NCBI GenBank assembly: GCA_963836525.1 | Contig: CAWIJW010000005.1 | Coordinates: 25,669 to 89,668, forward strand | DNA length: 64,000 nt | DNA from: an uncultured Acidobacteriaceae bacterium | GTDB taxonomy: Bacteria; Acidobacteriota; Terriglobia; Terriglobales; Acidobacteriaceae | Reading direction: 5' to 3' | Shown: one piece after another, positions 1 to 64,000 of the stretch | Layout: each line of letters begins with the position of its first letter | Numbering within the stretch: position 1 is the stretch's first letter | The notes under the pieces: generated by a model | Told to the model about the DNA's origin: nothing | The model's database searches: none | The model's input: only the letters and a program-made list of their open reading frames with translations | Position numbers and translations under genes: made by a program

Positions 1-446
1 TGGCGGGCAATGCTGCCCATGTACTTGTAGCCGACGCCGCAGTAGTACGGTCCTTGGGGAGCGGGGAAACCCTCTTCCGGAAAGCCGAGCGGCCGGCCAT
101 CCTTGTAAAGGAAATACTCCTGCTCAAAGCCGACCCAAAGGTCGGGATCGTTCTCAATGGTGGCGCGCGCATTGGTGGAGTGCGGCGTGCCGTCGGGATG
201 CATCACCTCGCTGAGAACAATAAAGGCATTGTTGCGGCTGGCATCTGGATACAGAGCCACGGGTTTCAGAATGCAGTCTGAGCTTTTACCCTCGGCCTGC
301 ATGGTGGAACTGCCGTCAAAACCCCAGAGGGGCATGTCGGCGAGGGTGGGTGTCTTGTCGAAGCTCTTGATCTGCGTTTTGCCGCGCAGCTCAGGTACGG
401 GCTTCTTACCGTCAAGCCAGATGTACTCCAATTTGTACTTTGACAT
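1..446 (-). CDS. glnII: Glutamine synthetase, type II (GSII)-like; 5' part only, truncated by the window edge
   Basis: Not in the ORF track because its stop is outside the window. Manual translation from ATG 446 gives MSKYKLEYIWLDGKKPVPELRGKTQIK...WGFDGSSTMQAEGKSSDC...WVGFEQEYFLY...PQGPYYCGVG, which carries the GS beta-grasp and catalytic motifs (LEYIWLDG, FDGSST, GFEQEY, QGPYYCG). Confidence 0.85.
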   Translation of the reverse strand, partial: MSKYKLEYIWLDGKKPVPELRGKTQIKSFDKTPTLADMPLWGFDGSSTMQAEGKSSDCILKPVALYPDASRNNAFIVLSEVMHPDGTPHSTNARATIENDPDLWVGFEQEYFLYKDGRPLGFPEEGFPAPQGPYYCGVGYKYMGSIAR

Positions 447-547
447 GGATCTCCTTATTCGATTCAAAGGGATTTTAGGGACAGCCCCGGCGGCGAATGC
501 GCCTGCGGCTCGTTGGGGAATCTTCTTTAGGTTACCCGGCGCTCGTG

Positions 548-571
548 AGGATCGTATAAGGATCGCATAAG
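548..571. promoter_or_regulatory. 11-bp tandem direct repeat upstream of the glutamine synthetase gene; candidate regulator site
   Basis: AGGATCGTATA (548-558), AGGATCGCATA (559-569), then AG. It lies about 100 bp upstream of the minus-strand ATG and overlaps a TACGAT -10-like hexamer (551-556, minus strand). Confidence 0.45.
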
Positions 572-754
572 AAATTGCAGAGATTGTGTGGAGAACAGCG
601 CGGCGCTGGGAAAGGCAGACGGGGAGCTGAGGCCGCATGCAGCCCGCAGTAAGCCGGCCATGCGAATGCAGATCGGAAGTCGGGCGGCGGGTGTGTGGCG
701 GGCTGGGAGCCTCTGGCTGCGTTACTCTGGATGGTCAGGAGATTTCGGCCAACG

Positions 755-2689
755 ATGCTTACAACGCGACGCTTTGCTCTTGCTGTTCTGTCTGCTCAGC
801 TTCTTGTCTTGCCCTTTGCTAATGCACAGCAGAACCCGGCGCAGGTTCCCGCCGAGAACTATGTTCGCGCCCACTACACCAAATACGAGTACCGCATCCC
901 CATGCGCGACGGCGAGCGGCTGTTTACGGCAGTCTATGTGCCCAAGGTCTCGGCATTCCCTGATGATCCAGGTCCGTATCCGGTCCTCATGGACCGCACG
1001 CCCTACAACGTGGCCCCCTACGGCGAGGACCGCTATCCCGTGCACCTCGGTCCCTCCGATGAATTCGAGAAGTCCGGCTACATCTTCGTCTACCAGGACG
1101 TGCGCGGGCGATGGATGAGCGAGGGCAAATTCGTTGAGATGCGCCCGCACATCGATGAAAAGAAATCGCCGCAGGACGTGGACGAGTCGTCGGACACCTA
1201 CGACACTGTCGAGTTCCTCCTCAAGCACGTGCCCAACAACAACGGCAAAGTTGGCATCTGGGGTATCTCGTATCCGGGATTCTTCACGTCGGCTTCGATC
1301 ATCGACTCGCATCCGGCCATCGCCGCGGCCAGCCCGCAGGCGCCCATGACCGACCTGTTTCTCGGCGACGACTCCTATCACGGCGGCGCGTTCATGCTCG
1401 CGGCCGGATTCGAATTCTACGCGCCGTTCTTCCATCCGCAGCAGAATCCTGTGCTGCCCAAGCCCGAGGCTCCCTTCGACTTTGGCACGCCCGACAGCTA
1501 CAAGTTCTATCTGCAGGCGGGGAATGTGGCCAGCCTGGACAAATACTTCGACGGTTCGGCCTGGATGTGGGACGACGAATTCAAACACGACACCTACGAC
1601 GATTACTGGCAGTCGCGCGATCTTTCGCGGTACATGAAGAACGTGAAGTGCGCGGTGCTGGTGGTGGGCGGATGGTACGACGCAGAGGATCTCGAAGGCC
1701 CGTACCGCACTTTCTACGCCCTCCGCAAATTCAATCCCGGTACGCCCGTCACGCTGGTTGAGGGCCCCTGGGTGCACGGCGGCTGGGCGCGCAGCGATGG
1801 CGACCATTTGGGCGACGTGCAGTTCAATGCCAAAACCGCGGAGTACTTCCGCACCAACATTCAGTTCCCCTTTTTCGAGCATTACCTGAAGGGCAAAGGC
1901 AAGGCGCTTCCAACGGCCATCGTTTTTGAAACGGGAACCAACGTGTGGCGCCGCTCTGACGAGTGGCCGCCGAAGAATGCCACAGCGAAGACTCTCTACT
2001 TTCATACAGGCGGCAGGCTCAGCTTCGATCCGCCAACTGAAGAGAAGAGCGCCGATGAGTATCTGAGCGACCCCAACCATCCCGTGCCCTTCGTGGGCTA
2101 CACGACAGACACAGTGCCGCAGCGATACATGGTCGACGACCAGCGCTTCGCCAGCTACCGGCCTGACGTGCTGGTGTACGAGACCGACCCGCTGACTGAG
2201 GATGTGACCATCGCCGGCCCCATCTCGCCGCATCTCAAAGTCGCCAGCTCCGGCACAGACTCGGACTTCGACGTAAAGCTTATCGACGTCTATCCCGATG
2301 AGGATTCGGACGGCGGCGCCGCAACACGCCCCAACAAGCGCGTTCTCGACGCGCCGCCGCTGCGCATGGGCGGCTACCAGCAGTTGGTGCGCGGCGAGCC
2401 GTTCCGCGCCAAGTTCCGCTCGAGCTGGGAAAAGCCAGAGCCACTGACGCCCGGCAAGGAAACCGCCATCGATTTCGCTATGCCCGATCTCTACCACACC
2501 TTCCGCCGCGGTCATCGCATCATGGTTCAGGTACAGAGCTCGTGGTTTCCGCTCACTGACCGCAATCCGCAAACCTTTACGGACATTCCCTACGCAAAGC
2601 CGGGGGAATTCCAGAAGGCCACAGAGCAAATCTTTCACCAGAAAGACGCAGCCTCCGGCGTAGAAGTGCTGGTGCTGCCGCAACCGTAA
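755..2689 (+). CDS. CocE/NonD family serine hydrolase (X-Pro dipeptidyl peptidase / amino-acid ester hydrolase-like), secreted
   Basis: Motifs IPMRDGERLFT, RTPY, YQDVRGRWMSEG, nucleophile GISYPG and GPWVHGG, plus a C-terminal jelly-roll region. Signal peptide MLTTRRFALAVLSAQLLVLPFANA supports the start at 755. Confidence 0.9.
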   Translation: MLTTRRFALAVLSAQLLVLPFANAQQNPAQVPAENYVRAHYTKYEYRIPMRDGERLFTAVYVPKVSAFPDDPGPYPVLMDRTPYNVAPYGEDRYPVHLGPSDEFEKSGYIFVYQDVRGRWMSEGKFVEMRPHIDEKKSPQDVDESSDTYDTVEFLLKHVPNNNGKVGIWGISYPGFFTSASIIDSHPAIAAASPQAPMTDLFLGDDSYHGGAFMLAAGFEFYAPFFHPQQNPVLPKPEAPFDFGTPDSYKFYLQAGNVASLDKYFDGSAWMWDDEFKHDTYDDYWQSRDLSRYMKNVKCAVLVVGGWYDAEDLEGPYRTFYALRKFNPGTPVTLVEGPWVHGGWARSDGDHLGDVQFNAKTAEYFRTNIQFPFFEHYLKGKGKALPTAIVFETGTNVWRRSDEWPPKNATAKTLYFHTGGRLSFDPPTEEKSADEYLSDPNHPVPFVGYTTDTVPQRYMVDDQRFASYRPDVLVYETDPLTEDVTIAGPISPHLKVASSGTDSDFDVKLIDVYPDEDSDGGAATRPNKRVLDAPPLRMGGYQQLVRGEPFRAKFRSSWEKPEPLTPGKETAIDFAMPDLYHTFRRGHRIMVQVQSSWFPLTDRNPQTFTDIPYAKPGEFQKATEQIFHQKDAASGVEVLVLPQP

Positions 2690-2730
2690 CCGCGAGCTGC
2701 CAGCGGGCGCTCGCGAGCAATGAGGATCGT

Positions 2731-4806
2731 ATGTTCCTTCGTAATTTTCGAAATGTTTTCCTATTCCCAATTGTGTTGTTCTTCGCCCTCGCGCCGCTCC
2801 TGCCTGCCGAAGAGGGCATGTGGACGTTCGATAACCCGCCGCTCAAGCAACTGGCGGCCAAGTACAACTTTCACCCAACGCAGGAGTGGCTCGATCACAT
2901 CAGGCTCTCCAGCGTACGGCTCAACGACGGCGGATCGGGTTCGTTCGTCAGCCCCGACGGCCTGTTGCTGACGAATCATCACGTGGCGCGCGGCCAGTTG
3001 CAGAAGAACTCGACCGCCGAGCACAACTACCTGCGCGATGGCTTCTACGCGGCGACGCCGGACCAGGAGATGAAGACTCCCGACCTGGAAGTGAATGTGC
3101 TGGTAGGCATGCAGGACGTGACGGCGCGCGTCGAGGCCGCGGCCAAAGGCATCACGGACGACGCCAAGGCGCTGAAGGCGCGCGAAGCCGAGATCGCGGC
3201 CATCGAAAAGGAGAGCAAGGACAAGACCGGCCTGCGCTCTGACGTGGTGACTCTCTACAACGGCGGCGAATACTGGCTCTATCGATATAAGAAGTACACC
3301 GACGTGCGCCTGGTATTTGCGCCGGAGCAGCAGGCGGCCTTTTTGGGGGGCGATCCGGATAACTTCACCTACCCGCGCTACGACTTCGACATGGCCCTCT
3401 ACCGTGTGTATGACAACGGGAAACCTTTGCATACGGACCACTACCTGAATTGGAGCGCCAAGGGCGCCGCTCCCGGCGAGCTGGTTTTTGTCTCAGGCCA
3501 TCCGGGCTCGACCGCGCGGCAGGACACCGTGGCCCAGTTGCTGATGGAGCGCGATGTGCGCGAGCCGGCGATGATCGAGTACCTGCAGCGCCGCATTGCC
3601 GTGGAGCAGGCGTTCGCAAAGCAGGGCCCGGAGCAGGCGCGGCTGGTGGCAAGTAACATCTTCTTTCAGCAAAACAGCCTGAAGGTTTACCTGGGCCGCG
3701 CCGAGGCACTTTCCGATAAGGCGATCCTGGCCAAGAAACAAAGCGAGGAAGACGGCTTGCGCGCCAAAGTGACCGCGAATCCCGAGTGGCAGAAGGAATA
3801 TGGCGGCGCATGGGACGAGATTGCGCGCGTCGTGAAACTGGACAGGCCGGAGATGAAGAAGCAGGTTTTTCGGCGCACGGACAGCCAGCTCTTCACTCTC
3901 GCGCTGGAGATCGTGCAGTATGTCACCGAGATCAAGAAACCTGACGGCGAGCGGCTGCCTCAGTATCACGAGGCAGGACTGGATTCCCTGCGTTTCCAGA
4001 TGCTGTCTCCGGCGCCGATTCATCCCTCAACTGAGAAGATGTTCATGGCCAACGCCCTGAAGCTGGCGACGGAAAAGCTGGGGGCGAACGATGCCTACGT
4101 GCAAGCGATCGTGCAGGGCGGCGACATCGACAGGACCGTTGCCGCACTCGTGGACGGAACCAAACTTGCCGATCCCGCATTCCGCAAGAGCCTGCTCGAT
4201 GGCGGCGAAGCCGCCGTGGCCGCATGTGACGATCCGATGATCGTGGCTGCGCGCCGCCTGGATCCTGTATGGCGCGGCAGCTACGAGTACCGGCGCGACA
4301 ACATCGACAGCGTGTTCGCAGCGGCGGGCGAGAAGCTCGGCAAGGCCCGCTTCGCCGTCTATGGCAAGAATGCGTATCCCGATGCCACATTCACTCTGCG
4401 CCTGAGCTACGGCACGGTCGATGGCTATCCGTACAATGGCACTATCGCACCGCCCTTCACTACGTTTTATGGGCTCTACAATCGCTCGGCGAGTTTCAGC
4501 AATCAGCCGCCGTTCGACCTGACGCCCAAAGAAGCAGCGGCCCGCGACAAGCTCGACCTGGCGACTCCGCTTGATTTCGTCTGCACCGCCGACATCATCG
4601 GCGGCAACTCCGGCTCGCCGGTAGTGAACCGCGAGGGCGAACTCGTGGGGCTGATCTTCGACGGCAATATCGAGTCCCTGGCCGGCGACTTCGTTTATGA
4701 CGGCACAGAGAATCGCGCCGTGGCCGTTCACTCTGCCGGGATCATCGAGGGCCTGCGCAAGATCTATGGCGTGGGCGCGCTTGCCGACGAACTAGAAGGC
4801 AAGTAG
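2731..4806 (+). CDS. S46 family dipeptidyl peptidase (DPP7/DPP11-like)
   Basis: Signal peptide followed by AEEGMW; GGSGSFVSPDGLLLTNHHV (catalytic His); DNFTYPRY; DIIGGNSGSP (catalytic Ser); GLIFDGN. Confidence 0.93.
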   Translation: MFLRNFRNVFLFPIVLFFALAPLLPAEEGMWTFDNPPLKQLAAKYNFHPTQEWLDHIRLSSVRLNDGGSGSFVSPDGLLLTNHHVARGQLQKNSTAEHNYLRDGFYAATPDQEMKTPDLEVNVLVGMQDVTARVEAAAKGITDDAKALKAREAEIAAIEKESKDKTGLRSDVVTLYNGGEYWLYRYKKYTDVRLVFAPEQQAAFLGGDPDNFTYPRYDFDMALYRVYDNGKPLHTDHYLNWSAKGAAPGELVFVSGHPGSTARQDTVAQLLMERDVREPAMIEYLQRRIAVEQAFAKQGPEQARLVASNIFFQQNSLKVYLGRAEALSDKAILAKKQSEEDGLRAKVTANPEWQKEYGGAWDEIARVVKLDRPEMKKQVFRRTDSQLFTLALEIVQYVTEIKKPDGERLPQYHEAGLDSLRFQMLSPAPIHPSTEKMFMANALKLATEKLGANDAYVQAIVQGGDIDRTVAALVDGTKLADPAFRKSLLDGGEAAVAACDDPMIVAARRLDPVWRGSYEYRRDNIDSVFAAAGEKLGKARFAVYGKNAYPDATFTLRLSYGTVDGYPYNGTIAPPFTTFYGLYNRSASFSNQPPFDLTPKEAAARDKLDLATPLDFVCTADIIGGNSGSPVVNREGELVGLIFDGNIESLAGDFVYDGTENRAVAVHSAGIIEGLRKIYGVGALADELEGK

Positions 4807-4827
4807 TAGGCGCCGAGCGGAAGACAG

Positions 4828-4859
4828 AAGCGGGAGCCGCGCGCTCCCGCTTTCTGTTT
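4828..4859 (+). terminator. Rho-independent terminator after the S46 peptidase gene
   Basis: 10-bp stem AAGCGGGAGC (4828-4837) / GCTCCCGCTT (4843-4852) followed by TCTGTTT. Confidence 0.75.
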
Positions 4860-4951
4860 GTGTTCCCGCGGATGCGCGCGGCAGGTTCCGGCGCAGTCAT
4901 TCAGTGAATCGGCTCAGTTCGACGTACAATCAAAGATGGCCCGCAGACCGC

Positions 4952-5041
4952 GGAGAGGTGGCCGAGCGGTTGATGGCTCCGGTCTTGAAAACCGGCGTAC
5001 CCGAAAGGGTATCGGGGGTTCGAATCCCTCCCTCTCCGCCA
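4952..5041 (+). tRNA. tRNA-Ser, anticodon TGA
   Basis: Acceptor stem GGAGAGG / CCTCTCC-G-CCA; D-arm TGGCCGAGCGGTTGA; anticodon arm CCGGT-CTTGAAA-ACCGG; long variable arm TACCCGAAAGGGTA; T-loop GTTCGAATC; encoded CCA. Confidence 0.97.
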
Positions 5042-5117
5042 CGATTGCATCGAGCAGCCGCTCGCTGATCGCTCGCAAGATGTTGCTCTGCACAACAACG
5101 CAGAAATCAGTCTGCCG
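5041..5117 (+). repeat. 77-bp direct repeat, copy A (immediately after the tRNA-Ser CCA)
   Basis: Gap-free manual alignment to 31376-31452 gives 33/35 identical over the first 35 nt and 58/77 overall. Confidence 0.85.
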
Positions 5118-5139
5118 TGGACTGCACCTGCTGCAATCC

Positions 5140-5213
5140 TTGCGGGTCCTTCGGCTTCGCTCAGGATTTCGCCTGCGGGCTCCCGCTTCGCTCACGCCCG
5201 CAAAGCGGCTCAA
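5140..5213 (+). repeat. REP/MITE-like palindromic element between the tRNA and its duplicated 3' end
   Basis: Two related units (GCGGG..CTTCGCTCA at ~5142-5163 and ~5175-5194). Hairpins TCCT/AGGA and GCGGGC (5175-5180) / GCCCGC (5196-5201). Confidence 0.5.
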
Positions 5214-5237
5214 GTTCGAATCCCTCCATCTCCGCAA
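5214..5237 (+). repeat. Duplicated 3' end of tRNA-Ser (att-like scar)
   Basis: GTTCGAATCCCTCCATCTCCGCAA versus tRNA 5018-5041 GTTCGAATCCCTCCCTCTCCGCCA: 22/24 identical. Confidence 0.85.
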
Positions 5238-5779
5238 TAAAGTATTTTTTAATTTGCAACTTAGATAGAGAATTCGAAATCTCCGTACCTTCCCGGCAAA
5301 CGCGCAGGTCTTCAGGCCTGAAAGGGACCGGAGAGCATTCTCCGCCAGAGAGTACAGCTTGGAAATTCGATGGTTTCACCATCAGGGTATTTCGCAGTCC
5401 CTTTTCGAACTGTTCCAAAACAGAGCCAGGAAGATTGGGATCTGGTCTTGACCATCCCACCAAACACCCATGGGAGAATCGGCATTGTGGAGTTATCCGA
5501 CTACCGAACACAAGGGCGTTGATCGGGACTGATTCAAGGAACAGTGCACCGCTCCTGCGGCTCTTGGTGGGTCAGTTCATGGTAAGGGGATTTATCAACA
5601 TTTGACCCATGTGCCAGTTTGCTGACCAACCGCTCGGAACCAGGAAAAGCTGGCTGCGGTCCGGTTCGAAAAGTGCATCGGGCCGCTGGTCCCGGTTGAG
5701 AATCACTTCCGTTTCCCGGTTAGCCAACTGCAGCTCGGCATCCAGGGCGTCTCGCGAGGCAGCACCCATCGTCGCTGAT

Positions 5780-8197
5780 TCACTCCTCCCGCAACAGGAT
5801 CAAAGGATCGACGAGCAGCGCGCGTCGCGCCGGAATCCACGCCGCCATCAGGCCCAGGAACAGCATGGCTACAGTCACGCCGCCCAGCACCAGCGGATCT
5901 TTTGGCGTGGCCTGGTACACAATGAACGACAGCACGCGCGTTCCCACGAGTCCCAGAACCAGGCCGGCAACCGAGCCGATGGCCAGAAGCCGGAAGGCTC
6001 GTCCCAGCGAAGTGCGCAGGATTTCCCGGTTCCCTGCGCCCAGCGCTACGCGAATTCCCAGCTCACGCAGCCGCTTGCTGACCGAATACGACGCCATGCC
6101 GAAGATGCCGGTCACCGCCAGCATCGCGCCCAGCAAGCCGAGCACGCCCAGCGCGATGGTGGCTACACGTGCGGCAAACAACGCGGTATCCATTTCTTCG
6201 GTCCACGACCGGATGGTGATGGGCAGGCCGGAATCGAGCCCGTGCAGCCCGCGCTCCAATCCGCGCGCGATCTCCCCCGGTTCGCGATTGGACCGCGCTA
6301 CCAGCCAGACAGCAGAGGAGTCATGTTGCAGGAGCGGGAAGAACATCGCCGGCTGCTGATCTTCGGTGAGCGTGCGGTATTTGCCGTTTTCCACCACGCC
6401 TACGACTTCCGCACGGTTTCCTCCCCAGAACTTGAAGTGGCCGCCGATGGCTTTGTCGGCCGATCCGAATACCTTCTCCGCAAACTGCCGATTGACGAGC
6501 GCGACGGTAGGCGATTTCTTGTCGTCGTTAAACGTGAAGTCTCTGCCTGCCAGAAGCCTGGTGCCGGACGCCCCAAGATAGCCGGGTGAAATGTTGTAGT
6601 TCATGGCGTCGGCAATATAGTTGGTGGGCCGATAATCGGTCGTGGAGTCGGTATAGACGTAGGAGTCGCCTCCGCCCAGTCCCAACGGAATCTGGCTGAC
6701 CAGGCCGGCGGCTGAGACTCCCGGGATAGAGGAAGCTTGATCGATCATGCTGCGTTGCATTTGCTGGATGCGATCACCCGAGTACCCAGCCATTTTCAGA
6801 TCGGCCGAAACGAGCATTGCATTCTGCGGCTGGAAGCCGAAGCTGCTGTGGAGCGAGCGCACCAAGCCGCGAACGGCGACCAATGAGGAAGTGACCAGCA
6901 CGGCGCAGATCGCAATCTGCGCAACCAGCAGCACGTCGCGAAGGGCGAAGCGCCTGGTTCCCGCTCCACCGCTCGCGCCCGTGCGGATCACGTGCCACGG
7001 ATCGGAGCGCATGACCTGGCCGACCGGCACCATGCCGAAGAGCAGGCCGCTGACCAACGCGAGCAGCAAGGCAACACCAAACGTGCGGAGGTCCGGATTG
7101 ACCGGAACGTTGATCGGGACATCGGGAATCGGCTGCCAGGCGCTCAGCCCATGCAGGATGACCACGCCGCCGGCAAGTCCGATCGTGCCGCCGGCCAGCG
7201 AAACGAGCACCGCCTCCGTGAGCAACTGGCGAAGGATCAACCCACGCCGCGATCCCAAGGCGAGACGCAGCGCCACCTCTTTAGCGCGGTCTGCCGTGCG
7301 CGCTGCAAACAGGCTACCCAGATTCGCGCACGCCGCCAGCAGGATGAGCCCGGCAAGCAGCATCAAGCCGGCCATGAACGCCCGCGCCGGTCCGCCCAGC
7401 ATGTCGCCAACCAGACCCGGACGCGCGAGGCTGAAATTGATGCCGTCATCGTCAGAGGGATAGGCTTTCGCCAGCCAGGCGCCGATTGCGTTCAGATCGG
7501 CCGTTGCTTCTGCCGGCGTCACTCCGGGCTTGAGGCGGCCGACCACCCAGGGCGAGTGATTGCCACGATATTTCATGTCGTTGAAGCCCATGACCGTGGG
7601 CTCTTCGACGAGCGGAATCCAGAGCGCCGGCGCGAAGAACAGCTCTGTGCCCCGGAATGCCGGCGGAGCCACGCCGAGAATGGTGAATGGATGCTTGTTG
7701 ATGTTGACCGTGCGTCCCACGACGCCTGCGTCGCTGTGAAAATGGCTATGCCAGTAGGGGTAGCTCAGCACGACGTAGGGGGCACTGCCCATGCCTTTTT
7801 CATCAGCGGCGTGGAAGAAGCGGCCAAGATAGGGCTGAATGTAGAGCGCATCGAAGTAAGTGCCGCTGACCAAATAGGGCCACGCCGTCGACGGATCGTT
7901 GCCGGCATCGACGCCCACGGGGCCGATGATCTGGCAGGCCACCAGGCTCTCAAAGGTCCGGTTCCGGTCGCGCAGATCGAGAAGATCCAGGTACGACTGC
8001 GAAGGATACTGGTAGCGTTGCACCATATAGAGATTCTGAGCCTGGGGCACGTTCACTGGCCGCAGCACCAGTGCATTCAAAACGCTGAACACTACGGCGT
8101 TGGCGCCGATTCCCAGGGCGAGGGTGGCAATCGCAGTGAGGGTGAATCCGGGCGATTTGCGCAATTGACGGAGTGCGAGCTTCAGGTCGCTGAACAT
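5780..8197 (-). CDS. ADOP-type duplicated ABC permease (2x MacB_PCD/FtsX), copy 1, divergent from the main operon
   Basis: N-terminus DLKLALRQLRKSPGFT, LALGIGAN, LLAACANLGSL, second-half RELGIRVALGA, and C-terminus PARRALLVDP..LREE. An alternative start exists at 8212. Confidence 0.93.
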   Translation of the reverse strand: MFSDLKLALRQLRKSPGFTLTAIATLALGIGANAVVFSVLNALVLRPVNVPQAQNLYMVQRYQYPSQSYLDLLDLRDRNRTFESLVACQIIGPVGVDAGNDPSTAWPYLVSGTYFDALYIQPYLGRFFHAADEKGMGSAPYVVLSYPYWHSHFHSDAGVVGRTVNINKHPFTILGVAPPAFRGTELFFAPALWIPLVEEPTVMGFNDMKYRGNHSPWVVGRLKPGVTPAEATADLNAIGAWLAKAYPSDDDGINFSLARPGLVGDMLGGPARAFMAGLMLLAGLILLAACANLGSLFAARTADRAKEVALRLALGSRRGLILRQLLTEAVLVSLAGGTIGLAGGVVILHGLSAWQPIPDVPINVPVNPDLRTFGVALLLALVSGLLFGMVPVGQVMRSDPWHVIRTGASGGAGTRRFALRDVLLVAQIAICAVLVTSSLVAVRGLVRSLHSSFGFQPQNAMLVSADLKMAGYSGDRIQQMQRSMIDQASSIPGVSAAGLVSQIPLGLGGGDSYVYTDSTTDYRPTNYIADAMNYNISPGYLGASGTRLLAGRDFTFNDDKKSPTVALVNRQFAEKVFGSADKAIGGHFKFWGGNRAEVVGVVENGKYRTLTEDQQPAMFFPLLQHDSSAVWLVARSNREPGEIARGLERGLHGLDSGLPITIRSWTEEMDTALFAARVATIALGVLGLLGAMLAVTGIFGMASYSVSKRLRELGIRVALGAGNREILRTSLGRAFRLLAIGSVAGLVLGLVGTRVLSFIVYQATPKDPLVLGGVTVAMLFLGLMAAWIPARRALLVDPLILLREE

Positions 8198-8280
8198 GCG
8201 GTGCCATCCCATTTGAGCGTTCTGAGTTTCACTACGCGTGCCATACGCACAATGTTCCAGGGACTCGGCAGCGCAACCCA

Positions 8281-8298
8281 CTGTCCGAAATCGAACAG
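8281..8298. promoter_or_regulatory. Imperfect palindrome; candidate UAS for the sigma54 activator
   Basis: CTGTCCGAAATCGAACAG matches its own reverse complement at 14/18 positions and lies about 95-110 bp upstream of the -24 element at 8393. Confidence 0.45.
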
Positions 8299-8390
8299 TG
8301 GTTTGACGGAAGCGGTCACTATTCTAGCCGTTGCCTGCGAGTCCGGCTAGAGCAACCCATTTGTTTTCAACATATACGATCAGAGAGAAT

Positions 8391-8407
8391 TTGGCGCGGC
8401 ACGTGCT
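8391..8407 (+). promoter_or_regulatory. Sigma54 (-24/-12) promoter of the adaptor-ATPase-permease operon
   Basis: TTGGCGCGGCACGTGCT has GG (8393-94), N10, GC (8405-06), close to the consensus TGGCAC-N5-TTGCW. It is intergenic, 14 nt before ATG 8421, and the locus encodes an NtrC-type activator. Confidence 0.65.
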
Positions 8408-8420
8408 ACGTCTTCGAACG

Positions 8421-9689
8421 ATGGATATTGCACGCCCTGATCTATTGCGAAAGAGGAAGCGCCGGATCATGATCTGGTCCGGTGCCGCGGTGGTAGTTGT
8501 TGCGGCACTTGCAGTAGCCGTCCTCCACCTGAAACCAGCCGCACCCGATGTGGATCGCTCCACCATCTGGACGGACACGGTCAAGCGCGGCCCGCTTGTC
8601 CGCCAAGTGCGTGGCTCCACCGGCACCCTGGTTCCGCGCGAAGACTCGATCGAGCTAATCCCCGCGCAGACCGACGCAACAGTCGTTCGCATACGCGTCT
8701 TGCCCGGCGCCCAGGTGACTCCGAATACGATCATCATGGATCTGGCCGATCCGCAACTCCAGCAGGAAGTGCTCAACGCGCAGTTGGCGCTCAAGGCCGC
8801 ACAAGCGGACTACAAGAGTCTCCAGGCCACGCTAGAAAGCACGTTGATGGACAAAAAGACCGCGGCCGCGCAGGTGAATGCCGACTATACGCAGGACCAG
8901 TTGCAGGCGCAGACCGACAAGGCGCTTTACGACCTCGGGGTCATCTCCGGCCTCGCCTATCAGAAGTCAAGGAGCACGGCCGACCAGTTGACCACGCAGC
9001 ACCAGCTGAGCCAGGAGCAGCTCGATGTGAACCAGAAGGCCATCGAGATCCAGCTGGCTTCACAGAAGACCAAAATCGACCAGGCCCAGGCGTTGCTCGA
9101 TCTCTATCAGAGGCAGGCGCAAGCGCTTCAGGTCAGGTCCAGTATTTCGGGCGCGCTGGCGCCGCTGGCGACTCCCGTGCAGGTGGGCGAGCATGTGACA
9201 GCGGGAACATCGGTGGCCGAGGTGATCCAGCGCGACAAACTCAAAGCCGCACTCCAGATCGCCGAGACGCAGGCCCGTGACATTCAAATCGGTCAGCCAG
9301 CCTCAATCGACACGCATAACGGCATTATTCCCGGCCACGTCACCAGAATCGATCCATCGGTCGTGAACGGAACGCGCACGGTTGACGTAGATCTAGATGG
9401 GCCGCTGCCGCCGGGAGCGGTGCCGCAATTAAGCGTGGATGGAACCATCGATCTGGAGCGGATGAGCGATGTGCTTTACGTCGGCCGGCCGGCCCTGGGC
9501 AATGAGAACTCCACGCTGAGTCTGTTCAAGCTCGACCCGGAGGGCAAGACTGCGACGCGTGTGCCGGTCAAGGTGGGCCGCGCGTCGGTGAACAACGTTC
9601 AGATACTGGAAGGACTAAAGGAAGGCGACACGGTAATCCTCTCGGATATGTCGCGCTGGGACAACGTGGACCGCATCCACCTGGAATAG
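8421..9689 (+). CDS. Periplasmic adaptor (membrane fusion protein, HlyD/MacA-like)
   Basis: N-terminal basic patch plus TM (RKRKRRIMIWSGAAVVVV), TVKRGPLVRQVRG, lipoyl/hairpin organisation, and C-terminal GLKEGDTVILSD. Confidence 0.9.
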   Translation: MDIARPDLLRKRKRRIMIWSGAAVVVVAALAVAVLHLKPAAPDVDRSTIWTDTVKRGPLVRQVRGSTGTLVPREDSIELIPAQTDATVVRIRVLPGAQVTPNTIIMDLADPQLQQEVLNAQLALKAAQADYKSLQATLESTLMDKKTAAAQVNADYTQDQLQAQTDKALYDLGVISGLAYQKSRSTADQLTTQHQLSQEQLDVNQKAIEIQLASQKTKIDQAQALLDLYQRQAQALQVRSSISGALAPLATPVQVGEHVTAGTSVAEVIQRDKLKAALQIAETQARDIQIGQPASIDTHNGIIPGHVTRIDPSVVNGTRTVDVDLDGPLPPGAVPQLSVDGTIDLERMSDVLYVGRPALGNENSTLSLFKLDPEGKTATRVPVKVGRASVNNVQILEGLKEGDTVILSDMSRWDNVDRIHLE

Positions 9690-9789
9690 GCAATACGCAC
9701 CAGGGAGTATGGAATCGGGAAGAGGAACCCGAGATCGACAGAGACTGCTGACAAATGATCACCGGTAACTGATCACGGATAACCGACAA
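9687..9789 (+). repeat. Degenerate heptamer tandem repeats (STRR-like) in the adaptor-ATPase spacer
   Basis: 7-nt register TAGGCAA TACGCAC CAGGGAG TATGGAA TCGGGAA (from 9687), then CTGACAA ATGATCA CCGGTAA CTGATCA CGGATAA CCGACAA (9748-9789). Confidence 0.55.
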
Positions 9790-9799
9790 GGGGGATCGA

Positions 9800-10522
9800 A
9801 TGGAATCCAACGGTACGTTGATTGAAATCGAGGACCTGACCAAGATCTTCTACACGGACGAAGTGGAGACGCACGCGCTTTCCGGCGTTCACCTGACTAT
9901 CGCGCGCGGTGAGTATGTGGCCATATCCGGCCCCTCGGGTTGCGGCAAGTCCACGCTGCTCTCCATTCTCGGCTTGCTCGACACGCCCACCGCGGGCCGG
10001 TATCTGCTCAACGGCAGTCCGGTCGAGAGCCTGAACTTCGGCGACCGGTCACGCATCCGCAACCAGGAGATCGGCTTCATCTTCCAGAGCTTCAATCTCA
10101 TCGGCGATCTTACAGTCGAGGAGAATGTCGAGCTGCCTCTCACCTATCGCGCAGGCATGCCATCGGCAGAACGCAAGAAGCGTATGAAAGAAGCGCTAGA
10201 GCGCGTCAACATGGCACACCGCATGCGGCACTATCCGGCACAACTGTCCGGAGGCCAGCAGCAGCGCGTCGCCGTGGCCCGCGCCCTGGCCGGTTCGCCG
10301 TCGATTCTGCTTGCCGATGAGCCCACGGGCAACCTGGACTCGAAAAACGGCGAAGCCGTTATGCACTTGCTTGCCGAACTGCATCGGGAAGGCTCGACGA
10401 TCTGCATGGTCACCCATGATCCTCGCTTTGCCAAGCACTCCGAGCGCGAGGTGCATCTGTTCGACGGAAAGGTGGTATCGGAAGATGAGCGCAAGAAGCT
10501 CGAGGCAGAAGCGGAGGCGTAG
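9800..10522 (+). CDS. ABC ATP-binding protein (MacB/LolD-type), ATPase 1
   Basis: Walker A GPSGCGKS, Q-loop FIFQSFNL, signature LSGGQQQRV, Walker B LLADEPTGNLD, H-loop VTHD. Confidence 0.96.
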   Translation: MESNGTLIEIEDLTKIFYTDEVETHALSGVHLTIARGEYVAISGPSGCGKSTLLSILGLLDTPTAGRYLLNGSPVESLNFGDRSRIRNQEIGFIFQSFNLIGDLTVEENVELPLTYRAGMPSAERKKRMKEALERVNMAHRMRHYPAQLSGGQQQRVAVARALAGSPSILLADEPTGNLDSKNGEAVMHLLAELHREGSTICMVTHDPRFAKHSEREVHLFDGKVVSEDERKKLEAEAEA

Positions 10523-10524
10523 CC

Positions 10525-12972
10525 ATGCTTTTCCAGGATTTGCTCCGCGACCTGCGCTACGCGCTGCGCCAGTTGCGCAAATCGCCGGGGTTCACTGTCG
10601 CGGCGGTGATCACGCTCGCTTTCGGCATCGGGGCCAATAGCACAATTCTCAGCTGGATTAACGCCACGCTCTTCGATCCCATACCCGGCGCGGCCCACAC
10701 GGAGAACATGATCACGATCCAGCGCGGCGAGCGAAGCGAGCACGCCTCGCCTCCGCTGTCCTATGACGACTACGTCGACCTGCGCAACGGCACGACGACG
10801 CTCTCGGGCCTACTCGGCTATCACGACGACTTCATGGCCATCACCGGCAATGGCAAGCCGGAGCGTATCTATGGCGCGCTGACCACCGCGAACTATTTCG
10901 AGATGCTGGGGGTAAAACCCATTCTGGGCCGATCGCTGAGTGACGCTGCGGCCAATGAACGTACCGGGGCCGCGGAAGTCGTGCTTGGCTACGACCTCTG
11001 GCAGCATCGCTTCGGGGGCGACCCGTCGGTTGCTGGCAAGACCATCGAGATTAATCGTCATACCTTCACGATCGTGGGCGTCGCCCCGCGCGGCTTCGTC
11101 GGTTGCAAGAGCGGGCTGCGGACGGACGTCTGGCTGCCGCTCGGCATGGTCACGCAAGTATGGAACTGGGAACCGATCAATAACCGCGGCGTCTCGTGGT
11201 TGAACGTGTTGGGAGTGCTGCGGCACGGCGTGAGCCGGCAGCAGGCGGACCAAGAGTTGAACCTGCTGATGCAGCGCATTGTGGACCGCTACCCGGAATC
11301 GCACCGGGACGACAACCGGCTCTCCACGGACCCGCTGTGGCGGTCGCCGTTTGGCGCCAACGTCTATCTGGCGGGCACTCTCACCATCCTGCTCGCCTTG
11401 GCAGCGGTGCTGCTTCTGCTTGCCTGCGCCAACGTGGCCAACCTGCTACTGGTGCGGGTCGTTACGCGCCGCCGCGAAGTTGCAATACGGCTATCGATGG
11501 GCGCTAGCCGTTGGCAACTTTTCCGCCATCTCATGGTCGAGAATCTCCTACTCGCGGCGGGCGGATGCACTCTCGCGCTGGCAGTTACTTCCTGGACCGC
11601 ACGGATGCTGGCTTCCTTCATTCCGGTCATTACGCTACCGCTGAATATCAATGGCCGGCTGGACGGCCGAGTGGTCGTGACGACGATGGCTGTCTCCGTG
11701 TTGACCGCCCTGCTGGCCGGCGTGCCGCCCACGCTGCGCGCATCCGCCTTGTCTCCAGTCACCGCGCTGAAGGACGAAACGCTCAGCACTTCTGGCGGGC
11801 TCCGCAAGTCACGGCTTACCTCAAGCCTGGTGGTGCTTCAAGTCGCGCTCTCACTGGTACTTCTTACCTGCGCTGCCCTCTTTTTCCGCAGCCTCCAGAA
11901 GGCGCAGAGCCTCGATCCCGGCTTCGATCCCGATCATGTTTACCTCGCCTCATTCGATCTGAGCCCGCTGAACTACTCCGATGCGCAGGCGCTGGAGTTC
12001 CAACGCCAGGTCCTGGCGCGCGTAAGCGCTCTGCCGGGCGTGCAAGCTGCAACGCTGGCCGACTTCTCGCCCCTGAACTTCAGCATTCACTCCTCGGGTG
12101 TCATGCCAGAAGGCTACGTCCCGCGCCCGCATGAGTCTGTGGAAGCCGACAGGGGAACGGTGTCGACCCAGTATCTCGAGACGATGCGCACGCCGCTCGT
12201 AGCGGGCCGCGAGTTCAGCTCTTCGGATACGGACGGTTCGCAGCCGGTCCTGATGGTCAACCAGGCCCTGGTCGATCGCTTCTGGCCGGGCCAGGACGCG
12301 GTCGGCAAGCACATCCAGGTTGGCCGCACAAACTACACAGTCGTGGGCGTCACGGGCAACGCAAAATACCGGCGACTGGTCTACGATCCGGCTCCGCTGG
12401 TTCTTTTCCCGCTGACGCAGCGATACGAAAACGAGGAATTGATTCTTCACGTGCGCGTGGCCGGCGATCCGATGGCCTATGCGTCGGCAGTCGAGCGGAC
12501 CATCCACTCCCTCAATCCGGATTTGCCGTTGTACGGTGTCACCACACTCAAGTCGAGCATGCAGATGGGCAGCGTCTTTCAGCGCATCGGTGTGGTCTTC
12601 GCGGGCTCGTTCGGCGTGCTGGCCATGATCCTGGCCGCCGTGGGCCTGTATGGCGTGATCTCCTACACCACCCGGCAGCGCACGCACGAGATCGGTATCC
12701 GCATGGCGCTCGGCGCCAGTCGCAGTGACGTTTCCGGGCAGGTCCTACGACAGGGACTTCGCCTCACGCTGGCGGGACTCGGCGCCGGTTTCGTAGCCTC
12801 GCTGATCTTTGCTCGTTTTCTGCGCGGAGTGCTTTTCGGAATCGGGTCGAACGATGGGCTGACCTTCGCGCTGGTTCCAACCGTGCTGCTGCTGGTTGCG
12901 CTGGCTGCCTGTTATCTGCCCGCGCGGCGCGCCGCATCGGTTGAACCTGCGGAGGCTCTACGAATCGAGTAA
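10525..12972 (+). CDS. ADOP-type duplicated ABC permease, copy 2
   Basis: DLRYALRQLRKSPGFT, LLLACANVANL, RTHEIGIRMALGA, PARRAASVEP..LRIE; 815 aa. Confidence 0.95.
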   Translation: MLFQDLLRDLRYALRQLRKSPGFTVAAVITLAFGIGANSTILSWINATLFDPIPGAAHTENMITIQRGERSEHASPPLSYDDYVDLRNGTTTLSGLLGYHDDFMAITGNGKPERIYGALTTANYFEMLGVKPILGRSLSDAAANERTGAAEVVLGYDLWQHRFGGDPSVAGKTIEINRHTFTIVGVAPRGFVGCKSGLRTDVWLPLGMVTQVWNWEPINNRGVSWLNVLGVLRHGVSRQQADQELNLLMQRIVDRYPESHRDDNRLSTDPLWRSPFGANVYLAGTLTILLALAAVLLLLACANVANLLLVRVVTRRREVAIRLSMGASRWQLFRHLMVENLLLAAGGCTLALAVTSWTARMLASFIPVITLPLNINGRLDGRVVVTTMAVSVLTALLAGVPPTLRASALSPVTALKDETLSTSGGLRKSRLTSSLVVLQVALSLVLLTCAALFFRSLQKAQSLDPGFDPDHVYLASFDLSPLNYSDAQALEFQRQVLARVSALPGVQAATLADFSPLNFSIHSSGVMPEGYVPRPHESVEADRGTVSTQYLETMRTPLVAGREFSSSDTDGSQPVLMVNQALVDRFWPGQDAVGKHIQVGRTNYTVVGVTGNAKYRRLVYDPAPLVLFPLTQRYENEELILHVRVAGDPMAYASAVERTIHSLNPDLPLYGVTTLKSSMQMGSVFQRIGVVFAGSFGVLAMILAAVGLYGVISYTTRQRTHEIGIRMALGASRSDVSGQVLRQGLRLTLAGLGAGFVASLIFARFLRGVLFGIGSNDGLTFALVPTVLLLVALAACYLPARRAASVEPAEALRIE

Positions 12973-13002
12973 GAGGAGTCCCGCACGGCAAGGAGACATG
13001 GA

Positions 13003-15492
13003 ATGAGCAATCTCTGGCACGATATCCGCTACGCGCTGCGCCAGTTGCGCAAGTCGCCCGGATTCACGTTTGTGGCCATCATTACGCTGGCGCTGGGACT
13101 CACCGTCAACGCCACCATCTTCTTCATGATCAACAACTGGTTTCTGCGGCCATTGCCGGCAGCGGACCCAGGAAAGTTGGTGATGATTACACAGAAGATA
13201 CCTCAGTCGCCGATTCTGCTTCAGGCTTCGTATCCGGACTTTCTAGACTTTCAGCGCTCTGCCGAGGGAGGCAGCCATGATTTTCCGGAGATGGCGAAGG
13301 CTTTCTCCGGAATCATGGCCTATCTGGAGTCGTCAGTCCAGATGAGCCGCCCGGGCGAAGCCGCCGAAAGAACCTATGTGCATGTGGTCAGCGGCAACTA
13401 CTTTACGGTGCTGGGCGCGCAGCCGATGCTGGGTCGGCTTTTTCTGCCCGATGAGGGCCGCACAGCAGGCGCGGATGCCATCATCGTTCTTACTTACGAC
13501 ACATGGAAGAACCGCTTTGCCGCCGACCCGCATATTATCGGCCAACTGGTGAAGATCAACGGCCTGCCCTTTACCGTGGTTGGCGTCACGCAGCCCAAAT
13601 TCGTGGGCGCGAGCTGGGGCACGGCGCTGAGCGGATTTGTGCCGATTTCGATGCTGCCGCTGATGAATCCCGGAGGCAACGAAGTCTTCACCAATCGAGG
13701 CTACTTATCGGTATCCATGATGGGCCGCTTGCAGCAGGGCGCCAGCCTTGCGCAAGCCCGTGCCGCGACCTCACTTGTGATGGCGCGTCTTCTCAAGGAT
13801 TATCCTGTATTTCACCCGCCGGCCGAAGCCGCCGTGGTTCTGCGCGAATCGATGTGCCGGCCTACTCCCTTTGTGGCCAACTTCATGCCGCTGGTTGCCG
13901 GCGCGCTGATGATCCTGGCGCTGCTGGTGCTGGCGATCACGATGGCGAATGTGGCCAATCTGCTCTATGCGCGCACCGCCGACCGCGAGCGGGAGGTGGC
14001 GATTCGCGGCGCTCTGGGCGCCACGCGCTGGCGGCTGCTGCGCCAGTTGCTCGCCGAGAGCACGTTGTTGGCGCTCGCCGCCGGAGCCATCGGCGCAATG
14101 GCCGCCATCACCGTTATTCAATTGCTCGGCAAGATGTCCGTTCCCGGCGACTTTGCGCCCCGGGCCAACACCGGAACCGACTGGCGCTTGTTTGTCTTCA
14201 CCTTTGTCGCCTCGTTGGCCACGGGCATCCTTACGGGTCTGCACCCCGCACTGAAGGCGACCCGGCTGGAGATTTTGCCATTGCTGAAGAACTCGCCTTC
14301 CGCCGCTGGAACCCGCCATCGGCTGCGCAGCTTGTTGGTGATTGCCCAGGTGGCATTCTCGTGCGTGGTGCTGATTTGCGCCGGATTGGCCGCGCGCAGC
14401 GTGCAAAAACTCGCGCAGATCAATCTCGGCTTTCGCCCGGATCACATCTTTCTCGCCACGGTCGATCCTTCGTTGCAACGCTACAGCGATGAGCGCAGCC
14501 GGCAATTTCAAGCGCAGTTGCTCGATAAGCTCCGCGCCCTGCCCGGCGTCACCAGCGCCAGCCTCGCCACGCATCTTCCTCTTGATATGGGAGGCGGTAT
14601 GCGCGCCGGCGTCTGGCCAGAGGGTCAAACCCCGTCCGAGATCCAGAAGTTTTTAACCGTTGTTTGTACATCTGTCGAACATGGCTATCTTGCAACCCTG
14701 GGCACACGCGTTCTTGCAGGCCGCGATTTTACCGCGCACGACAATGAGGCCGCGCCGCGCGTGGTCATCATCAATCGAACGCTTGCTCAGCAGTTGTGGC
14801 CCAACTCCGACCCTGTTGGGAAGCGCCTGGTACTCCAGGGAGACACGATGCAGGTCGTCGGCGTCGTCGGCGAGATGCGCTACTATGCGATGGCCGACAC
14901 CAATCGCCCGCTGATCTTTTATCCGCTAGCGCAGCATTTTCAGCAAGGCGTCACCATCGTTGTGCGCACAAGAATGGACCCGCTCGAAATCACCGCGTCG
15001 GTCAAGCAAGCCGTCGCCCAGTTGGACCCCGAGATGCCGGTCTACAACATTCGCTCCCTCGATCAGCAGATCGTCAGCAGTCCGCTGGGCATGTTTCCGA
15101 TGCGCATGGGCACCATCATCGCGGGCGGCCAGGGCCTCATTGCACTCTTCCTCGCCACCCTGGGCCTCTACGGATTGATCTCTTACTCCGTCAAGCAGCG
15201 CACGCATGAGATCGGCATTCGCATCGCCCTCGGCGCTTCGCGCGGCAAAGCGCTTCGCATTCTCATGAAACAGGGCTTGCGGCTGGTTCTCATCGGTCTC
15301 GCTCTGGGATTAGCGGCCGCCTTTTCAGTGACCCGCGTGCTCTCCAGCGTGCTCTACGGCGTCAAGGCCACGGACCTGCTCACCTTTGGCGGCGTCTCGC
15401 TGCTGCTGGCCGGCGTAGCCGTCTTGGCCAGCTACATCCCCGCTCGCCGCGCGGCTTCCATTGACCCCATGCAGGCGCTGCGCGCCGAATAA
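13003..15492 (+). CDS. ADOP-type duplicated ABC permease, copy 3
   Basis: DIRYALRQLRKSPGFT, ANVANLL, RTHEIGIRIALGA, PARRAASIDPMQALRAE; 829 aa. Confidence 0.95.
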   Translation: MSNLWHDIRYALRQLRKSPGFTFVAIITLALGLTVNATIFFMINNWFLRPLPAADPGKLVMITQKIPQSPILLQASYPDFLDFQRSAEGGSHDFPEMAKAFSGIMAYLESSVQMSRPGEAAERTYVHVVSGNYFTVLGAQPMLGRLFLPDEGRTAGADAIIVLTYDTWKNRFAADPHIIGQLVKINGLPFTVVGVTQPKFVGASWGTALSGFVPISMLPLMNPGGNEVFTNRGYLSVSMMGRLQQGASLAQARAATSLVMARLLKDYPVFHPPAEAAVVLRESMCRPTPFVANFMPLVAGALMILALLVLAITMANVANLLYARTADREREVAIRGALGATRWRLLRQLLAESTLLALAAGAIGAMAAITVIQLLGKMSVPGDFAPRANTGTDWRLFVFTFVASLATGILTGLHPALKATRLEILPLLKNSPSAAGTRHRLRSLLVIAQVAFSCVVLICAGLAARSVQKLAQINLGFRPDHIFLATVDPSLQRYSDERSRQFQAQLLDKLRALPGVTSASLATHLPLDMGGGMRAGVWPEGQTPSEIQKFLTVVCTSVEHGYLATLGTRVLAGRDFTAHDNEAAPRVVIINRTLAQQLWPNSDPVGKRLVLQGDTMQVVGVVGEMRYYAMADTNRPLIFYPLAQHFQQGVTIVVRTRMDPLEITASVKQAVAQLDPEMPVYNIRSLDQQIVSSPLGMFPMRMGTIIAGGQGLIALFLATLGLYGLISYSVKQRTHEIGIRIALGASRGKALRILMKQGLRLVLIGLALGLAAAFSVTRVLSSVLYGVKATDLLTFGGVSLLLAGVAVLASYIPARRAASIDPMQALRAE

Positions 15493-15515
15493 CGCGCTAT
15501 CGAGGAGAAACGAAT

Positions 15516-17999
15516 ATGAACACGCTGCTTCAGGACATTCGCTACTCACTACGCCAGTTGCGCAAGTCGCCTGGGTTCACACTCACTGCCGTGCTGACAC
15601 TGGCCTTTGGCATAGGCACCACCACCGCCATCTTCTCCATCGTCGAGGGTGTTCTAATGCGGCCTTTGCCTTTTCCTGAACCGGACCGGCTAGTGATTTT
15701 GGGAAATATCCCTGAGGGAGTGCCCCTCGACGGAGGCGCCCCTCGTGTCACGGCTCCGGCGGTGGGCATTTATTCGCGTGCGACAAATGTCTTTTCTGCG
15801 ATGGGTGCATACCGACAGGTTGGGTTCGAGCTGTCGGGCCAGGGAGAGCCGGCGGCGATCAGCGCGGCACGAATGAACGCAACGGTCTTCCAGGTGCTCG
15901 GCGTCGCACCCCTGATGGGGCGAACTTTCACGCAGCGCGAGGATGACGAGAGCCAACAAGTCGCGGTGATCAGCTACCAGATGTGGCGCGACCGCTTCTC
16001 CGGTGATGCGAACGTTCTGGGGAAAAAGCTTCTGCTCGACCGCAGAACCTACGAGATCATCGGCGTCATGCCGCGCACATTTGAGTTCCCGCTGGTTCCC
16101 GGGCAGCTGAACCGCAGTGAGCTGTGGGTTCCCATGAGCTTTACACAAGGCGAGCTTGTGAACCAGTCCGGAAGCTGGAACTACTTTTTGCTGGGGCGGT
16201 TGAAGCCGGATGTGACGGCGGAACAGGCCCGGCAGAATATGGAGCCGGCGGGGCCGGAGATCGTGCAGCGCCTGCCCTCGGTCATCCAATCGATGCGCAT
16301 TCACGCGCGGGTAGAGAGCCTGATGGACGCGACCGTGGCCCAGGCCAGGCCGCTCGTGCGCATGCTCTTTCTCGCCGTGGCCGTGGTGCTCATCATTGCC
16401 TGCGCCAACCTTGCGGCTCTGCTGTTGGTTCGGGTCATTCGCCGCCGTCACGAAACCGCGGTGCGAATGGCTATGGGGGCAAGCACGACGAGGATACTCT
16501 ACGAGAACCTCCTCGAGTCTCTTTCCTTCAGCCTGGCGGGCGGCCTGGGCGGCCTCGTTCTGGCATGGGCCGCTCTCCGCGTCGGCACTCGCTTTCTTCC
16601 CGAGACTCTGCCTCGTGTCAGCGCCATCTCGCTTGATTACGGGGTTGTCGGGTTCGCATTTCTGCTGGTCTTGCTTACGGGCCTGATTTGCGGCGCCCTT
16701 CCGGCGGTTGCCGCGGCGCGGACCAGCGTGAATGACCACCTGAAGGAAGGCGGCCGAACGGATACGCCGGCCGGCAGCCAGGCTCGGCTGCGGTCGGTTC
16801 TCGTGGTTTGTGAACTCGCAGCAGCGCTTGTGCTTCTCACCGGGGCCGGCCTGCTGCTGCGCAGCTTTGAAAAGCTCCGCGAGGTCGATCTCGGCTTCAG
16901 CACGGACCACACGATGACGGCGTTCTTCGGGCTGCCCGGCCGGCAATACTCCAGCCAGGCCGCGGTGGACGTCTTCGACCAGACACTGTTGCAGAAGCTG
17001 AGAGCATTGCCGGGTGTCGAGGCGGTCGGGGTCACTACAGCACTGCCCGGCGGAGGCGCGGATAATACGACATTCGTTCCGGAGGGCTACGTTCCGCCTT
17101 CGGGAGCCGGCCTCAATCTGGCCTGGAACGGCCGGGTCATCGGCGACTACTTCCAGGCCGCGGGCATTCCTCTGCTGCGGGGGCGCTACTTCCGCGACGC
17201 CGACGCGGCCAGTGCTCCGTTGGTGGTAATCGTGAACCGCACTCTGGCCGAAAAGTACTGGCCCAATCAGGACCCAATCGGAAAGCGGCTCTACATCGGC
17301 GTGGCAGGGTCGCCGATGCCCTGGCAAACGGTTGTCGGAGAGGTGGGCGACATCAAGCAAAGCGGTGCCGATCAAGACACGCTGCCTCAGTTCTACCAGC
17401 CGGCGTCCCAGCTCAAACCCTCCATCGGCAAGTTTGCCCCTCCCAACATGCTGTACGGCAATTACGGCACGGTTGTGTTGCGCGGCACGTTGCCTCCGCA
17501 GCAGATGGCTGTGGGCCTTCGCTCTGTCGTCCACTCGCTTGACCCGCAGTTGCCGCTCATTCATGTTGCAACCATGGAGCAACTGGTCGAGGAGGGTCAG
17601 GGATCGCGCCGTTTCAACACCGTGCTGATCTCGACGTTCGCCGGCGCGGCCGCGCTGCTGGCGCTGCTCGGCATCTACAGCGTCATTGCATTCGCCACAG
17701 CGCAGCGCACCCACGAGCTCGCCATTCGCATGGCGCTGGGCAGTCGACGATCAAGCATCGTACGTCTCATCCTGGTATCCGGCGGCAGGTTGGGTCTTGC
17801 CGGCTGTGTTCTGGGCGGGGTCGGAGCCTTCTTCGCCACACGACTGCTGCGCTCGATGCTCTTTCAGGTTGATGCGCTGGACCCGGCAGTGATCGCGCTC
17901 GCGATGCTTTCCATTCTGGCGTTGGCGCTGGCGGCGTCGCTTGTTCCCGCCCGCCGCGCCGCATCCATCGAACCCATGCAGGCCCTGAGAACCGAGTAA
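15516..17999 (+). CDS. ADOP-type duplicated ABC permease, copy 4
   Basis: DIRYSLRQLRKSPGFT, IIACANLAAL, RTHELAIRMALG, PARRAASIEPMQALRTE; 827 aa. Confidence 0.95.
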   Translation: MNTLLQDIRYSLRQLRKSPGFTLTAVLTLAFGIGTTTAIFSIVEGVLMRPLPFPEPDRLVILGNIPEGVPLDGGAPRVTAPAVGIYSRATNVFSAMGAYRQVGFELSGQGEPAAISAARMNATVFQVLGVAPLMGRTFTQREDDESQQVAVISYQMWRDRFSGDANVLGKKLLLDRRTYEIIGVMPRTFEFPLVPGQLNRSELWVPMSFTQGELVNQSGSWNYFLLGRLKPDVTAEQARQNMEPAGPEIVQRLPSVIQSMRIHARVESLMDATVAQARPLVRMLFLAVAVVLIIACANLAALLLVRVIRRRHETAVRMAMGASTTRILYENLLESLSFSLAGGLGGLVLAWAALRVGTRFLPETLPRVSAISLDYGVVGFAFLLVLLTGLICGALPAVAAARTSVNDHLKEGGRTDTPAGSQARLRSVLVVCELAAALVLLTGAGLLLRSFEKLREVDLGFSTDHTMTAFFGLPGRQYSSQAAVDVFDQTLLQKLRALPGVEAVGVTTALPGGGADNTTFVPEGYVPPSGAGLNLAWNGRVIGDYFQAAGIPLLRGRYFRDADAASAPLVVIVNRTLAEKYWPNQDPIGKRLYIGVAGSPMPWQTVVGEVGDIKQSGADQDTLPQFYQPASQLKPSIGKFAPPNMLYGNYGTVVLRGTLPPQQMAVGLRSVVHSLDPQLPLIHVATMEQLVEEGQGSRRFNTVLISTFAGAAALLALLGIYSVIAFATAQRTHELAIRMALGSRRSSIVRLILVSGGRLGLAGCVLGGVGAFFATRLLRSMLFQVDALDPAVIALAMLSILALALAASLVPARRAASIEPMQALRTE

Positions 18000-18033
18000 A
18001 TCACGCCGAAAACCAAAACGGAGAAGATACGTG

Positions 18034-20595
18034 ATGAACAATCTGTGGCACGACCTTCGATACGCGCTGCGCCAGTTGCGCAAATCGCCGGGCTTCACGC
18101 TGACTGTTGATGCTCACACTTGCACTGGGCATCGGCGCCAACACGGCCATCTTTACACTGATTCACGGCATTCTGCTGCGCTCGTTGCCGGTCGCCGATT
18201 CCGCACAACTTTACCGCATCGGCGACACCGACGATTGCTGCGTCGAAGGCGGCTTTCCCGGCGACGCATCGACCACCGGCGACTTCTCGATCTTCTCCTT
18301 CGATCTGTATCAGTACCTCAAGAATTCCGCGCCGGAGTTCGAACAACTGGCGGCGGCTCAGGCTGGGCAGTGGCCATGGAGCGTGCGCCGCGGCGATGCT
18401 CTACCCAAACCGCTGAACGGCGAATTCGTCTCGGGAAATTACTTTTCCACGCTGGGCATCGGCGCGTATGCGGGTCGCGTGTTCAGTGACAACGACGACA
18501 TGGCGACCGCGTCGCCGGCGGTTGTTCTGAGTTATCAGGCGTGGCAGGGCGAATACGCCTCCGATCCATCGATCGTGCGCTCGACAATCTATATCCAGGC
18601 GCGGCCCTTTACGGTGATCGGCATTGCGCCGCCGGGCTTCTTCGGCGACCGCGTCAGACCCAACCCCCCCGACTTCTGGATTCCGATCCAGACCGAGCCG
18701 TACATCCGCGGCAACAACTCTATCCTGCATCATCCCGACTCACACTGGCTCTATCCCGTCGGCAGAGTGCGACCCGGGACGAACGTCGCCGCGTTGCAGG
18801 CCAAGCTCTCCGGCGCTGTGCGCCAGTGGCTCTATTCGCGTCCGTCGATGACCTCGAGATGGCGGAGCGGCAATCATTCCCAAGATGCACGTCGTGCTTT
18901 CACCTGCCGGTGGCGGCATCCAGAACCTGCAGCAGCAGACGGGCAAGGGCCTCAAGTTGCTCATGATCCTCTCGCCTGGTCGTGCTGCTCATCGCCTGCG
19001 CAAACATCGCCAACCTGATGCTGGCGCGCGCCACGACGCACCGCTCTGAGATCGCCGTGCGCGTGGCCCTCGGCGCTGGACGCCGCCGCGTCATCCGGCA
19101 GGTTCTTACCGAAAGCGTGCTGTTGAGCTTATCGGCGGTTTTACAGGCCTGGCGGTTGCCTATGCCGGCTCTCATACCATTCTCGCTCTCGCATTCCCCG
19201 ACGCGCGAAATCTGCCGATCGAAGCCAGCCCATCGTTGCCGGTTCTCAGCTTTGCGTTTGTTGTCTCGCTGGTCACGGGAATTCTTGTTCGGCACCGGCC
19301 CGGCGTGGCTGTCGTCGCATGCGCAGCCAGCGGAGGCTCTGCGCGGCATCAACCGCTCCACGCGTGACCGCTCTTCTCTGCCGCAGAAATCGCTGGTCGT
19401 CTTCCAGGCCGCGTTGTCAGTCGTTCTGCTGGCCGCGGCAATCCTGATGACCAAGTCGCTTGCTCATCTCGAAGACCAGGACTTTGGCGTCGCTACGGCC
19501 AATCGCTATGTGTTGCACTTCGACCCGGCCGGCGCCGGCTACACAACGGACCGGCTGCCCGAACTCTACCGCCAGATCGAAGACCGGTTCTCCGCGCTGC
19601 CCGGCGTGACCAGCATGAGCATGGCCATGTACAGCCCGCTCGAAGGCGACAACTGGGGCGAGTGCGTCATCCAGCAAGGTCATCCCGCTCCGCGCCCCGG
19701 CGATCACTGCGGCTCTACGTGGGATCGCGTCAGCACCCGCTTTCTTGATTCCATCGGCGTGCCCATTGTGCGTGGACGCAACTTTACCGAGCAGGACACG
19801 GCCACATCGCCGCCGGTCGCTATGGTCAATGAGACCTTCGTGAAACGATTCTTCCCCAACCAGGACCCCATCGGCCAGCACTTCGGCATCGATTTGCCGC
19901 AATACTCGGGAAGCTTTGAGATCGTCGGCGTCTTCCGCGACTTTAAGATGAACGTCCCGACGCATCCGGTTCGCCCTGTCTTTCTGCGTCCGCTTTCGCA
20001 ACCATTTGCGGGTTACAAGGAGCCGGAGATGATCTCCACCGAGAGCCAATCCATGATGATGAACGCACTGATCCTCGCGTTCGACGGTCCGCAGCAAAAT
20101 GTGGACGCGTTGGTTCGTCATACGTTGGCCGGCATCGATCGCAGCCTAACGGTGATGGATCTTCGCTCGTTTGGCGCACAGGTGGCCGGCAACTTCATTC
20201 AGGATCGCCTGATTGCACGGCTCAGCAGCCTCTTCGGCATGCTGGCGCTCATTCTTGCCTCGGTAGGACTTTATGGCGTTATGTCTTACTTCGTTGCCCG
20301 GCGCACCAGCGAGATCGGCATCCGCATGGCTCTGGGCGCAAGCCGAGCCAGCGTGGTGAACATGGTGATGCGCGGCGCGCTCTGGCAAATCCTCATCGGC
20401 CTTGTGCTGGGGATTCCCGCATCGCTCTATGCCGGCTACTTGATGAAGGTCATGCTCTACGGCGTGGACTGTTATGACCCGATGGCGCTGACTGGCGCGC
20501 CGCTGATGCTTGTCCTTTGCGCCGCTGCGGCCGGCTTCATCCCCGCCCGCCGCGCGGCTTCCATCGAACCCATGCAGGCGCTGCGCACCGAATAA
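18034..20595 (+). pseudogene. ADOP-type duplicated ABC permease, copy 5, interrupted by five single-base indels (pseudogene or sequencing errors)
   Basis: Start MNNLWHDLRYALRQLRKSPGFT and end PARRAASIEPMQALRTE are both intact. Permease-like reading switches frame at ~18107 (+1), ~18857 (+1), ~18975 (+1), ~19129 (-1) and ~19285 (+1). Confidence 0.88.
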
Positions 20596-20614
20596 TCCCC
20601 GAGGAGGAACTCGA

Positions 20615-23044
20615 ATGAACGCGCTCTTTCACGATCTCCGAACCGCGCTGCGCCAGTTGCGCCGCGCACCTGGGTTCACCAGCATGGCCATCTTGGTCAT
20701 GGCACTAGGGATCGGCGCCAACGTGGCGCTGTTCACCGTGGTGCGCAGTGTGCTGCTCAAGCCGCTGCCCTTCGAAGACCCGACCCGGTTGTTGATGCTT
20801 TATGAACACCTTACGGTGAGCGGCAGCGAATTCGCATACAACGGCGTAGCGGGGGGCGTTTATTCCGAGTGGAACAGTCAGAACCGGAGCTTCAGCAGCA
20901 TGGCTCTCATGCAGGATGCCCAGGTAGGTCTTTCAGGATCGGGCGGAGATCTGCCGGAGACGCTCAACTCTGAGTTAGTTTCATGGAACCTGTTCCCGAC
21001 GCTGGGCGTGCAGCCGGCACTTGGACGCGGCTTTACTGCGGCAGACGACAACCTTGCTTCGAGTGGCACAGCGGTGCTGAGCTGGAGCTTGTGGAAGCGC
21101 CGATTCGGAGGCGACCCGGCCATCCTGAATCGGACCATCTATGTTGATGGCAAACCTTACGCCGTCATCGGCATCATGCCAGCGTGGTTCGAGTTTCCTC
21201 AATCCACTACGCAGCTTTGGATTCCTGTCTATCACTACGACCCCGAAAGAGTGACCTCGGCGCTCGACAATCACGTGTTCCATGTGGTCGGACGGATGAA
21301 GCCTGGGATCACCGAGGCACGGGCGACGGCCGACTTGACCGTCATTACGCGCCAACTGCATAACGCCCATCTCGACGATCCCTTCGTCTCCGCCGCAGCC
21401 AACAGCCGTCCCCTACTGGAGCACCTAGTGGGCAATATCGAGCGTCCGCTCTATGTGCTGCTCGCAGCCACAGCGTGCCTGCTGCTGATTGCCTGCCTGA
21501 ACGTAGCCAATCTGCTTGTGGCCCGGGCGGCTGCGCGGCGCAAAGAACTCGCGATTCGCACCGCATTGGGCGGCGGCCGATTGCGCTTATTGCGCGAGCA
21601 TCTGATGGAAAGTTTTCTCCTCTCGGCCGCGGGCGGCGCAGGAGGCCTCGTGCTGGCCTATGGCGCCATTTCATGGCTTGTCGACTTGCGCCAGGACATG
21701 GCGCGCTCCGGCTCCATCCATGTCGACGCCGTCGTGGCGGCCTTCACTGTGGGCGTAGTCGCGCTCTGCGCGCTCTTTTCGGGGCTGATCTCCGCCCTCA
21801 ACGCCCACGACAAGCATGTCCTCGCTGCGCTGCATGAGTCTTCAAAATCGCACAGTTCAGGCAAGCAGCGAGCCCGTCTGCGCAAGGTCCTGCTTGCCGC
21901 CGAAGTCGGGTTGACCGTCGTGCTGCTCGTTGGGGCGAGCCTGCTGCTCAAAAGCTACCAGCGGCTTCGAGCCACGAACATCGGCTGCGCCACCGACAAT
22001 GTCCTCACCATGCGCATCGCCTTGCCCGGCGCCCGCTACAAGACGCCGGGCCCTGCGCCTGCCAATTTCTTTCAGACGCTTCTGGAGCGGGTACGGGCGC
22101 TGCCGGGCGTGGAGGCCGCCGGTATTGTGACCGCAGTTCCCGGCCAGGGATACTGGGGCGATGTATCATTCAGCATCGTTGAGCATCCTCCCCTGACCCA
22201 AGGGAAGGGCCTTTTCGCCATTTACCGTAGGGCCGATCCTGGCTACTTCGCGGCCATGGGCATTCCCATCCTGCGCGGACATACGTTCGACGATGGACAA
22301 ATACTAGACCACGCAAATGAGGTGATGATCAGCGGATCGTTCGCCCGGAAATTCTTCCCGGACGAGGATCCGATCGGCAAACACCTGCATCCCAGCGACC
22401 TGAATCGAGACGCCATCATTGTTGGCGTGGTAGGCGATACGCGCTACGCCGTTGGCGAGCAGCCCGCGCCAATGCAGTACTATCCGCTCTTCGCGGGAGA
22501 TCAGAACATCGCCACCCTCGCAGTTCGCTCTGCAGGCGACGTGGAACAGTTAGCGCTGCCTGTGCAACGCGTGATTCAAAGTATGGACCGCGACTTGCCC
22601 GTCTCCGAAATTCTCACCATGAATCAACTGATTGGCAAATCCACTCTCGATCAGAGTTTCGACACAACACTGCTTTCCAGCTTCGCAGTGCTCTCACTTG
22701 TGTTGGCCGCTGTCGGGCTTTTCGGCGTTCTATCTTACGTTGCCGCGCAGCGCACAAACGAGATCGGCATTCGCATCGCGCTGGGGGCGCAGCGGGAGCA
22801 GGTGCTCTGCCTGATGCTTGCAGACGGGCTGCGGCCGGCGTTCATCGGATTGGCGTTGGGACTCGCTGCCAGCGCAGCATCAGTTCGCCAGATGCGCACC
22901 ATGCTCTACGAAACGCAGCCGCTCGATCCGGCGGTCTTCACTGCAGTGGCAGGGACTTTGCTGTTGGTGGCGGCTCTGGCCTGCCTGGCGCCAGCGTGGC
23001 GCGCCTCGCACCTCGAACCCATGCAGGCGCTCAGAACGGAGTAG
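20615..23044 (+). CDS. ADOP-type duplicated ABC permease, copy 6
   Basis: Start MNALFHDLRTALRQLRRAPGFT after SD GAGGAGG; LLIACLNVANL, RTNEIGIRIALGA, EPMQALRTE. Confidence 0.95.
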   Translation: MNALFHDLRTALRQLRRAPGFTSMAILVMALGIGANVALFTVVRSVLLKPLPFEDPTRLLMLYEHLTVSGSEFAYNGVAGGVYSEWNSQNRSFSSMALMQDAQVGLSGSGGDLPETLNSELVSWNLFPTLGVQPALGRGFTAADDNLASSGTAVLSWSLWKRRFGGDPAILNRTIYVDGKPYAVIGIMPAWFEFPQSTTQLWIPVYHYDPERVTSALDNHVFHVVGRMKPGITEARATADLTVITRQLHNAHLDDPFVSAAANSRPLLEHLVGNIERPLYVLLAATACLLLIACLNVANLLVARAAARRKELAIRTALGGGRLRLLREHLMESFLLSAAGGAGGLVLAYGAISWLVDLRQDMARSGSIHVDAVVAAFTVGVVALCALFSGLISALNAHDKHVLAALHESSKSHSSGKQRARLRKVLLAAEVGLTVVLLVGASLLLKSYQRLRATNIGCATDNVLTMRIALPGARYKTPGPAPANFFQTLLERVRALPGVEAAGIVTAVPGQGYWGDVSFSIVEHPPLTQGKGLFAIYRRADPGYFAAMGIPILRGHTFDDGQILDHANEVMISGSFARKFFPDEDPIGKHLHPSDLNRDAIIVGVVGDTRYAVGEQPAPMQYYPLFAGDQNIATLAVRSAGDVEQLALPVQRVIQSMDRDLPVSEILTMNQLIGKSTLDQSFDTTLLSSFAVLSLVLAAVGLFGVLSYVAAQRTNEIGIRIALGAQREQVLCLMLADGLRPAFIGLALGLAASAASVRQMRTMLYETQPLDPAVFTAVAGTLLLVAALACLAPAWRASHLEPMQALRTE

Positions 23045-23075
23045 TCATTCTGATCTCTAACGGAGAAGAAACGCG

Positions 23076-25526
23076 ATGAATCGACTATGGTACGACCTTC
23101 GCTACGCGCTGCGCCAACTGCGCAAGTCGCCCGGCTTTGCGCTGATCGTGGTGCTGATGCTGGCTCTCGGCATTGGCGCCAATACCGCTGTCTTCAGCGT
23201 GATGAATGCAATCCTGATGCAATTGCTGCCCGTGAACCGTCCCGAGGGCCTTTCCTATGTGCGTATGGCCAACGGCCAGGGCCAGCCGCCGGGCGCGGGC
23301 AATACCGGAGACTCAAATACCTCCTTTTCCGAGCCGGTCTTCGAGGCGTTGCGTCAGCACGGCGACGTCTTTGAAGAACTTATTGGCTATGTACCACTCA
23401 GCTTCACAGGCAGCGTAGCAGTGCGCCACGGTGAGCTTCCAGAAGAAGCCGAGGGTGAAGAGGTCAGCGGCAACTTCTTTTCCGGGCTGGGCGTACCGAT
23501 CGAGCGCGGCCGCGGCTTTGCGCTGGCAGACGAGAAGAACCATGCGCCGCTGGTTGTGCTGAGCTACGATTTCTGGACGCGAAGCTATGCCCGCGATCCC
23601 ACAGTGCTGGGGCACACGCTCTACGTCAAGGGCGTGCCCATGACAATTATCGGTATTGCGGCCCGCGAGTTTAAGGGCATAGAACCAGCCACCTCAACCG
23701 ATTTCTGGATTCCGTTGCAAAGCCGGCCCGAACTGAATGCTTGGGGTGCGCCCGCCCAGTTTAATTCTCTCTACGGCACGCCCAAGTGGTGGGCCCTGCG
23801 CATGATGGCACGATTGCGGCCGGGCGTGACGCCGATGCAAGCGCAACAGGCGCTTAGCGGGGCCCTGGGCGAGGCGGTGAACCGAACGGTCGGTTCGGTG
23901 GATCCGAAGCAATGGAAGCCGCTCCTGGATTTCGCACCGGCCCGCGGTGTTGGCGGGTACAACGAGGAATACCGCACGTCTGTGCTGATTCTTATGGGAC
24001 TTGTCGGATTGGTGTTGCTGATAGCCTGCACCAATGTGGCCATGATGGTGCAGGCGCGTAACACGGTCCGCAGGCGCGAATTCAGTGTGCGTCTGGCTAT
24101 CGGCGCGGGCCGCGTCGCAATCTTTCGCCACTTGTTGTTGGAAAGCCTGCTATTGGTGGGCGCTGGGGCTTCGGTAGGCTGGTTGTTCGCGGTCTCAGCC
24201 ACACGCATGCTGGCGGCTTGGTCGGGCATTGAAACCGGTCTCAGCCCGGATCGAACGGTTTTGGTTTTTACGCTGCTGCTCTCTGCGCTGGCCGCCCTGG
24301 TTTTCGGCCTCGTTCCCCTGCGGAGCGTGATGAATGCCCCTGTCGCGGACGTCTTGCGGTCCGCATCCTTAAACGCCACTACGGCGCAAAGCCGTGCACT
24401 CGGTGGTCGCATCGTGCTTGCTGCGCAGATGGTGATGTGTCTGGTGTTGCTTATGGCCGCCAGCCTGCTGCTGCGCACGCTGCGCAACTACGCCACGCAG
24501 GATCTGGGCATGCAGGCCGACGGGCTCCTGGTCTTCGGCATCACGCCGCTGGGACAGACCGATACGCACGCTTTCTACCGCGCCCTGCTTGACCGCCTTC
24601 GCCAGATGCCCGGCGTCGAGTCTGTCTCGATGGCACATGATCGTCCCGGCTCAGGATGGTCCGCCAACGGCGGCACCTTCATGCTCGATGGCGTCAGGGA
24701 GCGAGGCAAGTTGCGTTCGAACGATGTGGGATCAGGATTCTTCACCACCATGGGCATCCCGCTTCTTGCGGGCCGCGATATTGCTGATTCCGACGGGGCG
24801 GGCACGCCAAAGGTTGCGGTGGTGAACGAAACGTTTGTGAAGCGGTATCTTGCCAATACCAATCCGCTGGGACATGTGCTTCTCGGCTGCAGCATTGTCG
24901 GCGTGGCACGCGACAGCAAATATACGTCGGTGGATGAGGGGCCCACGCCCATCGCCTATTTTGCGCGCATGCAATCCAATCCGGTCGGAATCATGCATAT
25001 CGAAATGCGCACCCGCGGCGACGCCCTGGCGATGTTGCCCGCGGTGCGCAAAATGATGGCCGCTGCTTATCCCGACATTCCCCTCGAAAAACCGATGACG
25101 CAGCGGGCGCAGTTCGAAGAATCCTATGAATCTCAACGTATGTTCGCTGCCATGGGCGGATTCTTCGGTGTGCTGGCGGCCCTGCTCGTCGCCACCGGTT
25201 TATACGGCACGTATTCGTTCCGCGTAAGCCGCCGCACCACCGAGATTGGCGTGCGCATGGCGCTGGGCGCAAGCCGCAGTCAGGTGTTGGCCATGGTCTT
25301 TTGCGAAAGTCTGTGGGTGCTGATCGCGGGACTTGCCGCCGGCATACCGCTCACGCTTCTCGCTGTTCGTTCGCTCAAGTCGATGCTCTACATGATGTCG
25401 CCGCTCGATCCGGTGAGCTTAGTGCTGGCGATTGCGGCGATGATCGTTGTGTCCGGCTGTGCAGTTCTGCTGCCGGCGCGCCGGGCAGCTTCCATCGAAC
25501 CTATGCAGGCATTGAGAACCGAATAA
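23076..25526 (+). CDS. ADOP-type duplicated ABC permease, copy 7
   Basis: DLRYALRQLRKSPGF, LLIACTNVA, RTTEIGVRMALGA, PARRAASIEPMQALRTE; 816 aa. Confidence 0.95.
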   Translation: MNRLWYDLRYALRQLRKSPGFALIVVLMLALGIGANTAVFSVMNAILMQLLPVNRPEGLSYVRMANGQGQPPGAGNTGDSNTSFSEPVFEALRQHGDVFEELIGYVPLSFTGSVAVRHGELPEEAEGEEVSGNFFSGLGVPIERGRGFALADEKNHAPLVVLSYDFWTRSYARDPTVLGHTLYVKGVPMTIIGIAAREFKGIEPATSTDFWIPLQSRPELNAWGAPAQFNSLYGTPKWWALRMMARLRPGVTPMQAQQALSGALGEAVNRTVGSVDPKQWKPLLDFAPARGVGGYNEEYRTSVLILMGLVGLVLLIACTNVAMMVQARNTVRRREFSVRLAIGAGRVAIFRHLLLESLLLVGAGASVGWLFAVSATRMLAAWSGIETGLSPDRTVLVFTLLLSALAALVFGLVPLRSVMNAPVADVLRSASLNATTAQSRALGGRIVLAAQMVMCLVLLMAASLLLRTLRNYATQDLGMQADGLLVFGITPLGQTDTHAFYRALLDRLRQMPGVESVSMAHDRPGSGWSANGGTFMLDGVRERGKLRSNDVGSGFFTTMGIPLLAGRDIADSDGAGTPKVAVVNETFVKRYLANTNPLGHVLLGCSIVGVARDSKYTSVDEGPTPIAYFARMQSNPVGIMHIEMRTRGDALAMLPAVRKMMAAAYPDIPLEKPMTQRAQFEESYESQRMFAAMGGFFGVLAALLVATGLYGTYSFRVSRRTTEIGVRMALGASRSQVLAMVFCESLWVLIAGLAAGIPLTLLAVRSLKSMLYMMSPLDPVSLVLAIAAMIVVSGCAVLLPARRAASIEPMQALRTE

Positions 25527-25571
25527 GTTGAACGGATGCATAACCTCTGAGATTGGAGTCACTCGAACATC

Positions 25572-26276
25572 ATGATCGAACTGAAAAACGTCGAACGAAG
25601 TTACAAGAACGGCTTCACGGAGACCTGGGTGCTGCGCCGGATCGGGCTCAGCATCCGCGAAGGTGAGTTTGTCACCGTCATGGGACCGTCGGGAGCGGGG
25701 AAGTCGTCGCTCCTGAACGTGCTGGCGCTCCTCGATGACGGATGGAAGGGCGAGTACTGGTTCGCCGAAACCGCCGTCCATACGCTCAACCGCAAGCAGC
25801 GCGCCGACCTGGCCCGCCAACGCATCGGAATGGTCTTTCAAAGCTATCACCTCCTCGACGATCTTACGGTCGCCGAGAATATTGACCTGCCGCTTTCTTA
25901 CAAGAATCTGCCCGCAAGGGAACGGCAAGGCATGGTCGCCGACATTCTGGACCGATTCCAGATTGTGGCCAAGAAGGACCTGTTTCCCTCGCAGCTCTCC
26001 GGCGGGCAGCAGCAATTGGTGGGCATTGCGCGCGCCGTGGTGCACGCGCCATCACTGCTGCTGGCCGACGAGCCCACCGGCAACCTGCACTCCACGCAGG
26101 GCCGCGAGATCATGGACCTCTTCTGCGAACTCAACCGTCAAGGCACGACCATCGTGCAGGTGACGCACTCTGAAGAGAACGCGCGCTACAGCCGGCGCAT
26201 TGTGGAGTTGCGCGACGGGTGGATCACGCGCGATGAAACCCTTGCAGCAAAGCCGATGGAGGTTGGCTCCAAGTGA
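25572..26276 (+). CDS. ABC ATP-binding protein (MacB/LolD-type), ATPase 2
   Basis: Walker A GPSGAGKS, MVFQSYHL, LSGGQQQLV, LLADEPTGNLH, VTHS. Confidence 0.95.
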   Translation: MIELKNVERSYKNGFTETWVLRRIGLSIREGEFVTVMGPSGAGKSSLLNVLALLDDGWKGEYWFAETAVHTLNRKQRADLARQRIGMVFQSYHLLDDLTVAENIDLPLSYKNLPARERQGMVADILDRFQIVAKKDLFPSQLSGGQQQLVGIARAVVHAPSLLLADEPTGNLHSTQGREIMDLFCELNRQGTTIVQVTHSEENARYSRRIVELRDGWITRDETLAAKPMEVGSK

Positions 26277-28273
26277 ACCGTTCCGATATCCGTCTTCATC
26301 CGTCAAGTCCGGCACGTCGGATCCAGGCCGTTGCCGCCATTCTGCTTCTGCAAGCGAACCTGGCGCTGGCCGTCGAACCATCCGGACCTGCCGCGCCTTC
26401 GATTCCGTTAGCTCCATCGGCCATGCAAAATGCGCCGGTCGCGCCGGCGCCTGTGCAGGCACATCAGGACAACATTCCCTTCGAGCAACTGCAGCACGCG
26501 TCGCGCAATCCATTCGACGCCTATCGCGGAAAGGCTGTTCCTCCACCCAGCCTGGCAAATTCAGTGCGCCTCGATTCTTTGATTCGCGACGGCAAGCTGT
26601 ATCTAAGGCTGCAGGATGCCATCGATTTGGCGCTTGAGAACAACCTTGACCTGGTGATTGCGCGTTACAACCTGCCCATTGCGCAGATGGATGTATTGCG
26701 CACGGCGGCCGGCGGATCGGTGCGCGGCGTGAATACGGGCGTGGTGTCGGGCACTCCCGGAGGCGCAGGCGGCCTCTTTGCGGGCGGCGCGGGAGCGGGT
26801 GCTGGCGGCACCTCAGGCGGTGCGGGCGGAGCGGGCGCAGGTGCGTCGGGCCTTGTGCAATCCACACTGGGCACGGGCACTGCGGTTTCCACATACGATC
26901 CGTACATCAGCGCGAGGACTTACGTGGATCACACCACCCAGCTTTTGCCCAACCGCATCCTCTACGGCGTTCCGGTGATTCACCAGAACACGTTCCTGGG
27001 CAATTTCTCCTACTCGCAGGCGTTCCCCACCGGAGGCGGCATCCAGGTCGCTTGGAATAACAATCGCCAAACCACCAACAGTCCCAACAATACGCTCAAT
27101 CCCCAGCTCAACTCCTATTTTGAGTTCTACGCGGATCAGCAGTTGCTGGCCGGTTTTGGCCTGGGACCAAACCTGCGGTTCCTGCGCATTGCCAAAACCA
27201 ACCAGATAGTCTCCGATATCGCCTTCCGTGCCCAGCTCATTGCCACCGTGACCCAGATTTGCGACCTGTACTGGGATCTGGTGAACGCCTATGATAACGA
27301 GCAAGTGGGCGAGCGCTCGGTGGCCTTTGCCACTGAGACTCTGAACACCGCCCGCAAGCAGCTCGAGCTCCAGGCAATTCCGGAGATGGACGTACTGAAA
27401 GCGGAGGCGGATTTGGCCACCCGCCAGCAGGACTTGACCGTAGCCCGCACGAATCTTGAGCTGCAAGAGCTGTACATGAAGAACGCCATTACCCGCTCGC
27501 TCGATGACCCTGTGTTGCAGGACATGCCGGTTGTTCCTGTCGACCACATCAGCGCCGAAGTCGAGCCGAACATGGAGCCGGTGCAGGACATGATTGCCTA
27601 TGCGCTCAAGAATCGCACCGAGCTTGAGGAGTCGAGCCTCGTTCTTGAGAACAGCGAACTCAGCCGCAAGACCGCCCGCAACGCTCTGCTGCCCGCGCTT
27701 ACGGTTTACGGCTTCTATGCCGGCACAGGGTACGCTGGCACGCCCAACCCCTTGAACAGCTCCGGCGCAAACGTGCCTGCGGACTTCGGCGGCGCGGTAG
27801 ACAATGCGTTCAATTATTCTTCGCCTGAATATCAAGTGGGCCTTCAATTGACCATTCCGCTGCGCAACCGAATCGCCAAGGCTGACCAGTACCGGACCGA
27901 GCTCGAATACCGGCAGTCGCAGGTCTATCTTGAGGAGTTGAAGAAGCGCATCCGCATCGAGGTTCGGAATGCGCGCTTTGCGCTGGAGCAGGGCGCCAGC
28001 CGCGTAGATGCGGCTCGCCAAGCCCGCGACCTTGCCCAGAAGACGCTCGATATTATGCAACAGGAGCAAAAGCTTGGGGCAGGGTCAAACCAGCAGACCC
28101 TTTCCGCCGAGCACGACTTGGCACTGGCCGAGTCTGCTTTGGTAGCCGCCGAAACCGACTATGAAAAGGCGCGCATCGAAGTGCGGCGCGCTACCGGCTC
28201 GGTCCTTGAGAACTATGGCATCTCGATCGCCGATGCAAAGAGCGGCGTAGTGGAGGCAGACCATTCCCGTTAA
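26273..28273 (+). CDS. TolC-family outer membrane factor
   Basis: Signal-like N-terminus, LRLQDAIDLALENNLDL, beta-strand segments, two coiled-coil repeats (LYWDLV..A, AESALVAAETDY). Overlaps ATPase 2 by GTGA. Confidence 0.88.
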   Translation: MNRSDIRLHPSSPARRIQAVAAILLLQANLALAVEPSGPAAPSIPLAPSAMQNAPVAPAPVQAHQDNIPFEQLQHASRNPFDAYRGKAVPPPSLANSVRLDSLIRDGKLYLRLQDAIDLALENNLDLVIARYNLPIAQMDVLRTAAGGSVRGVNTGVVSGTPGGAGGLFAGGAGAGAGGTSGGAGGAGAGASGLVQSTLGTGTAVSTYDPYISARTYVDHTTQLLPNRILYGVPVIHQNTFLGNFSYSQAFPTGGGIQVAWNNNRQTTNSPNNTLNPQLNSYFEFYADQQLLAGFGLGPNLRFLRIAKTNQIVSDIAFRAQLIATVTQICDLYWDLVNAYDNEQVGERSVAFATETLNTARKQLELQAIPEMDVLKAEADLATRQQDLTVARTNLELQELYMKNAITRSLDDPVLQDMPVVPVDHISAEVEPNMEPVQDMIAYALKNRTELEESSLVLENSELSRKTARNALLPALTVYGFYAGTGYAGTPNPLNSSGANVPADFGGAVDNAFNYSSPEYQVGLQLTIPLRNRIAKADQYRTELEYRQSQVYLEELKKRIRIEVRNARFALEQGASRVDAARQARDLAQKTLDIMQQEQKLGAGSNQQTLSAEHDLALAESALVAAETDYEKARIEVRRATGSVLENYGISIADAKSGVVEADHSR

Positions 28274-29630
28274 GCAAGAAAGAATTCGCGTTCTGGTTGC
28301 CGACGATCAGCCCCACATTCTGGAAGCCGTGGAGCTGCTGCTGTCTCCGCAGGGCATCGACGTCGATTGCGTGCGATCGCCGCACTTGCTGATGGAAGCG
28401 CTCGGCCAGCGCGACTACGATGTGCTGCTCATCGACCTGAATTACACCCGTGATACCACCTCCGGCCAGGAGGGTCTGGATCTGCTGGCGCGCGTCCAGG
28501 AGTACGACTCACGCTTGCCGGTGATCGTCATGACCGCCTGGGGCAATATCGGGCTGGCTGTCGAATCCATCAAGCGCGGCGCTCGCGACTTTGTCCAGAA
28601 GCCGTGGGAGAACGAGCGCCTCCTCTCACTCATTCGCGTTCATGCGGAGCTGCGCCAGGCACTGCGCCGCGCACGCCAGCTTGAGCTCGAAAACCGCCTG
28701 CTGCTTGCCGAAGGCATGCCCGAGTTCATCGCTCAGGCGCCCGCGATGCAGCCGGTGCTCGAGCTCATTGCGCAGGTCGGCCCCTCCGATGCCAACGTGC
28801 TCGTCACAGGCGAGCATGGCACCGGCAAGGAGATCGTCGCCAGACTGCTCCACGCCGCTTCGCCTCGCGCACGCATGCCGCTGGTGACGGTGAATGCCGG
28901 CGGACTGCCGGAGGGAACGTTTGAGAGCGAAATCTTCGGACATGTGAAGGGCGCCTTTACTGACGCGCGCACCGACCGCATTGGCCGTTTCGAGCTGGCC
29001 AACGGCGGAACGCTCTTTCTTGACGAAATCGCTAACGTCCCATTGCGCCAGCAGGCCAAGCTGTTGCGCGTGCTTGAGGCAGGCGAACTGGAGCGCGTGG
29101 GCTCTTCGCAAACCCGGCATGTGGACGTGCGGCTTTTGTGCGCCACCAACGCACAGTTAGGCGAAGAGGTCAAAGCCGGCAACTTCCGCGAAGATCTGCT
29201 CTTCCGCATCAACACCGTCGAGATTCACCTACCTGCGTTACGTGACAGGCGCGAAGATATTCCGCTGCTTGCTCAGCACTTCCTGCATCGCTGTTGCAGC
29301 CGCTATCGCAAGCGAATCAGCGGTTTTTCGCCATCGGCTATCCAGCACTTGATGCGTTATGCCTGGCCGGGCAACGTGCGCGAGTTGGAGCACGCCGTGG
29401 AGCGCGCTGTTCTGTTGTGCCATGGCGACGAGGTAGGTCCGCCCGACCTCGCCATCACGACAGCGCGACAGGCGCCGCAGTCCTTCGAAAGCATGAGCGT
29501 CGATGAGGTCGAAGCTCTTCTCATCCGCAAGGTTCTTCGCCGCTGCAACGACAACATCACTCAGGCGGCTGAGGCGCTCGGTCTGAGCCGCGCAGCGCTT
29601 TACCGGCGCATTGAAAAATATGGCCTATGA
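28263..29630 (+). CDS. Sigma54-dependent response regulator (NtrC/AtoC family); start codon uncertain
   Basis: Receiver RVLVADDQ...LLIDLN...TAWG...KPW; AAA+ GEHGTGKE, GAFTDA, GGTLFLDEI, WPGNVREL; Fis-type HTH NITQAAEALGLSRAALYRR. The receiver domain extends upstream of the ORF-track GTG at 28329. Confidence 0.92.
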   Translation: MPVKQERIRVLVADDQPHILEAVELLLSPQGIDVDCVRSPHLLMEALGQRDYDVLLIDLNYTRDTTSGQEGLDLLARVQEYDSRLPVIVMTAWGNIGLAVESIKRGARDFVQKPWENERLLSLIRVHAELRQALRRARQLELENRLLLAEGMPEFIAQAPAMQPVLELIAQVGPSDANVLVTGEHGTGKEIVARLLHAASPRARMPLVTVNAGGLPEGTFESEIFGHVKGAFTDARTDRIGRFELANGGTLFLDEIANVPLRQQAKLLRVLEAGELERVGSSQTRHVDVRLLCATNAQLGEEVKAGNFREDLLFRINTVEIHLPALRDRREDIPLLAQHFLHRCCSRYRKRISGFSPSAIQHLMRYAWPGNVRELEHAVERAVLLCHGDEVGPPDLAITTARQAPQSFESMSVDEVEALLIRKVLRRCNDNITQAAEALGLSRAALYRRIEKYGL

Positions 29631-30960
29631 GAGCGGCGTGCGCGGGCACAAGCGATCGGCAATCCGCCGGGCGTGGTGGCATTCCCTGCTGCTCACGCTT
29701 CCCGGGCTGATTCTCGCGTCCGTCTTTGCGATCCAGAGCGGAATAAGTCTCTTCTCTGCGGTTCTCCTCGCCGGCGGCTTGCTGATCTACTTTGCGATTG
29801 TGGCCGCTTCTCTGTTGGACGGGATTGTTCGCCCACTGCAAACGCTCTCGAACGTGGTGGCCTCGCTGCGCGAGGGCGACACATCATTTCGCGCGCGAGG
29901 AGCTGGCGTGACTGACGCGGTCGGTGAGCTTGCAGCGGAGGTCAACGCCCTAGCCGACTTGCTGCAGAAGCAGAGAGTACGCTCGCTTGAATCCACGGTT
30001 CTGTTGGCTCGCATGTTTGAGGTCATGCATACGCCACTATTCGCGTTCGATCGCGAGAACTTGCTGCAAACTGTCAACCCGGCGGGCCTGAGACTGCTGG
30101 CCTTGCCATACTCCCGATGCATCGGCCATAGCGCGCGTGACCTCAGGTTGCTGAACCTTCTCGAAGCACCGGATCATACAATCCATGAATTCGGTTCAGG
30201 GTCTACGCGTTGGCTGCTGCGCAAGGCCGCTTTTCGTCAGGATGGCGTGCCCCACACGCTGCTCCTGCTAGCCGATGTCAGCCTGCCGCTCCGGGAAGAG
30301 GAGCAGATCGCATGGAAGCGCCTGATCCGGGTTCTTGGGCACGAATTGTCCAATTCGCTGGCGCCCATCAAGTCCATTGCCGGCAGCCTGTTGGCCCGCG
30401 TGGGCAGCCTGCCCGATGATGCACAGCACGATTTTCGGCGCGGTTTGAGTGTTGTCGAGAGCCGCGCCGACGCCCTGCACCGCTTTGTGCAATCGTACCG
30501 GCAACTTGCGCAGTTGCCTCCGCCGCAGTTCAAAGCAGTTCATCTCGCGCCGTTGCTGGAGCGCGTCGTGCTTTTGGAACAGCGCATTCACGTGGAACTC
30601 GTTCCGGGGCCCCAGGCCAGCCTGAATGCGGATTCGGATCAATTGGAACAGATGCTGATCAATCTGCTGGCCAACGCCGCTGACGCCTCCCTGGCGAACG
30701 GGGCAAAGCCTGTGCGCGTGACGTGGGAAACGAGCCCCTCCCGCGTGGAGATCATCATTGAAGACCGTGGCCTGGGGATCGCCAATCCAGACAACCTGTT
30801 TGTTCCGTTCTATACCACCAAGACCACGGGAAGCGGTATCGGCCTTGCGTTAGCTCAACAGATTGCCCGCAGTCATGGTGGCGAGATCTCGCTGCAAAAT
30901 CGCGACGATGGCGAAGGGGCCCGCGCCACGGTCAGCCTGCCCCTGAAACTGACGGCCTGA
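29620..30960 (+). CDS. Sensor histidine kinase (2 TM, HAMP, PAS-like, HisKA, HATPase)
   Basis: Two adjacent hydrophobic segments, then IVRPLQTLSNVV (HAMP), H-box VLGHELSNSL, N-box INLLANA, IEDRGLGI and GSGIGLAL. Overlaps the end of the response regulator gene. Confidence 0.93.
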   Translation: MAYESGVRGHKRSAIRRAWWHSLLLTLPGLILASVFAIQSGISLFSAVLLAGGLLIYFAIVAASLLDGIVRPLQTLSNVVASLREGDTSFRARGAGVTDAVGELAAEVNALADLLQKQRVRSLESTVLLARMFEVMHTPLFAFDRENLLQTVNPAGLRLLALPYSRCIGHSARDLRLLNLLEAPDHTIHEFGSGSTRWLLRKAAFRQDGVPHTLLLLADVSLPLREEEQIAWKRLIRVLGHELSNSLAPIKSIAGSLLARVGSLPDDAQHDFRRGLSVVESRADALHRFVQSYRQLAQLPPPQFKAVHLAPLLERVVLLEQRIHVELVPGPQASLNADSDQLEQMLINLLANAADASLANGAKPVRVTWETSPSRVEIIIEDRGLGIANPDNLFVPFYTTKTTGSGIGLALAQQIARSHGGEISLQNRDDGEGARATVSLPLKLTA

Positions 30961-30980
30961 AGTGATTAAGAAGCGCTAAG

Positions 30981-31175
30981 TGGACTGCCCGGCGGAATCT
31001 GTGCCGGTGGGAATGAGACAGACCAGTACGTGAAGGGCCCGAATCAGACAGACCGTTTTGCTGATGGAGTTGCCGCGGTTTGCAGTGGGCAGATCATTGA
31101 GGTGCTGAAACACCTGAGGTCGGGAGTGCCTGTGGTGGAGGTGATCGGAAGAACCGGCATCAGGCAAATTCTACC
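30981..31175 (+). mobile_element. IS3-family remnant (probable left end plus a degenerate OrfA HTH)
   Basis: Begins TGGACTGCCCGGCGG, consistent with a 5'-TG terminus. Nt 31090-31161 read QIIEVLKHLRSGVPVVEVIGRTGI, resembling the IS3/IS407-group OrfA HTH. There is no OrfB. Confidence 0.5.
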
Positions 31176-31375
31176 CCCTGATAGGCACATGATAATCTCC
31201 TGTTCGGTGCGGCTCGAAAATCGGAATTGCGTAGTGGGAACTTGCGTATATTCAGCGACATAGAGAACTTCGCTGGCAAGATTTAAGGGCAAGCTTCGCG
31301 AATTACCCTGTGTTCTTCCCTGTTAGCGGGGAATTCTGTCCAGAGAACGGTTCGCAGGAAACTCTGCCCTGCGCT

Positions 31376-31452
31376 ACGATTGCATCGAGCAGACGCTCGC
31401 TGAGCGCTCGTACGGGAACTTCCTCCACAACCACGCAGCGATTCGTTTGCCG
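31376..31452 (+). repeat. 77-bp direct repeat, copy B, preceded by a degenerate tRNA-Ser-like 3' end
   Basis: 58/77 identical to 5041-5117. Upstream GGTTCG....CCCTGCGCTA (~31349-31376) parallels the tRNA sequence GGTTCG...CCCTCTCCGCCA. Confidence 0.85.
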
Positions 31453-31758
31453 GGTCGTGCTTTCTCTAACGCAAAGCATTCAGAGCCAAAGACTCACGAA
31501 ATGGCTTTGGACCCTGGCGCCCTTCCGGCCAAATCCTCGATTCTCTGGCGCATTTGGCCGGCCGCTAGAGTCTCACTGAGCGAGTTGGCGATCCTGCACT
31601 CATTGAGTTGCGCGGATTTTCAAAACTGAGTTCTGCGTAGCCCCAGGCAGATACCGACGCGATTGACTGGCATCCGGAATTGTGCAGCGTTCCGCGCCGT
31701 TGTGGCAGTTGTCCACGAGTGCCGCCGGCAGACCCGCCCAGCGGAGGATTATTGGCGA

Positions 31759-31787
31759 TTGCTTCAGATTGGCAGGTCCGCTATAAT
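31759..31787 (+). promoter_or_regulatory. Sigma70-type promoter for the four-gene operon
   Basis: TTGCTT (31759-64), 17-nt spacer, perfect TATAAT (31782-87), about 160 bp upstream of ATG 31946. Confidence 0.6.
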
Positions 31788-31945
31788 TGCGCAGATTTTC
31801 CTCCCCTGTCGAACACGAACCCGGGTAACGTAATCCGTAAACGGCGCACCCGGCGCGCCGGCCGCGACCTTTGAGTCGCGCCAGAGTGCCGCGTGCAGGC
31901 TGTTGCTGATCTGAGTTTTTCACACAATATTCAAGGTGACTTGCG

Positions 31946-32458
31946 ATGAACGAAGTGAGATGCCCACGCTGTGGCGGGACAAACGCGCCAAATGCCGCGT
32001 TCTGCGCAACCTGCGGAACGCCGCTCGTCGTCCAGCAACCCGCGGCCCCTGCGGACCAGTCTTCGGCGCCGGGGTGGCAGCAACCTGCCGCGAACCAACC
32101 TCCGCCCCCCAACGCATACCCTCCTCCGCCAAACGTCTATCCGCCGCCACCACCTGGTGCTATTCCCGCGCCCCCTGGCGTTTATGCTCCAATGGTCGTC
32201 GGCGCCAAGGTGACCGGTCAGAACACCAAATGGGCCATCGGGCTCGGTATCGTGGCCCTGTTCTGCTGCGGACCGTTTACGGCGATTCCAGGCATCTTTC
32301 TCGCCAAGAAGGACATGGATGAGATCGCTGCCGGGCGAGCCCCGCAATTGAACGAAAGCTCGGCCAAAGGCGCCTTTTACCTGAACATCATTGCCTTGAT
32401 TCTCTCTCTGATCGGGATCTTCTTTTTCTGGGGCAGAACGGGGCTGCGCGGATTCTGA
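31946..32458 (+). CDS. Zinc-ribbon, Pro-rich, two-TM membrane protein (DUF4190-like C-terminus)
   Basis: CPRCG..N...AAFCATCG, then a PPPPNAYPPPPNVYPPPPPG linker, then hydrophobic WAIGLGIVALFCCGPFTAIPGIFLA and YLNIIALILSLIGIFFFW. Confidence 0.75.
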   Translation: MNEVRCPRCGGTNAPNAAFCATCGTPLVVQQPAAPADQSSAPGWQQPAANQPPPPNAYPPPPNVYPPPPPGAIPAPPGVYAPMVVGAKVTGQNTKWAIGLGIVALFCCGPFTAIPGIFLAKKDMDEIAAGRAPQLNESSAKGAFYLNIIALILSLIGIFFFWGRTGLRGF

Positions 32459-32477
32459 GGTCCACCGGAGCGCCACC

Positions 32478-32906
32478 ATGTACGGCCGGAGAGACAAATC
32501 GGTTGCCATTGGCATGCTGGTGTCTGCCTGTGCTGTTCTCGCGGCCGCGGCGTGGCTGAAGCCGGCAGCATGCGGGTATGGCACGCATACCCAGCTCGGG
32601 CTGCCTCCATGCAACTTCCTGCGATTGACGCATCTGCCCTGCCCGAGCTGCGGATTGACCACCTGTTTCGCGTGGGCGATCCGGCTCCACTTCTGGAACG
32701 CATTTCTCGCCAATCCGTTCGGCATTTTGGCGTTCCTGGGCACAGTATTGCTGATCCCGGCGGCCATCTTTTTGCTCTGGCGCCGCATGTCATTTCGACG
32801 GATCACGGAGCACGCTTACTTCAACAAGGCCGTATATGCTGGGACTGCCCTTTACTTCCTGAGCTGGATTTTCAAGTTAGCAGAGTTTCAATTCGCGGGT
32901 CACTGA
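32478..32906 (+). CDS. DUF2752-like membrane protein
   Basis: PCNFLRLTHLPCPSCGLTT, A.RLHF..AFLANPFG and three hydrophobic segments match the DUF2752 pattern. Confidence 0.8.
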   Translation: MYGRRDKSVAIGMLVSACAVLAAAAWLKPAACGYGTHTQLGLPPCNFLRLTHLPCPSCGLTTCFAWAIRLHFWNAFLANPFGILAFLGTVLLIPAAIFLLWRRMSFRRITEHAYFNKAVYAGTALYFLSWIFKLAEFQFAGH

Positions 32907-32940
32907 AGTTCTGGCTGCGCACCCGGAATAAGGAGAGCCC

Positions 32941-34626
32941 ATGGCCACCGTCGCTTCCCCGCTGATCTGTCCGCAAGGTCACGGTCCTGGCATACCGGGC
33001 ACACGATTCTGCACCATGTGCGGGACACAGCTTGTCACCCCAGTTGCTCCGGGACAACCGGCGCCTGCGAATGCAGCATTGGCACAACCGCCAACCGCGG
33101 GCGGGTGGCAACCGGTGAACACGGGGCCGGGCCAAGCGATGCCGGCAGGGCAGTGGCAGCCAGCGGCTGCGGCCCCGGTCCAGCCGCTTCCAACGGTTCC
33201 AGCGCCCGCGCCGGCGCCTTCGGTGACGAGCCAAGCGGCCAACTGCAATGTCTGCGGAGGCAATGGCGCCCGCCTCAGCGCAACGGAGGTTGTCTGCCCG
33301 GAATGTGGATGGCTCCGCCCGCTGCTTCCTGGTTACCAACTCGATCGGTCCGTCTTTCTTTGGGCGCAGGACGGCCAGGCAATGACCAAATTGCAAAAGA
33401 TCCCCACGCTCCACACAGCCGTGAAGGCCGTCTCCGACAGGGTGGGCCGCCCGTGGATCGAATCGACGTTCAACGGCATTCGCCTCGGTCCGAGGCAATT
33501 TCCCGATATTTGGTTTCGAGCAGTTCTGGCTGCGCGAATTCTCGGCCTGCCGAATATGCCCGATGTCTATATTTCGGGCGATCAAATGTGGAACACCTTT
33601 ACCTTCGGCACGGAGACCAGCTCCTTCATCGTGCTGGGCACCGCGATCCTGAATAACTTCCAGAACGACGAATTGCTCTTCGTGCTGGCGCGCGAGATGG
33701 GACACTGCCGCGCCGGCCACGCCCTTTGGAAGACGGTGTCTCGTTTCCTCGCCGGCGACGTGAGTACGCATGGCGTACTTTCCCAGGGAGTGTTGAATGC
33801 GATCAGCCTCAGCCCTACGAAATGGATCCAGGACGCAGTGGACATACCGCTGATGGCGTGGGCGCGCCAAGCGGATATCACCGCCGACCGCGCCGGGCTG
33901 CTCGCCGTCGGTGACGAAGCCCTTGTGCGCCGCGTTCTGCTCGCATGGTCCATCCGCTCGGCCAGGCTCCTCAAGCAGGTCAACATTGAGGAATGGATGA
34001 AGCAGGAAGAGGCCAGCGACGATCAATTGACGCGCATCTCCGAAATGACCACCACCTCCTCCATGTACACCACGCGGCGCTTGCGGTTGCTCGGTCAGGC
34101 GGCGCACGAGCCCGAGCTTATGCGCTGGAGCCAGAGCATCCAGCCGGTTCGCAAGAAGATTGCTCTTCCGCCGCAGCCGGTGCCGGGTTCGCCCGCTGCT
34201 GCGCCTGCCGCTGCGCGTGCCGTCGCGTCCGCCGCCGCGCCGGCGCCCACCGACTCCATTCGTGTGGCTTGCAACAAGTGTCAAGCCGCCATGCGCATCC
34301 CCCTTGCCGTTTTGCGCGGCAAAACGTCACTGAATGTCCGCTGCCCGCAGTGTCAAAACGTCTTTACGTTGCGGCCCAAACCGGCTTCACAGGCGGCGCC
34401 TGCCGCCGCGCCAGCAAGACCGGCTGCCGGCCCCCCGCCGCCTGCCACTGCACAAACTAAACCAGCCGCACCGCCGCCGCCCGCCACGGCACAAACTAAG
34501 CCAGCTGTTCCGCCACCGCCGTCCGCTGCCGCACCCGCAAAACCGGCTGCCGCGCCGCCGGCGCCTGCGAGTGCAAAAACAAAATCGAATGCCCGGCCGC
34601 CGGCGCCTGCCGCCGCAAGAAAATGA
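32941..34626 (+). CDS. M48-like metallopeptidase-fold protein with three zinc ribbons and an altered metal site (REMGH)
   Basis: GIRLGPRQFP, PDVYI...NTFTFG, ELLFVLAREMGH and ADITADRAGLL give an M48/HtpX-like core. Cys clusters CPQGH..FCTMC, CNVC..CPEC and CNKC..CPQC; Ala/Pro-rich linkers. Confidence 0.8.
   Translation: MATVASPLICPQGHGPGIPGTRFCTMCGTQLVTPVAPGQPAPANAALAQPPTAGGWQPVNTGPGQAMPAGQWQPAAAAPVQPLPTVPAPAPAPSVTSQAANCNVCGGNGARLSATEVVCPECGWLRPLLPGYQLDRSVFLWAQDGQAMTKLQKIPTLHTAVKAVSDRVGRPWIESTFNGIRLGPRQFPDIWFRAVLAARILGLPNMPDVYISGDQMWNTFTFGTETSSFIVLGTAILNNFQNDELLFVLAREMGHCRAGHALWKTVSRFLAGDVSTHGVLSQGVLNAISLSPTKWIQDAVDIPLMAWARQADITADRAGLLAVGDEALVRRVLLAWSIRSARLLKQVNIEEWMKQEEASDDQLTRISEMTTTSSMYTTRRLRLLGQAAHEPELMRWSQSIQPVRKKIALPPQPVPGSPAAAPAAARAVASAAAPAPTDSIRVACNKCQAAMRIPLAVLRGKTSLNVRCPQCQNVFTLRPKPASQAAPAAAPARPAAGPPPPATAQTKPAAPPPPATAQTKPAVPPPPSAAAPAKPAAAPPAPASAKTKSNARPPAPAAARK
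34432..34551 (+). repeat. 39-bp (13-aa) tandem repeat PPPPATAQTKPA[A/V] in the M48-like tail
   Basis: Units 34432-34470 and 34471-34509, plus a degenerate third unit 34510-34551. Confidence 0.8.
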
Positions 34627-34661
34627 GCCGGCTAACCGAGAAAGAAAAGAGAGGTTGAATT

Positions 34662-35780
34662 ATGCCAGATGATTCGAATGAAGTCGTAGTGATTGTGCCC
34701 GATGCACCCGGCAATGCAGCCACGGGTTCGGCGGACGGTTTGGCCCCTACCGAGTCCGAGCCGGTCGTTGTCGAAGTCTTTGACGCCGTCGTCGATCCAA
34801 CCGGGAGCAATGATCCAACGGACCCGACAGCGAGCGCCACGACCACGGGCGAACCCGAAGTCATCGTGGTTGAAACCGCCGCCTCGCCGGATGGTGAACC
34901 GGAGGTCATTGTGATCGAGCCTGGCGCCGATGCTCCCGACACTGAAACCGGATCGGCGGCAGATCCCACTAGCCAGAGCGATCCGGGCAACGATCCGACA
35001 GGCGTCGCCGATCCCATCGCTGCCACTCCAGACACTGGAGACGCACCAACTTTGGGCGACCAAGGACCGGAGGGTTCAGTCGATCCCATCGGTACTTCTC
35101 CCGACACTGGAGACGGGACGGCGTCACCCGGCGGCACCGATCCCACGGATTCGACGACGGCCGGCTCCGACGATCCGACCGCAGGAGGAATCATCGGCTC
35201 CGATCCCGATATGACTCCAGCCGACCCCGACACTACGGGCACGACCGATCCTGATGCCACGGGCACAACTGACCCAGATTCCCAGACCCAGAGCGATACC
35301 TTGACGGCCGACCAGCAAACGCTGCAGCAAGAGGAGCAGGAAGAGGGAAAGGCCGCCGCCTCAGGCGACTATGCAACCGCGCAGAACGATGCCCAGCAAG
35401 CCTATGAGCAATCGCAGACCGTGGCGAACGAAGGAGGCCCGGACTCGACCGACCAGACCTGGGAAGCGGCTCAGAACGAGAGCTGGGCAAATTGGGACCA
35501 GCAGACCGCAGATCAGGACCAGCAGACCGCCCAGAGTTATGCCGAGTCAGGAAATCCTGACGATGCCCAGATCTATTCCGACGCCGCTCAAAACGAACAG
35601 CAGAATGCCGACAACTACGGCGAAGCGGGCGAGTATGGCGATCCGTTGGGCGAGCCGGTCGATACGCCGGCTGCGACGGATGACGCCCCGGCCGAGGAAG
35701 CCCCGGTGGATGATACGCCAGTCGATGATTCTGCTGCGGTGGATACGTCGGCGGTCGACGACGATTCGTCGGCTACATGA
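34662..35780 (+). CDS. Extremely acidic low-complexity protein of unknown function (372 aa)
   Basis: SD GAGAGG 8 nt before the ATG, 35 nt after the previous stop. D/E/T/P/A/G/Q-rich with one Lys and no Arg, His or Cys. Confidence 0.75.
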   Translation: MPDDSNEVVVIVPDAPGNAATGSADGLAPTESEPVVVEVFDAVVDPTGSNDPTDPTASATTTGEPEVIVVETAASPDGEPEVIVIEPGADAPDTETGSAADPTSQSDPGNDPTGVADPIAATPDTGDAPTLGDQGPEGSVDPIGTSPDTGDGTASPGGTDPTDSTTAGSDDPTAGGIIGSDPDMTPADPDTTGTTDPDATGTTDPDSQTQSDTLTADQQTLQQEEQEEGKAAASGDYATAQNDAQQAYEQSQTVANEGGPDSTDQTWEAAQNESWANWDQQTADQDQQTAQSYAESGNPDDAQIYSDAAQNEQQNADNYGEAGEYGDPLGEPVDTPAATDDAPAEEAPVDDTPVDDSAAVDTSAVDDDSSAT

Positions 35781-35936
35781 GACTCGCTATGCGCGACCGA
35801 TAGGGAGAGCGCGGAGATCTTTCTGCCGCCGCGCGTGTGGGGCGAGCCGGAACAGGCCGGGCGGTCGTGCTCACGATGGTGGGGGCCGACTGCGGCCGCG
35901 CCAAGATGACGGCCGGTGTGCTCCGCACGCCGTTCT

Positions 35937-37163
35937 TCAGTCCCGCAGCTTTACCCATTTCGCAGTCTTTTGCGCTTTGAGCACCAGCTCAGCGGCGAGC
36001 AGAGCCTCATCGGGGTCTTGCGCCGTATGCGTGCGGTTCACGATGTCGGCCACAAACTGCGACCCGAAGGGAAGCGGCATGGCGCTGCAGTCGACATACC
36101 GCGCCTGCTTGCTGTCCACCACGAACAAATTGTTTCCCTGATGGCTAACGGCGATGTTGGTGTACTTGCGCACCTCCATATATCCGTCGGTGCCGAGGAT
36201 AAACAGGCGGCCGTCGCCCCACGTGCCCAGGCCGTCGGGCGTGAACCAATCGAGCCGCACGTAGCCGAGGCCGCGGTTGCCGCGTAACACCATATCGCCG
36301 AAGTCCTGGAAGCGCGGGTACGAGGGATGGCGCACATTGGCGATCTGCGACTCCACCACCTCCGCCTCTGTCGATCCGGTGTAGAACAGGAACTGATCCA
36401 CCTGATGCGAGCCGATGTCGCACAGAATCCCGCCAGCCTGGTCCGGATTCCAGAACCACGCGGGACGTGGCGCTGCGCCACCGGCGTTTCCGCTGTGCTG
36501 GATGATCTGATGCGGCGCAATGTTGATGGTCTGGATCACTTTTCCAATTGCGCCCTGCCGCACGAGCACGCCCGCATAGACTGCTGCCTTCACTTCCAGC
36601 AGCTCGCTATAGAGGATGGCGTAGATCCGCCTGGTTTCGGCGATGGTCCTGCGCACCTCTGCAAGTTGTTCAAGCGTCGTCATCCCCGGCTTATCGGAAA
36701 GAAAATCTTTGCCTCGCTTCATGGCGCGCACGGCCAGCGCGGCGCGCTCGCTGGCGATCTGCGAGGTCAGAACCAGTTGCACTGCAGGGGCATCGAGAAT
36801 TTCGTCCTGCGTCGCGACGATCTTCACATCGGGGAATCGCTTGCGGAACAGCGCGAGCTTGTCCTCTTCGCCGCCCCACGCCGCCACCAATTCGCCGCCG
36901 CCGCGCTGGACGGCGCCGATCATGCCGTAGATGTGGTCATGGCTCATGCCGCAGACGGCAAACTTGATGTGGTATTTGGGAGCTTCCTCGTTCTGGGAGG
37001 GGGCTTGCGCGGGTACGACGGCGTCCTCCACGACACGTACCGCTGGGCCGCTGAAGGCCATTGCTCCTTCGGGCAGCCCGGCCATCATCGCCGCTGAACC
37101 CAGCGAACCCACCAGACCTGCTTGCTTCAAGAACTCACGCCGCTGTGTGAAACTCGTTGTCAT
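35937..37163 (-). CDS. Gfo/Idh/MocA family oxidoreductase with a twin-arginine-like N-terminus
   Basis: QRREFLKQAG; FAVCGMSHDH; LSDKPG; GGILCDIGSHQVD; RLDWFTPDGLGTWGDGR. SD GGAGG lies before ATG 37163. Confidence 0.9.
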   Translation of the reverse strand: MTTSFTQRREFLKQAGLVGSLGSAAMMAGLPEGAMAFSGPAVRVVEDAVVPAQAPSQNEEAPKYHIKFAVCGMSHDHIYGMIGAVQRGGGELVAAWGGEEDKLALFRKRFPDVKIVATQDEILDAPAVQLVLTSQIASERAALAVRAMKRGKDFLSDKPGMTTLEQLAEVRRTIAETRRIYAILYSELLEVKAAVYAGVLVRQGAIGKVIQTINIAPHQIIQHSGNAGGAAPRPAWFWNPDQAGGILCDIGSHQVDQFLFYTGSTEAEVVESQIANVRHPSYPRFQDFGDMVLRGNRGLGYVRLDWFTPDGLGTWGDGRLFILGTDGYMEVRKYTNIAVSHQGNNLFVVDSKQARYVDCSAMPLPFGSQFVADIVNRTHTAQDPDEALLAAELVLKAQKTAKWVKLRD

Positions 37164-37203
37164 TTTTCCTCCGCATTGCGACCGCATGAATCCGTCATCC
37201 GCT

Positions 37204-38334
37204 TTACTTAACGCCGCATCCCGGCGGTGCATTCACCGGATTGCATCGCGCCGCCACGTTGCCGGGCAGGCTCACCGAGTAGTGTCCATCCCAGCGCGCC
37301 GGCTCGCTCGCCGGATAGTCCGTGCTGAGCATCTGCGCGCCACTGGCCATCATGGTATCGCGCTTGCGTGTGTCGTTGGCTCGCGCCTCCTTGGTGCTGT
37401 CGTCGGTGCGCGTGCGCACCAGATAGCCTTGCCGCACAAGCGCCGCGATCGTGTCCGCCGGTTCGTCATTGCACTCGGTGAACGCGGCATCCGGCTCGCC
37501 CGGCACGGCATTGGTGAAGAGCACGCGCCCCCGCAGCGACGGATGCCCGTCGAGATATACCGGACCCGCCCAGCGCTGATCCATCAGGAACATCACCTTG
37601 CCGCGCGTGCTTTTTAGCGTGGGCCAGTTGCCGGCGAGCACGGCCTGGTTCAGCGTTTCGTAGCGGCCGCGCACATCGTCGGGCGTGATCAGCTCGTCCG
37701 GCCCGAAGACCGAGCGGATCTCGGCATCCAGCGCGTTGAAGACGGCTGGCGTGAACGGCTCCGCGGGCGTCAGTTGCATCGGGCCCTCCGATGACTTCTG
37801 TTTGGTCTCGATCAAGATGAAGATGGGGATATGGTGCGGATGCGCATGCGACCACGCCCACACCTCCCTAAGGCACGCGATAAACGGCTGGCACACGCTG
37901 CGGTAGTCGATATCTTGCACGTGCATCACTTTGAAGCCCGGCTTCAACATCACGCCTTCGGGATCGAACGGCGGATCGGGCGGGAGATTTGCCTCGGCCA
38001 CCATGCGCGGCCCTGCGGGATGAGCGAAGCGTCCGCCCTGGCTGTCAGCGAATATGTCAAGCTCGATTTGGCGCACGCCAGCGTCAAGCTGCTTGGTAAG
38101 CGACTCGTGCCGGTAGTCGAGCCCCGTAAAGACCTCAGGATTCTTCGTCTGCCACAGCTTGGCTTCGCTGGGCGCAATGCCGGCGTGATAGCTGTTGTGC
38201 GTTCCGATCACCTGGATCTGATTCAGCTTGAGGCTCCCGTGACGATCCAGCTCCTGGCATTCAACGGCCGCAACCGTACCGGTCAACGCCACCCCCAGCG
38301 CACTCACAGCCATCCCCCGGCAATTCCGAAACAT
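37204..38334 (-). CDS. PI-PLC-like phosphodiesterase (PI-PLC-C1 type), secreted
   Basis: IQVIGTHNSYH, QLDAGVRQIELDI, FKVMHVQDID, LVRTRTD, GAQMLSTDYP; signal-like N-terminus. Confidence 0.85.
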   Translation of the reverse strand: MFRNCRGMAVSALGVALTGTVAAVECQELDRHGSLKLNQIQVIGTHNSYHAGIAPSEAKLWQTKNPEVFTGLDYRHESLTKQLDAGVRQIELDIFADSQGGRFAHPAGPRMVAEANLPPDPPFDPEGVMLKPGFKVMHVQDIDYRSVCQPFIACLREVWAWSHAHPHHIPIFILIETKQKSSEGPMQLTPAEPFTPAVFNALDAEIRSVFGPDELITPDDVRGRYETLNQAVLAGNWPTLKSTRGKVMFLMDQRWAGPVYLDGHPSLRGRVLFTNAVPGEPDAAFTECNDEPADTIAALVRQGYLVRTRTDDSTKEARANDTRKRDTMMASGAQMLSTDYPASEPARWDGHYSVSLPGNVAARCNPVNAPPGCGVK

Positions 38335-38491
38335 CTCCGCTTCCTCTCCATCTGGCATCGCGAAACCCGCCGCGACCAGCCTACAAGATCGACGCTCACA
38401 GCCGCATGTGAGAAAATCGCGTGGCTGGGCCGGTCGACCTTAAGTGACAAGTCTGAGGACGCACTCACGGCCTCTGCGAAAATGGACTTTC

Positions 38492-40450
38492 ATGCTTTCG
38501 CTTCAACATGCCGGAAAGAGGTTCGGGCCGCGCGTATTGTTTCTCGAGGCCGATTGGCTGATCCGCAACGACGAGAAAACCGCGCTCGTGGGCGCCAACG
38601 GCGCCGGAAAGTCGACGCTGATGAAGATCCTGGCCGGCCTGGAAACGCTGGACTACGGCTTGCTCGAACAGACACGCGGCATCAGCATCGGCTACCTGCC
38701 GCAAGAGGGGTTGCGGCTTGCGGGCCGCAGCGTCTTTAACGAGTGCCTCGCCGTCTTCGACGAGCTGCACGAGATGCAGCGCGAAATCGAGCGACTGGCC
38801 GGTCAGCTGGCGGAACTCGATCACGAAAGCGCGGAGTACCAATCCGCGGCCGAGCGCTACTCGCTGTTGCAGGATCGCTTTCACGCCCTCGATGGCTACG
38901 CGCTCGATGCGCAGGTGGGCAGCGTGCTCACGGGCCTGGGCTTCGGCAAGGAGGATTGGGCGCGGCAGACCGACGAGTTCAGCGGCGGATGGCAGATGCG
39001 CATCGCGCTGGCCAAGCTGCTGCTCGCAAAGCCCAACCTGCTGCTGCTCGACGAGCCCACCAACCACTTAGATCTCGAAACGCGCAACTGGCTCGAGGAC
39101 TATCTCAAGAGCTATCCCTTCGGTTACATCCTTATTTCGCACGATCGCTACTTTCTCGATGTGACGATTGACCGCACCGTGGAGATCTGGAATAAGCGCC
39201 TGACCATCTACCAGGGGAATTACACCAAGTACCTGAAGCAGAAAGACGAGCGGCGCGAACAACTGATGGCTGCCTATCGCAATCAGCGTGAGCGCATCGA
39301 GCACCTTGAGACCTTCATCAACCGCTTCCGCTACCAGGCCACGAAGGCCAAGCAGGTGCAGTCGCGCATCAAGGAGCTTGAAAAGATTGAGCGCATCGAG
39401 GTTCCCGAAGAAGAGCCGGTCATCCACTTCAAGTTTCCCCAGCCGCCGCCGTCAGGCCGCATCGTCGCCGAGGCCGGGGGGCTGGCGAAGAGCTACGGGC
39501 CGAAACAGGTGTTTGCGGGCGCGCGCTTCACCATCGAACGTGGCGACCGCGTGGCGCTGGTCGGCGTGAACGGCGCAGGCAAGTCCACGCTGATCAAATT
39601 GCTTACCGGCGCGGAGGGGCCCACCGCCGGCTCGATTTGCCTGGGCCACAACGTGGTCGCCGAGTACTTTGCGCAGGACCAGTACAAGGTGCTCGACCCC
39701 GAGGTACGCATGCTCGACGACATCAGCCGCGCCGCCCACCGCGTGCCGGAGGTGGAACTGCGCTCGCTTCTCGGCTGCTTTCTCTTCTCCGGCGACGACG
39801 TCTTCAAGCCGCTCGGCGTGCTCTCGGGCGGCGAGCACAACCGCTACGCTCTGGCACGCATTCTCGTCTCTCCCTCGAACTTCCTGCTCCTCGATGAGCC
39901 AACGAACCACCTGGACATGCGCGCCAAAGACGTGCTGCTTGAAGCGCTCGCCAACTACAGTGGGACGGTGATCTTCGTTTCTCACGACCGCTACTTCATC
40001 GATCGCCTGGCCACGCGCGTGCTCGAGATTGAGAACGGCGCAGTGACGGCGTACGAGGGCAACTACGAAGACTATCTGCGGCGGAAGGGCGCGCTGGCCG
40101 CGCCGGTGCCGGCTTCGCAATACGAAAAGCCCGAATCGATCGGAACCACGATTGTCATCGAGGGCGGGCCAGAGCCCTCCGGCAGCGCGACCTCGTCCAC
40201 TGCCCATCGGCCCCGCCGTTTGAATCCGATCAGGCAGAAGCAAATGGAAGATCGCTGCGCGTTTCTCGAAGAGGAGATTCCACGTGTCGAGAGCGCCATT
40301 CTGCACACCGAAGAGCAATTGACTGTCTACGTCTCCGCCGTCGAGACGCAGCGCCTGACAACCCTCGCCGAAGAGCTGCGCGCGCAGCTCGCCACGCTGA
40401 CCGGCGAGTGGGAGGAGTTGATGCGGCAACTCGAAGGCCAAACGACCTGA
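38492..40450 (+). CDS. ABC-F family ATPase (two NBDs, no TM domain, C-terminal coiled coil)
   Basis: GANGAGKS / FSGGWQMR / LLDEPTNHLD and GVNGAGKS / LSGGEHNR / LLDEPTNHLD; linker INRFRYQATKAKQVQSRIK. Confidence 0.93.
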   Translation: MLSLQHAGKRFGPRVLFLEADWLIRNDEKTALVGANGAGKSTLMKILAGLETLDYGLLEQTRGISIGYLPQEGLRLAGRSVFNECLAVFDELHEMQREIERLAGQLAELDHESAEYQSAAERYSLLQDRFHALDGYALDAQVGSVLTGLGFGKEDWARQTDEFSGGWQMRIALAKLLLAKPNLLLLDEPTNHLDLETRNWLEDYLKSYPFGYILISHDRYFLDVTIDRTVEIWNKRLTIYQGNYTKYLKQKDERREQLMAAYRNQRERIEHLETFINRFRYQATKAKQVQSRIKELEKIERIEVPEEEPVIHFKFPQPPPSGRIVAEAGGLAKSYGPKQVFAGARFTIERGDRVALVGVNGAGKSTLIKLLTGAEGPTAGSICLGHNVVAEYFAQDQYKVLDPEVRMLDDISRAAHRVPEVELRSLLGCFLFSGDDVFKPLGVLSGGEHNRYALARILVSPSNFLLLDEPTNHLDMRAKDVLLEALANYSGTVIFVSHDRYFIDRLATRVLEIENGAVTAYEGNYEDYLRRKGALAAPVPASQYEKPESIGTTIVIEGGPEPSGSATSSTAHRPRRLNPIRQKQMEDRCAFLEEEIPRVESAILHTEEQLTVYVSAVETQRLTTLAEELRAQLATLTGEWEELMRQLEGQTT

Positions 40451-40494
40451 CCCTGCGGCGAACCTCGAATCCGGTCGTGCATAATCAAATCACG

Positions 40495-43371
40495 ATGGCT
40501 CTTTTGTGGAATCCCGAGAGCTGGTCGCAGCGGCTGGCCGAGCTCGAAGCGCAAAGCGGCGACCTGAAGGAGGCTCCGCTCAGGCGTGACGTGCGCTCGC
40601 TGGGCACGCTGCTGGGCGCGGTACTGCGCGAGCAGGCCGGGGATGAGCTATTCGCGCAGGTCGAGGCGCTGAGGCAGGGCACCATCCGCCGCCGCGACGC
40701 CGACGCGCGCGGCCACGCCGAAGAGGCCGCCCGCCACGCCGCCGCCGCTCTGGAGTTGGTGCACTCGCTGCCCGTCGAGCACGCCATCCTGCTCACCCGC
40801 GCCTTTGCTTTCTACTTCGAGCTCATCAACCTGGCCGAGACGAACCATCGCAAGCGCCGCCGCATCGCGCTGCGCCTGAGTGGCCAGGCCGGCCGCCAGC
40901 GCGGCTCGCTTGAGGGCACATTCTCTGAGATGCGCCGCGTGGGCATCGGCGCGGAAGAGGCATTGAACTGGCTGCGCCGCGTGCTCATCGTGCCCGTCTT
41001 TACGGCGCACCCTACTGAGGCGGCGCGGCGCACCGTCATGTTCAAGCGCCGCCGCATCGGCGAGTTTCTTGAGGCGCTTGACCGCATTCCGCTTCCCGAG
41101 CAGGACATGGCGCGACTGGAGGAACTGGTGCTGGCCGAAATCACGGGCCTGTGGCAGACCGATGAGGTGCGGTCGCGCCGGCCCACGGTCTACGACGAAA
41201 TTAAGATGGGCCTCGACTACTACGACGTCTCTATTTTTGAGACTCTGCCTGAGCTTTACCGCGAGATTTCTTCAGCCCTGCGCGCCGCGTACGGGCTTGA
41301 GATCGAGCCGCTCGAGCTGCCGCTGGTCCTGCGCTTCGGCTCCTGGATCGGCGGCGACCGCGACGGCAATCCCTTTGTCACACCCGAGGTCACGCGCGCC
41401 GCCCTCCAGCTTGCGCGAGGGCACCTGCTGCTCTACTACCAGCGCCGACTCGACGAAATCATCGACCTGCTGACCACGAGCGCGCAGCAACGGCCAGTGA
41501 GCGACGCGCTGCTTGAGCGCCTGCGCGCCTACGTGGCTCAAGTGCACACGCCCGAGGCGCAGGTCTTCGGCGCGCAGTACGAGTTCGAGTACTATCGCCG
41601 CTTCGTCATCTGCCTCAAGGCGCGCATCCAACGCACGCTGGAGCAAGCAGGAGAAGGGCACGCGGCCGCCGGCGCCACGATGCCGGTGACGCCCTACACG
41701 CTGGCGCGCGGCCACGACAAGCTCGCGCAGGCGCTGCCCGCCTATTGCTCGGTCCAGGATTTTCTCGACGATCTGGGGACGCTGCGCGCCTCGCTCGCCG
41801 CCAACCAAGGCATGCGCATTGCACGCACGCTCATCGATCCGCTCATCCTGCAGGTGCGCACCTTCGGCCTTCATCTGCACGCGCTCGACATTCGCCAGCA
41901 CGCGCGTGTTCACGCCGCCGCGTTGCGTGAGGCAATCAGCGACACTATCGCACCTGCGTTGCAGAGCGGGCTCTCCGCCGAGACGGCCAGCGTGCTTGAA
42001 ACTTTCCGCGTGGTGGCCGAGGTCAAGCAAGGCTGCTCACCCGAGGCGATTCGCCAGTACGTCATCAGCGGCGCCGAGTCCGTCGATGATGTGCTGGCTG
42101 TGATTCGCCTGGCGCGGCTGGGCGGCGTGACGGTGGAAGGCGCGGGCGAGCAACCCGGGCTTGACCCAGGTCTGATGCCGGTGCCGCTCTTCGAATCCAT
42201 CGAAGATCTGCGCAACGCGCCGTCGGTGTGCCGCGAGCTCTGGAGCCGGACGGACTACCGCCGGCTTCTCGAATCCTGGGGCAACTGGCAAGAGGTCATG
42301 CTCGGCTACTCCGACTCGAACAAGGACGGCGGCATGCTGACCTCAACCTGGGAAATCTTCCGTGCGCATCGCGATCTGCACATAGTGGCGCGCGAGACCG
42401 GCATCAAACTGCGTATCTTCCATGGCCGCGGGGGCACGGTGGGCCGCGGCGGAGGGCCCACGCATCGCGCCATCTTCGCCCAGCCCTTCGATGCGTTTGA
42501 CGGCCAGTTGCGCATCACCGAGCAGGGCGAGGTGCTCAACTTCAAATATGCCGACGAGGTGCTGGCCGAGCGAAATTTGGAACTCATGATCGCTGCGTCG
42601 CTCGATGCCCTGGCGCGACCCAACGCGCGCGACCCCGAGGGCCACTTCACCGGCGTGCTCAAGCCGGAGTGGGAGGCCGCGCTCGACGAATTGTCGAATC
42701 TGGCATTCGGCTTTTACCGCAAGCACATTCTCGAGGACAGCGGCGTCATCGCCTACTTCGAGCAGTCCACGCCCGTTGGCGAGCTGGAGAACGCCAAAAT
42801 CGGTTCGCGGCCCGCGCGCCGCAACGATTCACCCAGACTCTCCGATCTGCGCGCCATCCCGTGGGTCTTCGGCTGGACGCAATCGCGCCTGCTGGTTCCT
42901 GCGTGGTTCGGCGTGGGCTTCGCCATCGACCAGTTTCTGGGCCGCTCTGGCGCGCCCCCCGGTTCCAGTCTCGCCCTCCTGCAGACCATGGCCCAGGAAT
43001 TTCCGCTCTTCATCGACCTGCTGCGCAACGTGGAGATGGCGCTGGGCAAGGCCGACCTGGGCACCGCGCGGCTCTACTCGACACTGGTAAAGGACGAGAA
43101 ACTCCGCGAGCGCATATACGATCTCTTCGAGGCCGAATACCATCGCACCGTGCGCGCGGTTCTCGCGGTCACGTGCCAGACGGAGCTGCTCGAGAGCAAC
43201 CAGGTGCTGGCGCACTCCATCAAGTTACGCAACCCGTACGTCGATCCCATGCACCTCATCCAGGTGGATATGCTGCGCCGCAAGCGCGCCGGGGAGGACA
43301 CCCCCGAGGTGAACCGGGCAATTGCCGCGACGATCAACGGCATCTCGGCCGGGCTCAGGAACACGGGCTAA
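40495..43371 (+). CDS. ppc: Phosphoenolpyruvate carboxylase
   Basis: VFTAHPTE, GSWIGGDRDGNP, QEVMLGYSDSNKDGG, FHGRGGTVGRGGGP, LRAIPWVFGWTQ, LRNPYVDP, GLRNTG. Confidence 0.97.
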   Translation: MALLWNPESWSQRLAELEAQSGDLKEAPLRRDVRSLGTLLGAVLREQAGDELFAQVEALRQGTIRRRDADARGHAEEAARHAAAALELVHSLPVEHAILLTRAFAFYFELINLAETNHRKRRRIALRLSGQAGRQRGSLEGTFSEMRRVGIGAEEALNWLRRVLIVPVFTAHPTEAARRTVMFKRRRIGEFLEALDRIPLPEQDMARLEELVLAEITGLWQTDEVRSRRPTVYDEIKMGLDYYDVSIFETLPELYREISSALRAAYGLEIEPLELPLVLRFGSWIGGDRDGNPFVTPEVTRAALQLARGHLLLYYQRRLDEIIDLLTTSAQQRPVSDALLERLRAYVAQVHTPEAQVFGAQYEFEYYRRFVICLKARIQRTLEQAGEGHAAAGATMPVTPYTLARGHDKLAQALPAYCSVQDFLDDLGTLRASLAANQGMRIARTLIDPLILQVRTFGLHLHALDIRQHARVHAAALREAISDTIAPALQSGLSAETASVLETFRVVAEVKQGCSPEAIRQYVISGAESVDDVLAVIRLARLGGVTVEGAGEQPGLDPGLMPVPLFESIEDLRNAPSVCRELWSRTDYRRLLESWGNWQEVMLGYSDSNKDGGMLTSTWEIFRAHRDLHIVARETGIKLRIFHGRGGTVGRGGGPTHRAIFAQPFDAFDGQLRITEQGEVLNFKYADEVLAERNLELMIAASLDALARPNARDPEGHFTGVLKPEWEAALDELSNLAFGFYRKHILEDSGVIAYFEQSTPVGELENAKIGSRPARRNDSPRLSDLRAIPWVFGWTQSRLLVPAWFGVGFAIDQFLGRSGAPPGSSLALLQTMAQEFPLFIDLLRNVEMALGKADLGTARLYSTLVKDEKLRERIYDLFEAEYHRTVRAVLAVTCQTELLESNQVLAHSIKLRNPYVDPMHLIQVDMLRRKRAGEDTPEVNRAIAATINGISAGLRNTG

Positions 43372-43668
43372 GGCGTAGGTTTCCTCCGCTCCGCAGACTC
43401 CCCCGCGCTTCATCGCTTCCGCGATTCAGGCAATGTAGATTTTGTGTCTCCAGGCATCCGAGACGAAATGGCTCTTGCCATCGGCGGGGCGTTGGGTCTA
43501 GGCTATTTGTATGCATCGATGTCGCTAACACCGTCCTGGTGCCAGCTCCGATGCCGAAGTGGGCCCGAACGCGCGCGATTTTCCCAACCTGACAGCTTGC
43601 ACCGTTCCCCAAGAATCCGATCCACGAGCAATCCAGGCCTTTTGGCCCTGGAGAAAAGGAGATCATTT

Positions 43669-44649
43669 ATGGCGCGCATTGCTGCGAACGTAACTGAATT
43701 GATCGGCCGCACTCCCCTTGTGCGGTTAAACCGCGTGGCGGCCGGACTGCCGGCTACCGTCGTGGCCAAACTGGAAAGCCAGAACCCCGCATCGAGCGTC
43801 AAGGACCGCATTGGCTTTGCCATGATCGATGCCGCCGAAAAGGCCGGCAAGATCACACCAGGCAAGACGGTGCTGATTGAACCAACCAGCGGCAACACCG
43901 GCATCGCGCTGGCGTTTGTGGCTGCGGTGAAGGGCTACCGGGTCATTCTCACCATGCCCGAGACCATGAGCCTGGAGCGCCGCGTTACGCTGCTCGCCTA
44001 TGGCGCGGAGATCGTACTTACCCACGGCCCCAACGGCATGAAGGGTGCCATCGCCAAAGCCAATGAGATCAGGGAAAAGACGCCCAACGGCTACATCCTG
44101 CAGCAGTTTGACAACCCTGCCAACCCGGCGATTCACCTAGCCACCACCGGCCCCGAAATCTGGGACGACACGGACGGCAAAGTGGATATCCTCATCTCCG
44201 GCGTGGGCACCGGCGGCACCATCACCGGCGTCGCCAATTACGTGAAGCCGCGCAAGCCTTCGTTCAAGGCCATCGCCGTCGAGCCTACTGACAGCGCGGT
44301 GCTCTCGGGCGGCAAGCCCGGACCGCACAAGATCCAGGGGCTGGGCGCGGGCTTCATCCCCAGCATTCTCGACACGAAGCTGATCGACGAGGTTGTCCAG
44401 GTCACCAACGACGAGTCGGTGGAGATGGCTCGCCGGCTGGCGAAGGAGGAGGGCCTCTTTGTCGGCATCAGCTCCGGTGCTGCTGCGGCTGCGGCGCTCA
44501 AGGTGGCCGCGCGGCCGGAGAATAAGGGCAAGCTGATTGTGACCGTGCTGCCTGACTTCGGGGAGCGATATCTGTCGAGCATACTCTTCGAACCGCTCCG
44601 CCAGCAGGCGCTGGCTTTGCAGCCCGAGCCGATTGCGGTGACGGCGTAA
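43669..44649 (+). CDS. cysK: Cysteine synthase A (O-acetylserine sulfhydrylase)
   Basis: [20 protein letters not shown] (PLP Lys), [34 protein letters not shown]; SD AAGGAG. Confidence 0.97.
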
Positions 44650-44692
44650 GAATAGGGAAGAGGGTAGAGGGAGCAGGGAGCAGGGAACCGGG
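44650..44692 (+). repeat. G-rich heptamer tandem repeat (six GGG tracts) between cysK and cysE
   Basis: GGG at 44655, 44662, 44669, 44676, 44683 and 44690, an exact 7-nt period. GAATAGGGA (44650-58) also has an inverted copy TCCCTATTC at ~44738-46. Confidence 0.85.
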
Positions 44693-44772
44693 AGCGACGA
44701 TTCGGTGCTCGTGCGGGCGCTTGTCGAATTTCCCGCGTCCCTATTCCTTGGCGCCCAGGTCTCTTGAAAGTT

Positions 44773-45507
44773 ATGTCCTTGTTCGGCCGAATTCGCGACG
44801 ACGTTGACTCCGTAATGGAGCGGGACCCGGCTGCGCGCACCCGCCTCGAAGTCCTCCTTTGCTATCCGGGGCTGTGGGCGCTGTGGATTCACCGCGTCTC
44901 GCATTGGCTCTGGCGGCACAAACTGCGCCTGCTGGCGCGCCTGCTCTCGCAGGTGGGCCGCTTCTTCACCGGGGTCGACATCCATCCCGGTGCGCTCATC
45001 GGCCGCCGGCTCTTCATCGACCATGCTACAGGCGTGGTGATCGGCGAAACCGCCATCGTGGGCAGCGACGTGACCATGTACCAGGGCGTCACGCTCGGAG
45101 GCACCGGCAAGGGCCACGGCAAACGCCATCCTACGATTTGCGATCGCGTCTTCATCGGCAACAACGCCAATATCCTGGGCAACGTGACGGTCGGTGAGAA
45201 CTCGCGCGTCGGCGCCGGCTCCGTCGTTCTTACTGACGTACCGCCGAATTCAACTGTCGTTGGCGTTCCCGCCCACATCGTCTACCGCAACGGCGAGCGC
45301 GTGCTCATCACCGATCCGCACGACATCAAAGACCCGCTCTCCGACGCTCTGATCGCGCTCTCGGCCCGCGTGGAGGAGCTGGAAGAACGGCTGGGCGCGG
45401 AACCGTGCCCACCTGATCCCTTTGCAGCCGAAGAAGTGGAACGCGCTGCCTACCGCGTGGAGCTTGAGCGGATGCGAGTCTACGTCACCATGGGCGAAGG
45501 GATCTGA
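44773..45507 (+). CDS. cysE: Serine O-acetyltransferase
   Basis: [45 protein letters not shown] hexapeptide repeats, VVGVPA; C-terminus MGEGI. Confidence 0.96.
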
Positions 45508-45639
45508 AGGCCGTTCGCTGCGAATTGCAAGAGTCTCCATCCACGTCATATTCTTTCTGAGCGGGTGAAGCGAATGCGGCCAGGTACACTGGTACTTCAC
45601 TCTTCATCAATCTGCGTCAGGAAAGACACTCTCGCCTTC

Positions 45640-46773
45640 ATGGCCTCCTCTCTATCGCTTACGAGACTTGTCTGGAAGAACCTGCATCGTCGACGGCTGA
45701 GAACTCTGCTGACGCTGTGCGGAATCAGCATGGCTGTTGGTGCATTTGTCGCACTCGTGGGCTTTTCCCGCTCGTTCGAACAGCAGTGGATGCAGATCTA
45801 CTCCAGCAGCCGGACCGACATCGCCGTGATCCGCGGGACGTTTCTGAACACTTCTCTGGATGAGTCTGTGACGGACAAGGTGAAAGCCGTTCCACTCGTA
45901 GCGCAGGCCGCGCCCGCGATCTTCGACGAAATGGACCTGACCTCGGATCTAAATGCGCTGGTTTTCGGCTGGAAGGCCAGCGATTACCAACTCGATTCAC
46001 TGCAGATTCTCTCGGGGCGGCGCTTTCGCGATGGCCAGCCGGAAGTGATGCTGGGCGATCTTTTGGCGCAGGATCTGAAGAAGAATCCCGGCGACACGTT
46101 GGGAATCCAGGGCACGCAATTCAAGGTGACTGGCGTTTACCATGGCGCCTCGGCACTGGAAGCCGACGCAGTGATCATGCCGCTCGATCAACTGCAACAG
46201 CTAAGCAGTGTGCAAGGCAAAGTCTCAACGATTGACGTGCGCCTGCGGCCGGCTCCGCGCGGCGAAACGTGGGATCACTACGTAAAGCGCGCGCAAGCCG
46301 AGATCGAGGCCGCTCTGCCGGGGCTCCGCGCGGTTCCCGCGGCCGAGCGCGCCAGCGACAATCAGTTCGTCAGACTTGCCCAGGCTTCCGCCTGGGGCAC
46401 TTCCTCGCTTGCGCTGCTGATCGGCATCCTGGGGATCGCGAACACCATGGTGATGAGCGTCTTCGAGCGCACGCAAGAGATCGGCATCCTGCGCGCCCTG
46501 GGATGGAAGCGGTGGCAGGTGCTGGCGCTGATTGAGTTTGAGTCGGCCACACTCGGTCTGGGCGGGGGGATATTCGGTCTCCTGCTCGGATGGAGCGCTC
46601 TGCGTGTGCTGGCAAGCCTGCCGCAGACTGCAATTTTCGTTTCAGACTCCATCGGGTGGCCACTGCTTGCACAGGCGATGGGGATTGCTCTACTAGCGGG
46701 ACTGATTGCCGGCGCCGTTCCGGCCTGGCGCGCCGGGCGGCTTTCACCGGTAGATGCGTTGCACCACGACTAG
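45640..46773 (+). CDS. Single-module MacB/FtsX-type ABC permease with no adjacent ATPase
   Basis: KNLHRRRLRTLLTLCGI, periplasmic domain, IANTMVMSVFERTQEIGILRALGW, PAWRAGRLSPVDAL. Confidence 0.9.
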   Translation: MASSLSLTRLVWKNLHRRRLRTLLTLCGISMAVGAFVALVGFSRSFEQQWMQIYSSSRTDIAVIRGTFLNTSLDESVTDKVKAVPLVAQAAPAIFDEMDLTSDLNALVFGWKASDYQLDSLQILSGRRFRDGQPEVMLGDLLAQDLKKNPGDTLGIQGTQFKVTGVYHGASALEADAVIMPLDQLQQLSSVQGKVSTIDVRLRPAPRGETWDHYVKRAQAEIEAALPGLRAVPAAERASDNQFVRLAQASAWGTSSLALLIGILGIANTMVMSVFERTQEIGILRALGWKRWQVLALIEFESATLGLGGGIFGLLLGWSALRVLASLPQTAIFVSDSIGWPLLAQAMGIALLAGLIAGAVPAWRAGRLSPVDALHHD

Positions 46774-48371
46774 GTCTTCACGTTGGCCGCGAACCGCTCG
46801 CGCAGAACACGGCGCAGGATCTTGCCATTGGGATTCCGCGGCAGGTCGTCAGGATCGAGGATCCAGATACGCCGTGGCGCCTTGTAGGCGGCGAGACGCT
46901 CCCGGCACCATTCCAGCAGATCGTTTTCACCGGCCATTGCGCCCTGTTGCAGCTCGACCGCCGCAGCGGGAATCTCGCCTTTCTCGCGGTGAGGCAGACC
47001 GAAGGCGATTGCGCGAGACACCGCCGGATGAGCCGAAATCGCCTCCTCCAGCTCGCGGACGTAAACCGAATAGCCGCCAGACTTGATCACGTCCTTGACG
47101 CGCCCCACCAGCCGGATGAGGCCGAGGCGGTTGCGCGTAGCCAGGTCTCCGGTGCGCAGCCATCCGTCGCGCGTCAGGAGGCTGTCGGAGGCATCCTTGT
47201 CATTCCAGTAGTGCGGATTCAGGCCGCGGCGCTGAATCTGGCACTCGCCCGTTGCGCCTGCACGAACGCGCCGGCCGTTTTCATCCGCTACGCGGATGCG
47301 AAACGGAGGGACAGGAAAGCACAGATCGCCGCTGCCCGGCGCAAAAGGCAACTCAACGCCCATCATGGCCAGGCCGCCCAGCTCCACCATTCCGTAGCCA
47401 TTCAACAGCACCGGCGGAACGCGGCGCCCGCCCGGCAACCGTACCAGAGCTCCGAGCTTGCGAAGGTTTTGGCGAACGTCGCCGGGGAGATAATCGCTGG
47501 CTGAGAGCCAGACGCGGACACTGGCAAGGCGCGCAGGCTCCGGATTGGTGTTCACGAGCCGCGCAAACATCGCGGGTACGCCAACCACCGCGGTTACGTG
47601 CCACCGTTCGATCAGCTCCAGTGCGCGGCCGACGTCGAAGTGTTCGAGGAAGCAACCGGGAATGCCTGCCATCAGTCCGTAAAGCGAGATGCTTACTGCC
47701 ATGATGTGCGACCAGGGCAGCGAAACGAGCGCGAGATCCCTCGACCCCAGAAGAAGGCTGGCAAGCACGGTGGATGACCGCGCCCCCAGGAGGGCGCGGC
47801 TTGAGAGCGCCGCTCCCTTGGGAAATCCGCTGGTGCCTGACGTGTGAAAAATCGCGATTGTCGCCGCCGGATCAATGTCAACCGGCGCAAAGGATTCTTC
47901 GCTATCGTTCAGGTGCACGAATCCATTCAATGTTCCGGTTTTGTCGTCTTGAATCCATGTGTGCACAGGGAGCGCGCTCCGATCGGCGATGTTGCGCTCG
48001 AAGACCGCCCGATCCGTCACCAGAATCGTGGTGCCGCTTTCGGCCAAGATGCGGCGCACCTCGCTGAGCGAGAGCTGCGGGTTGAGCGGGACCGCGACAC
48101 CCCCGGCGCGAATGATGGCGAGAAACCAGTGAAAGCAGCGGCGATCGTTGGTGCGATAGATGGCTACGAGTTGACCCGGACGCAGCCCGATGGCACGGCG
48201 AAGAAAAGCGTCGAGAGAACGGACGTCAGCATGCAGTTGGGCAAGATGAAATGGTCCAGTCTCGTCAACCGCGACCGTGCAGTTCCCCTTTCGCCGCAGC
48301 AGTTCATCCACCAGATTGGCAACCGTCACGCGGCGGTCGCGGGCGAGTTGGAAGCGGCGAACGAGGTTCAT
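46770..48371 (-). CDS. AMP-forming acyl-CoA ligase (ANL superfamily)
   Basis: HTSGTSGFPKG, GYGMVE, WLRTGD, RVKDVIKSGG, GKILRRVL. Its stop overlaps the stop of the convergent permease (CTAG). Confidence 0.92.
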   Translation of the reverse strand: MNLVRRFQLARDRRVTVANLVDELLRRKGNCTVAVDETGPFHLAQLHADVRSLDAFLRRAIGLRPGQLVAIYRTNDRRCFHWFLAIIRAGGVAVPLNPQLSLSEVRRILAESGTTILVTDRAVFERNIADRSALPVHTWIQDDKTGTLNGFVHLNDSEESFAPVDIDPAATIAIFHTSGTSGFPKGAALSSRALLGARSSTVLASLLLGSRDLALVSLPWSHIMAVSISLYGLMAGIPGCFLEHFDVGRALELIERWHVTAVVGVPAMFARLVNTNPEPARLASVRVWLSASDYLPGDVRQNLRKLGALVRLPGGRRVPPVLLNGYGMVELGGLAMMGVELPFAPGSGDLCFPVPPFRIRVADENGRRVRAGATGECQIQRRGLNPHYWNDKDASDSLLTRDGWLRTGDLATRNRLGLIRLVGRVKDVIKSGGYSVYVRELEEAISAHPAVSRAIAFGLPHREKGEIPAAAVELQQGAMAGENDLLEWCRERLAAYKAPRRIWILDPDDLPRNPNGKILRRVLRERFAANVKT

Positions 48372-49474
48372 AGTACGGGACCGGCCTTGCGTCCCCAGTC
48401 GCTGGCGACGCAGTAGTGGAAGAGCCGGTCGAGATAGTCCATTACCGGCGGGGGACAGATTCCAGCTGGCGCAAGCAGCCGCTCCGCGTTCGCGGTGTCA
48501 AATTGCATGCGCATGGTGAAGTAATCGCGGTAGGCGCGGCCGTCGATGAGCACGCGCCGCTTGCGTCCCCTCAGCGTGAGGAACAGTAACGGCCGCACAG
48601 CGGCAAAGAAGATCTTCGGATCGACGTAGCGCGGCACGGGCCCCTTGAAGTACTCCGCGGCGCGCAGCGCGATCTGCTGGATGGTGGCGCTGCCGCGCGG
48701 CCCCGCGCACAAGTGGACGGTGCTGCCGAGAGCGGCGTCATCGAAGACAAGGCGGGCCACCGCAGCCGCCACAAAATCCACCGGCACAATGTCGAGCACA
48801 GCGTCGGGATAGCCGGGCACGGTGCGCCAGAGCCTGCGCGCGTAGATCTTCAGCGGCCAGTACATCATCTTGAAGCTGGAGGTCACGCCGGTACGGGAGT
48901 CGCCCACGATGATGCTTGGACGCATAATGACACCGGGCAGTAAGCCGAGGCGTGTGCGGACGAGGGCTTCCGCTTCGGCTTTGGTCTGTTCGTAGGTGTT
49001 GCGGTAGCTCTGGCCAACGGCAAGCTCATCTTCACGCACCAGGCCTGAGCGCTCACCCGCCACATAGGCCGTGCCCACATAGGCAAAACCGCGCAGCCGG
49101 CGCGCGGCCGCAGCAAAATCCAGTACATGGCGCGTGCCCTCGACGTTCATGCGGCGCGCCTCAGCCAGCGAGTGATCGAAGCGAACCGTGGCCGCAGAGT
49201 GAATCACGCGGGTCGTATCCGCAGTCAGGCGCTGCCAGGTTGGGGCGTCCAACCCGCAGTTGGGCTGGCTCACGTCTCCTGAAAACGCCTGGACACGCGC
49301 CCGCTCTTCCGGAGGGATGATGGAGTCAGCGCGCTGCTGGCCCGACTCACCGGATCGTGGGCGGATGAGCAGCGCAAGCGTGGCGCCTGGCTGACTGCGC
49401 AGCAATTCGCGCACCAGTTGCGTGCCCAGAAAACCTGTCGCGCCCGTTACAAAGATGAGTTCATCGTTCTGCAT
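48368..49474 (-). CDS. Extended SDR, fatty acyl-CoA / thioester reductase-like (NAD_binding_4)
   Basis: IFVTGATGFLG, HSAATVRFD, N.EGT, YEQTK (YxxxK), RPSII.GD, DIVPVD; 4-nt overlap with the ligase. Confidence 0.88.
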   Translation of the reverse strand: MQNDELIFVTGATGFLGTQLVRELLRSQPGATLALLIRPRSGESGQQRADSIIPPEERARVQAFSGDVSQPNCGLDAPTWQRLTADTTRVIHSAATVRFDHSLAEARRMNVEGTRHVLDFAAAARRLRGFAYVGTAYVAGERSGLVREDELAVGQSYRNTYEQTKAEAEALVRTRLGLLPGVIMRPSIIVGDSRTGVTSSFKMMYWPLKIYARRLWRTVPGYPDAVLDIVPVDFVAAAVARLVFDDAALGSTVHLCAGPRGSATIQQIALRAAEYFKGPVPRYVDPKIFFAAVRPLLFLTLRGRKRRVLIDGRAYRDYFTMRMQFDTANAERLLAPAGICPPPVMDYLDRLFHYCVASDWGRKAGPVL

Positions 49475-49648
49475 GCGGAAACCGGCCACGGTACGGATAG
49501 AACTCGAAGGCCGATGTACGATGCCTGCGCGCCTTGGCAGCCGTAGAGTTAAGTGAAATTATAGCCGAGCGATGGCCTCTAAGAAACGTCCGGCGCACCA
49601 TGTGCACCCGTTCTCAAGCAACGCCGCGGAACTGCGCTGCCTCGTCGC

Positions 49649-51901
49649 TCAATGCACATCCACTGACCGGTCGTCCTCGTACTCCATGATGTGGAAGTAG
49701 GCCTCCCATCCGGCCCACTCGGTAGGCGCGGGCAGCTTGGCCATCGGATCCTTCAGGTGATCGGCAAAAGCCTGCACCAGCTCGCGCGTGCGATACACGC
49801 CGGTCAGCCAGTCGCCGCGATACCAGTTCTTCCACTTGCCATATTCGGCGGCGTGCATCGACGCCTGGGCCGCATCCAGCGCCCGCAGCGCCTCGGCCGT
49901 CTCGCTTTGCGCCTTCGCCGCCTGGCCGGCGTCGAAGTCTTTCACTGCGCTCGCAACCTCGAGTAACATGCGGTTGCTCTCGCGGTTGACGGTGATCATG
50001 GTGAGTACCTGCTCCTGGTAATAATCGCGGCGCGCCGGGTCGATCAGACTCTCCGCGGCCAGGGCGTGGTTCCAAACCGCATCCCAACGGGGCTGCGCGG
50101 CGGCGCATACCTTGATGTCGCGATCGATCAGAAACTGACGCACTTGCGCGTCCGGCTCCGGCAAGACGTGGGGCTGCGTCCATTTCGGCGACTGGCTGGG
50201 GATCGAATTCACCTGGTGCTCGGTGAGCGTGTCCAGAATCATCCAACGCGCCTCGGAGTGGTAATACTGGTCACCGATCGGAATTGGAACGCTGCTGGGC
50301 GGCGTGGGCGGCGGCGCGATGCCGGCCGAGGTCAGTCGCGGCGGACCGAATGGCGGGCGCGGCGAGGGCGCGGCAAAGTATTCCTTGTAGAGTTTGGTCA
50401 GCGCCTCGGCGGACTTCGCGCCGAACTCCTCGTTGATCCAGCGGCGATAGTAGGCCGTGTCTGCATCGCCCGCCGCATCCGCCGTCGCACCGCCCGTGGT
50501 CGCGGGCACGCCTCCCCAGGCCATCTCCATCACCGCGCGCGCCGTCATTGCCACGGGCCGGATGTCGCTCGTGTTCAGCAGCACGTATGAAGTCGCGCCT
50601 GCTTTGATATACCGCCCCAGCTCGGATTGAATCGTCTTCACGGGAACCATTTCCGAGAGCTGATTGGCCCGGCCATTCATCATTGCGTCGTGGAAGTACG
50701 CACCCTGCCCGGCCGCGACCTTGCCGTCATCCTGAAGGTCGCCGTAGCCCGTGTCGGCCCACACCAGAGTCACCTCCGGCGGAATCTTCAGGTAGCCCTC
50801 CTGCATCAGCCGCGCACCCTCCTGCCACAGGTCGGTGACGAACTGCGCGTTGGGGTACTTCGCGCGCACAATCTTCATCTGGTCGGCGATGGCCTCGCTG
50901 ATCTTCTGCCCTAGGAGCGGATCGTTGTTGCGCACGCTTGGGTCGAGCGAAGCGTAGCTTTGGTCCGACAGCCCGCGCAGGCCCACGCTCCAAAGAATCT
51001 CTTCGCCGGGCTTGTACTCATTCACCGCGTTGGTCCATGCGCGCTCCAGAATCTCAGGGTGCATAGAAAAGTTGTAGGGCACACCCTCCGGCCATCGCGC
51101 CACGTTCAATCCGAGCGGAATCGCATGGTGCTGATTGATGATCAGGCCGCGCTCACTCGCAGCCTGCACCTGCGCGTCGTCGGGAAAGATCCATGTTCCC
51201 GGCACCACCATGTTGCCCTTCAGGCGCAGGATGGTCTCAAACACCATGTCCCAGACCTTGAGCGAAATGCCCGTCTGCTCGCCTTTGGCCGCCGGAATCC
51301 AGCCGCTGAGCAGGTCTTCATCGTTGGTGAAGAATCCGCGGAACTTGAAGACGGGGCTAGGGTAAGCACGGGCGAAGTCTACGGGCAGCGTGATGGCCGC
51401 GCGCTTTGCGGGCTGTTTATCGGTCCACAGAACCATCGGGTCGACGCCGAGGATGCGCTGCGAGAACTCGTAGATGGCGTAGATGGTCCCGCGCATGTCC
51501 GCGCCGGTCAGGCAGACCACGCGGCGCCGTGTTGGCCCAACTCCGGTTTCCGCATTTGAAAACGCGAATGCCTCTGTGCCGCTGGCCGAGGCGCAGCCCA
51601 CACCGGCGGGCACGTTTTGAGTCTGCGCGATTAAGATCGCGACCTGGCCGGCGTCACTCAGACTCGTCACCAGCTTCGGTTCCTGCCCGAAGACCTTGGC
51701 GAAATCATGTCGTAGGTCTTCGGTAGCACGATGGATGGGGCCGGGTTCCTGCGTGCTCTCCACGATGGTCACGGATGAATTGATGGCGATGGGCGGCGTT
51801 TGAGCGGCGGCGTGAGCCAGTGCGGCTGGCGCCAGGAGGCAGAGCGCGGCCACAAATGGAAGAGAGCGGACGAAGGTTTGATCAAGACGCGGCAGTGGCA
51901 T
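49649..51901 (-). CDS. Glycoside hydrolase family 115-like (alpha-glucuronidase), secreted
   Basis: Signal peptide; GADMRGTIYAIYEFS..ILGVDP; PVFKFRGFFTNDED; LRLKGNMVVPG; HHAIPLG; WSVGLRG. Confidence 0.82.
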   Translation of the reverse strand: MPLPRLDQTFVRSLPFVAALCLLAPAALAHAAAQTPPIAINSSVTIVESTQEPGPIHRATEDLRHDFAKVFGQEPKLVTSLSDAGQVAILIAQTQNVPAGVGCASASGTEAFAFSNAETGVGPTRRRVVCLTGADMRGTIYAIYEFSQRILGVDPMVLWTDKQPAKRAAITLPVDFARAYPSPVFKFRGFFTNDEDLLSGWIPAAKGEQTGISLKVWDMVFETILRLKGNMVVPGTWIFPDDAQVQAASERGLIINQHHAIPLGLNVARWPEGVPYNFSMHPEILERAWTNAVNEYKPGEEILWSVGLRGLSDQSYASLDPSVRNNDPLLGQKISEAIADQMKIVRAKYPNAQFVTDLWQEGARLMQEGYLKIPPEVTLVWADTGYGDLQDDGKVAAGQGAYFHDAMMNGRANQLSEMVPVKTIQSELGRYIKAGATSYVLLNTSDIRPVAMTARAVMEMAWGGVPATTGGATADAAGDADTAYYRRWINEEFGAKSAEALTKLYKEYFAAPSPRPPFGPPRLTSAGIAPPPTPPSSVPIPIGDQYYHSEARWMILDTLTEHQVNSIPSQSPKWTQPHVLPEPDAQVRQFLIDRDIKVCAAAQPRWDAVWNHALAAESLIDPARRDYYQEQVLTMITVNRESNRMLLEVASAVKDFDAGQAAKAQSETAEALRALDAAQASMHAAEYGKWKNWYRGDWLTGVYRTRELVQAFADHLKDPMAKLPAPTEWAGWEAYFHIMEYEDDRSVDVH

Positions 51902-52008
51902 ATTGGGTCTCCTCGCGCGGAATCGGCGGAACTTGGGAATTTCTTCGCGTCACGAATTATACAAACCGCCGCGCTCCGCTGTCGCTCCACTCTGGCCGCT
52001 GCACTCCG

Positions 52009-54237
52009 GTGCTACAGTGGTCTGGTTCCCGGACTTCGCTCCAGAGGGTTTGCCTGTTGGCCGGTTTTCGCGCGCTGTTCGTCGCCTTTCTTGCGCTCTC
52101 GAGCGCCGTCCGCGTCGCATCTCAGGTGCAGGCCGCCCCAGTGCCCGCAGAGATTCGCAACAGCTTCTTCGCCGTCACGGTGAACAACCAGCGGGTTGAC
52201 GTGGCTCACGCCGCTTCGAACTATGAATTCGTGAGCTTCGACATCACTGGGCCGGTCGAGATTTCGATCACTGCGGCCGAGCCCGGCTTCTGGGATCGCG
52301 GCGTCGACATCGAGCCGTGGCGGCTGGGCTTGCGCGCTACGCACCCCGCAGGAGAACCACAGACCATCCGCTTTCGCTTGCCCGGCTCCGCCAAACTTTC
52401 CATCTCGCGACCCGGCGACTTTCTGAATGACGCGCGAATGCTCTTCGTCTTTGCCGGCTCGCCGCCCCCACCGCCGCCGACCGGGCCCAACGTCACCATC
52501 GTGCCGGCGGGCGTGCACCGCGAGAGCCTCAATCCAAAGAGCGGTGACACCGTCTACCTCGCGCCGGGGGCATTCGTCTTCGGCAGCCTGAATCTGTGGC
52601 AGGTGGACAACGTGAAGGTGCTGGGGCAGGGAACGATTGTGTACGACGGCCCACAGGACCCGAACGGCGACGAAGGCTGGATGCAGAAACCTGACTGGCA
52701 CTGCATCGTCGCGTACCAGGCGCACAACGTGGAGATCGACGGCCTCACCTGCATCATCCGCTCGCGCACCTGGTCGATCCAAATGAAGGACTCGACCGGC
52801 TTCCGCTATGACGATCTGCGCGTGATCGGCGGCAATACAGCCAACGCCAACCAGGACGGCATGGACTGGCTGGGCGGCGGCGACACCGTGGTGAAGAACG
52901 CTTTCCTGCGCTCCTCTGACGACGACCTGGCGATGGAGGGCAACTGGGACGGCTACACCCAGGACGACATGCTCCGTCCCGGCGCCGACGTTGACAACAT
53001 CCTGGTCGAGAACAGCGAGCTCTCAACCAGCATCTCCAACATCGTGCGCATGGGTTGGCCGCAGAAGATCTTCAACTCGCACAACTTCACCCTCCGCGAC
53101 TCCGATATTCTGCACGCGGGCATCGGCGCTTGCGGGCAGACCTTCGGGCTGTTCGGATTCTGGGGCGCGAACGGCGCCAGCGGCGACCATTCGGGCGTGA
53201 CATTCGAGAATCTCCTCCTCGACAACTGGTATTCGCTGGTGCAGATGGAGCAGGAACAACCCGCCCTGCGCGGATTCACCTTCCACAACATCTGGGCGCT
53301 CGATCAGCCGCCGCTCGCCGAGTCCAACCATCACAGGCGATGTGAAGGACGTTACCTTCGACAATGTGAAGTACGGACAGACGCGCGTGACCAGCGATGC
53401 GCAGATGCCACTTGTGGTTTCGGGCGGAGCGGCGCAGCCGGAAGTTTGCGCCGGCGCCCGCGCTGGCGGCGGCTTTCAGCGTCGATCCTCAGGTCTTTGC
53501 GCCGCATGAGAAGGTTACGCTCACTGCGCAGGCCGCGCCCGGTGCGAAGTACACGTGGCTCTTTGGCGATGGGACTCATGGCCACGGCCGCCGCGTGCGC
53601 CATCGCTTCCCTGACGCGCTGGGAACCGAGCTTGACGGCAGAAATGGCGCCGGCCGATTCCGCGTGCTGCTGCATGTGACGGATGAAGCCGGCCATCAGG
53701 ATTGGGCGGCGCAGGGAATCGTGGTCGTCGGGCAATGGCACGACGCAGTCGGGGCGCACGATGCGATGAAGGCCGCGGGACCGGCGGCGGCTGGCTTGAG
53801 TTGGAAGAATTTATTCGGGCGGGTGGACCGAGCTGCCCGATTTCTCCGCGATGCAGCCGGCACTCACCGGCGAGTCAACGGATCTCGAAGCCAACGCGCA
53901 GGGATTCACGCACTACGCAACGGTGTGGGACGGATTCATCAGCATTCCCGCAGACGGCGGTTACACCTTTCATCTCATCGACCGCGACGGTGCGCGTCTG
54001 GTCATCGACGGAATGGAAGTGGCGAAGATCGGGCCGCCCTTCGCGCAGGTTTGCGGATCGCCTGGGAATGCACTACGCTACGATCGCGGCTCGATCGGCC
54101 TGCGCACCGGCCTGCACACGTTCCAAATCGAAGCCCTAAACACCGCCAGTGAAGGCGCGCCGAGGCTGTTGTGGGAGGGACCGGGGCTTCCGCTCGCCGA
54201 CGTGCCTGCGACGGCTTTTTCGCACGAGCTGCCTTGA
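52009..54237 (+). pseudogene. Beta-helix glycoside hydrolase (GH28/GH49-like) + PKD + PA14, split by three +1 indels; start approximate
   Basis: Beta-helix motifs VYLAPGAFV, NQDGMD, SSDDDLA; PKD-like YTWLFGDG; PA14-like WDGFISIPADGGYTFHL...RDGARLVIDG. Frames join at ~53326, ~53441 and ~53808. Confidence 0.75.
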
Positions 54238-54264
54238 GGAGCCGTTCTGTCCGCTGCAGCTCGG

Positions 54265-54300
54265 TTCTATTCCCTATTGGCTACTCCCTATTCCCTATCT
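54265..54300 (-). repeat. Heptamer repeat (TAGGGA[A/G]-type on the minus strand) after the RND outer-membrane gene stop
   Basis: CCC tracts at 54272, 54286 and 54293 in 7-nt register (TTCCCTA, CTCCCTA, TTCCCTA). Confidence 0.7.
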
Positions 54301-55809
54301 CTACGGCGTCTGCGTCACATCCCAGCCGCCGCCTAGCGCCCGCACCAGACTCACGCTGGTGGCAAACTGCCGGCTTTCGATGTTGATGGCGGCTACCTGG
54401 TCCTGCAGAAGTGTCTGCTCGGCGGTGAGCACCTCGAGATAGCTGGTTACGCCGCCCTTGTAGCGGGCGTTGGAGAGATCGAAGGAGTGCTGCGCAGCGT
54501 CTACGGCGCGCTGTTCCGCGCTCGCTTCCTGCTCCAGAATGCGCAGCCCGGAGAGCTGGTCCTCCACGTCGTTGAATGCCTGGAAGACGGTGTTGCGATA
54601 GCCGTCCGCCTGAGCCTCATAGTTATGCCGGGCCGCATCGGTGAGGGCGTGACGCTGGCCGGCATCGAAGAGAAGCTCCGTTGCCTGCGCTCCTAAGCTC
54701 CAGAGCGAGCTCGGCCCCTGAATCCACGTGCCGGGGTGCGCACTCTCGAATCCGCCGCCGCCGCCGAGGGTGATCGTGGGATAAAACGCGCTCACAGCGA
54801 TGCCGATCTGCTCGTTGGCCGCGGCCGTCAGGCGCTCGGCCGCAGCGATGTCGGGCCGGCGCTGCAACAGTTGAGAGGGCACGCCCAACGGAACCTTCGG
54901 CAGCGCGAGATCGAGCGGCGAGGGCGAAATGCTGAAATCGGGCAGCTTGTAGTTGGCGAGGGTGCCGATGGCGTGCTCGAATTGCGCGCGCGCCACGCCC
55001 AGGTCGACGAACTGGGCGCGAACGGTTTCAAGCTGCGTTTGCGCCTGAGCCACGTCTACCGCAGTGGCAACGCCGCCCCTAAAGCGCCGCTCCGTCAGAT
55101 CGAGCTGGTGCTCGAGGTCAGCTACCGTGGCGGTCAGCAGTTTGATCTGGGAATCCAGCCCGCGCAGGGCAAAGTAGTCGGTGGCCATCTCGGCGTGCAG
55201 CGTTAGGGACACGTTTGCTTCATCGGCGGCGCTGGCCTGCGCGTTCTCGCGCGCCTGTTCTACGGTGCGGCGGATGCGGCCCCAGAAGTCCGGCTCCCAA
55301 CTGGCCTGGCCGGCGATGACGAAGTCGTTGTAGGTGGTGGTGCCGCCGGGCGTGGCCAGAGGGCGGTTGGCCGAAGCGCGATCACGGCTGATCGAGGGGC
55401 CTGCCGACAGCGTGGGATAGAGGTTGGCGCGGGCGGCTCGCACCTGGTCTTGCGCGGCCAGGTAGAGTTCCACTGCCTGCCGGAGCTGCACATTGTTCGA
55501 GTCGATGCGCTCTTCCAGCCGGTTGAGCTGCGGATCCTGGTAGATCTCCCACCACTTGCCCTTCAACATGCCGTCCGACGGATTCGCCGGCTGCCATGCG
55601 CCGCCTTGTGGATTGGGCGGAGGCACAACCACCGCCGTCGCGCCAGTTTCTTTGTAGACGGAGGGAGCGTTATAGCCGGGGCCGTTGTAAATGGGGCCGA
55701 CGGGCTTGCAGGCAGCTAAGAGAATCAGCGCCAACGAGGCGCCCGCCAGCAGACCACAACGAGTCGTGCGCAGCGATGGTTCACGATCCATTGGCGATCG
55801 ATCCACCAT
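54301..55809 (-). CDS. RND efflux outer membrane lipoprotein (NodT/OprM type)
   Basis: Lipobox LLAAC; WWEIYQDPQLN; ASWEPDFWGRIRR; PSQLLQRRPDI; LVRALGGGW. Confidence 0.95.
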   Translation of the reverse strand: MVDRSPMDREPSLRTTRCGLLAGASLALILLAACKPVGPIYNGPGYNAPSVYKETGATAVVVPPPNPQGGAWQPANPSDGMLKGKWWEIYQDPQLNRLEERIDSNNVQLRQAVELYLAAQDQVRAARANLYPTLSAGPSISRDRASANRPLATPGGTTTYNDFVIAGQASWEPDFWGRIRRTVEQARENAQASAADEANVSLTLHAEMATDYFALRGLDSQIKLLTATVADLEHQLDLTERRFRGGVATAVDVAQAQTQLETVRAQFVDLGVARAQFEHAIGTLANYKLPDFSISPSPLDLALPKVPLGVPSQLLQRRPDIAAAERLTAAANEQIGIAVSAFYPTITLGGGGGFESAHPGTWIQGPSSLWSLGAQATELLFDAGQRHALTDAARHNYEAQADGYRNTVFQAFNDVEDQLSGLRILEQEASAEQRAVDAAQHSFDLSNARYKGGVTSYLEVLTAEQTLLQDQVAAINIESRQFATSVSLVRALGGGWDVTQTP

Positions 55810-55811
55810 GG

Positions 55812-57050
55812 CTAGAAGCCTCCCGCGTTCGAGGCACTGTCCGGTCGCTCGACCGTCACTTTCTCTCCGTCGATCAACGAGTCCGGCGGGTCCTGAACCA
55901 CCTGGTCGCCGGGGTTCAGGCCGCTGACAATCTGCACAGTGGCGCCGTCGTCCTCGCCGATCACCACGGGCACGAGATGCGCGACCGTGCCATCTTTGCT
56001 TTCAACGACGGTCGCGACCTGCAATCCATCGCGGCGGAAGATGAGCGCCGCCGTGGGAACGACGAAGGTGGGACCGACCGGCGGGACCTTGAAGTGAACC
56101 TGGGCCAGAGCGCCGGGCATCAGCTCGGCGGAGCGGTTGTTCAGGTCAACCTCAACCAGCAGCGTGCGGCTTACGGGATCGATGGCGTCGGCGGTGCGCA
56201 CCAGCGTGCCCTCGAAGGTCTTTCCGGGATACTCAGGAAATGTGAGATCAATCTTCATTCCGCGCTTCAGGGTTTGCGAGTAGAGCTGCGGCACGTTCGT
56301 GTAAACGCGCAGCGTCTCGAGGGCCTGCATGTGGAAGAGCTCCGTCCCGGCGCTCTGCCCGGAGCCCTGGTTGATCAGTTGGCCAGTGTCGACCGCGCGC
56401 GCCGTCACCACGCCATCGAAGGGCGCATACACCTTCTCGAACGACTGCATCTCGCGCAGCCGCTCCAGGTTGGCCTGGGCCGACTTGACGGCCGCTGAGG
56501 TGGCGGCGGCCTGGCTCACATAGGTGTCGGTGTCCTGCTGCGAGACAGCGTCGGATTTGACCAGTCCCGTATACCGCTCCGCCTGGATGCGCGCGATATT
56601 GGCGTTTGCCTGCGCGGTCGCCAGGTCCGACTCAGCCTGCGTGACCTGTCTATCCAGCTCGGGAGTATCAATCACGGCCAGCAGCGCGCCCTTTTTTACC
56701 TTGGCGCCGATGTCGTAGTACCAGTGAACCAGGTAGCCGTCGGTGCGCGCGTAAATCGGAGAGTCCGTATAGGCAGTCACGTTGCCGGGAAGCACAAACG
56801 TCTCCGCCGGTGCACCGGACTTGGGTGGCGCAACGGCAACCGTCGGCGCGGCCAGGGCGACGGTGCGCTCGGCAAGGACCGCGCCGGCACGCACGCGGCG
56901 AAGGATGCCGACGGCCGCTAGCACACCCAGAATGAGCAGAATCACGACAACGGCCGTCAGGATCTTACGCGGCGAGACGGGGGTTTGCTCGGGAGCGGCT
57001 TCGTAGCCAGTCGTGGCGCTTTGTGGATTCGGATTGGGTTCTTGGGTCAT
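55812..57050 (-). CDS. RND efflux periplasmic adaptor
   Basis: LPGNVTAY, IYARTDGYL...DIGAKVKKG, APFDGVVTAR, IDPVSRTLLVEV, SGLNPGDQVV. Confidence 0.94.
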   Translation of the reverse strand: MTQEPNPNPQSATTGYEAAPEQTPVSPRKILTAVVVILLILGVLAAVGILRRVRAGAVLAERTVALAAPTVAVAPPKSGAPAETFVLPGNVTAYTDSPIYARTDGYLVHWYYDIGAKVKKGALLAVIDTPELDRQVTQAESDLATAQANANIARIQAERYTGLVKSDAVSQQDTDTYVSQAAATSAAVKSAQANLERLREMQSFEKVYAPFDGVVTARAVDTGQLINQGSGQSAGTELFHMQALETLRVYTNVPQLYSQTLKRGMKIDLTFPEYPGKTFEGTLVRTADAIDPVSRTLLVEVDLNNRSAELMPGALAQVHFKVPPVGPTFVVPTAALIFRRDGLQVATVVESKDGTVAHLVPVVIGEDDGATVQIVSGLNPGDQVVQDPPDSLIDGEKVTVERPDSASNAGGF

Positions 57051-57056
57051 AAGCAT

Positions 57057-60000
57057 CTACTCCGGTCTCGCGTCGAATTCATCCAAGCTGGCGGAAGCGG
57101 AATCACGGTCCCGTTCACGCTGGCGCTCGATGCGACCGTGAATGAGAGAAAAGAACGCGGGAACAAAAAACAGCGTCGCCACCGTGGCCACCAGCAACCC
57201 GCCGATCACGGCCCGGCCCAGGGGCGCATTTTGCTCGCCGCCATCGCCCAGGCCTAACGCCATGGGCACCATACCGATGATCATGGCCAGCGCCGTCATC
57301 AGCACCGGGCGCAGACGGACGAAACCGGCATTCAGCGCGGCACGCCGCGCGTCGCCCACCAGAACCTCGAGCTGCTCCCGCGCAAAGCTCACCACCAGAA
57401 TGGAGTTGGCCGTGCCCACACCCATGCACATGATGGCTCCGGTGAGCGCGGGCACGCTCAGCCGGGTTCCGGTGAGAAAGAGAAACCAGACGATTCCGGC
57501 CAGCGCAGCCGGCAGCGCCGAAATAATCAGGAACGGGTCGAGCCAGGACTGGAAGTTCACCACGATGAGCAGGTAGACCAGCAGAATGGAGAAGGCCAGG
57601 CCGCTCAACAGGCCAAGGTAGGACCTGTACATCGTTTCGCTTTGACCGCGGAAGATGAATTCCGAGCCGCGGGGCAGGTCCTTTTCGTGCCGGGAGACAA
57701 TCTTCTCCATGGCGCGGGTCACGCTGCCCAGATCTGTTCCTTCCACGTTGGTGTAGATATCGATCACCGGCTGCACGTCATAGTGGCTGATCGTGCCCTG
57801 CTCGGCGCCGGGGATGATGGAAGCAACGTTGCTCAACACCTGCACGGGTTTGGGGGCGCCCGGGGCGGCCGTGGCAGCGCCGGCGGTCTGCGCGGGAGCG
57901 ACGCTGCCCAACGGCGAAGCACCGGGCGCGGCCGTCGACGTGCTGCCCGAGGGCTGCGTCATGGCCGCATTTGCGGCCGAACTCGTGATCGGCAGGCTCT
58001 TAAGGTCCGCGATCGAATTCACCCGGTACTGTGGCGCTTGGATGGAGATGTTGTAGGAAACGCCGTTTCGGGGATCGAGGTAGAAATTCGGGCTGGTTTG
58101 GAAACTGCCGCTGAGCGCCACCAACAGGCTCTGGGCTACATTCTGCTGAGTCAGGCCGGTTTCCGCAGCACGGGTGCGGTCCACATTTACCGTGAGGTTC
58201 GGATAGTTGAAAGGTTGCTGGATGCGCGCATCGGCCGCGCCGGGAACGTAGCGGATCTCATTCAACATGCGTTCGGCTAGGGCGCGGTTCGCGTAGAGAT
58301 TGGGGCCGATGATCTGAATGTCGATGGGCGAGGCCAGGCCGAAGTTGAGAATCTGAGTCACAATGTCCACCGGCACAACGTAAAACGTCACGCCCGGGTA
58401 TTCGCGGGCCAGGACAGCCCGCAGACGCTCAAGATACGCCTCGCTGGGATGATGGTTCCGGCTCAACTGAACCTGGATGTCTGCATCGGACGGACCCACC
58501 GGCGCCGACGTGGAGTAGGAAAGATTCAGCCCCGAGTAAGGCAGGCCGATGTTGTCGAGGATCGTAACCAGTTCGTTGCCTGGAATCTCGCGCCGGATGG
58601 TTGCCTCGACGTGGTCGCAGAGAGCGGCCGTTTCCTCGATGCGCGTGCCGGTGTGCGCGCGGAGATGAATCGTGAATTGGCCGGAATCGACGGAAGGGAA
58701 GAAGTCCTGGCCGAGCCACGGCGCCAATCCCAATGAAGCCAGGACAATTGCGAGAAACCCAATGAGAAAAGCTCCCGAGTGGTCGACGCAGAAAGTGAGC
58801 AGTCGGAGGTAGCCGTGGCGAAAGCGATCGAAACCGCGTTCAAATCCGAGTTGAAAGCGCGTGAATGGGTTGCGGCTCGCTTGTTTTCTGGCGGCCTCCG
58901 CATCGTCGTGCTCCTTGAGCAGGTACTTGGCCATGGTAGGCACAAGCGTGCGGGACAAGAAGTAGCTGGCCAGCATGGCGAAGACCACCGCCTCGGCCAT
59001 GGGCACAAACAGATAACGCGCCACGCCGCTCAGAAAAAACATGGGGACAAAAACGATGCAGATGGCGAGCGTTGAGACCAGCGCCGGCGTGGCAATCTGC
59101 GCTGAGCCTTCGAGAATGGCCTGTTCGAGCTCCCTGCCGGTCTCAAGGTAGCGATTGATGTTTTCAATGGCTACAGTGGCGTCGTCTACCAAGATGCCCA
59201 CGGCCAGCGCCATGCCGCCCAGGGTCATGATGTTGATGGTTTCGTGCAGCGCGTAGAGCAGGATGAGCGAGCAGAGAATCGAGAGCGGAATGGAGACGGC
59301 GATGATGATCGTCGACCGCCAGCTGCCCAGAAAGATCAGGATCATCGTCGCGGTGAGGCAAGCCGCGATGATGGCCTCGCGCACCACGCCGCTAATGGCG
59401 CCGCGGACAAAGATCGACTGATCAGACAGGGCGACGATCTTCAACTGAGGAGGCAGTTGGCCCTTCAAACTTGGGCTGGAGATGATTTTGCGAATACTCT
59501 CGATGATGTCCAGTGTTGAGGTCGAGCCGGTCTTGAGGATGTTCATCATGATCGCGCGGCGGCCGTCCACGCGCACAATGTTGGTCTGCGGTGGATTGCC
59601 GTCGCGCACGTGCGCCACGTCGCGGATATAAACCACCGCTCCGTTGACCGTCTTAATCGGCAGGTCGTTCAGGGCTTCCAGCAGCGACGGCGCTGAGTTG
59701 GTCTCCACCTGGTATTCGAAGCGGTCGAGCTTGATGGTTCCCGAGGGCGCGATCACGTTCTGGCTGGCGATGGCGTTGACTACGTCGGAGGGTGAAAGCC
59801 CCTTCGCCTCGAGCGCGTGAGGGTTCAGATCCACCATGATCTGGCGCTGCTTGCCGCCGTAAGGGAATGGCGTTTGCGCGCCTTCGACAGTTGCCAGTTG
59901 CAGACGGATGGTGTTGGTGCCAAGGTCGTTCAACTGCTGCTCGTTCAAGCCCGGCCCAGAGAGGCCCAATTGCAGGATCGGGACGCTGGAAGCGTTGTAC

Positions 60001-60395
60001 TGAATGATGAATGGCGGCGTAGCGCCCGGCGGCAGGGAACGCAATTGCACCTGGCTGATCGCGGTTACCTGGGCGATCGCCTGGCCGATATTCACGTTGG
60101 GATGGAAGAAGATCTTGATGATGCTCATGCCGACCAACGACTGCGACTCGATGTGGTCGATGTCGTTCACCGTCGTCGTCATACCCCGCTCGGCGTTGGT
60201 CGCGATGCGGTTGGCCATCTGATCCGGCGAAAGACCGCCGAAGAACCAAACCACGGTCACCACCGGAATATTGATGTTGGGAAAGATGTCCGTCGGCATC
60301 GACTCGATGCTGAACACGCCGAGGATCAAAATCAGCAGCGCGAAGACGACGAAGGTATAAGGCCGCCGCAGGGCAAGCCGGACAATCCACATCAT
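57057..60395 (-). CDS. RND efflux permease (AcrB/HAE1-like)
   Basis: ALRRPYT, TDIFPNI.IPVV, TM4 VGILVDDATVAIEN, FFPSVD, RLRPVLMTA, LGRAVIGG; 1112 aa. Confidence 0.96.
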   Translation of the reverse strand: MMWIVRLALRRPYTFVVFALLILILGVFSIESMPTDIFPNINIPVVTVVWFFGGLSPDQMANRIATNAERGMTTTVNDIDHIESQSLVGMSIIKIFFHPNVNIGQAIAQVTAISQVQLRSLPPGATPPFIIQYNASSVPILQLGLSGPGLNEQQLNDLGTNTIRLQLATVEGAQTPFPYGGKQRQIMVDLNPHALEAKGLSPSDVVNAIASQNVIAPSGTIKLDRFEYQVETNSAPSLLEALNDLPIKTVNGAVVYIRDVAHVRDGNPPQTNIVRVDGRRAIMMNILKTGSTSTLDIIESIRKIISSPSLKGQLPPQLKIVALSDQSIFVRGAISGVVREAIIAACLTATMILIFLGSWRSTIIIAVSIPLSILCSLILLYALHETINIMTLGGMALAVGILVDDATVAIENINRYLETGRELEQAILEGSAQIATPALVSTLAICIVFVPMFFLSGVARYLFVPMAEAVVFAMLASYFLSRTLVPTMAKYLLKEHDDAEAARKQASRNPFTRFQLGFERGFDRFRHGYLRLLTFCVDHSGAFLIGFLAIVLASLGLAPWLGQDFFPSVDSGQFTIHLRAHTGTRIEETAALCDHVEATIRREIPGNELVTILDNIGLPYSGLNLSYSTSAPVGPSDADIQVQLSRNHHPSEAYLERLRAVLAREYPGVTFYVVPVDIVTQILNFGLASPIDIQIIGPNLYANRALAERMLNEIRYVPGAADARIQQPFNYPNLTVNVDRTRAAETGLTQQNVAQSLLVALSGSFQTSPNFYLDPRNGVSYNISIQAPQYRVNSIADLKSLPITSSAANAAMTQPSGSTSTAAPGASPLGSVAPAQTAGAATAAPGAPKPVQVLSNVASIIPGAEQGTISHYDVQPVIDIYTNVEGTDLGSVTRAMEKIVSRHEKDLPRGSEFIFRGQSETMYRSYLGLLSGLAFSILLVYLLIVVNFQSWLDPFLIISALPAALAGIVWFLFLTGTRLSVPALTGAIMCMGVGTANSILVVSFAREQLEVLVGDARRAALNAGFVRLRPVLMTALAMIIGMVPMALGLGDGGEQNAPLGRAVIGGLLVATVATLFFVPAFFSLIHGRIERQRERDRDSASASLDEFDARPE

Positions 60396-60560
60396 ACGGC
60401 TGGTATTCGCTCCTCGGCCGGCGTCCTGATGGTGGTCAGACCTGCGACTAGCCCGCCGTTAACCCCGGCCGCAAACCGGGCCCGGCTGCAGCTCTGCTCC
60501 GGTGCGCGCCGGCTCCTCGCGTACCGGGCCGGATCGCGCAGACGCGTCGCTCCGGCTAAG

Positions 60561-60590
60561 CATTCTATTGAACATACTATGGTAGCTGAA
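60561..60590 (-). promoter_or_regulatory. Sigma70-type promoter of the RND operon, overlapped by an imperfect palindrome
   Basis: Minus strand TTCAGC (60590-85), 17-nt spacer, TAGAAT (60567-62). Palindrome CATTCTAT-tgaac-ATACTATG (60561-60581), 6/8 arm match. Confidence 0.45.
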
Positions 60591-61128
60591 AGACGAAGAC
60601 GATGAGAACGTGCGTTGGAAAACGCTGCTCAATAAACCGCACACATCGATAGGACGCACGCAGGACGGAAAGAATCGGCATTCGCATGCGAGGGTCCGGC
60701 GATTCAGCGCAGGCCGGAATATCGATACACTCCCCGATGACCGTGACCGGCCTCGGTGGGCGAAGAAAGCACAACCGCGAGCAAGCCACGGGTGGAGGTT
60801 CCTTTCGCGCGGGGAATCCGCATCGCGAGGGGTGTCCTGAGCGGTGGAAGCGCGTCTAAGGGGCATGCCGCTAAGTGCGGGGGATCGCACAGGCATTGCA
60901 GACCGCCTGGTTCCGGTAGACTGTGAGATGGATTCCAAAAACGGGGATTCGTCCGGGATTCCGGCGGTGAGCACGGAAGGGAATTTGTGGCCAGGACACG
61001 GTTCCGTGGCTGAAGTTAACCCGCCAAGTGTCACCTGAGCGAGAAAGAGCTGTCGCCGGGGACGCCGCAAGTTTCCACCCCAGCGGCCCCGGCTCTTCGA
61101 GCCACCTGTCGCTGGGCCCCCGTGGAGT

Positions 61129-61157
61129 TTGGGTGGGGTGGCCGCGGTCCCATATAA
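61129..61157 (+). promoter_or_regulatory. Sigma70-type promoter upstream of bamA
   Basis: TTGGGT (61129-34), 17-nt spacer, perfect TATAAT (61152-57). Confidence 0.55.
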
Positions 61158-61274
61158 TCGATCTTTCCTGAGGGAAAGGCCCGATTTTCAGCAATTGAGG
61201 GTGTGCATATTCTTCCTGTGAAGCCGAACTTTGGAACGAAAGAGTATTTGTGCTCGCCGCAGGGTTCCAACCCG

Positions 61275-64000
61275 GTGAAGATCAAGCACACTTTCATCTC
61301 CCGCGCCGCGTCTGCCGCAAGGCGACTGGCGCGTGTTCTCGTGTTGCTGGCTCTGGCAACAAGCGCCGCCGCAGCACTGGCACAAACGCCGGATACCATC
61401 TCGGAGATTCGCGTCATCGGCAACCGGCGCATCCCCAAAGAAACCATCGTCGCCCGCATGTTTACCCATCAGGGCGACACCTACGATCCCGTCTCCATCG
61501 AGCGCGATTTCAACTCCCTCTGGAACACCGGCTACTTTGAGGATCTGCGCATCGAGCGCGAGGACTCCGAGAAAGGCATCATTCTCAACGTTTTTGTCCG
61601 CGAGAAGCCTACGATCCGCGACATCGCCTATAAAGGCAACAACTCGATCAGCAACTCCGACATCCTGGATCGATTCAAGAAGGAGAAGGTCGGACTCTCG
61701 GTGGAGAGCCAGTACGATCCCACCAAAATCACGCGCGCCGAAACAGTCATCAAGGAGCTTCTCGCCGAGCATGGGCACCAGTTCGCCACCGTCAAGACTG
61801 ACGTGAAGACCATTCCGCCGGCCTCGGTAAATGTGACCTTCAACATCAAGGAAGGCCCGGTGGTGAAGGTGGGCAAAATCTCATTCGTGGGCAACCAGCA
61901 TCTCAAGGCGCTCTACCTGCGCCGCGCCATGAAGAACCTCAAGCCCATCGGCATTCCGTATTCCATCATCTTTGAAGATCTTTTTCCGCAAACCTACGAC
62001 GCCTCGAAGCTCGAAGAAGACACGGAACGGGTGCGCCAGGCTTATCGCGACAAGGGCTATGCCAACGCTGCCGTCGAGCAGCCCAAGACTCAGATTCGCG
62101 ACGAAGGCGGGCTGAACTGGTTCACCTTCAGGCCGCGAAAGGGCAAGCGCATCGACATCCAGATGACCATCGAGGAGGGCGGCCGCTACCGTCTGGGCTC
62201 CATCACCTTTACGGGCAACAAGCAGATCACCAACCTCAAGGCCCTGCGCTCCACCTTTCCCGTCAAGGACGGCGACTGGTTCAACGCCACACTCATCGGC
62301 AAGGGCCTGGAAAATCTGAAGAAGGCCTATGGCAGCCTGGGCTACATCAATTTCGGCGCCATCCCCAAGATCAGCTACGACGACCAGAAGAAGACCGTCT
62401 CCCTGGACATCGACATCGACGAGGGCAAACAGTTCTTCGTCTCGCGCATCGAGTTCCAAGGCAACAGCATCACCCGCGACCGCGTCATCCGCCGCGAGTT
62501 GATGCTCGATGAGGGCTCGGTCTACAACTCCCAGCTATGGGAGTACAGCCTGCTCCGCCTCAACCAACTCGAGTACTTCGAACCGCTGAAGGTCGAGCAG
62601 GACTCGGAAGCCCACCAGGATCCCGACGCTGGCACCGTCGATCTCCTGCTCAAGGTGAAAGAGAAGGGCAAGAACTCGATCGGCATGAACGGCGGCCTCA
62701 GCGGATACTCCGGCGCCTTTCTGGGCGTGAACTATTCGACCAACAACTTCCTGGGATTGGGCGAAACCCTCAGTGTCCAGGCCAACCTGGGCAGCATCAG
62801 CCGCACCTTCCTGTTCGGTTTCACGCAGCCGTACATCCGCAACCGCCCCATCAACGTGGGATTCCAGATCTTCAACAACAAGCAGGATTACAACGCAGCT
62901 AAGAACTACGAGGCCACCACCGGCGCCTCGGTGAATTTGTCCGAAGCGGAGAAGTCGCTCACGCAGAACTACAACGTGGGCTCCGACGGCATTAATTTCT
63001 CCATCAGCTACCCATTGAAGCGGCACGCGTTTCAGCGCGTGGGCATGACCTACTCGCTCACCAAGTCCACGATCACGGCATTCAGCACGGCTTCGCAGAC
63101 CTTCTTCCAGACTATTGCCTTCCGGTCAGGGGGTGGGGTGCAGGGATCAAACCCGCTGTCCGGCATCATCAATAGCTCGATCTCGCTCACCTACTCCTAC
63201 GACACCGTGAGCAATCCGCTGCGCCCGCGGGAAGGCAAAGAGATCACCGCATTCGTTCAGGCCTCCGGCATTTGGGGTAGCGTGCGCTACGTGAACCCGG
63301 TGGTGGCGTACAAGCGCTTCATCCCCATGCACTACCTGACCCCCTCGAAAGAAGGGCACAACGTGCTGGGCATTCGCGCGCAGTTGGGCTACATCCAGGG
63401 CTTTGGCGGCGACGTGGCTCCGCCCAACAACCGCTTCTACGCCGGCGGCGAGCAGGAGTTGCGCGGCTTTGACGTGCGCCGCGCCACGCCCTATGGCTAT
63501 GTGCCTACGCGGGTCCCTTTTCAGCTCACCAATCCCGATGGCAGTTGCGTTCCCCGTGACCCGACCAACCCTGAAGACAACCAGTGCATCGAGGTGCCGC
63601 TTCCGGTCTACGGCATTGCCTCCATTGGCGGCGACACCAACCTGACTGCCAACGCGGAGTACCGCATTCCCGTCATCGGTCCCTTCACGTTCGCGTTCTT
63701 CGATGACTTTGGCATCGATTCGGCGGTCAGCCGCGGGCAGTTGAAGCAGAGTCCCGAGGGCTTCGCCTCCCTGACCGCGCCGCTCTATGGCTGCCCGGTC
63801 TACAATAACGGCTCCTGCCAGGGCGGCATCCCAGGCTCCAAGGTCGGATTCAAGCCCGACATCCATCCGGTGCCGGGCACCAACTTCGTTCCGCGTATGT
63901 CTCTCGGCGCTGAACTCTCGGTGATCATGCCGATCGTCAACGCTCCCTTCCGCATCTACTACGCCTATAACCCGCTCCGCCTGTACGAGCAGCCGTACTG
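61275..64000 (+). CDS. bamA: Outer membrane protein assembly factor BamA; truncated by the window edge
   Basis: Not in the ORF track because its stop is outside the window. Manual translation gives a signal peptide, POTRA repeats (ISEIRVIGNRRIP, DFNSLWNTGYF, FQGNSITRDRVIRRE), NNFLGLGE, FYAGGEQELRGF, PIVNAPFRIYYA. An alternative TTG start exists at 61248. Confidence 0.93.
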   Translation, partial: MKIKHTFISRAASAARRLARVLVLLALATSAAAALAQTPDTISEIRVIGNRRIPKETIVARMFTHQGDTYDPVSIERDFNSLWNTGYFEDLRIEREDSEKGIILNVFVREKPTIRDIAYKGNNSISNSDILDRFKKEKVGLSVESQYDPTKITRAETVIKELLAEHGHQFATVKTDVKTIPPASVNVTFNIKEGPVVKVGKISFVGNQHLKALYLRRAMKNLKPIGIPYSIIFEDLFPQTYDASKLEEDTERVRQAYRDKGYANAAVEQPKTQIRDEGGLNWFTFRPRKGKRIDIQMTIEEGGRYRLGSITFTGNKQITNLKALRSTFPVKDGDWFNATLIGKGLENLKKAYGSLGYINFGAIPKISYDDQKKTVSLDIDIDEGKQFFVSRIEFQGNSITRDRVIRRELMLDEGSVYNSQLWEYSLLRLNQLEYFEPLKVEQDSEAHQDPDAGTVDLLLKVKEKGKNSIGMNGGLSGYSGAFLGVNYSTNNFLGLGETLSVQANLGSISRTFLFGFTQPYIRNRPINVGFQIFNNKQDYNAAKNYEATTGASVNLSEAEKSLTQNYNVGSDGINFSISYPLKRHAFQRVGMTYSLTKSTITAFSTASQTFFQTIAFRSGGGVQGSNPLSGIINSSISLTYSYDTVSNPLRPREGKEITAFVQASGIWGSVRYVNPVVAYKRFIPMHYLTPSKEGHNVLGIRAQLGYIQGFGGDVAPPNNRFYAGGEQELRGFDVRRATPYGYVPTRVPFQLTNPDGSCVPRDPTNPEDNQCIEVPLPVYGIASIGGDTNLTANAEYRIPVIGPFTFAFFDDFGIDSAVSRGQLKQSPEGFASLTAPLYGCPVYNNGSCQGGIPGSKVGFKPDIHPVPGTNFVPRMSLGAELSVIMPIVNAPFRIYYAYNPLRLYEQPY

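Follow-up and report, generated by a model that had tools for sequence, protein, structure and literature searches.

Why does a single bacterial locus encode several unlike ADOP permeases alongside two ATPases, one adaptor, and one outer-membrane duct, and might the permeases use these parts in common? The window, which is the 64,000-nucleotide stretch of DNA that we analyzed, comes from a Terracidiphilus, a peat-soil acidobacterium, and the locus spans positions 5780–30960. In order, it encodes a divergent ADOP, the adaptor, ATPase 1, six tandem ADOP cassettes, ATPase 2, a TolC-like protein, a sigma-54 regulator, and a kinase (features are on the plus strand unless noted otherwise). All of these parts are present and closely packed: intergenic gaps are 2–45 nt from ATPase 1 to ATPase 2 and 110 nt between the adaptor and ATPase 1, two gene overlaps occur, and no matches to terminators or sigma-70 promoters were found between the genes of the locus. 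The array has a period of 2.46–2.58 kb, with 87-nt 5' blocks and 54-nt 3' blocks, and this is repeated six times, so the array is not a chance feature. An earlier note on this DNA had proposed that seven permeases share an ATPase/adaptor/TolC chassis with its own regulator. Its gene content and coordinates hold, and comparison across related loci lends strong support to the proposed common chassis, but the assembly has one of the seven in a broken form.

We considered a protein to be an ADOP if its whole-protein score for TIGR03434 was above the curated cut-off (622.3 bits). Six intact permeases pass, at 746.8–869 bits: P0 of type O (5780..8197, minus strand; 805 amino acids from MFSDLKLALRQL; 746.8 bits), P1 of type C (10525..12972; 855 bits), P2 of type M (13003..15492; 830.1 bits), P3 of type D (15516..17999; 847.3 bits), P5 of type E (20615..23044; 869 bits), and P6 of type H (23076..25526; 764.4 bits). 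Each chain contains two stretches of PF12704 (MacB_PCD) and two of PF02687 (FtsX), as an ADOP should. ADOPs have scarcely been treated in the published literature. The original description called them orphans, meaning that no ABC ATPase gene is adjacent, which is descriptive rather than defining; here, the array is flanked by two ATPase genes. As the earlier note had observed, the permeases start essentially at DLRYALRQL (5–9 residues precede the motif) and there is no PadR gene near the locus. The genome does have PadR genes, but on different contigs; two of these lie immediately upstream of its only two ADOPs with an N-terminal extension.

The broken cassette is P4 (type A; 18034..20595). 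Reading through it requires five frame changes (0>1>2>0>2>0), which are 1-nt indels at about 18110, 18856, 18974, 19127, and 19281. Because of these frameshifts, the two pieces of P4 score just 523.8 and 212.4 bits for TIGR03434, which is under the cut-off of 622.3 bits. The indels lie outside homopolymers. None of the five occurs in contigs from four independent metagenomes of peat and soil, hence our count of six intact permeases and one broken one. Type A is intact over residues 1–854 in many relatives (70%–82% identity).

The permeases of the locus are just 28%–37% identical to each other overall. Their best-conserved part is the N-terminal cytoplasmic helix (72% identity) and their least conserved parts are the periplasmic domains (26%–27%, versus 35%–52% for the transmembrane blocks), so the strong divergence of the loops that the earlier note had noticed is real. 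At the C-terminal tail, all six cassettes are conserved in their DNA sequence; constraint on the protein could by itself be sufficient to account for the conservation of the cassette ends.

Among the arrays of 63 relatives, the cassettes fall into about 27 discrete types, with a bimodal distribution of identity (25%–40% between types and 60%–95% within them). Arrays with one to seven cassettes number 9, 12, 15, 12, 7, 5, and 3, respectively, and no type is universal. Type A is the commonest (40 of the 63 relatives' arrays), while type M is rare, being found in three arrays, including the window's own. Type O occupies the P0 position in about 14 of 80 relatives, and P0 is 65% identical to an orphan ADOP on another contig of the same genome (C10). 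A type is repeated within an array in only one case out of 64. Within types, dN/dS is 0.13–0.24 for the periplasmic domains and 0.12–0.19 for the transmembrane and cytoplasmic parts, which are rough figures because synonymous sites are near saturation (pS of 0.6–0.7). The periplasmic domains of each type are under purifying selection. The loops of the paralogs are far apart, as the earlier note observed, but they show no sign of still diversifying within types. The paralogs do not stem from a recent burst of duplication: they belong to ancient discrete types, each of which is under purifying selection.

Could just one cassette per array assemble into a real pump, with the others being redundant or decaying passengers that are maintained by linkage and arose as a by-product of unequal crossing-over? 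Broken cassettes do exist, both in the window (P4) and in 4–7 other arrays out of 64, and the boundary repeats favor unequal recombination. However, purifying selection acts on each region of every type (dN/dS of 0.12–0.24), the types are discrete and ancient, and duplicates of the same type almost never occur within an array. Furthermore, the arrays with a single cassette have one of five different types (B, C, H, T, or W), which are about 30% identical to each other, and the type that is broken in the window is the one most often kept elsewhere. We therefore consider passengers to be highly improbable.

In contrast to the cassettes, the frame around them is constant: across the 63 relatives, the adaptor, ATPase 1, ATPase 2, and the regulator are 78%–95% identical. 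The two ATPase genes are in every case separated by a multiple of about 2.5 kb, and the interval between them contains only cassettes. Where close relatives differ by the insertion, deletion, or swapping of cassettes, the junctions lie inside conserved boundary blocks of 100–190 nt. Across the phylum, the frame is associated with anywhere from zero to at least seven cassettes. Three frames without any permeases (L122, L127, and L118) are from genomes that encode 44, 53, and at least 59 dispersed ADOPs. In the one such genome that we checked (G316, with 44 ADOPs), there are only six MacB-type ATPases, and none adjoins an ADOP. Similarly, the window's genome has five ADOPs outside the locus, with no ATPase near any of them. 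That the core is kept while the permeases run from zero to seven or more suggests that one motor is common to many permeases. Group II ECF transporters and MsiK-type multitask ATPases are precedents for a common energizing module with exchangeable specificity subunits: they too have one conserved motor, with specificity parts that vary in number and are partly encoded elsewhere in the genome. They differ in having unrelated folds and in being importers, rather than envelope exporters, without an adaptor or duct.

Both candidate motor proteins are stand-alone nucleotide-binding domains (NBDs) of 234–240 amino acids with PF00005. ATPase 1 (9800..10522), of the MacB/LolD type, has canonical motifs, including the D-loop DEPTGNLD, and is 89%–95% identical in relatives; the D-loop aspartate is present in 106 of 106 and in 19 of 19 cases. 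ATPase 2 (25572..26276), also of the MacB type, is 43% identical to ATPase 1 and is 85%–93% identical in relatives. Its D-loop is DEPTGNLH: the aspartate is replaced by histidine in 63 of 63 orthologs from the genus and by histidine or glutamine in seven of seven distant ones. Both ATPases are retained even with zero or one permease. In the distant families L112, L115, L116, and L126, however, ATPase 2 and the TolC-like gene are absent from the locus, so a heterodimer and a dedicated duct are not general requirements.

The best NCBIfam matches of ATPase 1 are DarD, the NBD of MacB, and LolD, and every score is under its cut-off. Components of the darobactin exporter DarBCD (NF038007, NF038008, and NF038010), which resembles the locus in having a double-length FtsX permease, an adaptor, and a separate ATPase, are the best matches for both ATPases, and the adaptor and permeases match it weakly. 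We rejected this identity because the scores are far under the equivalog cut-offs (241 versus 375 for DarD, 52 versus 450 for DarC, and 31–38 versus 700 for DarB). No darA, darE, precursor peptide, or radical-SAM genes were found in the locus.

An AF2 model of P1 (pLDDT of 83, pTM of 0.74) has eight transmembrane helices and two beta-rich periplasmic domains. By Foldseek, its best match is to the full length of YbbP (9ge6_A; E = 2e-19, TM score of 0.45). Other matches are MacB, LolCDE, and BceAB; each of the MacB matches (5gko_A, E = 5e-15; 5nik_J; 5lil_A) covers one half of the model. In the structure of E. coli YbbAP, two YbbA bind one YbbP, and YbbP has ten transmembrane helices arranged as 4+2+4 (PDB 9GE6–9GE8; PMC12646458). 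As in the locus, the permease of YbbAP(-TesA) is a pseudosymmetric single chain that carries two periplasmic domains, and the ATPases are separate subunits. Unlike YbbP, the ADOP model has eight helices (4+4) without the linking pair, and sequence identity is only 14%–15%. Also, YbbAP has one ATPase species, one permease gene, a periplasmic hydrolase partner, and no adaptor or TolC, whereas the locus lacks the ten-helix topology and contains no hydrolase gene.

MacAB-TolC, a type VII ABC system that works by mechanotransmission (PDB 5NIK, 5LIL, 5GKO), is similar in other ways. The permease fold is alike, with four transmembrane helices and a Porter/Sabre-like periplasmic domain per module; the NBD sequences are of the MacB/LolD type; and an adaptor of the HlyD/MacA family and a duct of the TolC family are encoded together with the permeases. 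However, MacB is a homodimer with a fused NBD. In the locus, the NBDs are separate and of two kinds, each permease is one chain in which two modules are fused, there are several unlike permease genes (zero to seven or more) per adaptor and duct, and a sigma-54 two-component system is in control.

The MacA-like periplasmic adaptor (8421..9689) probably starts at ATG 8421; the Shine-Dalgarno sequence is better at ATG 8469. It scores 94.9 bits for TIGR01730 (RND_mfp), exactly at the cut-off, and HlyD_3 and HlyD_D23 were also found. It is present in a single copy in the window's genome, the best 80 of 413 relatives are 78%–90% identical, and 133 of 301 Acidobacteriota genomes have homologs. The TolC-like outer-membrane factor (26273..28273; 666 amino acids) overlaps the stop of ATPase 2 by 4 nt. 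It has two PF02321 (OEP) domains (111.8 bits), scores 78.6 bits for TIGR01844, which is under the cut-off of 225, and has a long N-terminal part that is rich in glycine and alanine. In relatives it occurs in two forms, which are about 46%–50% or 70%–86% identical to it.

That the genes are adjacent is no proof of docking between every cassette and the adaptor; the type VII systems LolCDE and YbbAP function with neither an adaptor nor TolC. All ADOPs might instead depend on ATPase 1, ATPase 2, or both, whereas the adaptor and TolC would serve some of them or none. This would be consistent with the closest structure, YbbP, which partners with a periplasmic enzyme and not TolC; with the loss of TolC from the locus in several distant families in which the adaptor, an ATPase, and ADOPs stay; and with the dozens of dispersed ADOPs per genome. 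Yet the adaptor is the most constant neighbor of the array in the 80+20 loci examined, including those without TolC, and we found no candidate genes for periplasmic partners in the arrays, whose intervals contain only cassettes. On this evidence, we consider it unlikely that only the ATPases are common.

How is the locus controlled? Upstream of the adaptor, a palindrome (ACTGTCCGAAATCGAACAGT, 8281..8298, no strand assigned) is conserved as acTGTcCGaaatCGaACA in an alignment of 79 upstream regions and is a candidate binding site for the sigma-54 activator. It is followed by a candidate sigma-54 promoter (TGGCGCGGCACGTGCT, 8392..8407, with -24 GG and -12 GC). Taken by itself, this match does not exceed chance expectation in the window, so the evidence is its conservation: across the 79 loci, conservation of the TGGC and TGC boxes is 90% or higher. 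There is almost no leader between this promoter and ATG 8421. The NtrC-type response regulator (28263/28329..29630; Response_reg, Sigma54_activat, AAA_lid_14, and HTH_8) probably starts at an ATT at 28263, which has GGAGG 6 nt upstream. Only from this ATT is the receiver complete (IRVLVADD), and 18 of 21 relatives likewise have an isoleucine codon (ATC or ATT) at that position. The histidine kinase (29611..30960; HATPase_c, with topology from the translation) has two transmembrane segments joined by about five residues (QSGIS) and no periplasmic sensor domain: ...SLLLTLPGLILASVFAIQSGISLFSAVLLAGGLLIYFAIVAASLL....

A kinase of this kind raises the possibility that, as in the flux-sensing paradigm of BceAB-BceS, each ADOP reports its own periplasmic ligand to the kinase, and so to the sigma-54 regulator, with export being secondary. 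BceAB is among the fold matches, and the two-component pair stays in the conserved frame even at loci that lack TolC and ATPase 2. BceAB-BceRS, a module that senses and detoxifies antimicrobial peptides (PDB 7TCG, 8G3A), also combines a single-chain permease of the FtsX family and a separate ATPase with a neighboring kinase that lacks an extracellular sensor. But Bce permeases have ten transmembrane helices and one large extracellular domain, there is one permease per system, the hosts are monoderm, and there is no adaptor or TolC. The regulator in Bce systems is of the OmpR type, not the NtrC/sigma-54 type, and in a pure sensor an adaptor and TolC would have no purpose. A multi-input sensor thus appears quite improbable.

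ADOP genes beside ATPases are not new. Genomic island 43 of Psychroflexus torquis has a cluster of about ten ADOP paralogs together with other transporter proteins, some of them ATP-binding, and this cluster is abundantly translated (Feng et al. 2014, PMC3914696). Unlike our locus, it is from a different phylum and lies on a mobile island with transposases, and that study gives no analysis of a common chassis, cassette types, or regulation (PMC3914696).

On balance, the comparative sequence evidence favors a modular export system of the type VII ABC (MacB-like) class, under sigma-54 control, in which the ATPases, and probably the adaptor and duct, would be common to interchangeable single-chain permeases. 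The locus would be expressed as one sigma-54-dependent operon spanning about 22.5 kb, with one further gene transcribed divergently. Each ADOP is a pseudo-dimer in which one chain contains two MacB/FtsX modules (4+4 transmembrane helices and two periplasmic domains), and it has no ATPase of its own. The stand-alone ATPases would dock on the cytoplasmic face of whichever ADOP is present, with two NBDs per permease; a heterodimer of ATPase 1 and ATPase 2 seems most likely and would match the difference between the permease's halves. The binding and hydrolysis of ATP would act mechanically on the periplasmic domains, which vary with the permease type and would determine what is handled, and the substrate would leave via the MacA-like adaptor and TolC-like duct that all permeases have in common. 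The operon would be turned on by the NtrC-type regulator and the kinase without a periplasmic sensor domain, possibly in response to the activity of the transporter. Over evolutionary time, recombination within the conserved 5' and 3' blocks would lead to the loss, gain, and reordering of cassettes and hence, we propose, to a species-specific repertoire of permeases.

A bolder extension, which we consider unlikely, is that the motor of the entire ADOP family, long missing, consists of ATPase 1 and ATPase 2 together with the adaptor. The two ATPases would form an obligatory asymmetric heterodimer (one canonical NBD and one with a histidine in the D-loop) that energizes every ADOP in trans, including the dozens encoded elsewhere, and the permeases would also be the input layer of the sensor-less kinase. 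If this is true, these bacteria would have a modular system for detecting and removing many envelope-active compounds, with a repertoire that is re-dealt between species by the recombination of cassettes.

The locus at 5780-30960 lies in a source genome of 4.58 Mb (19 contigs), and its nearest relatives are Terracidiphilus and Acidobacteriaceae MAGs from peat, bog, and fen. A divergent ADOP permease (P0, 5780-8197, minus strand) is followed by an HlyD/RND_mfp adaptor (8421-9689), ATPase 1 (9800-10522), six tandem ADOP cassettes (P1-P6, 10525-25526), ATPase 2 (25572-26276), a TolC-like protein of 666 amino acids (26273-28273), an NtrC-type sigma-54 activator (ending at 29630), and a histidine kinase (29611-30960). 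An earlier note had listed the adaptor, the two ATPases, the TolC-like protein, and the sigma-54 regulator/kinase pair, and all are present; it also stated that no PadR gene is nearby, and we found none near the locus. Its count of seven permeases needs correction: six are intact and score 747-869 bits against the curated ADOP cut-off of 622.3, each with two MacB_PCD and two FtsX domains, but the fourth tandem cassette (P4) is broken by five 1-nt indels.

Genes from ATPase 1 through ATPase 2 are spaced 2-45 nt apart, the adaptor ends 110 nt before ATPase 1, and there are two overlapping gene pairs. The intergenic gaps of the locus contain no terminator-like or sigma-70-like sites. The layout agrees with a putative single long operon plus one divergent gene. 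We looked for expression in RNA runs, and none contain the locus. A tRNA-Ser(TGA) (4952-5041) sits between an S46 peptidase gene and P0, and an unrelated gene group with Pfam matches to M48 and a zinc ribbon lies 3' of the locus (31759-35780). The TolC-like protein is unusually long; its N-terminal third (26273-26900) includes a leader region rich in Pro and Ala as well as a Gly/Ala-rich run (GGAGGLFAGGAGAGAGGTSGGAGGAGAGASG). The TolC-like proteins of relatives come in two clearly distinct forms, which are about 46-50% or 70-86% identical.

We found 413 relatives of the adaptor in the genome collection and recovered the complete interval from ATPase 1 to ATPase 2 for 63 of them. The frame is conserved in relatives, with identities of 78-90% for the adaptor (best 80 of 413), 89-95% for ATPase 1, 85-93% for ATPase 2, and 82-92% for the regulator. 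In all 63 relatives, the interval between the ATPases measures a multiple of about 2.5 kb and holds only ADOP cassettes: 9, 12, 15, 12, 7, 5, and 3 relatives have one to seven cassettes, respectively, and the window is an additional six-cassette array. All-against-all identities among 213 intact cassettes are sharply bimodal (25-40% or 60-95%), so the cassettes fall into about 27 discrete types, which we denote by letters. The order in the window is C-M-D-[A, broken]-E-H. No type is universal; the most common, A, occurs in 40 of the 63 arrays, five types (B, C, H, T, and W) account for the nine arrays that have a single cassette, and the same type appears twice within one array just once in 64. 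Array content partly tracks the phylogeny of the frame, with partial colinearity (G-C-D-L-A-J-B-F/I), and near-identical frames may hold strongly different arrays (for example, locus L085 versus L084). In some relatives (L006 and L116), the stretch from the adaptor to ATPase 1 holds one or two cassettes, and type O, the type of P0, is found elsewhere inside the array (L011/L083) or 3' of the kinase (L007 and L026). Cassettes therefore move among several slots of the locus.

An 87-nt block at the 5' end of each cassette covers the Shine-Dalgarno, the start, and the DLRYALRQLRKSPGF codons, a 54-nt block lies at the 3' end, and each block recurs six times at 63-89% DNA identity. In comparisons of close relatives, for a one-cassette indel (L094 versus L099), and likewise for a two-cassette swap (L096 versus L090), the junctions are in 100-190-nt stretches that align to both boundaries. 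These junction positions fit a model in which arrays would change by homologous recombination at cassette ends.

The reading frame of P4 (18034-20595, type A) shifts as 0>1>2>0>2>0. We compared it with contigs of four independent peat/soil metagenomes (97-98% alike, from related strains) and found single-base indels at 18110, 18856, 18974, 19127, and 19281/2, exactly at the frame changes. None of the five is inside a homopolymer, which speaks against homopolymer sequencing errors. The neighboring genes are all intact, and in many relatives the same type aligns across 1-854 at 70-82% identity. By these comparisons, the gene is intact in close relatives and this copy is broken, either in the strain or in the assembly. 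Strain-specific decay and an assembly or consensus error would both fit, and are indistinguishable because the contigs come only from related strains. Separately, the depth of peat metagenome contigs increases at least 100-fold at three short blocks, namely the N-terminal motif (18087-18173), the LIACANIANL block (18957-19043), and the QRT.EIGIR.ALGA block (20262-20348). It follows that much of the community shares these motifs at a DNA identity of at least 90%.

The cassette types diverged from each other long ago. The permeases of the locus are 28-37% identical to each other, and their identity to the five intact ADOPs elsewhere in the genome (which has 11, six of them in the locus) is no lower, which rules out a recent tandem duplication. 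By region, identity is 72% in the N-terminal cytoplasmic helix, 52% in TM1, 42% in TM6-8, 35% in TM2-4, and 26-27% in the periplasmic domains, the lowest of all, so the description of these loops as very different from each other was accurate. The earlier note proposed a dN/dS comparison of loops with transmembrane segments; made within eight types, it gave no sign of ongoing diversification, with values of 0.13-0.24 for the periplasmic domains against 0.12-0.19 for the rest of the protein (rough values, as synonymous sites are close to saturation). The loops are therefore maintained, neither drifting nor detectably diversifying, and ongoing diversifying selection on them is unsupported. We give very little credence to the reading that the locus encodes one real pump accompanied by passenger paralogues.

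Across the phylum, 133 of 301 sampled Acidobacteriota genomes and 94 of 185 genera have a full-length adaptor homologue. Most of twenty distant loci run from the adaptor through ATPase 1, the ADOP cassettes, and an optional ATPase 2 and TolC to the regulator and kinase; in a few, the order is rearranged or nothing beyond the adaptor-ATPase pair is present. Given that the TolC gene is optional among these loci, the permeases might share the ATPases with only some of them employing the duct, which we consider unlikely. The number of cassettes among the distant loci ranges from zero to at least seven. Three frames (L122, L127, and L118) lack any permease, and in L122, ATPase 1 adjoins ATPase 2. 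Dispersed ADOPs number 44, 53, and at least 59 in the genomes of these three. In G316, the one of these genomes with 44 ADOPs, there are only six MacB-type ATPases and none adjoins an ADOP, and in the source genome of the window, there is no MacB-type ATPase near the five ADOPs outside the locus. (Two of these five have an N-terminal extension, each with a PadR gene directly upstream.) The best case for ATPases that act in trans is this combination of a motor that has no permease of its own and a genome rich in permeases that have no motor.

An AF2 model of P1 (pLDDT 83, pTM 0.74) has eight transmembrane helices and two beta-rich periplasmic domains. Its top match in the PDB, over the full length, is YbbP of E. 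coli YbbAP (9ge6_A, E 2e-19), followed by MacB, LolCDE, BceAB, and HrtB. In the solved structure of YbbAP, a single-chain transporter of the type VII ABC class, each YbbP is accompanied by two YbbA, and there are 10 transmembrane helices (PMC12646458). The two linking helices of YbbAP are absent from the ADOP model, which leaves 4+4. By analogy, the YbbAP precedent supports two NBDs per single-chain permease. We also considered whether the locus belongs to DarBCD, BceAB, or YbbAP, and it did not fit any of the three. The two ATPases are 43% identical, and both are kept even in loci with zero or one cassette. The D-loop of ATPase 1 is the canonical DEPTGNLD in 106 of 106 and 19 of 19 cases; in ATPase 2, all 63 genus orthologues have His in place of the Asp (DEPTGNLH), and all seven distant ones have either His or Gln. 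That the asymmetry is conserved, and that the two halves of the permeases are unlike, suggests an ATPase 1/ATPase 2 heterodimer. A heterodimer is not a general requirement, however, because the loci of some distant families contain ATPase 1 alone.

A -24/-12 element (8392-8407) and a palindrome (8281-8298) are conserved 5' of the adaptor in 79 loci. Matches to the sigma-54 pattern in the window are as numerous as expected by chance, so we dropped the promoter call by pattern alone, and the candidate promoter carries weight only because of its conservation across species. The conserved -12 box is about 14 nt before a conserved ATG at 8421 (MDIARPD...; 8408-8470), so the adaptor mRNA would have almost no leader if that ATG is the start; the alternative, the ATG at 8469, has a AGAGGAAG Shine-Dalgarno. 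For the regulator, no ATG, GTG, or TTG start includes receiver strand beta-1 (IRVLVADD; 28251-28329). The receiver is complete only from an ATT at 28263, which follows GGAGG by 6 nt and gives an 11-nt overlap with the TolC stop, and an Ile codon (ATC or ATT) is conserved at this position in 18 of 21 relatives. This points to a putative non-canonical AUU/AUC start, from which the receiver domain would not be truncated. The kinase has two transmembrane segments with about five residues between them and, like BceS, no periplasmic sensor. BceS-type kinases sense through their transporter. Still, that the locus serves mainly as a multi-input sensor seems improbable to us.

On balance, we favor, with some reservation, a modular MacB-like export system in which the ATPases, and probably the adaptor and duct, would be common to interchangeable single-chain permeases with differing periplasmic domains, under sigma-54 two-component control. 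The periplasmic domains would be the substrate-facing part that distinguishes the permeases. As a guess from the MacB and Bce precedents and the PadR-linked members, candidate substrates may be envelope-active compounds of peat and soil (for example, peptides, phenolics, or amphiphiles). The locus would be a variant of the type VII ABC tripartite pump, and the window is a typical and well-resolved example, not a unique one.

We found no functional study of ADOP permeases in the searchable literature, just passing mentions. For Psychroflexus torquis, one paper describes about ten abundantly translated ADOP paralogues on an island of 42 kb, alongside transporters that bind ATP (PMC3914696). The ADOPs are among the largest paralogous families of the Acidobacteriota; genomes sampled here contain from 44 to at least 59 of them. 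They are also found in other soil and water phyla, and the label "orphan" reflects the lack of an evident ATPase partner. The conserved chassis (adaptor, ATPases, duct, and regulator, with zero to at least seven interchangeable permeases) offers a concrete, testable answer to what powers them. Three of the loci (L108, L109, and L121) come from Acidobacteriaceae genomes that consist of one contig and look complete; should these belong to cultured strains, the shared-chassis idea would be open to bench work. The logic of one motor with many specificity subunits is known from ECF importers and would here be extended to type VII ABC envelope exporters. The turnover of cassettes suggests how dominant soil and peat bacteria may adjust how well they tolerate or export envelope-active compounds.

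Follow-up and report, generated by a model that had tools for sequence, protein, structure and literature searches.

We analyzed a 64,000-nt stretch of DNA (the window), in which all coordinates below are positions along the forward strand, and found an operon encoding an adaptor, ATPase1, ADOP permeases, ATPase2, a TolC-like channel, an activator and a histidine kinase, in that order. The first gene (8421..9689, plus strand) encodes a periplasmic adaptor of the MacA/HlyD type (Pfam HlyD_3, NCBIfam RND_mfp), whose N-terminus MDIxRP is conserved and whose orthologues are 40–80% identical. It is followed by ATPase1 (9800..10522, plus strand), an ABC ATPase of the MacB/LolD type with intact motifs that is the adaptor's constant partner across phyla, and by six tandem permease genes (10525..25526, plus strand) at 10525-12972, 13003-15492, 15516-17999, 18034-20592, 20612-23044 and 23076-25526, the fourth of which carries two frameshifts. 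These permeases match NCBIfam TIGR03434 at 764.4 and 855 bits, above the model's cut-off of 622.3, which places them among the ADOPs, and contain two MacB_PCD and two FtsX domains each (Pfam). A seventh ADOP gene lies on the minus strand (5780..8197; Pfam MacB_PCD and FtsX; N-terminus MFSDLKLALRQLRKSPGF), divergent from the operon, so that seven of the 12 ADOP copies in the host genome reside at this locus, six on the plus strand and one on the minus strand. Downstream of the tandem permeases, ATPase2 (25572..26276, plus strand), also of the MacB/LolD type, retains Walker A, LSGGQ, Walker B with its Glu and the H-loop, and is found in roughly every second orthologous operon. The TolC-like outer-membrane channel (26273..28273, plus strand; Pfam OEP, 111.8 bits) is encoded inside the operon chiefly in Acidobacteriaceae.

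The penultimate gene (28284..29630, plus strand) encodes an NtrC-type sigma-54 activator (Pfam Sigma54_activat, 212 bits; Response_reg; HTH_8), with the REC domain carrying Asp51, the AAA+ domain with GAFTDA and the HTH_8 domain that characterize NtrC-family enhancer-binding proteins. Its start codon is uncertain (possibly ATT, by frame analysis), and its last 11 nt are shared with the start of the kinase gene. The sigma-54 loop reads GAFTDA in all of the approximately 100 activator orthologues, where GAFTGA is expected of the NtrC family; because -24/-12 promoters are conserved, we argue that the activator is nonetheless active.

A predicted sigma-54 -24/-12 promoter, TGGCGCGGCACGTGCT, is located on the plus strand at 8392..8407 (GG at 8393-8394, GC at 8405-8406), 14 nt upstream of the adaptor ATG, and agrees with the consensus at 10 of 12 positions. 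A transcript from it would be expected to begin near 8418, almost without a leader. By itself the 8392 site is unremarkable, as the window contains six matches to TGGCAC-N5-TTGC with at most one mismatch against 6.9 expected; because such consensus counts are uninformative, its support is comparative and derives from its conserved position. A -24/-12 site was found in the 75 nt preceding the adaptor gene at 16 of 23 loci with the kinase, compared with one of nine loci without it (background 1.8% per 75-nt interval; binomial p = 3 × 10⁻²³ for 16/23). Relatives in the genus carry the site at the same position, and in one genome where the adaptor operon is unlinked (G279) a 9/12 site is kept all the same. 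The gene rpoN was found in the host genome, and only two of five ADOP genes outside the locus have -24/-12 candidates, moderate at best. An earlier reading made from the sequence alone (the sequence-only reading) had proposed that the kinase is wired to sigma-54, and an output via the activator to this promoter has strong comparative-genomic support. Two inverted repeats, CCACTGT-N10-ACAGTGG (8279-8302) and TCTAGCCG-N13-CGGCTAGA (8323-8351), lie between the divergent promoters; no copies of either were found elsewhere in the host genome.

The last gene of the operon is a histidine kinase ORF of 446 aa (29620..30960, plus strand; ATG at 29620, stop at 30958-30960), present as a single copy in its own genome and arranged as TM hairpin, HAMP, PAS, DHp and CA. 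The stretch LILASVFAIQSGISLFSAVLL, which the sequence-only reading had taken for two TM segments joined by a few residues ahead of HAMP, PAS-like and kinase domains, is present in the translation, and both hydropathy and an AF2 model concur with that description. The Kyte-Doolittle profile showed one unbroken hydrophobic block from W19 to L66 that dips at Q39-S43; on its N-terminal side lies the basic tail RGHKRSAIRR and on its C-terminal side D67...R71-P72, flanks that fit an N-in/C-in hairpin. The AF2 model, built from an alignment of 23 orthologues (mean pLDDT 78.6), comprised a helix at 8-39, a non-helical turn at 40-43 (SGIS) and a helix at 44-84, with a pLDDT of 87–90 for the hairpin. 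Combining the two, we assigned TM1 to residues 19-38 (29674..29733, plus strand), directly after the basic cytoplasmic tail and with a near-invariant Pro28 in the orthologue alignment; the outside loop QSGIS to residues 39-43 (29734..29748, plus strand); and TM2 to residues 44-66 (29749..29817, plus strand), whose helix runs on into HAMP. The loop of about four residues (4–5 by hydropathy and AF2) is very short, as in Bce-type kinases. Approximately 100 kinase orthologues share a common layout. Measured between the final basic residue ahead of TM1 and the Arg that precedes PLQTL, the hairpin spans 51–61 aa in 102 orthologues and exactly 54 aa in 92 of them. No loop insertions were found in the orthologue alignments, and no orthologue has space for a periplasmic sensor, in line with the earlier suggestion that the kinase lacks one. 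The constancy of the span suggests that the geometry is constrained and that the hairpin is more than a loose anchor. The kinase is thus predicted to be anchored in the inner membrane by the hairpin, with only about four residues facing the periplasm.

The cytoplasmic part begins with a HAMP-like unit (29818..30024, plus strand), which scores 19.2 bits with Pfam HAMP, below the gathering score of 25, and is modelled by AF2 as helix-connector-helix over residues 67-135: AS1 at 67-84, a connector at 85-99 with the conserved REGDxSxR, and AS2 plus the signalling helix at 100-135. T75, N78, D87, S89 and R91 of this unit are invariant in the orthologue alignment. Residues 136-222 (30025..30285, plus strand) adopt a PAS fold in the AF2 model (pLDDT 81–95); Pfam PAS_8 gives 17.3 bits, below its gathering score of 21.8. 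F143, L149, N153, R206 and G209 of the PAS are invariant. The DHp domain (residues 226-297; 30295..30510, plus strand), which has a PDB match in ZraS, carries the phospho-acceptor His241 in GHELSNSLAPIK, and H241, E242 and N245 are invariant, E242 and N245 forming a phosphatase-type motif. The catalytic ATP-binding (CA) domain (AF2 residues 305-441; 30532..30942, plus strand; Pfam HATPase_c, 72.8 bits) has intact N, G1, F and G2 boxes, with N348, N352, D382, G384, G386, F394, F397, G404, G406 and G408 invariant. The best PDB sequence match of the kinase was ZraS, over kinase residues 225-445 (E = 5 × 10⁻²⁰). The best Foldseek matches were HAMP-PAS-DHp-CA or PAS-DHp-CA kinases, namely the WalK model 9a5d, VicK 4i5s, LOV-kinase chimeras, ThkA and ZraS. 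With the AtoS model the kinase scored 116.8 bits, and all NCBIfam scores were far under the family cut-offs. By sequence and comparison, the kinase is a bifunctional enzyme of the NtrB/ZraS class.

We then considered how tightly the kinase is tied to the pump. Kinase and adaptor co-occur in 132 of the 136 kinase-bearing Acidobacteriota genomes, while 34 genomes have only the adaptor and 231 have neither (Fisher p = 2 × 10⁻⁶⁷); the four genomes with the kinase only are all fragmented assemblies. Among 40 sampled Acidobacteriota loci, the activator gene adjoins the kinase gene in 39, and pump genes lie within a 20-kb stretch around the kinase gene in 38. Kinase, activator and pump genes also adjoin in Gemmatimonadota (ADOP-ATPase2-activator-kinase) and Verrucomicrobiota (activator-kinase-adaptor-ATPase1-ADOP), as they do in Acidobacteriota, despite the differing gene order. 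The association is therefore kept in at least three soil phyla, which bears out the proposed tie between the kinase and an FtsX-type pump locus, here of ADOP permeases. More than 598 matching loci were found in GTDB representatives, and metagenomes contained 7980 kinase homologues. As judged from these comparisons, it is well supported that the kinase and activator form a dedicated two-component switch of the ADOP pump operon, wired to sigma-54 and to the pump. The phosphorylated activator is predicted to drive the sigma-54 promoter at 8392..8407, and since the activator and kinase genes close that operon, the circuit would amplify itself. The 34 genomes that encode adaptor and ATPase1 without the kinase indicate that the pump can do without this switch.

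The kinase has the adaptor and ATPase1 as its constant neighbours. Permease genes are entirely absent from many orthologous operons in which the kinase is equally conserved (for example, L050, L064, L069, L042 and L054). The sequence-only reading had counted seven permeases and cast them as alternative receptors feeding one kinase; the seven genes are indeed there (one with the two frameshifts), but the permease-less operons weaken the receptor idea.

Many homologues of the kinase are labelled 'NtrY' by JGI, and the domain order HAMP-PAS-kinase resembles that of NtrY, from which one might take the pair for an NtrY/NtrX-like nitrogen or redox regulator that sits beside pump genes by chance. NtrY is expected to have a multi-TM N-terminal domain, whereas the kinase here has a two-TM hairpin, and no NtrY model was among its listed matches. 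The activator scored 311 bits against the NtrX cut-off of 600 and scored higher on the NtrC, AtoC and ZraR models, so we rejected the JGI naming. Linkage to the pump and to the sigma-54 promoter, moreover, holds across phyla, and we regard a chance neighbourhood as close to refuted.

Because no part of the kinase is exposed outside the cell, its input must originate inside the membrane or in the cytoplasm. Kinases that lack an outside domain and sense via a transporter provide precedents for coupling to the pump. In Firmicutes, Bce modules (BceRS-BceAB) achieve flux sensing of antimicrobial peptides via the transporter (PMC10314905, PMC11009047), and E. coli PhoR, with a TM hairpin and a PAS, signals via PstSCAB/PhoU and supplies a precedent in a diderm (PMC9239213, PMC13577022). 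The PhoR precedent did not figure in the sequence-only reading.

By analogy, we tentatively prefer Bce-like or PhoR-like sensing via the transporter, in which the kinase would read the pump's working state with the transporter as co-sensor. The kinase might make contact as BceS does with BceB, by its hairpin tip and HAMP, or as in PhoR-PhoU-PstB, by its conserved PAS touching the ATPase, or in both ways; substrate load on any ADOP docked to the common adaptor/ATPase engine would bring up the whole pump set. Such coupling, if real, is likelier with the constant parts (the adaptor TM helix, ATPase1 and the conserved ADOP scaffold) than with seven separately recognised permeases. Against pump coupling, adjacency is equally expected of an ordinary regulator and its target, and, as far as the genomes indicate, the hairpin tip motif described below is absent in the host genus and ADOP and ATPase2 genes are often missing in cis.

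Conservation within the kinase fits sensing by the PAS at least as well. Mean column conservation was 0.40–0.55 in the hairpin, the lowest in the kinase, versus 0.65 in the PAS, and 38 of 106 PAS columns were at least 80% conserved, compared with two of 48 in the hairpin. The PAS might bind a small molecule that builds up in the cytoplasm (a pump substrate or metabolite) or a cofactor and by itself set kinase activity, the hairpin merely anchoring an ordinary substrate-responsive regulator. The confident fold of the domain in the AF2 model is consistent with this, as are the invariant or near-invariant polar residues N153, D144, R197, R201 and R206 and the PAS-regulated nature of the nearest structures (VicK, LOV-kinase chimeras, ThkA and NifL). 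A tip motif, W-x-G-D-[FY]-S-x-K-V-Q-W-T, is present at the hairpin in most orthologues outside Acidobacteriaceae and lost in the host's genus and other Acidobacteriaceae; it can go, therefore, while the system stays. A mere anchor, however, would not be expected to hold an exact 54-residue span in nine-tenths of the orthologues (92/102) or a cross-phylum tip motif. Since the orthologue alignment contains no invariant His or Cys in the PAS, a heme or LOV-type cofactor is unlikely, and conservation of the domain may equally reflect signal transmission or protein contact, as in PhoR-PhoU (PMC13577022). On balance, we consider sensing by the PAS possible, though somewhat unlikely.

The hairpin and HAMP might instead detect membrane-embedded amphipathic compounds or perturbation of the bilayer or envelope directly, with no need for the pump. 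Direct intramembrane sensing has been proposed for LiaS/DesK-type kinases, and the kinase here, with no extracytoplasmic domain, has a highly conserved HAMP connector, REGDxSxR (invariant D87, S89 and R91), just below the membrane. MacB-type pumps collect their substrates in the periplasm or the outer leaflet, which would make a membrane-level cue apt. The hairpin sequence is nevertheless poorly conserved overall, its tip motif being lineage-specific; a general stress sensor does not explain strict co-occurrence with one particular pump, and the conserved PAS would be left without a role. We therefore judge direct sensing in the membrane unlikely.

Returning to the preferred sensing via the pump, a more specific form of it, which we regard as unlikely as it stands, is a need sensor with many inputs and one output, a diderm counterpart of flux sensing wired to sigma-54, in which one kinase docked on the adaptor/ATPase engine reports the workload of that engine as interchangeable ADOPs are loaded on it. 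From 0 to 7 such permeases are encoded in the operon, with more elsewhere in the genome, and any substrate of any of them would elicit more engine and, at this locus, more of its six or seven permeases; the promoter responsible would be silent without the activator. Such a sensor would be spread over Acidobacteriota, Gemmatimonadota and Verrucomicrobiota.

In dominant soil phyla, the ADOP permeases rank among the largest paralogous families, and no function or regulator has been assigned to them in the literature searched. The kinase-activator pair is the only conserved dedicated switch of ADOP pumps, and knowing what induces it would therefore show what is exported. Sigma-54 promoters are silent without an activator. 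If sensing runs via the pump, flux sensing would no longer be limited to Firmicutes and OmpR-type outputs and would reach diderms, tripartite pumps and sigma-54. The system is testable, as Tunturiibacter lichenicola MP8S11 is a cultured carrier (locus L116) and E. coli has sigma-54. No published description of such a system was found in the literature on ADOP, MacB or intramembrane-sensing kinases with sigma-54, and within that literature the claim that the circuit had not been described holds.

Finally, we compared the system with known ones. Like MacAB-TolC, a type VII ABC tripartite pump, it combines an adaptor, a MacB-type ATPase, a MacB_PCD/FtsX permease and a TolC-like channel; here, however, the permease fuses two units into one (ADOP) and lacks an ATPase domain, two different ATPases are encoded by genes of their own, a locus may carry up to seven permease genes, and the operon has a sigma-54 two-component system built in as its regulator. 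The cytoplasmic part of the kinase has its best structural matches in WalK and VicK, both HAMP-PAS-DHp-CA, and its best sequence matches in ZraS and AtoS, but sensor domains outside the cytoplasm are present in WalK, ZraS and AtoS, and NtrB, of the same group, is a soluble protein. Intramembrane-sensing kinases, as Mascher reportedly defined them in 2006, are small proteins with a short N-terminal two-TM unit and no cytoplasmic input domain; the kinase here shares the two-TM unit and departs from the definition as a whole, being 446 aa long with HAMP and PAS.

With the PhoR-PhoB/PstSCAB-PhoU system of E. coli and Salmonella, it shares a diderm host, a TM hairpin, the lack of a periplasmic sensor and a PAS before DHp-CA (PMC9239213, PMC4423584, PMC13577022). 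The signal to PhoR depends on the ABC transporter, and the PAS is the site that receives it (PMC9239213, PMC4423584, PMC13577022). The partner of PhoR is, however, an importer that needs PhoU and its regulator is OmpR-type, whereas the pump here is an efflux pump; the operon contains no PhoU-like gene, all of its products being accounted for as adaptor, ATPases, ADOPs, TolC, activator and kinase. By sequence, the kinase falls outside the NCBIfam PhoR model TIGR02966 (52.7 bits against a cut-off of 334.2).

The sequence-only reading had called the signalling possibly Bce-like; Bce membership by descent was rejected, because the class of kinase, the regulator and the type of permease are each different. 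The kinase adds a conserved PAS (136-222) and an NtrB/ZraS-type DHp to what in Bce kinases is TM-HAMP-DHp-CA only, and BceS was absent from both its PDB phmmer matches (E ≤ 1 × 10⁻³) and its Foldseek top 50. The regulator is an NtrC-type sigma-54 activator, whereas that of Bce is OmpR-type; the ADOP permease has eight TM helices and two MacB periplasmic domains, whereas BceB has ten TM helices and one large extracellular domain; and the locus, in a diderm host, additionally encodes an adaptor, a TolC and as many as two distinct ATPases. Both kinases, nevertheless, have HAMP and two TM helices with a minimal loop outside, and the gene of each adjoins those of an FtsX-family ABC transporter, which is also its regulatory target. 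By analogy, the two systems may follow the same logic, with the transporter as the sensor.

The histidine kinase gene (ATG 29620 to stop 30958–30960, plus strand) encodes 446 aa and is preceded on the same strand by the genes of an efflux pump: a MacA/HlyD-type adaptor (8421–9689), ATPase1 (9800–10522), six ADOP duplicated permeases (10525–25526), ATPase2 (25572–26276), a TolC-like channel (26273–28273) and an NtrC-type activator (about 28284–29630), whose last 11 nt overlap the start of the kinase gene. The seventh ADOP gene (5780–8197, minus strand) is transcribed divergently. The permeases scored 764–855 bits against NCBIfam TIGR03434, above the curated cut-off of 622, and in both ATPases the Walker A, signature, Walker B-Glu and H-loop motifs are intact. 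The genome holds 12 ADOP genes in total and one rpoN. Judged by the NCBI names of near-identical kinases, the organism belongs to Terracidiphilus. The fourth ADOP gene of the operon (18034–20592) lies in three pieces, 18034–18105, 18110–18844 in a different frame and 18976–20592 in the original frame, implying two frameshifts that represent either a pseudogene or assembly errors.

We assessed how firmly the kinase is linked to this pump. It is single-copy in its own genome, where the next best match is 28% identical, and a clear orthologue, one each, was found in 136 of 401 Acidobacteriota genomes sampled (134 with E ≤ 1e-72 and two that are truncated; 40–71% identity). Kinase and adaptor orthologues occurred together in 132 of the 401 genomes (Fisher p = 2e-67); the kinase was found without the adaptor in four, all fragmented assemblies, and the adaptor without the kinase in 34. 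These 34 genomes retain adaptor–ATPase1 without kinase and activator (loci examined among L075–L084). In 40 genomes spread over many families, we examined 20 kb of sequence surrounding the kinase gene: the activator lies directly upstream of the kinase in 39 loci, and pump genes (adaptor, MacB-type ATPase, ADOP) are in its gene string in 38. In the sole locus with activator and kinase apart (L048, genome G357), they are separated by 3.4 kb and three other ORFs. Adaptor and ATPase1 were the constant neighbours; ATPase2 was present in about half of the loci, TolC lay within the operon mainly in Acidobacteriaceae, and ADOP genes numbered from 0 to at least 4 per surveyed stretch. Permease-free operons read adaptor–ATPase1–ATPase2–activator–kinase (e.g., L050, L064, L069) or adaptor–ATPase1–activator–kinase (e.g., L042, L054). 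Scanning GTDB species representatives revealed the same kinase, at 44–50% identity, in Gemmatimonadota, Verrucomicrobiota and one Methylomirabilota MAG. The loci of the first two phyla again adjoin pump genes, in a rearranged order in Verrucomicrobiota (activator–kinase–adaptor–ATPase1–ADOP), and on the short Methylomirabilota contig (L163) only activator and kinase are visible. Pump genes were visible in 61 of 80 loci, most of the others stopping at a contig edge. That the linkage outlasts rearrangement across phyla provides strong comparative evidence that kinase and pump form a functional unit. The cultured Tunturiibacter lichenicola MP8S11 carries a complete adaptor–ATPase1–ADOP–ATPase2–TolC–activator–kinase operon (L116; NZ_CP132944.1, 2940553–2961854) and could thus be used as an experimental host.

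The sequence-only reading had described two transmembrane segments joined by a short loop and followed by HAMP, PAS-like and kinase domains, a description borne out in both respects. After a basic tail (RGHKRSAIRR), W19–L66 forms an unbroken hydrophobic stretch whose sole dip is Q39–S43, followed by D67…R71-P72 and the motif PLQTLSN. An AlphaFold2 model (alignment of 23 orthologues as input; mean pLDDT 78.6) comprises helix 8–39, a four-residue turn (SGIS, 40–43), helix 44–84, a connector (85–99), helix 100–135, a PAS fold (136–222; pLDDT 81–95), a two-helix DHp containing His241 (226–297) and an ATP-binding domain (305–441). Its top Foldseek matches were HAMP–PAS–DHp–CA or PAS–DHp–CA kinases (a WalK model, VicK 4i5s, LOV-kinase chimeras, ThkA and ZraS), and Pfam search recovered HATPase_c clearly, with HAMP and PAS_8 under gathering scores. 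Given that orthologues show no variation at His241, E242 and N245 or in the N, G1, F and G2 boxes, we expect an active kinase/phosphatase.

The hairpin, measured from the last basic residue ahead of TM1 to the Arg preceding PLQTL, spans 54 aa in 92 of 102 orthologues (range 51–61), leaving room for a periplasmic domain in none of the 102. Most lineages beyond Acidobacteriaceae keep a tip motif, LLW-x-G-D-[FY]-S-x-K-V-Q-W-T, found in non-Acidobacteriaceae Acidobacteriota, Gemmatimonadota and Verrucomicrobiota (loci L040–L072 and L130–L163; kinase residues ~36–50, window numbering); the genus of the window and other Acidobacteriaceae no longer have it, and the kinase of the window reads AIQSGISLF there. 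Just four residues of the kinase face outward, so its input has to come from within the membrane or from the cytoplasm. By analogy with two precedents, the Bce modules (PMC10314905, PMC11009047) and PhoR, the kinase may take its signal from the pump, a reading that we hold tentatively; such coupling would be in keeping with the constant length of the hairpin, its tip motif, the strong conservation of the HAMP connector (REGDxSxR) and the fact that the kinase strictly co-occurs with one pump. We offer the transporter as sensor as a testable hypothesis, not a finding. Direct sensing of membrane-embedded compounds or bilayer stress by hairpin and HAMP seems unlikely. Mean column conservation is 0.55 in TM1, 0.40 in the loop and 0.43 in TM2, and 0.66 in HAMP, 0.65 in PAS, 0.71 in DHp and 0.64 in CA. 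The better conservation of PAS than of the hairpin (0.65 vs 0.40–0.55), together with its invariant polar residues, would suit a cytoplasmic ligand bound by PAS, an alternative that we consider somewhat doubtful; no His or Cys is invariant in PAS among the orthologues, which speaks against a heme- or LOV-based chemistry. As for pump coupling, the existence of operons that have no permease gene, yet a kinase conserved just as well, weakens the proposal that seven permeases act as alternative receptors. Any such coupling would more likely involve docking on a constant part, namely the adaptor transmembrane helix, ATPase1 or the conserved ADOP scaffold.

The activator contains REC (Asp51), an AAA+ sigma-54 interaction domain and HTH_8, and its sigma-54 contact loop (residues 223–228, window 28950–28967) reads GAFTDA in all of about 100 orthologues, the family consensus being GAFTGA. 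From the in-frame stop TAG at 28251 to RIRVLVADDQ (28281–28310), the first strand of the receiver domain, there is no ATG, GTG or TTG, and the only start options are ATT at 28263 and 28284. Two relatives (L035, L089) likewise lack a canonical start; in other relatives from Terracidiphilus an ATG occupies this position. Translation may thus use a non-canonical start, or re-initiate beyond the stop codon of the TolC gene (TAA 28271–28273).

Upstream of the adaptor, a candidate sigma-54 site, TGGCGCGGCACGTGCT (8392–8407), agrees with TGGCACG-N4-TTGCW at 10 of its 12 specified positions. Consensus matches are not enriched within the window, so the site alone carries little weight; its support is its conserved position. 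In 16 of 23 kinase-bearing loci, a comparable site (9 or more of the 12 positions) is found no more than 75 nt ahead of the adaptor start, against a background of 1.8% of random 75-nt windows from the same loci (binomial p = 3e-23), whereas only one of nine adaptor–ATPase1 loci without kinase or activator has one. Genus relatives keep the site at an unchanged distance, 29–31 nt before the ATG, and a 9/12 site is present even in genome G279, whose adaptor operon is unlinked from the regulator genes. This distribution agrees with the wiring of the kinase to a sigma-54 activator proposed in the sequence-only reading, and the activator–kinase pair very probably activates transcription of the pump operon at a sigma-54 promoter. 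Lying last in the operon, the two regulator genes would also be activated by their own products through its promoter. The spacing of the 16-mer start is shared by genus and family relatives (L167, L168, L038, L037), and the −12 element ends ~14 nt ahead of the adaptor ATG, so that the mRNA would be nearly leaderless, unusual for a sigma-54 transcript. A second site, TGGCACGCGTAGTGAA (8229–8244, minus strand), is oriented towards the divergently transcribed seventh ADOP gene, which starts at 8197 or 8212; the −24 element of the site is perfect and its −12 has GA, not GC. Two inverted repeats (8279–8302, 8323–8351) are located between the two promoters and have no further copy in the genome.

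Finally, we compared the system with known ones. By analogy, it perhaps works like a Bce module; identity with one was rejected, as kinase class, PAS domain, NtrC-type regulator, ADOP architecture, adaptor and TolC all differ, and BceS was absent from the sequence and fold matches of the kinase. The kinase shares the architecture of PhoR, a diderm kinase with a transmembrane hairpin and PAS that receives its signal from the PstSCAB transporter through PhoU and PAS (PMC9239213, PMC13577022). Membership of PhoR was not supported (52.7 bits against a cut-off of 334), nor was the JGI label 'NtrY' for kinase homologues, and, unlike in the PhoR system, no PhoU was found alongside the kinase. Literature searches brought up no account of ADOP or MacB-type pumps linked to a sigma-54 two-component system, consistent with the earlier claim of an undescribed circuit. 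The pump resembles MacAB–TolC but differs in its fused double permease and separate ATPases, and the locus pairs an efflux pump with its own two-component regulator, the kinase of which has no sensor domain.
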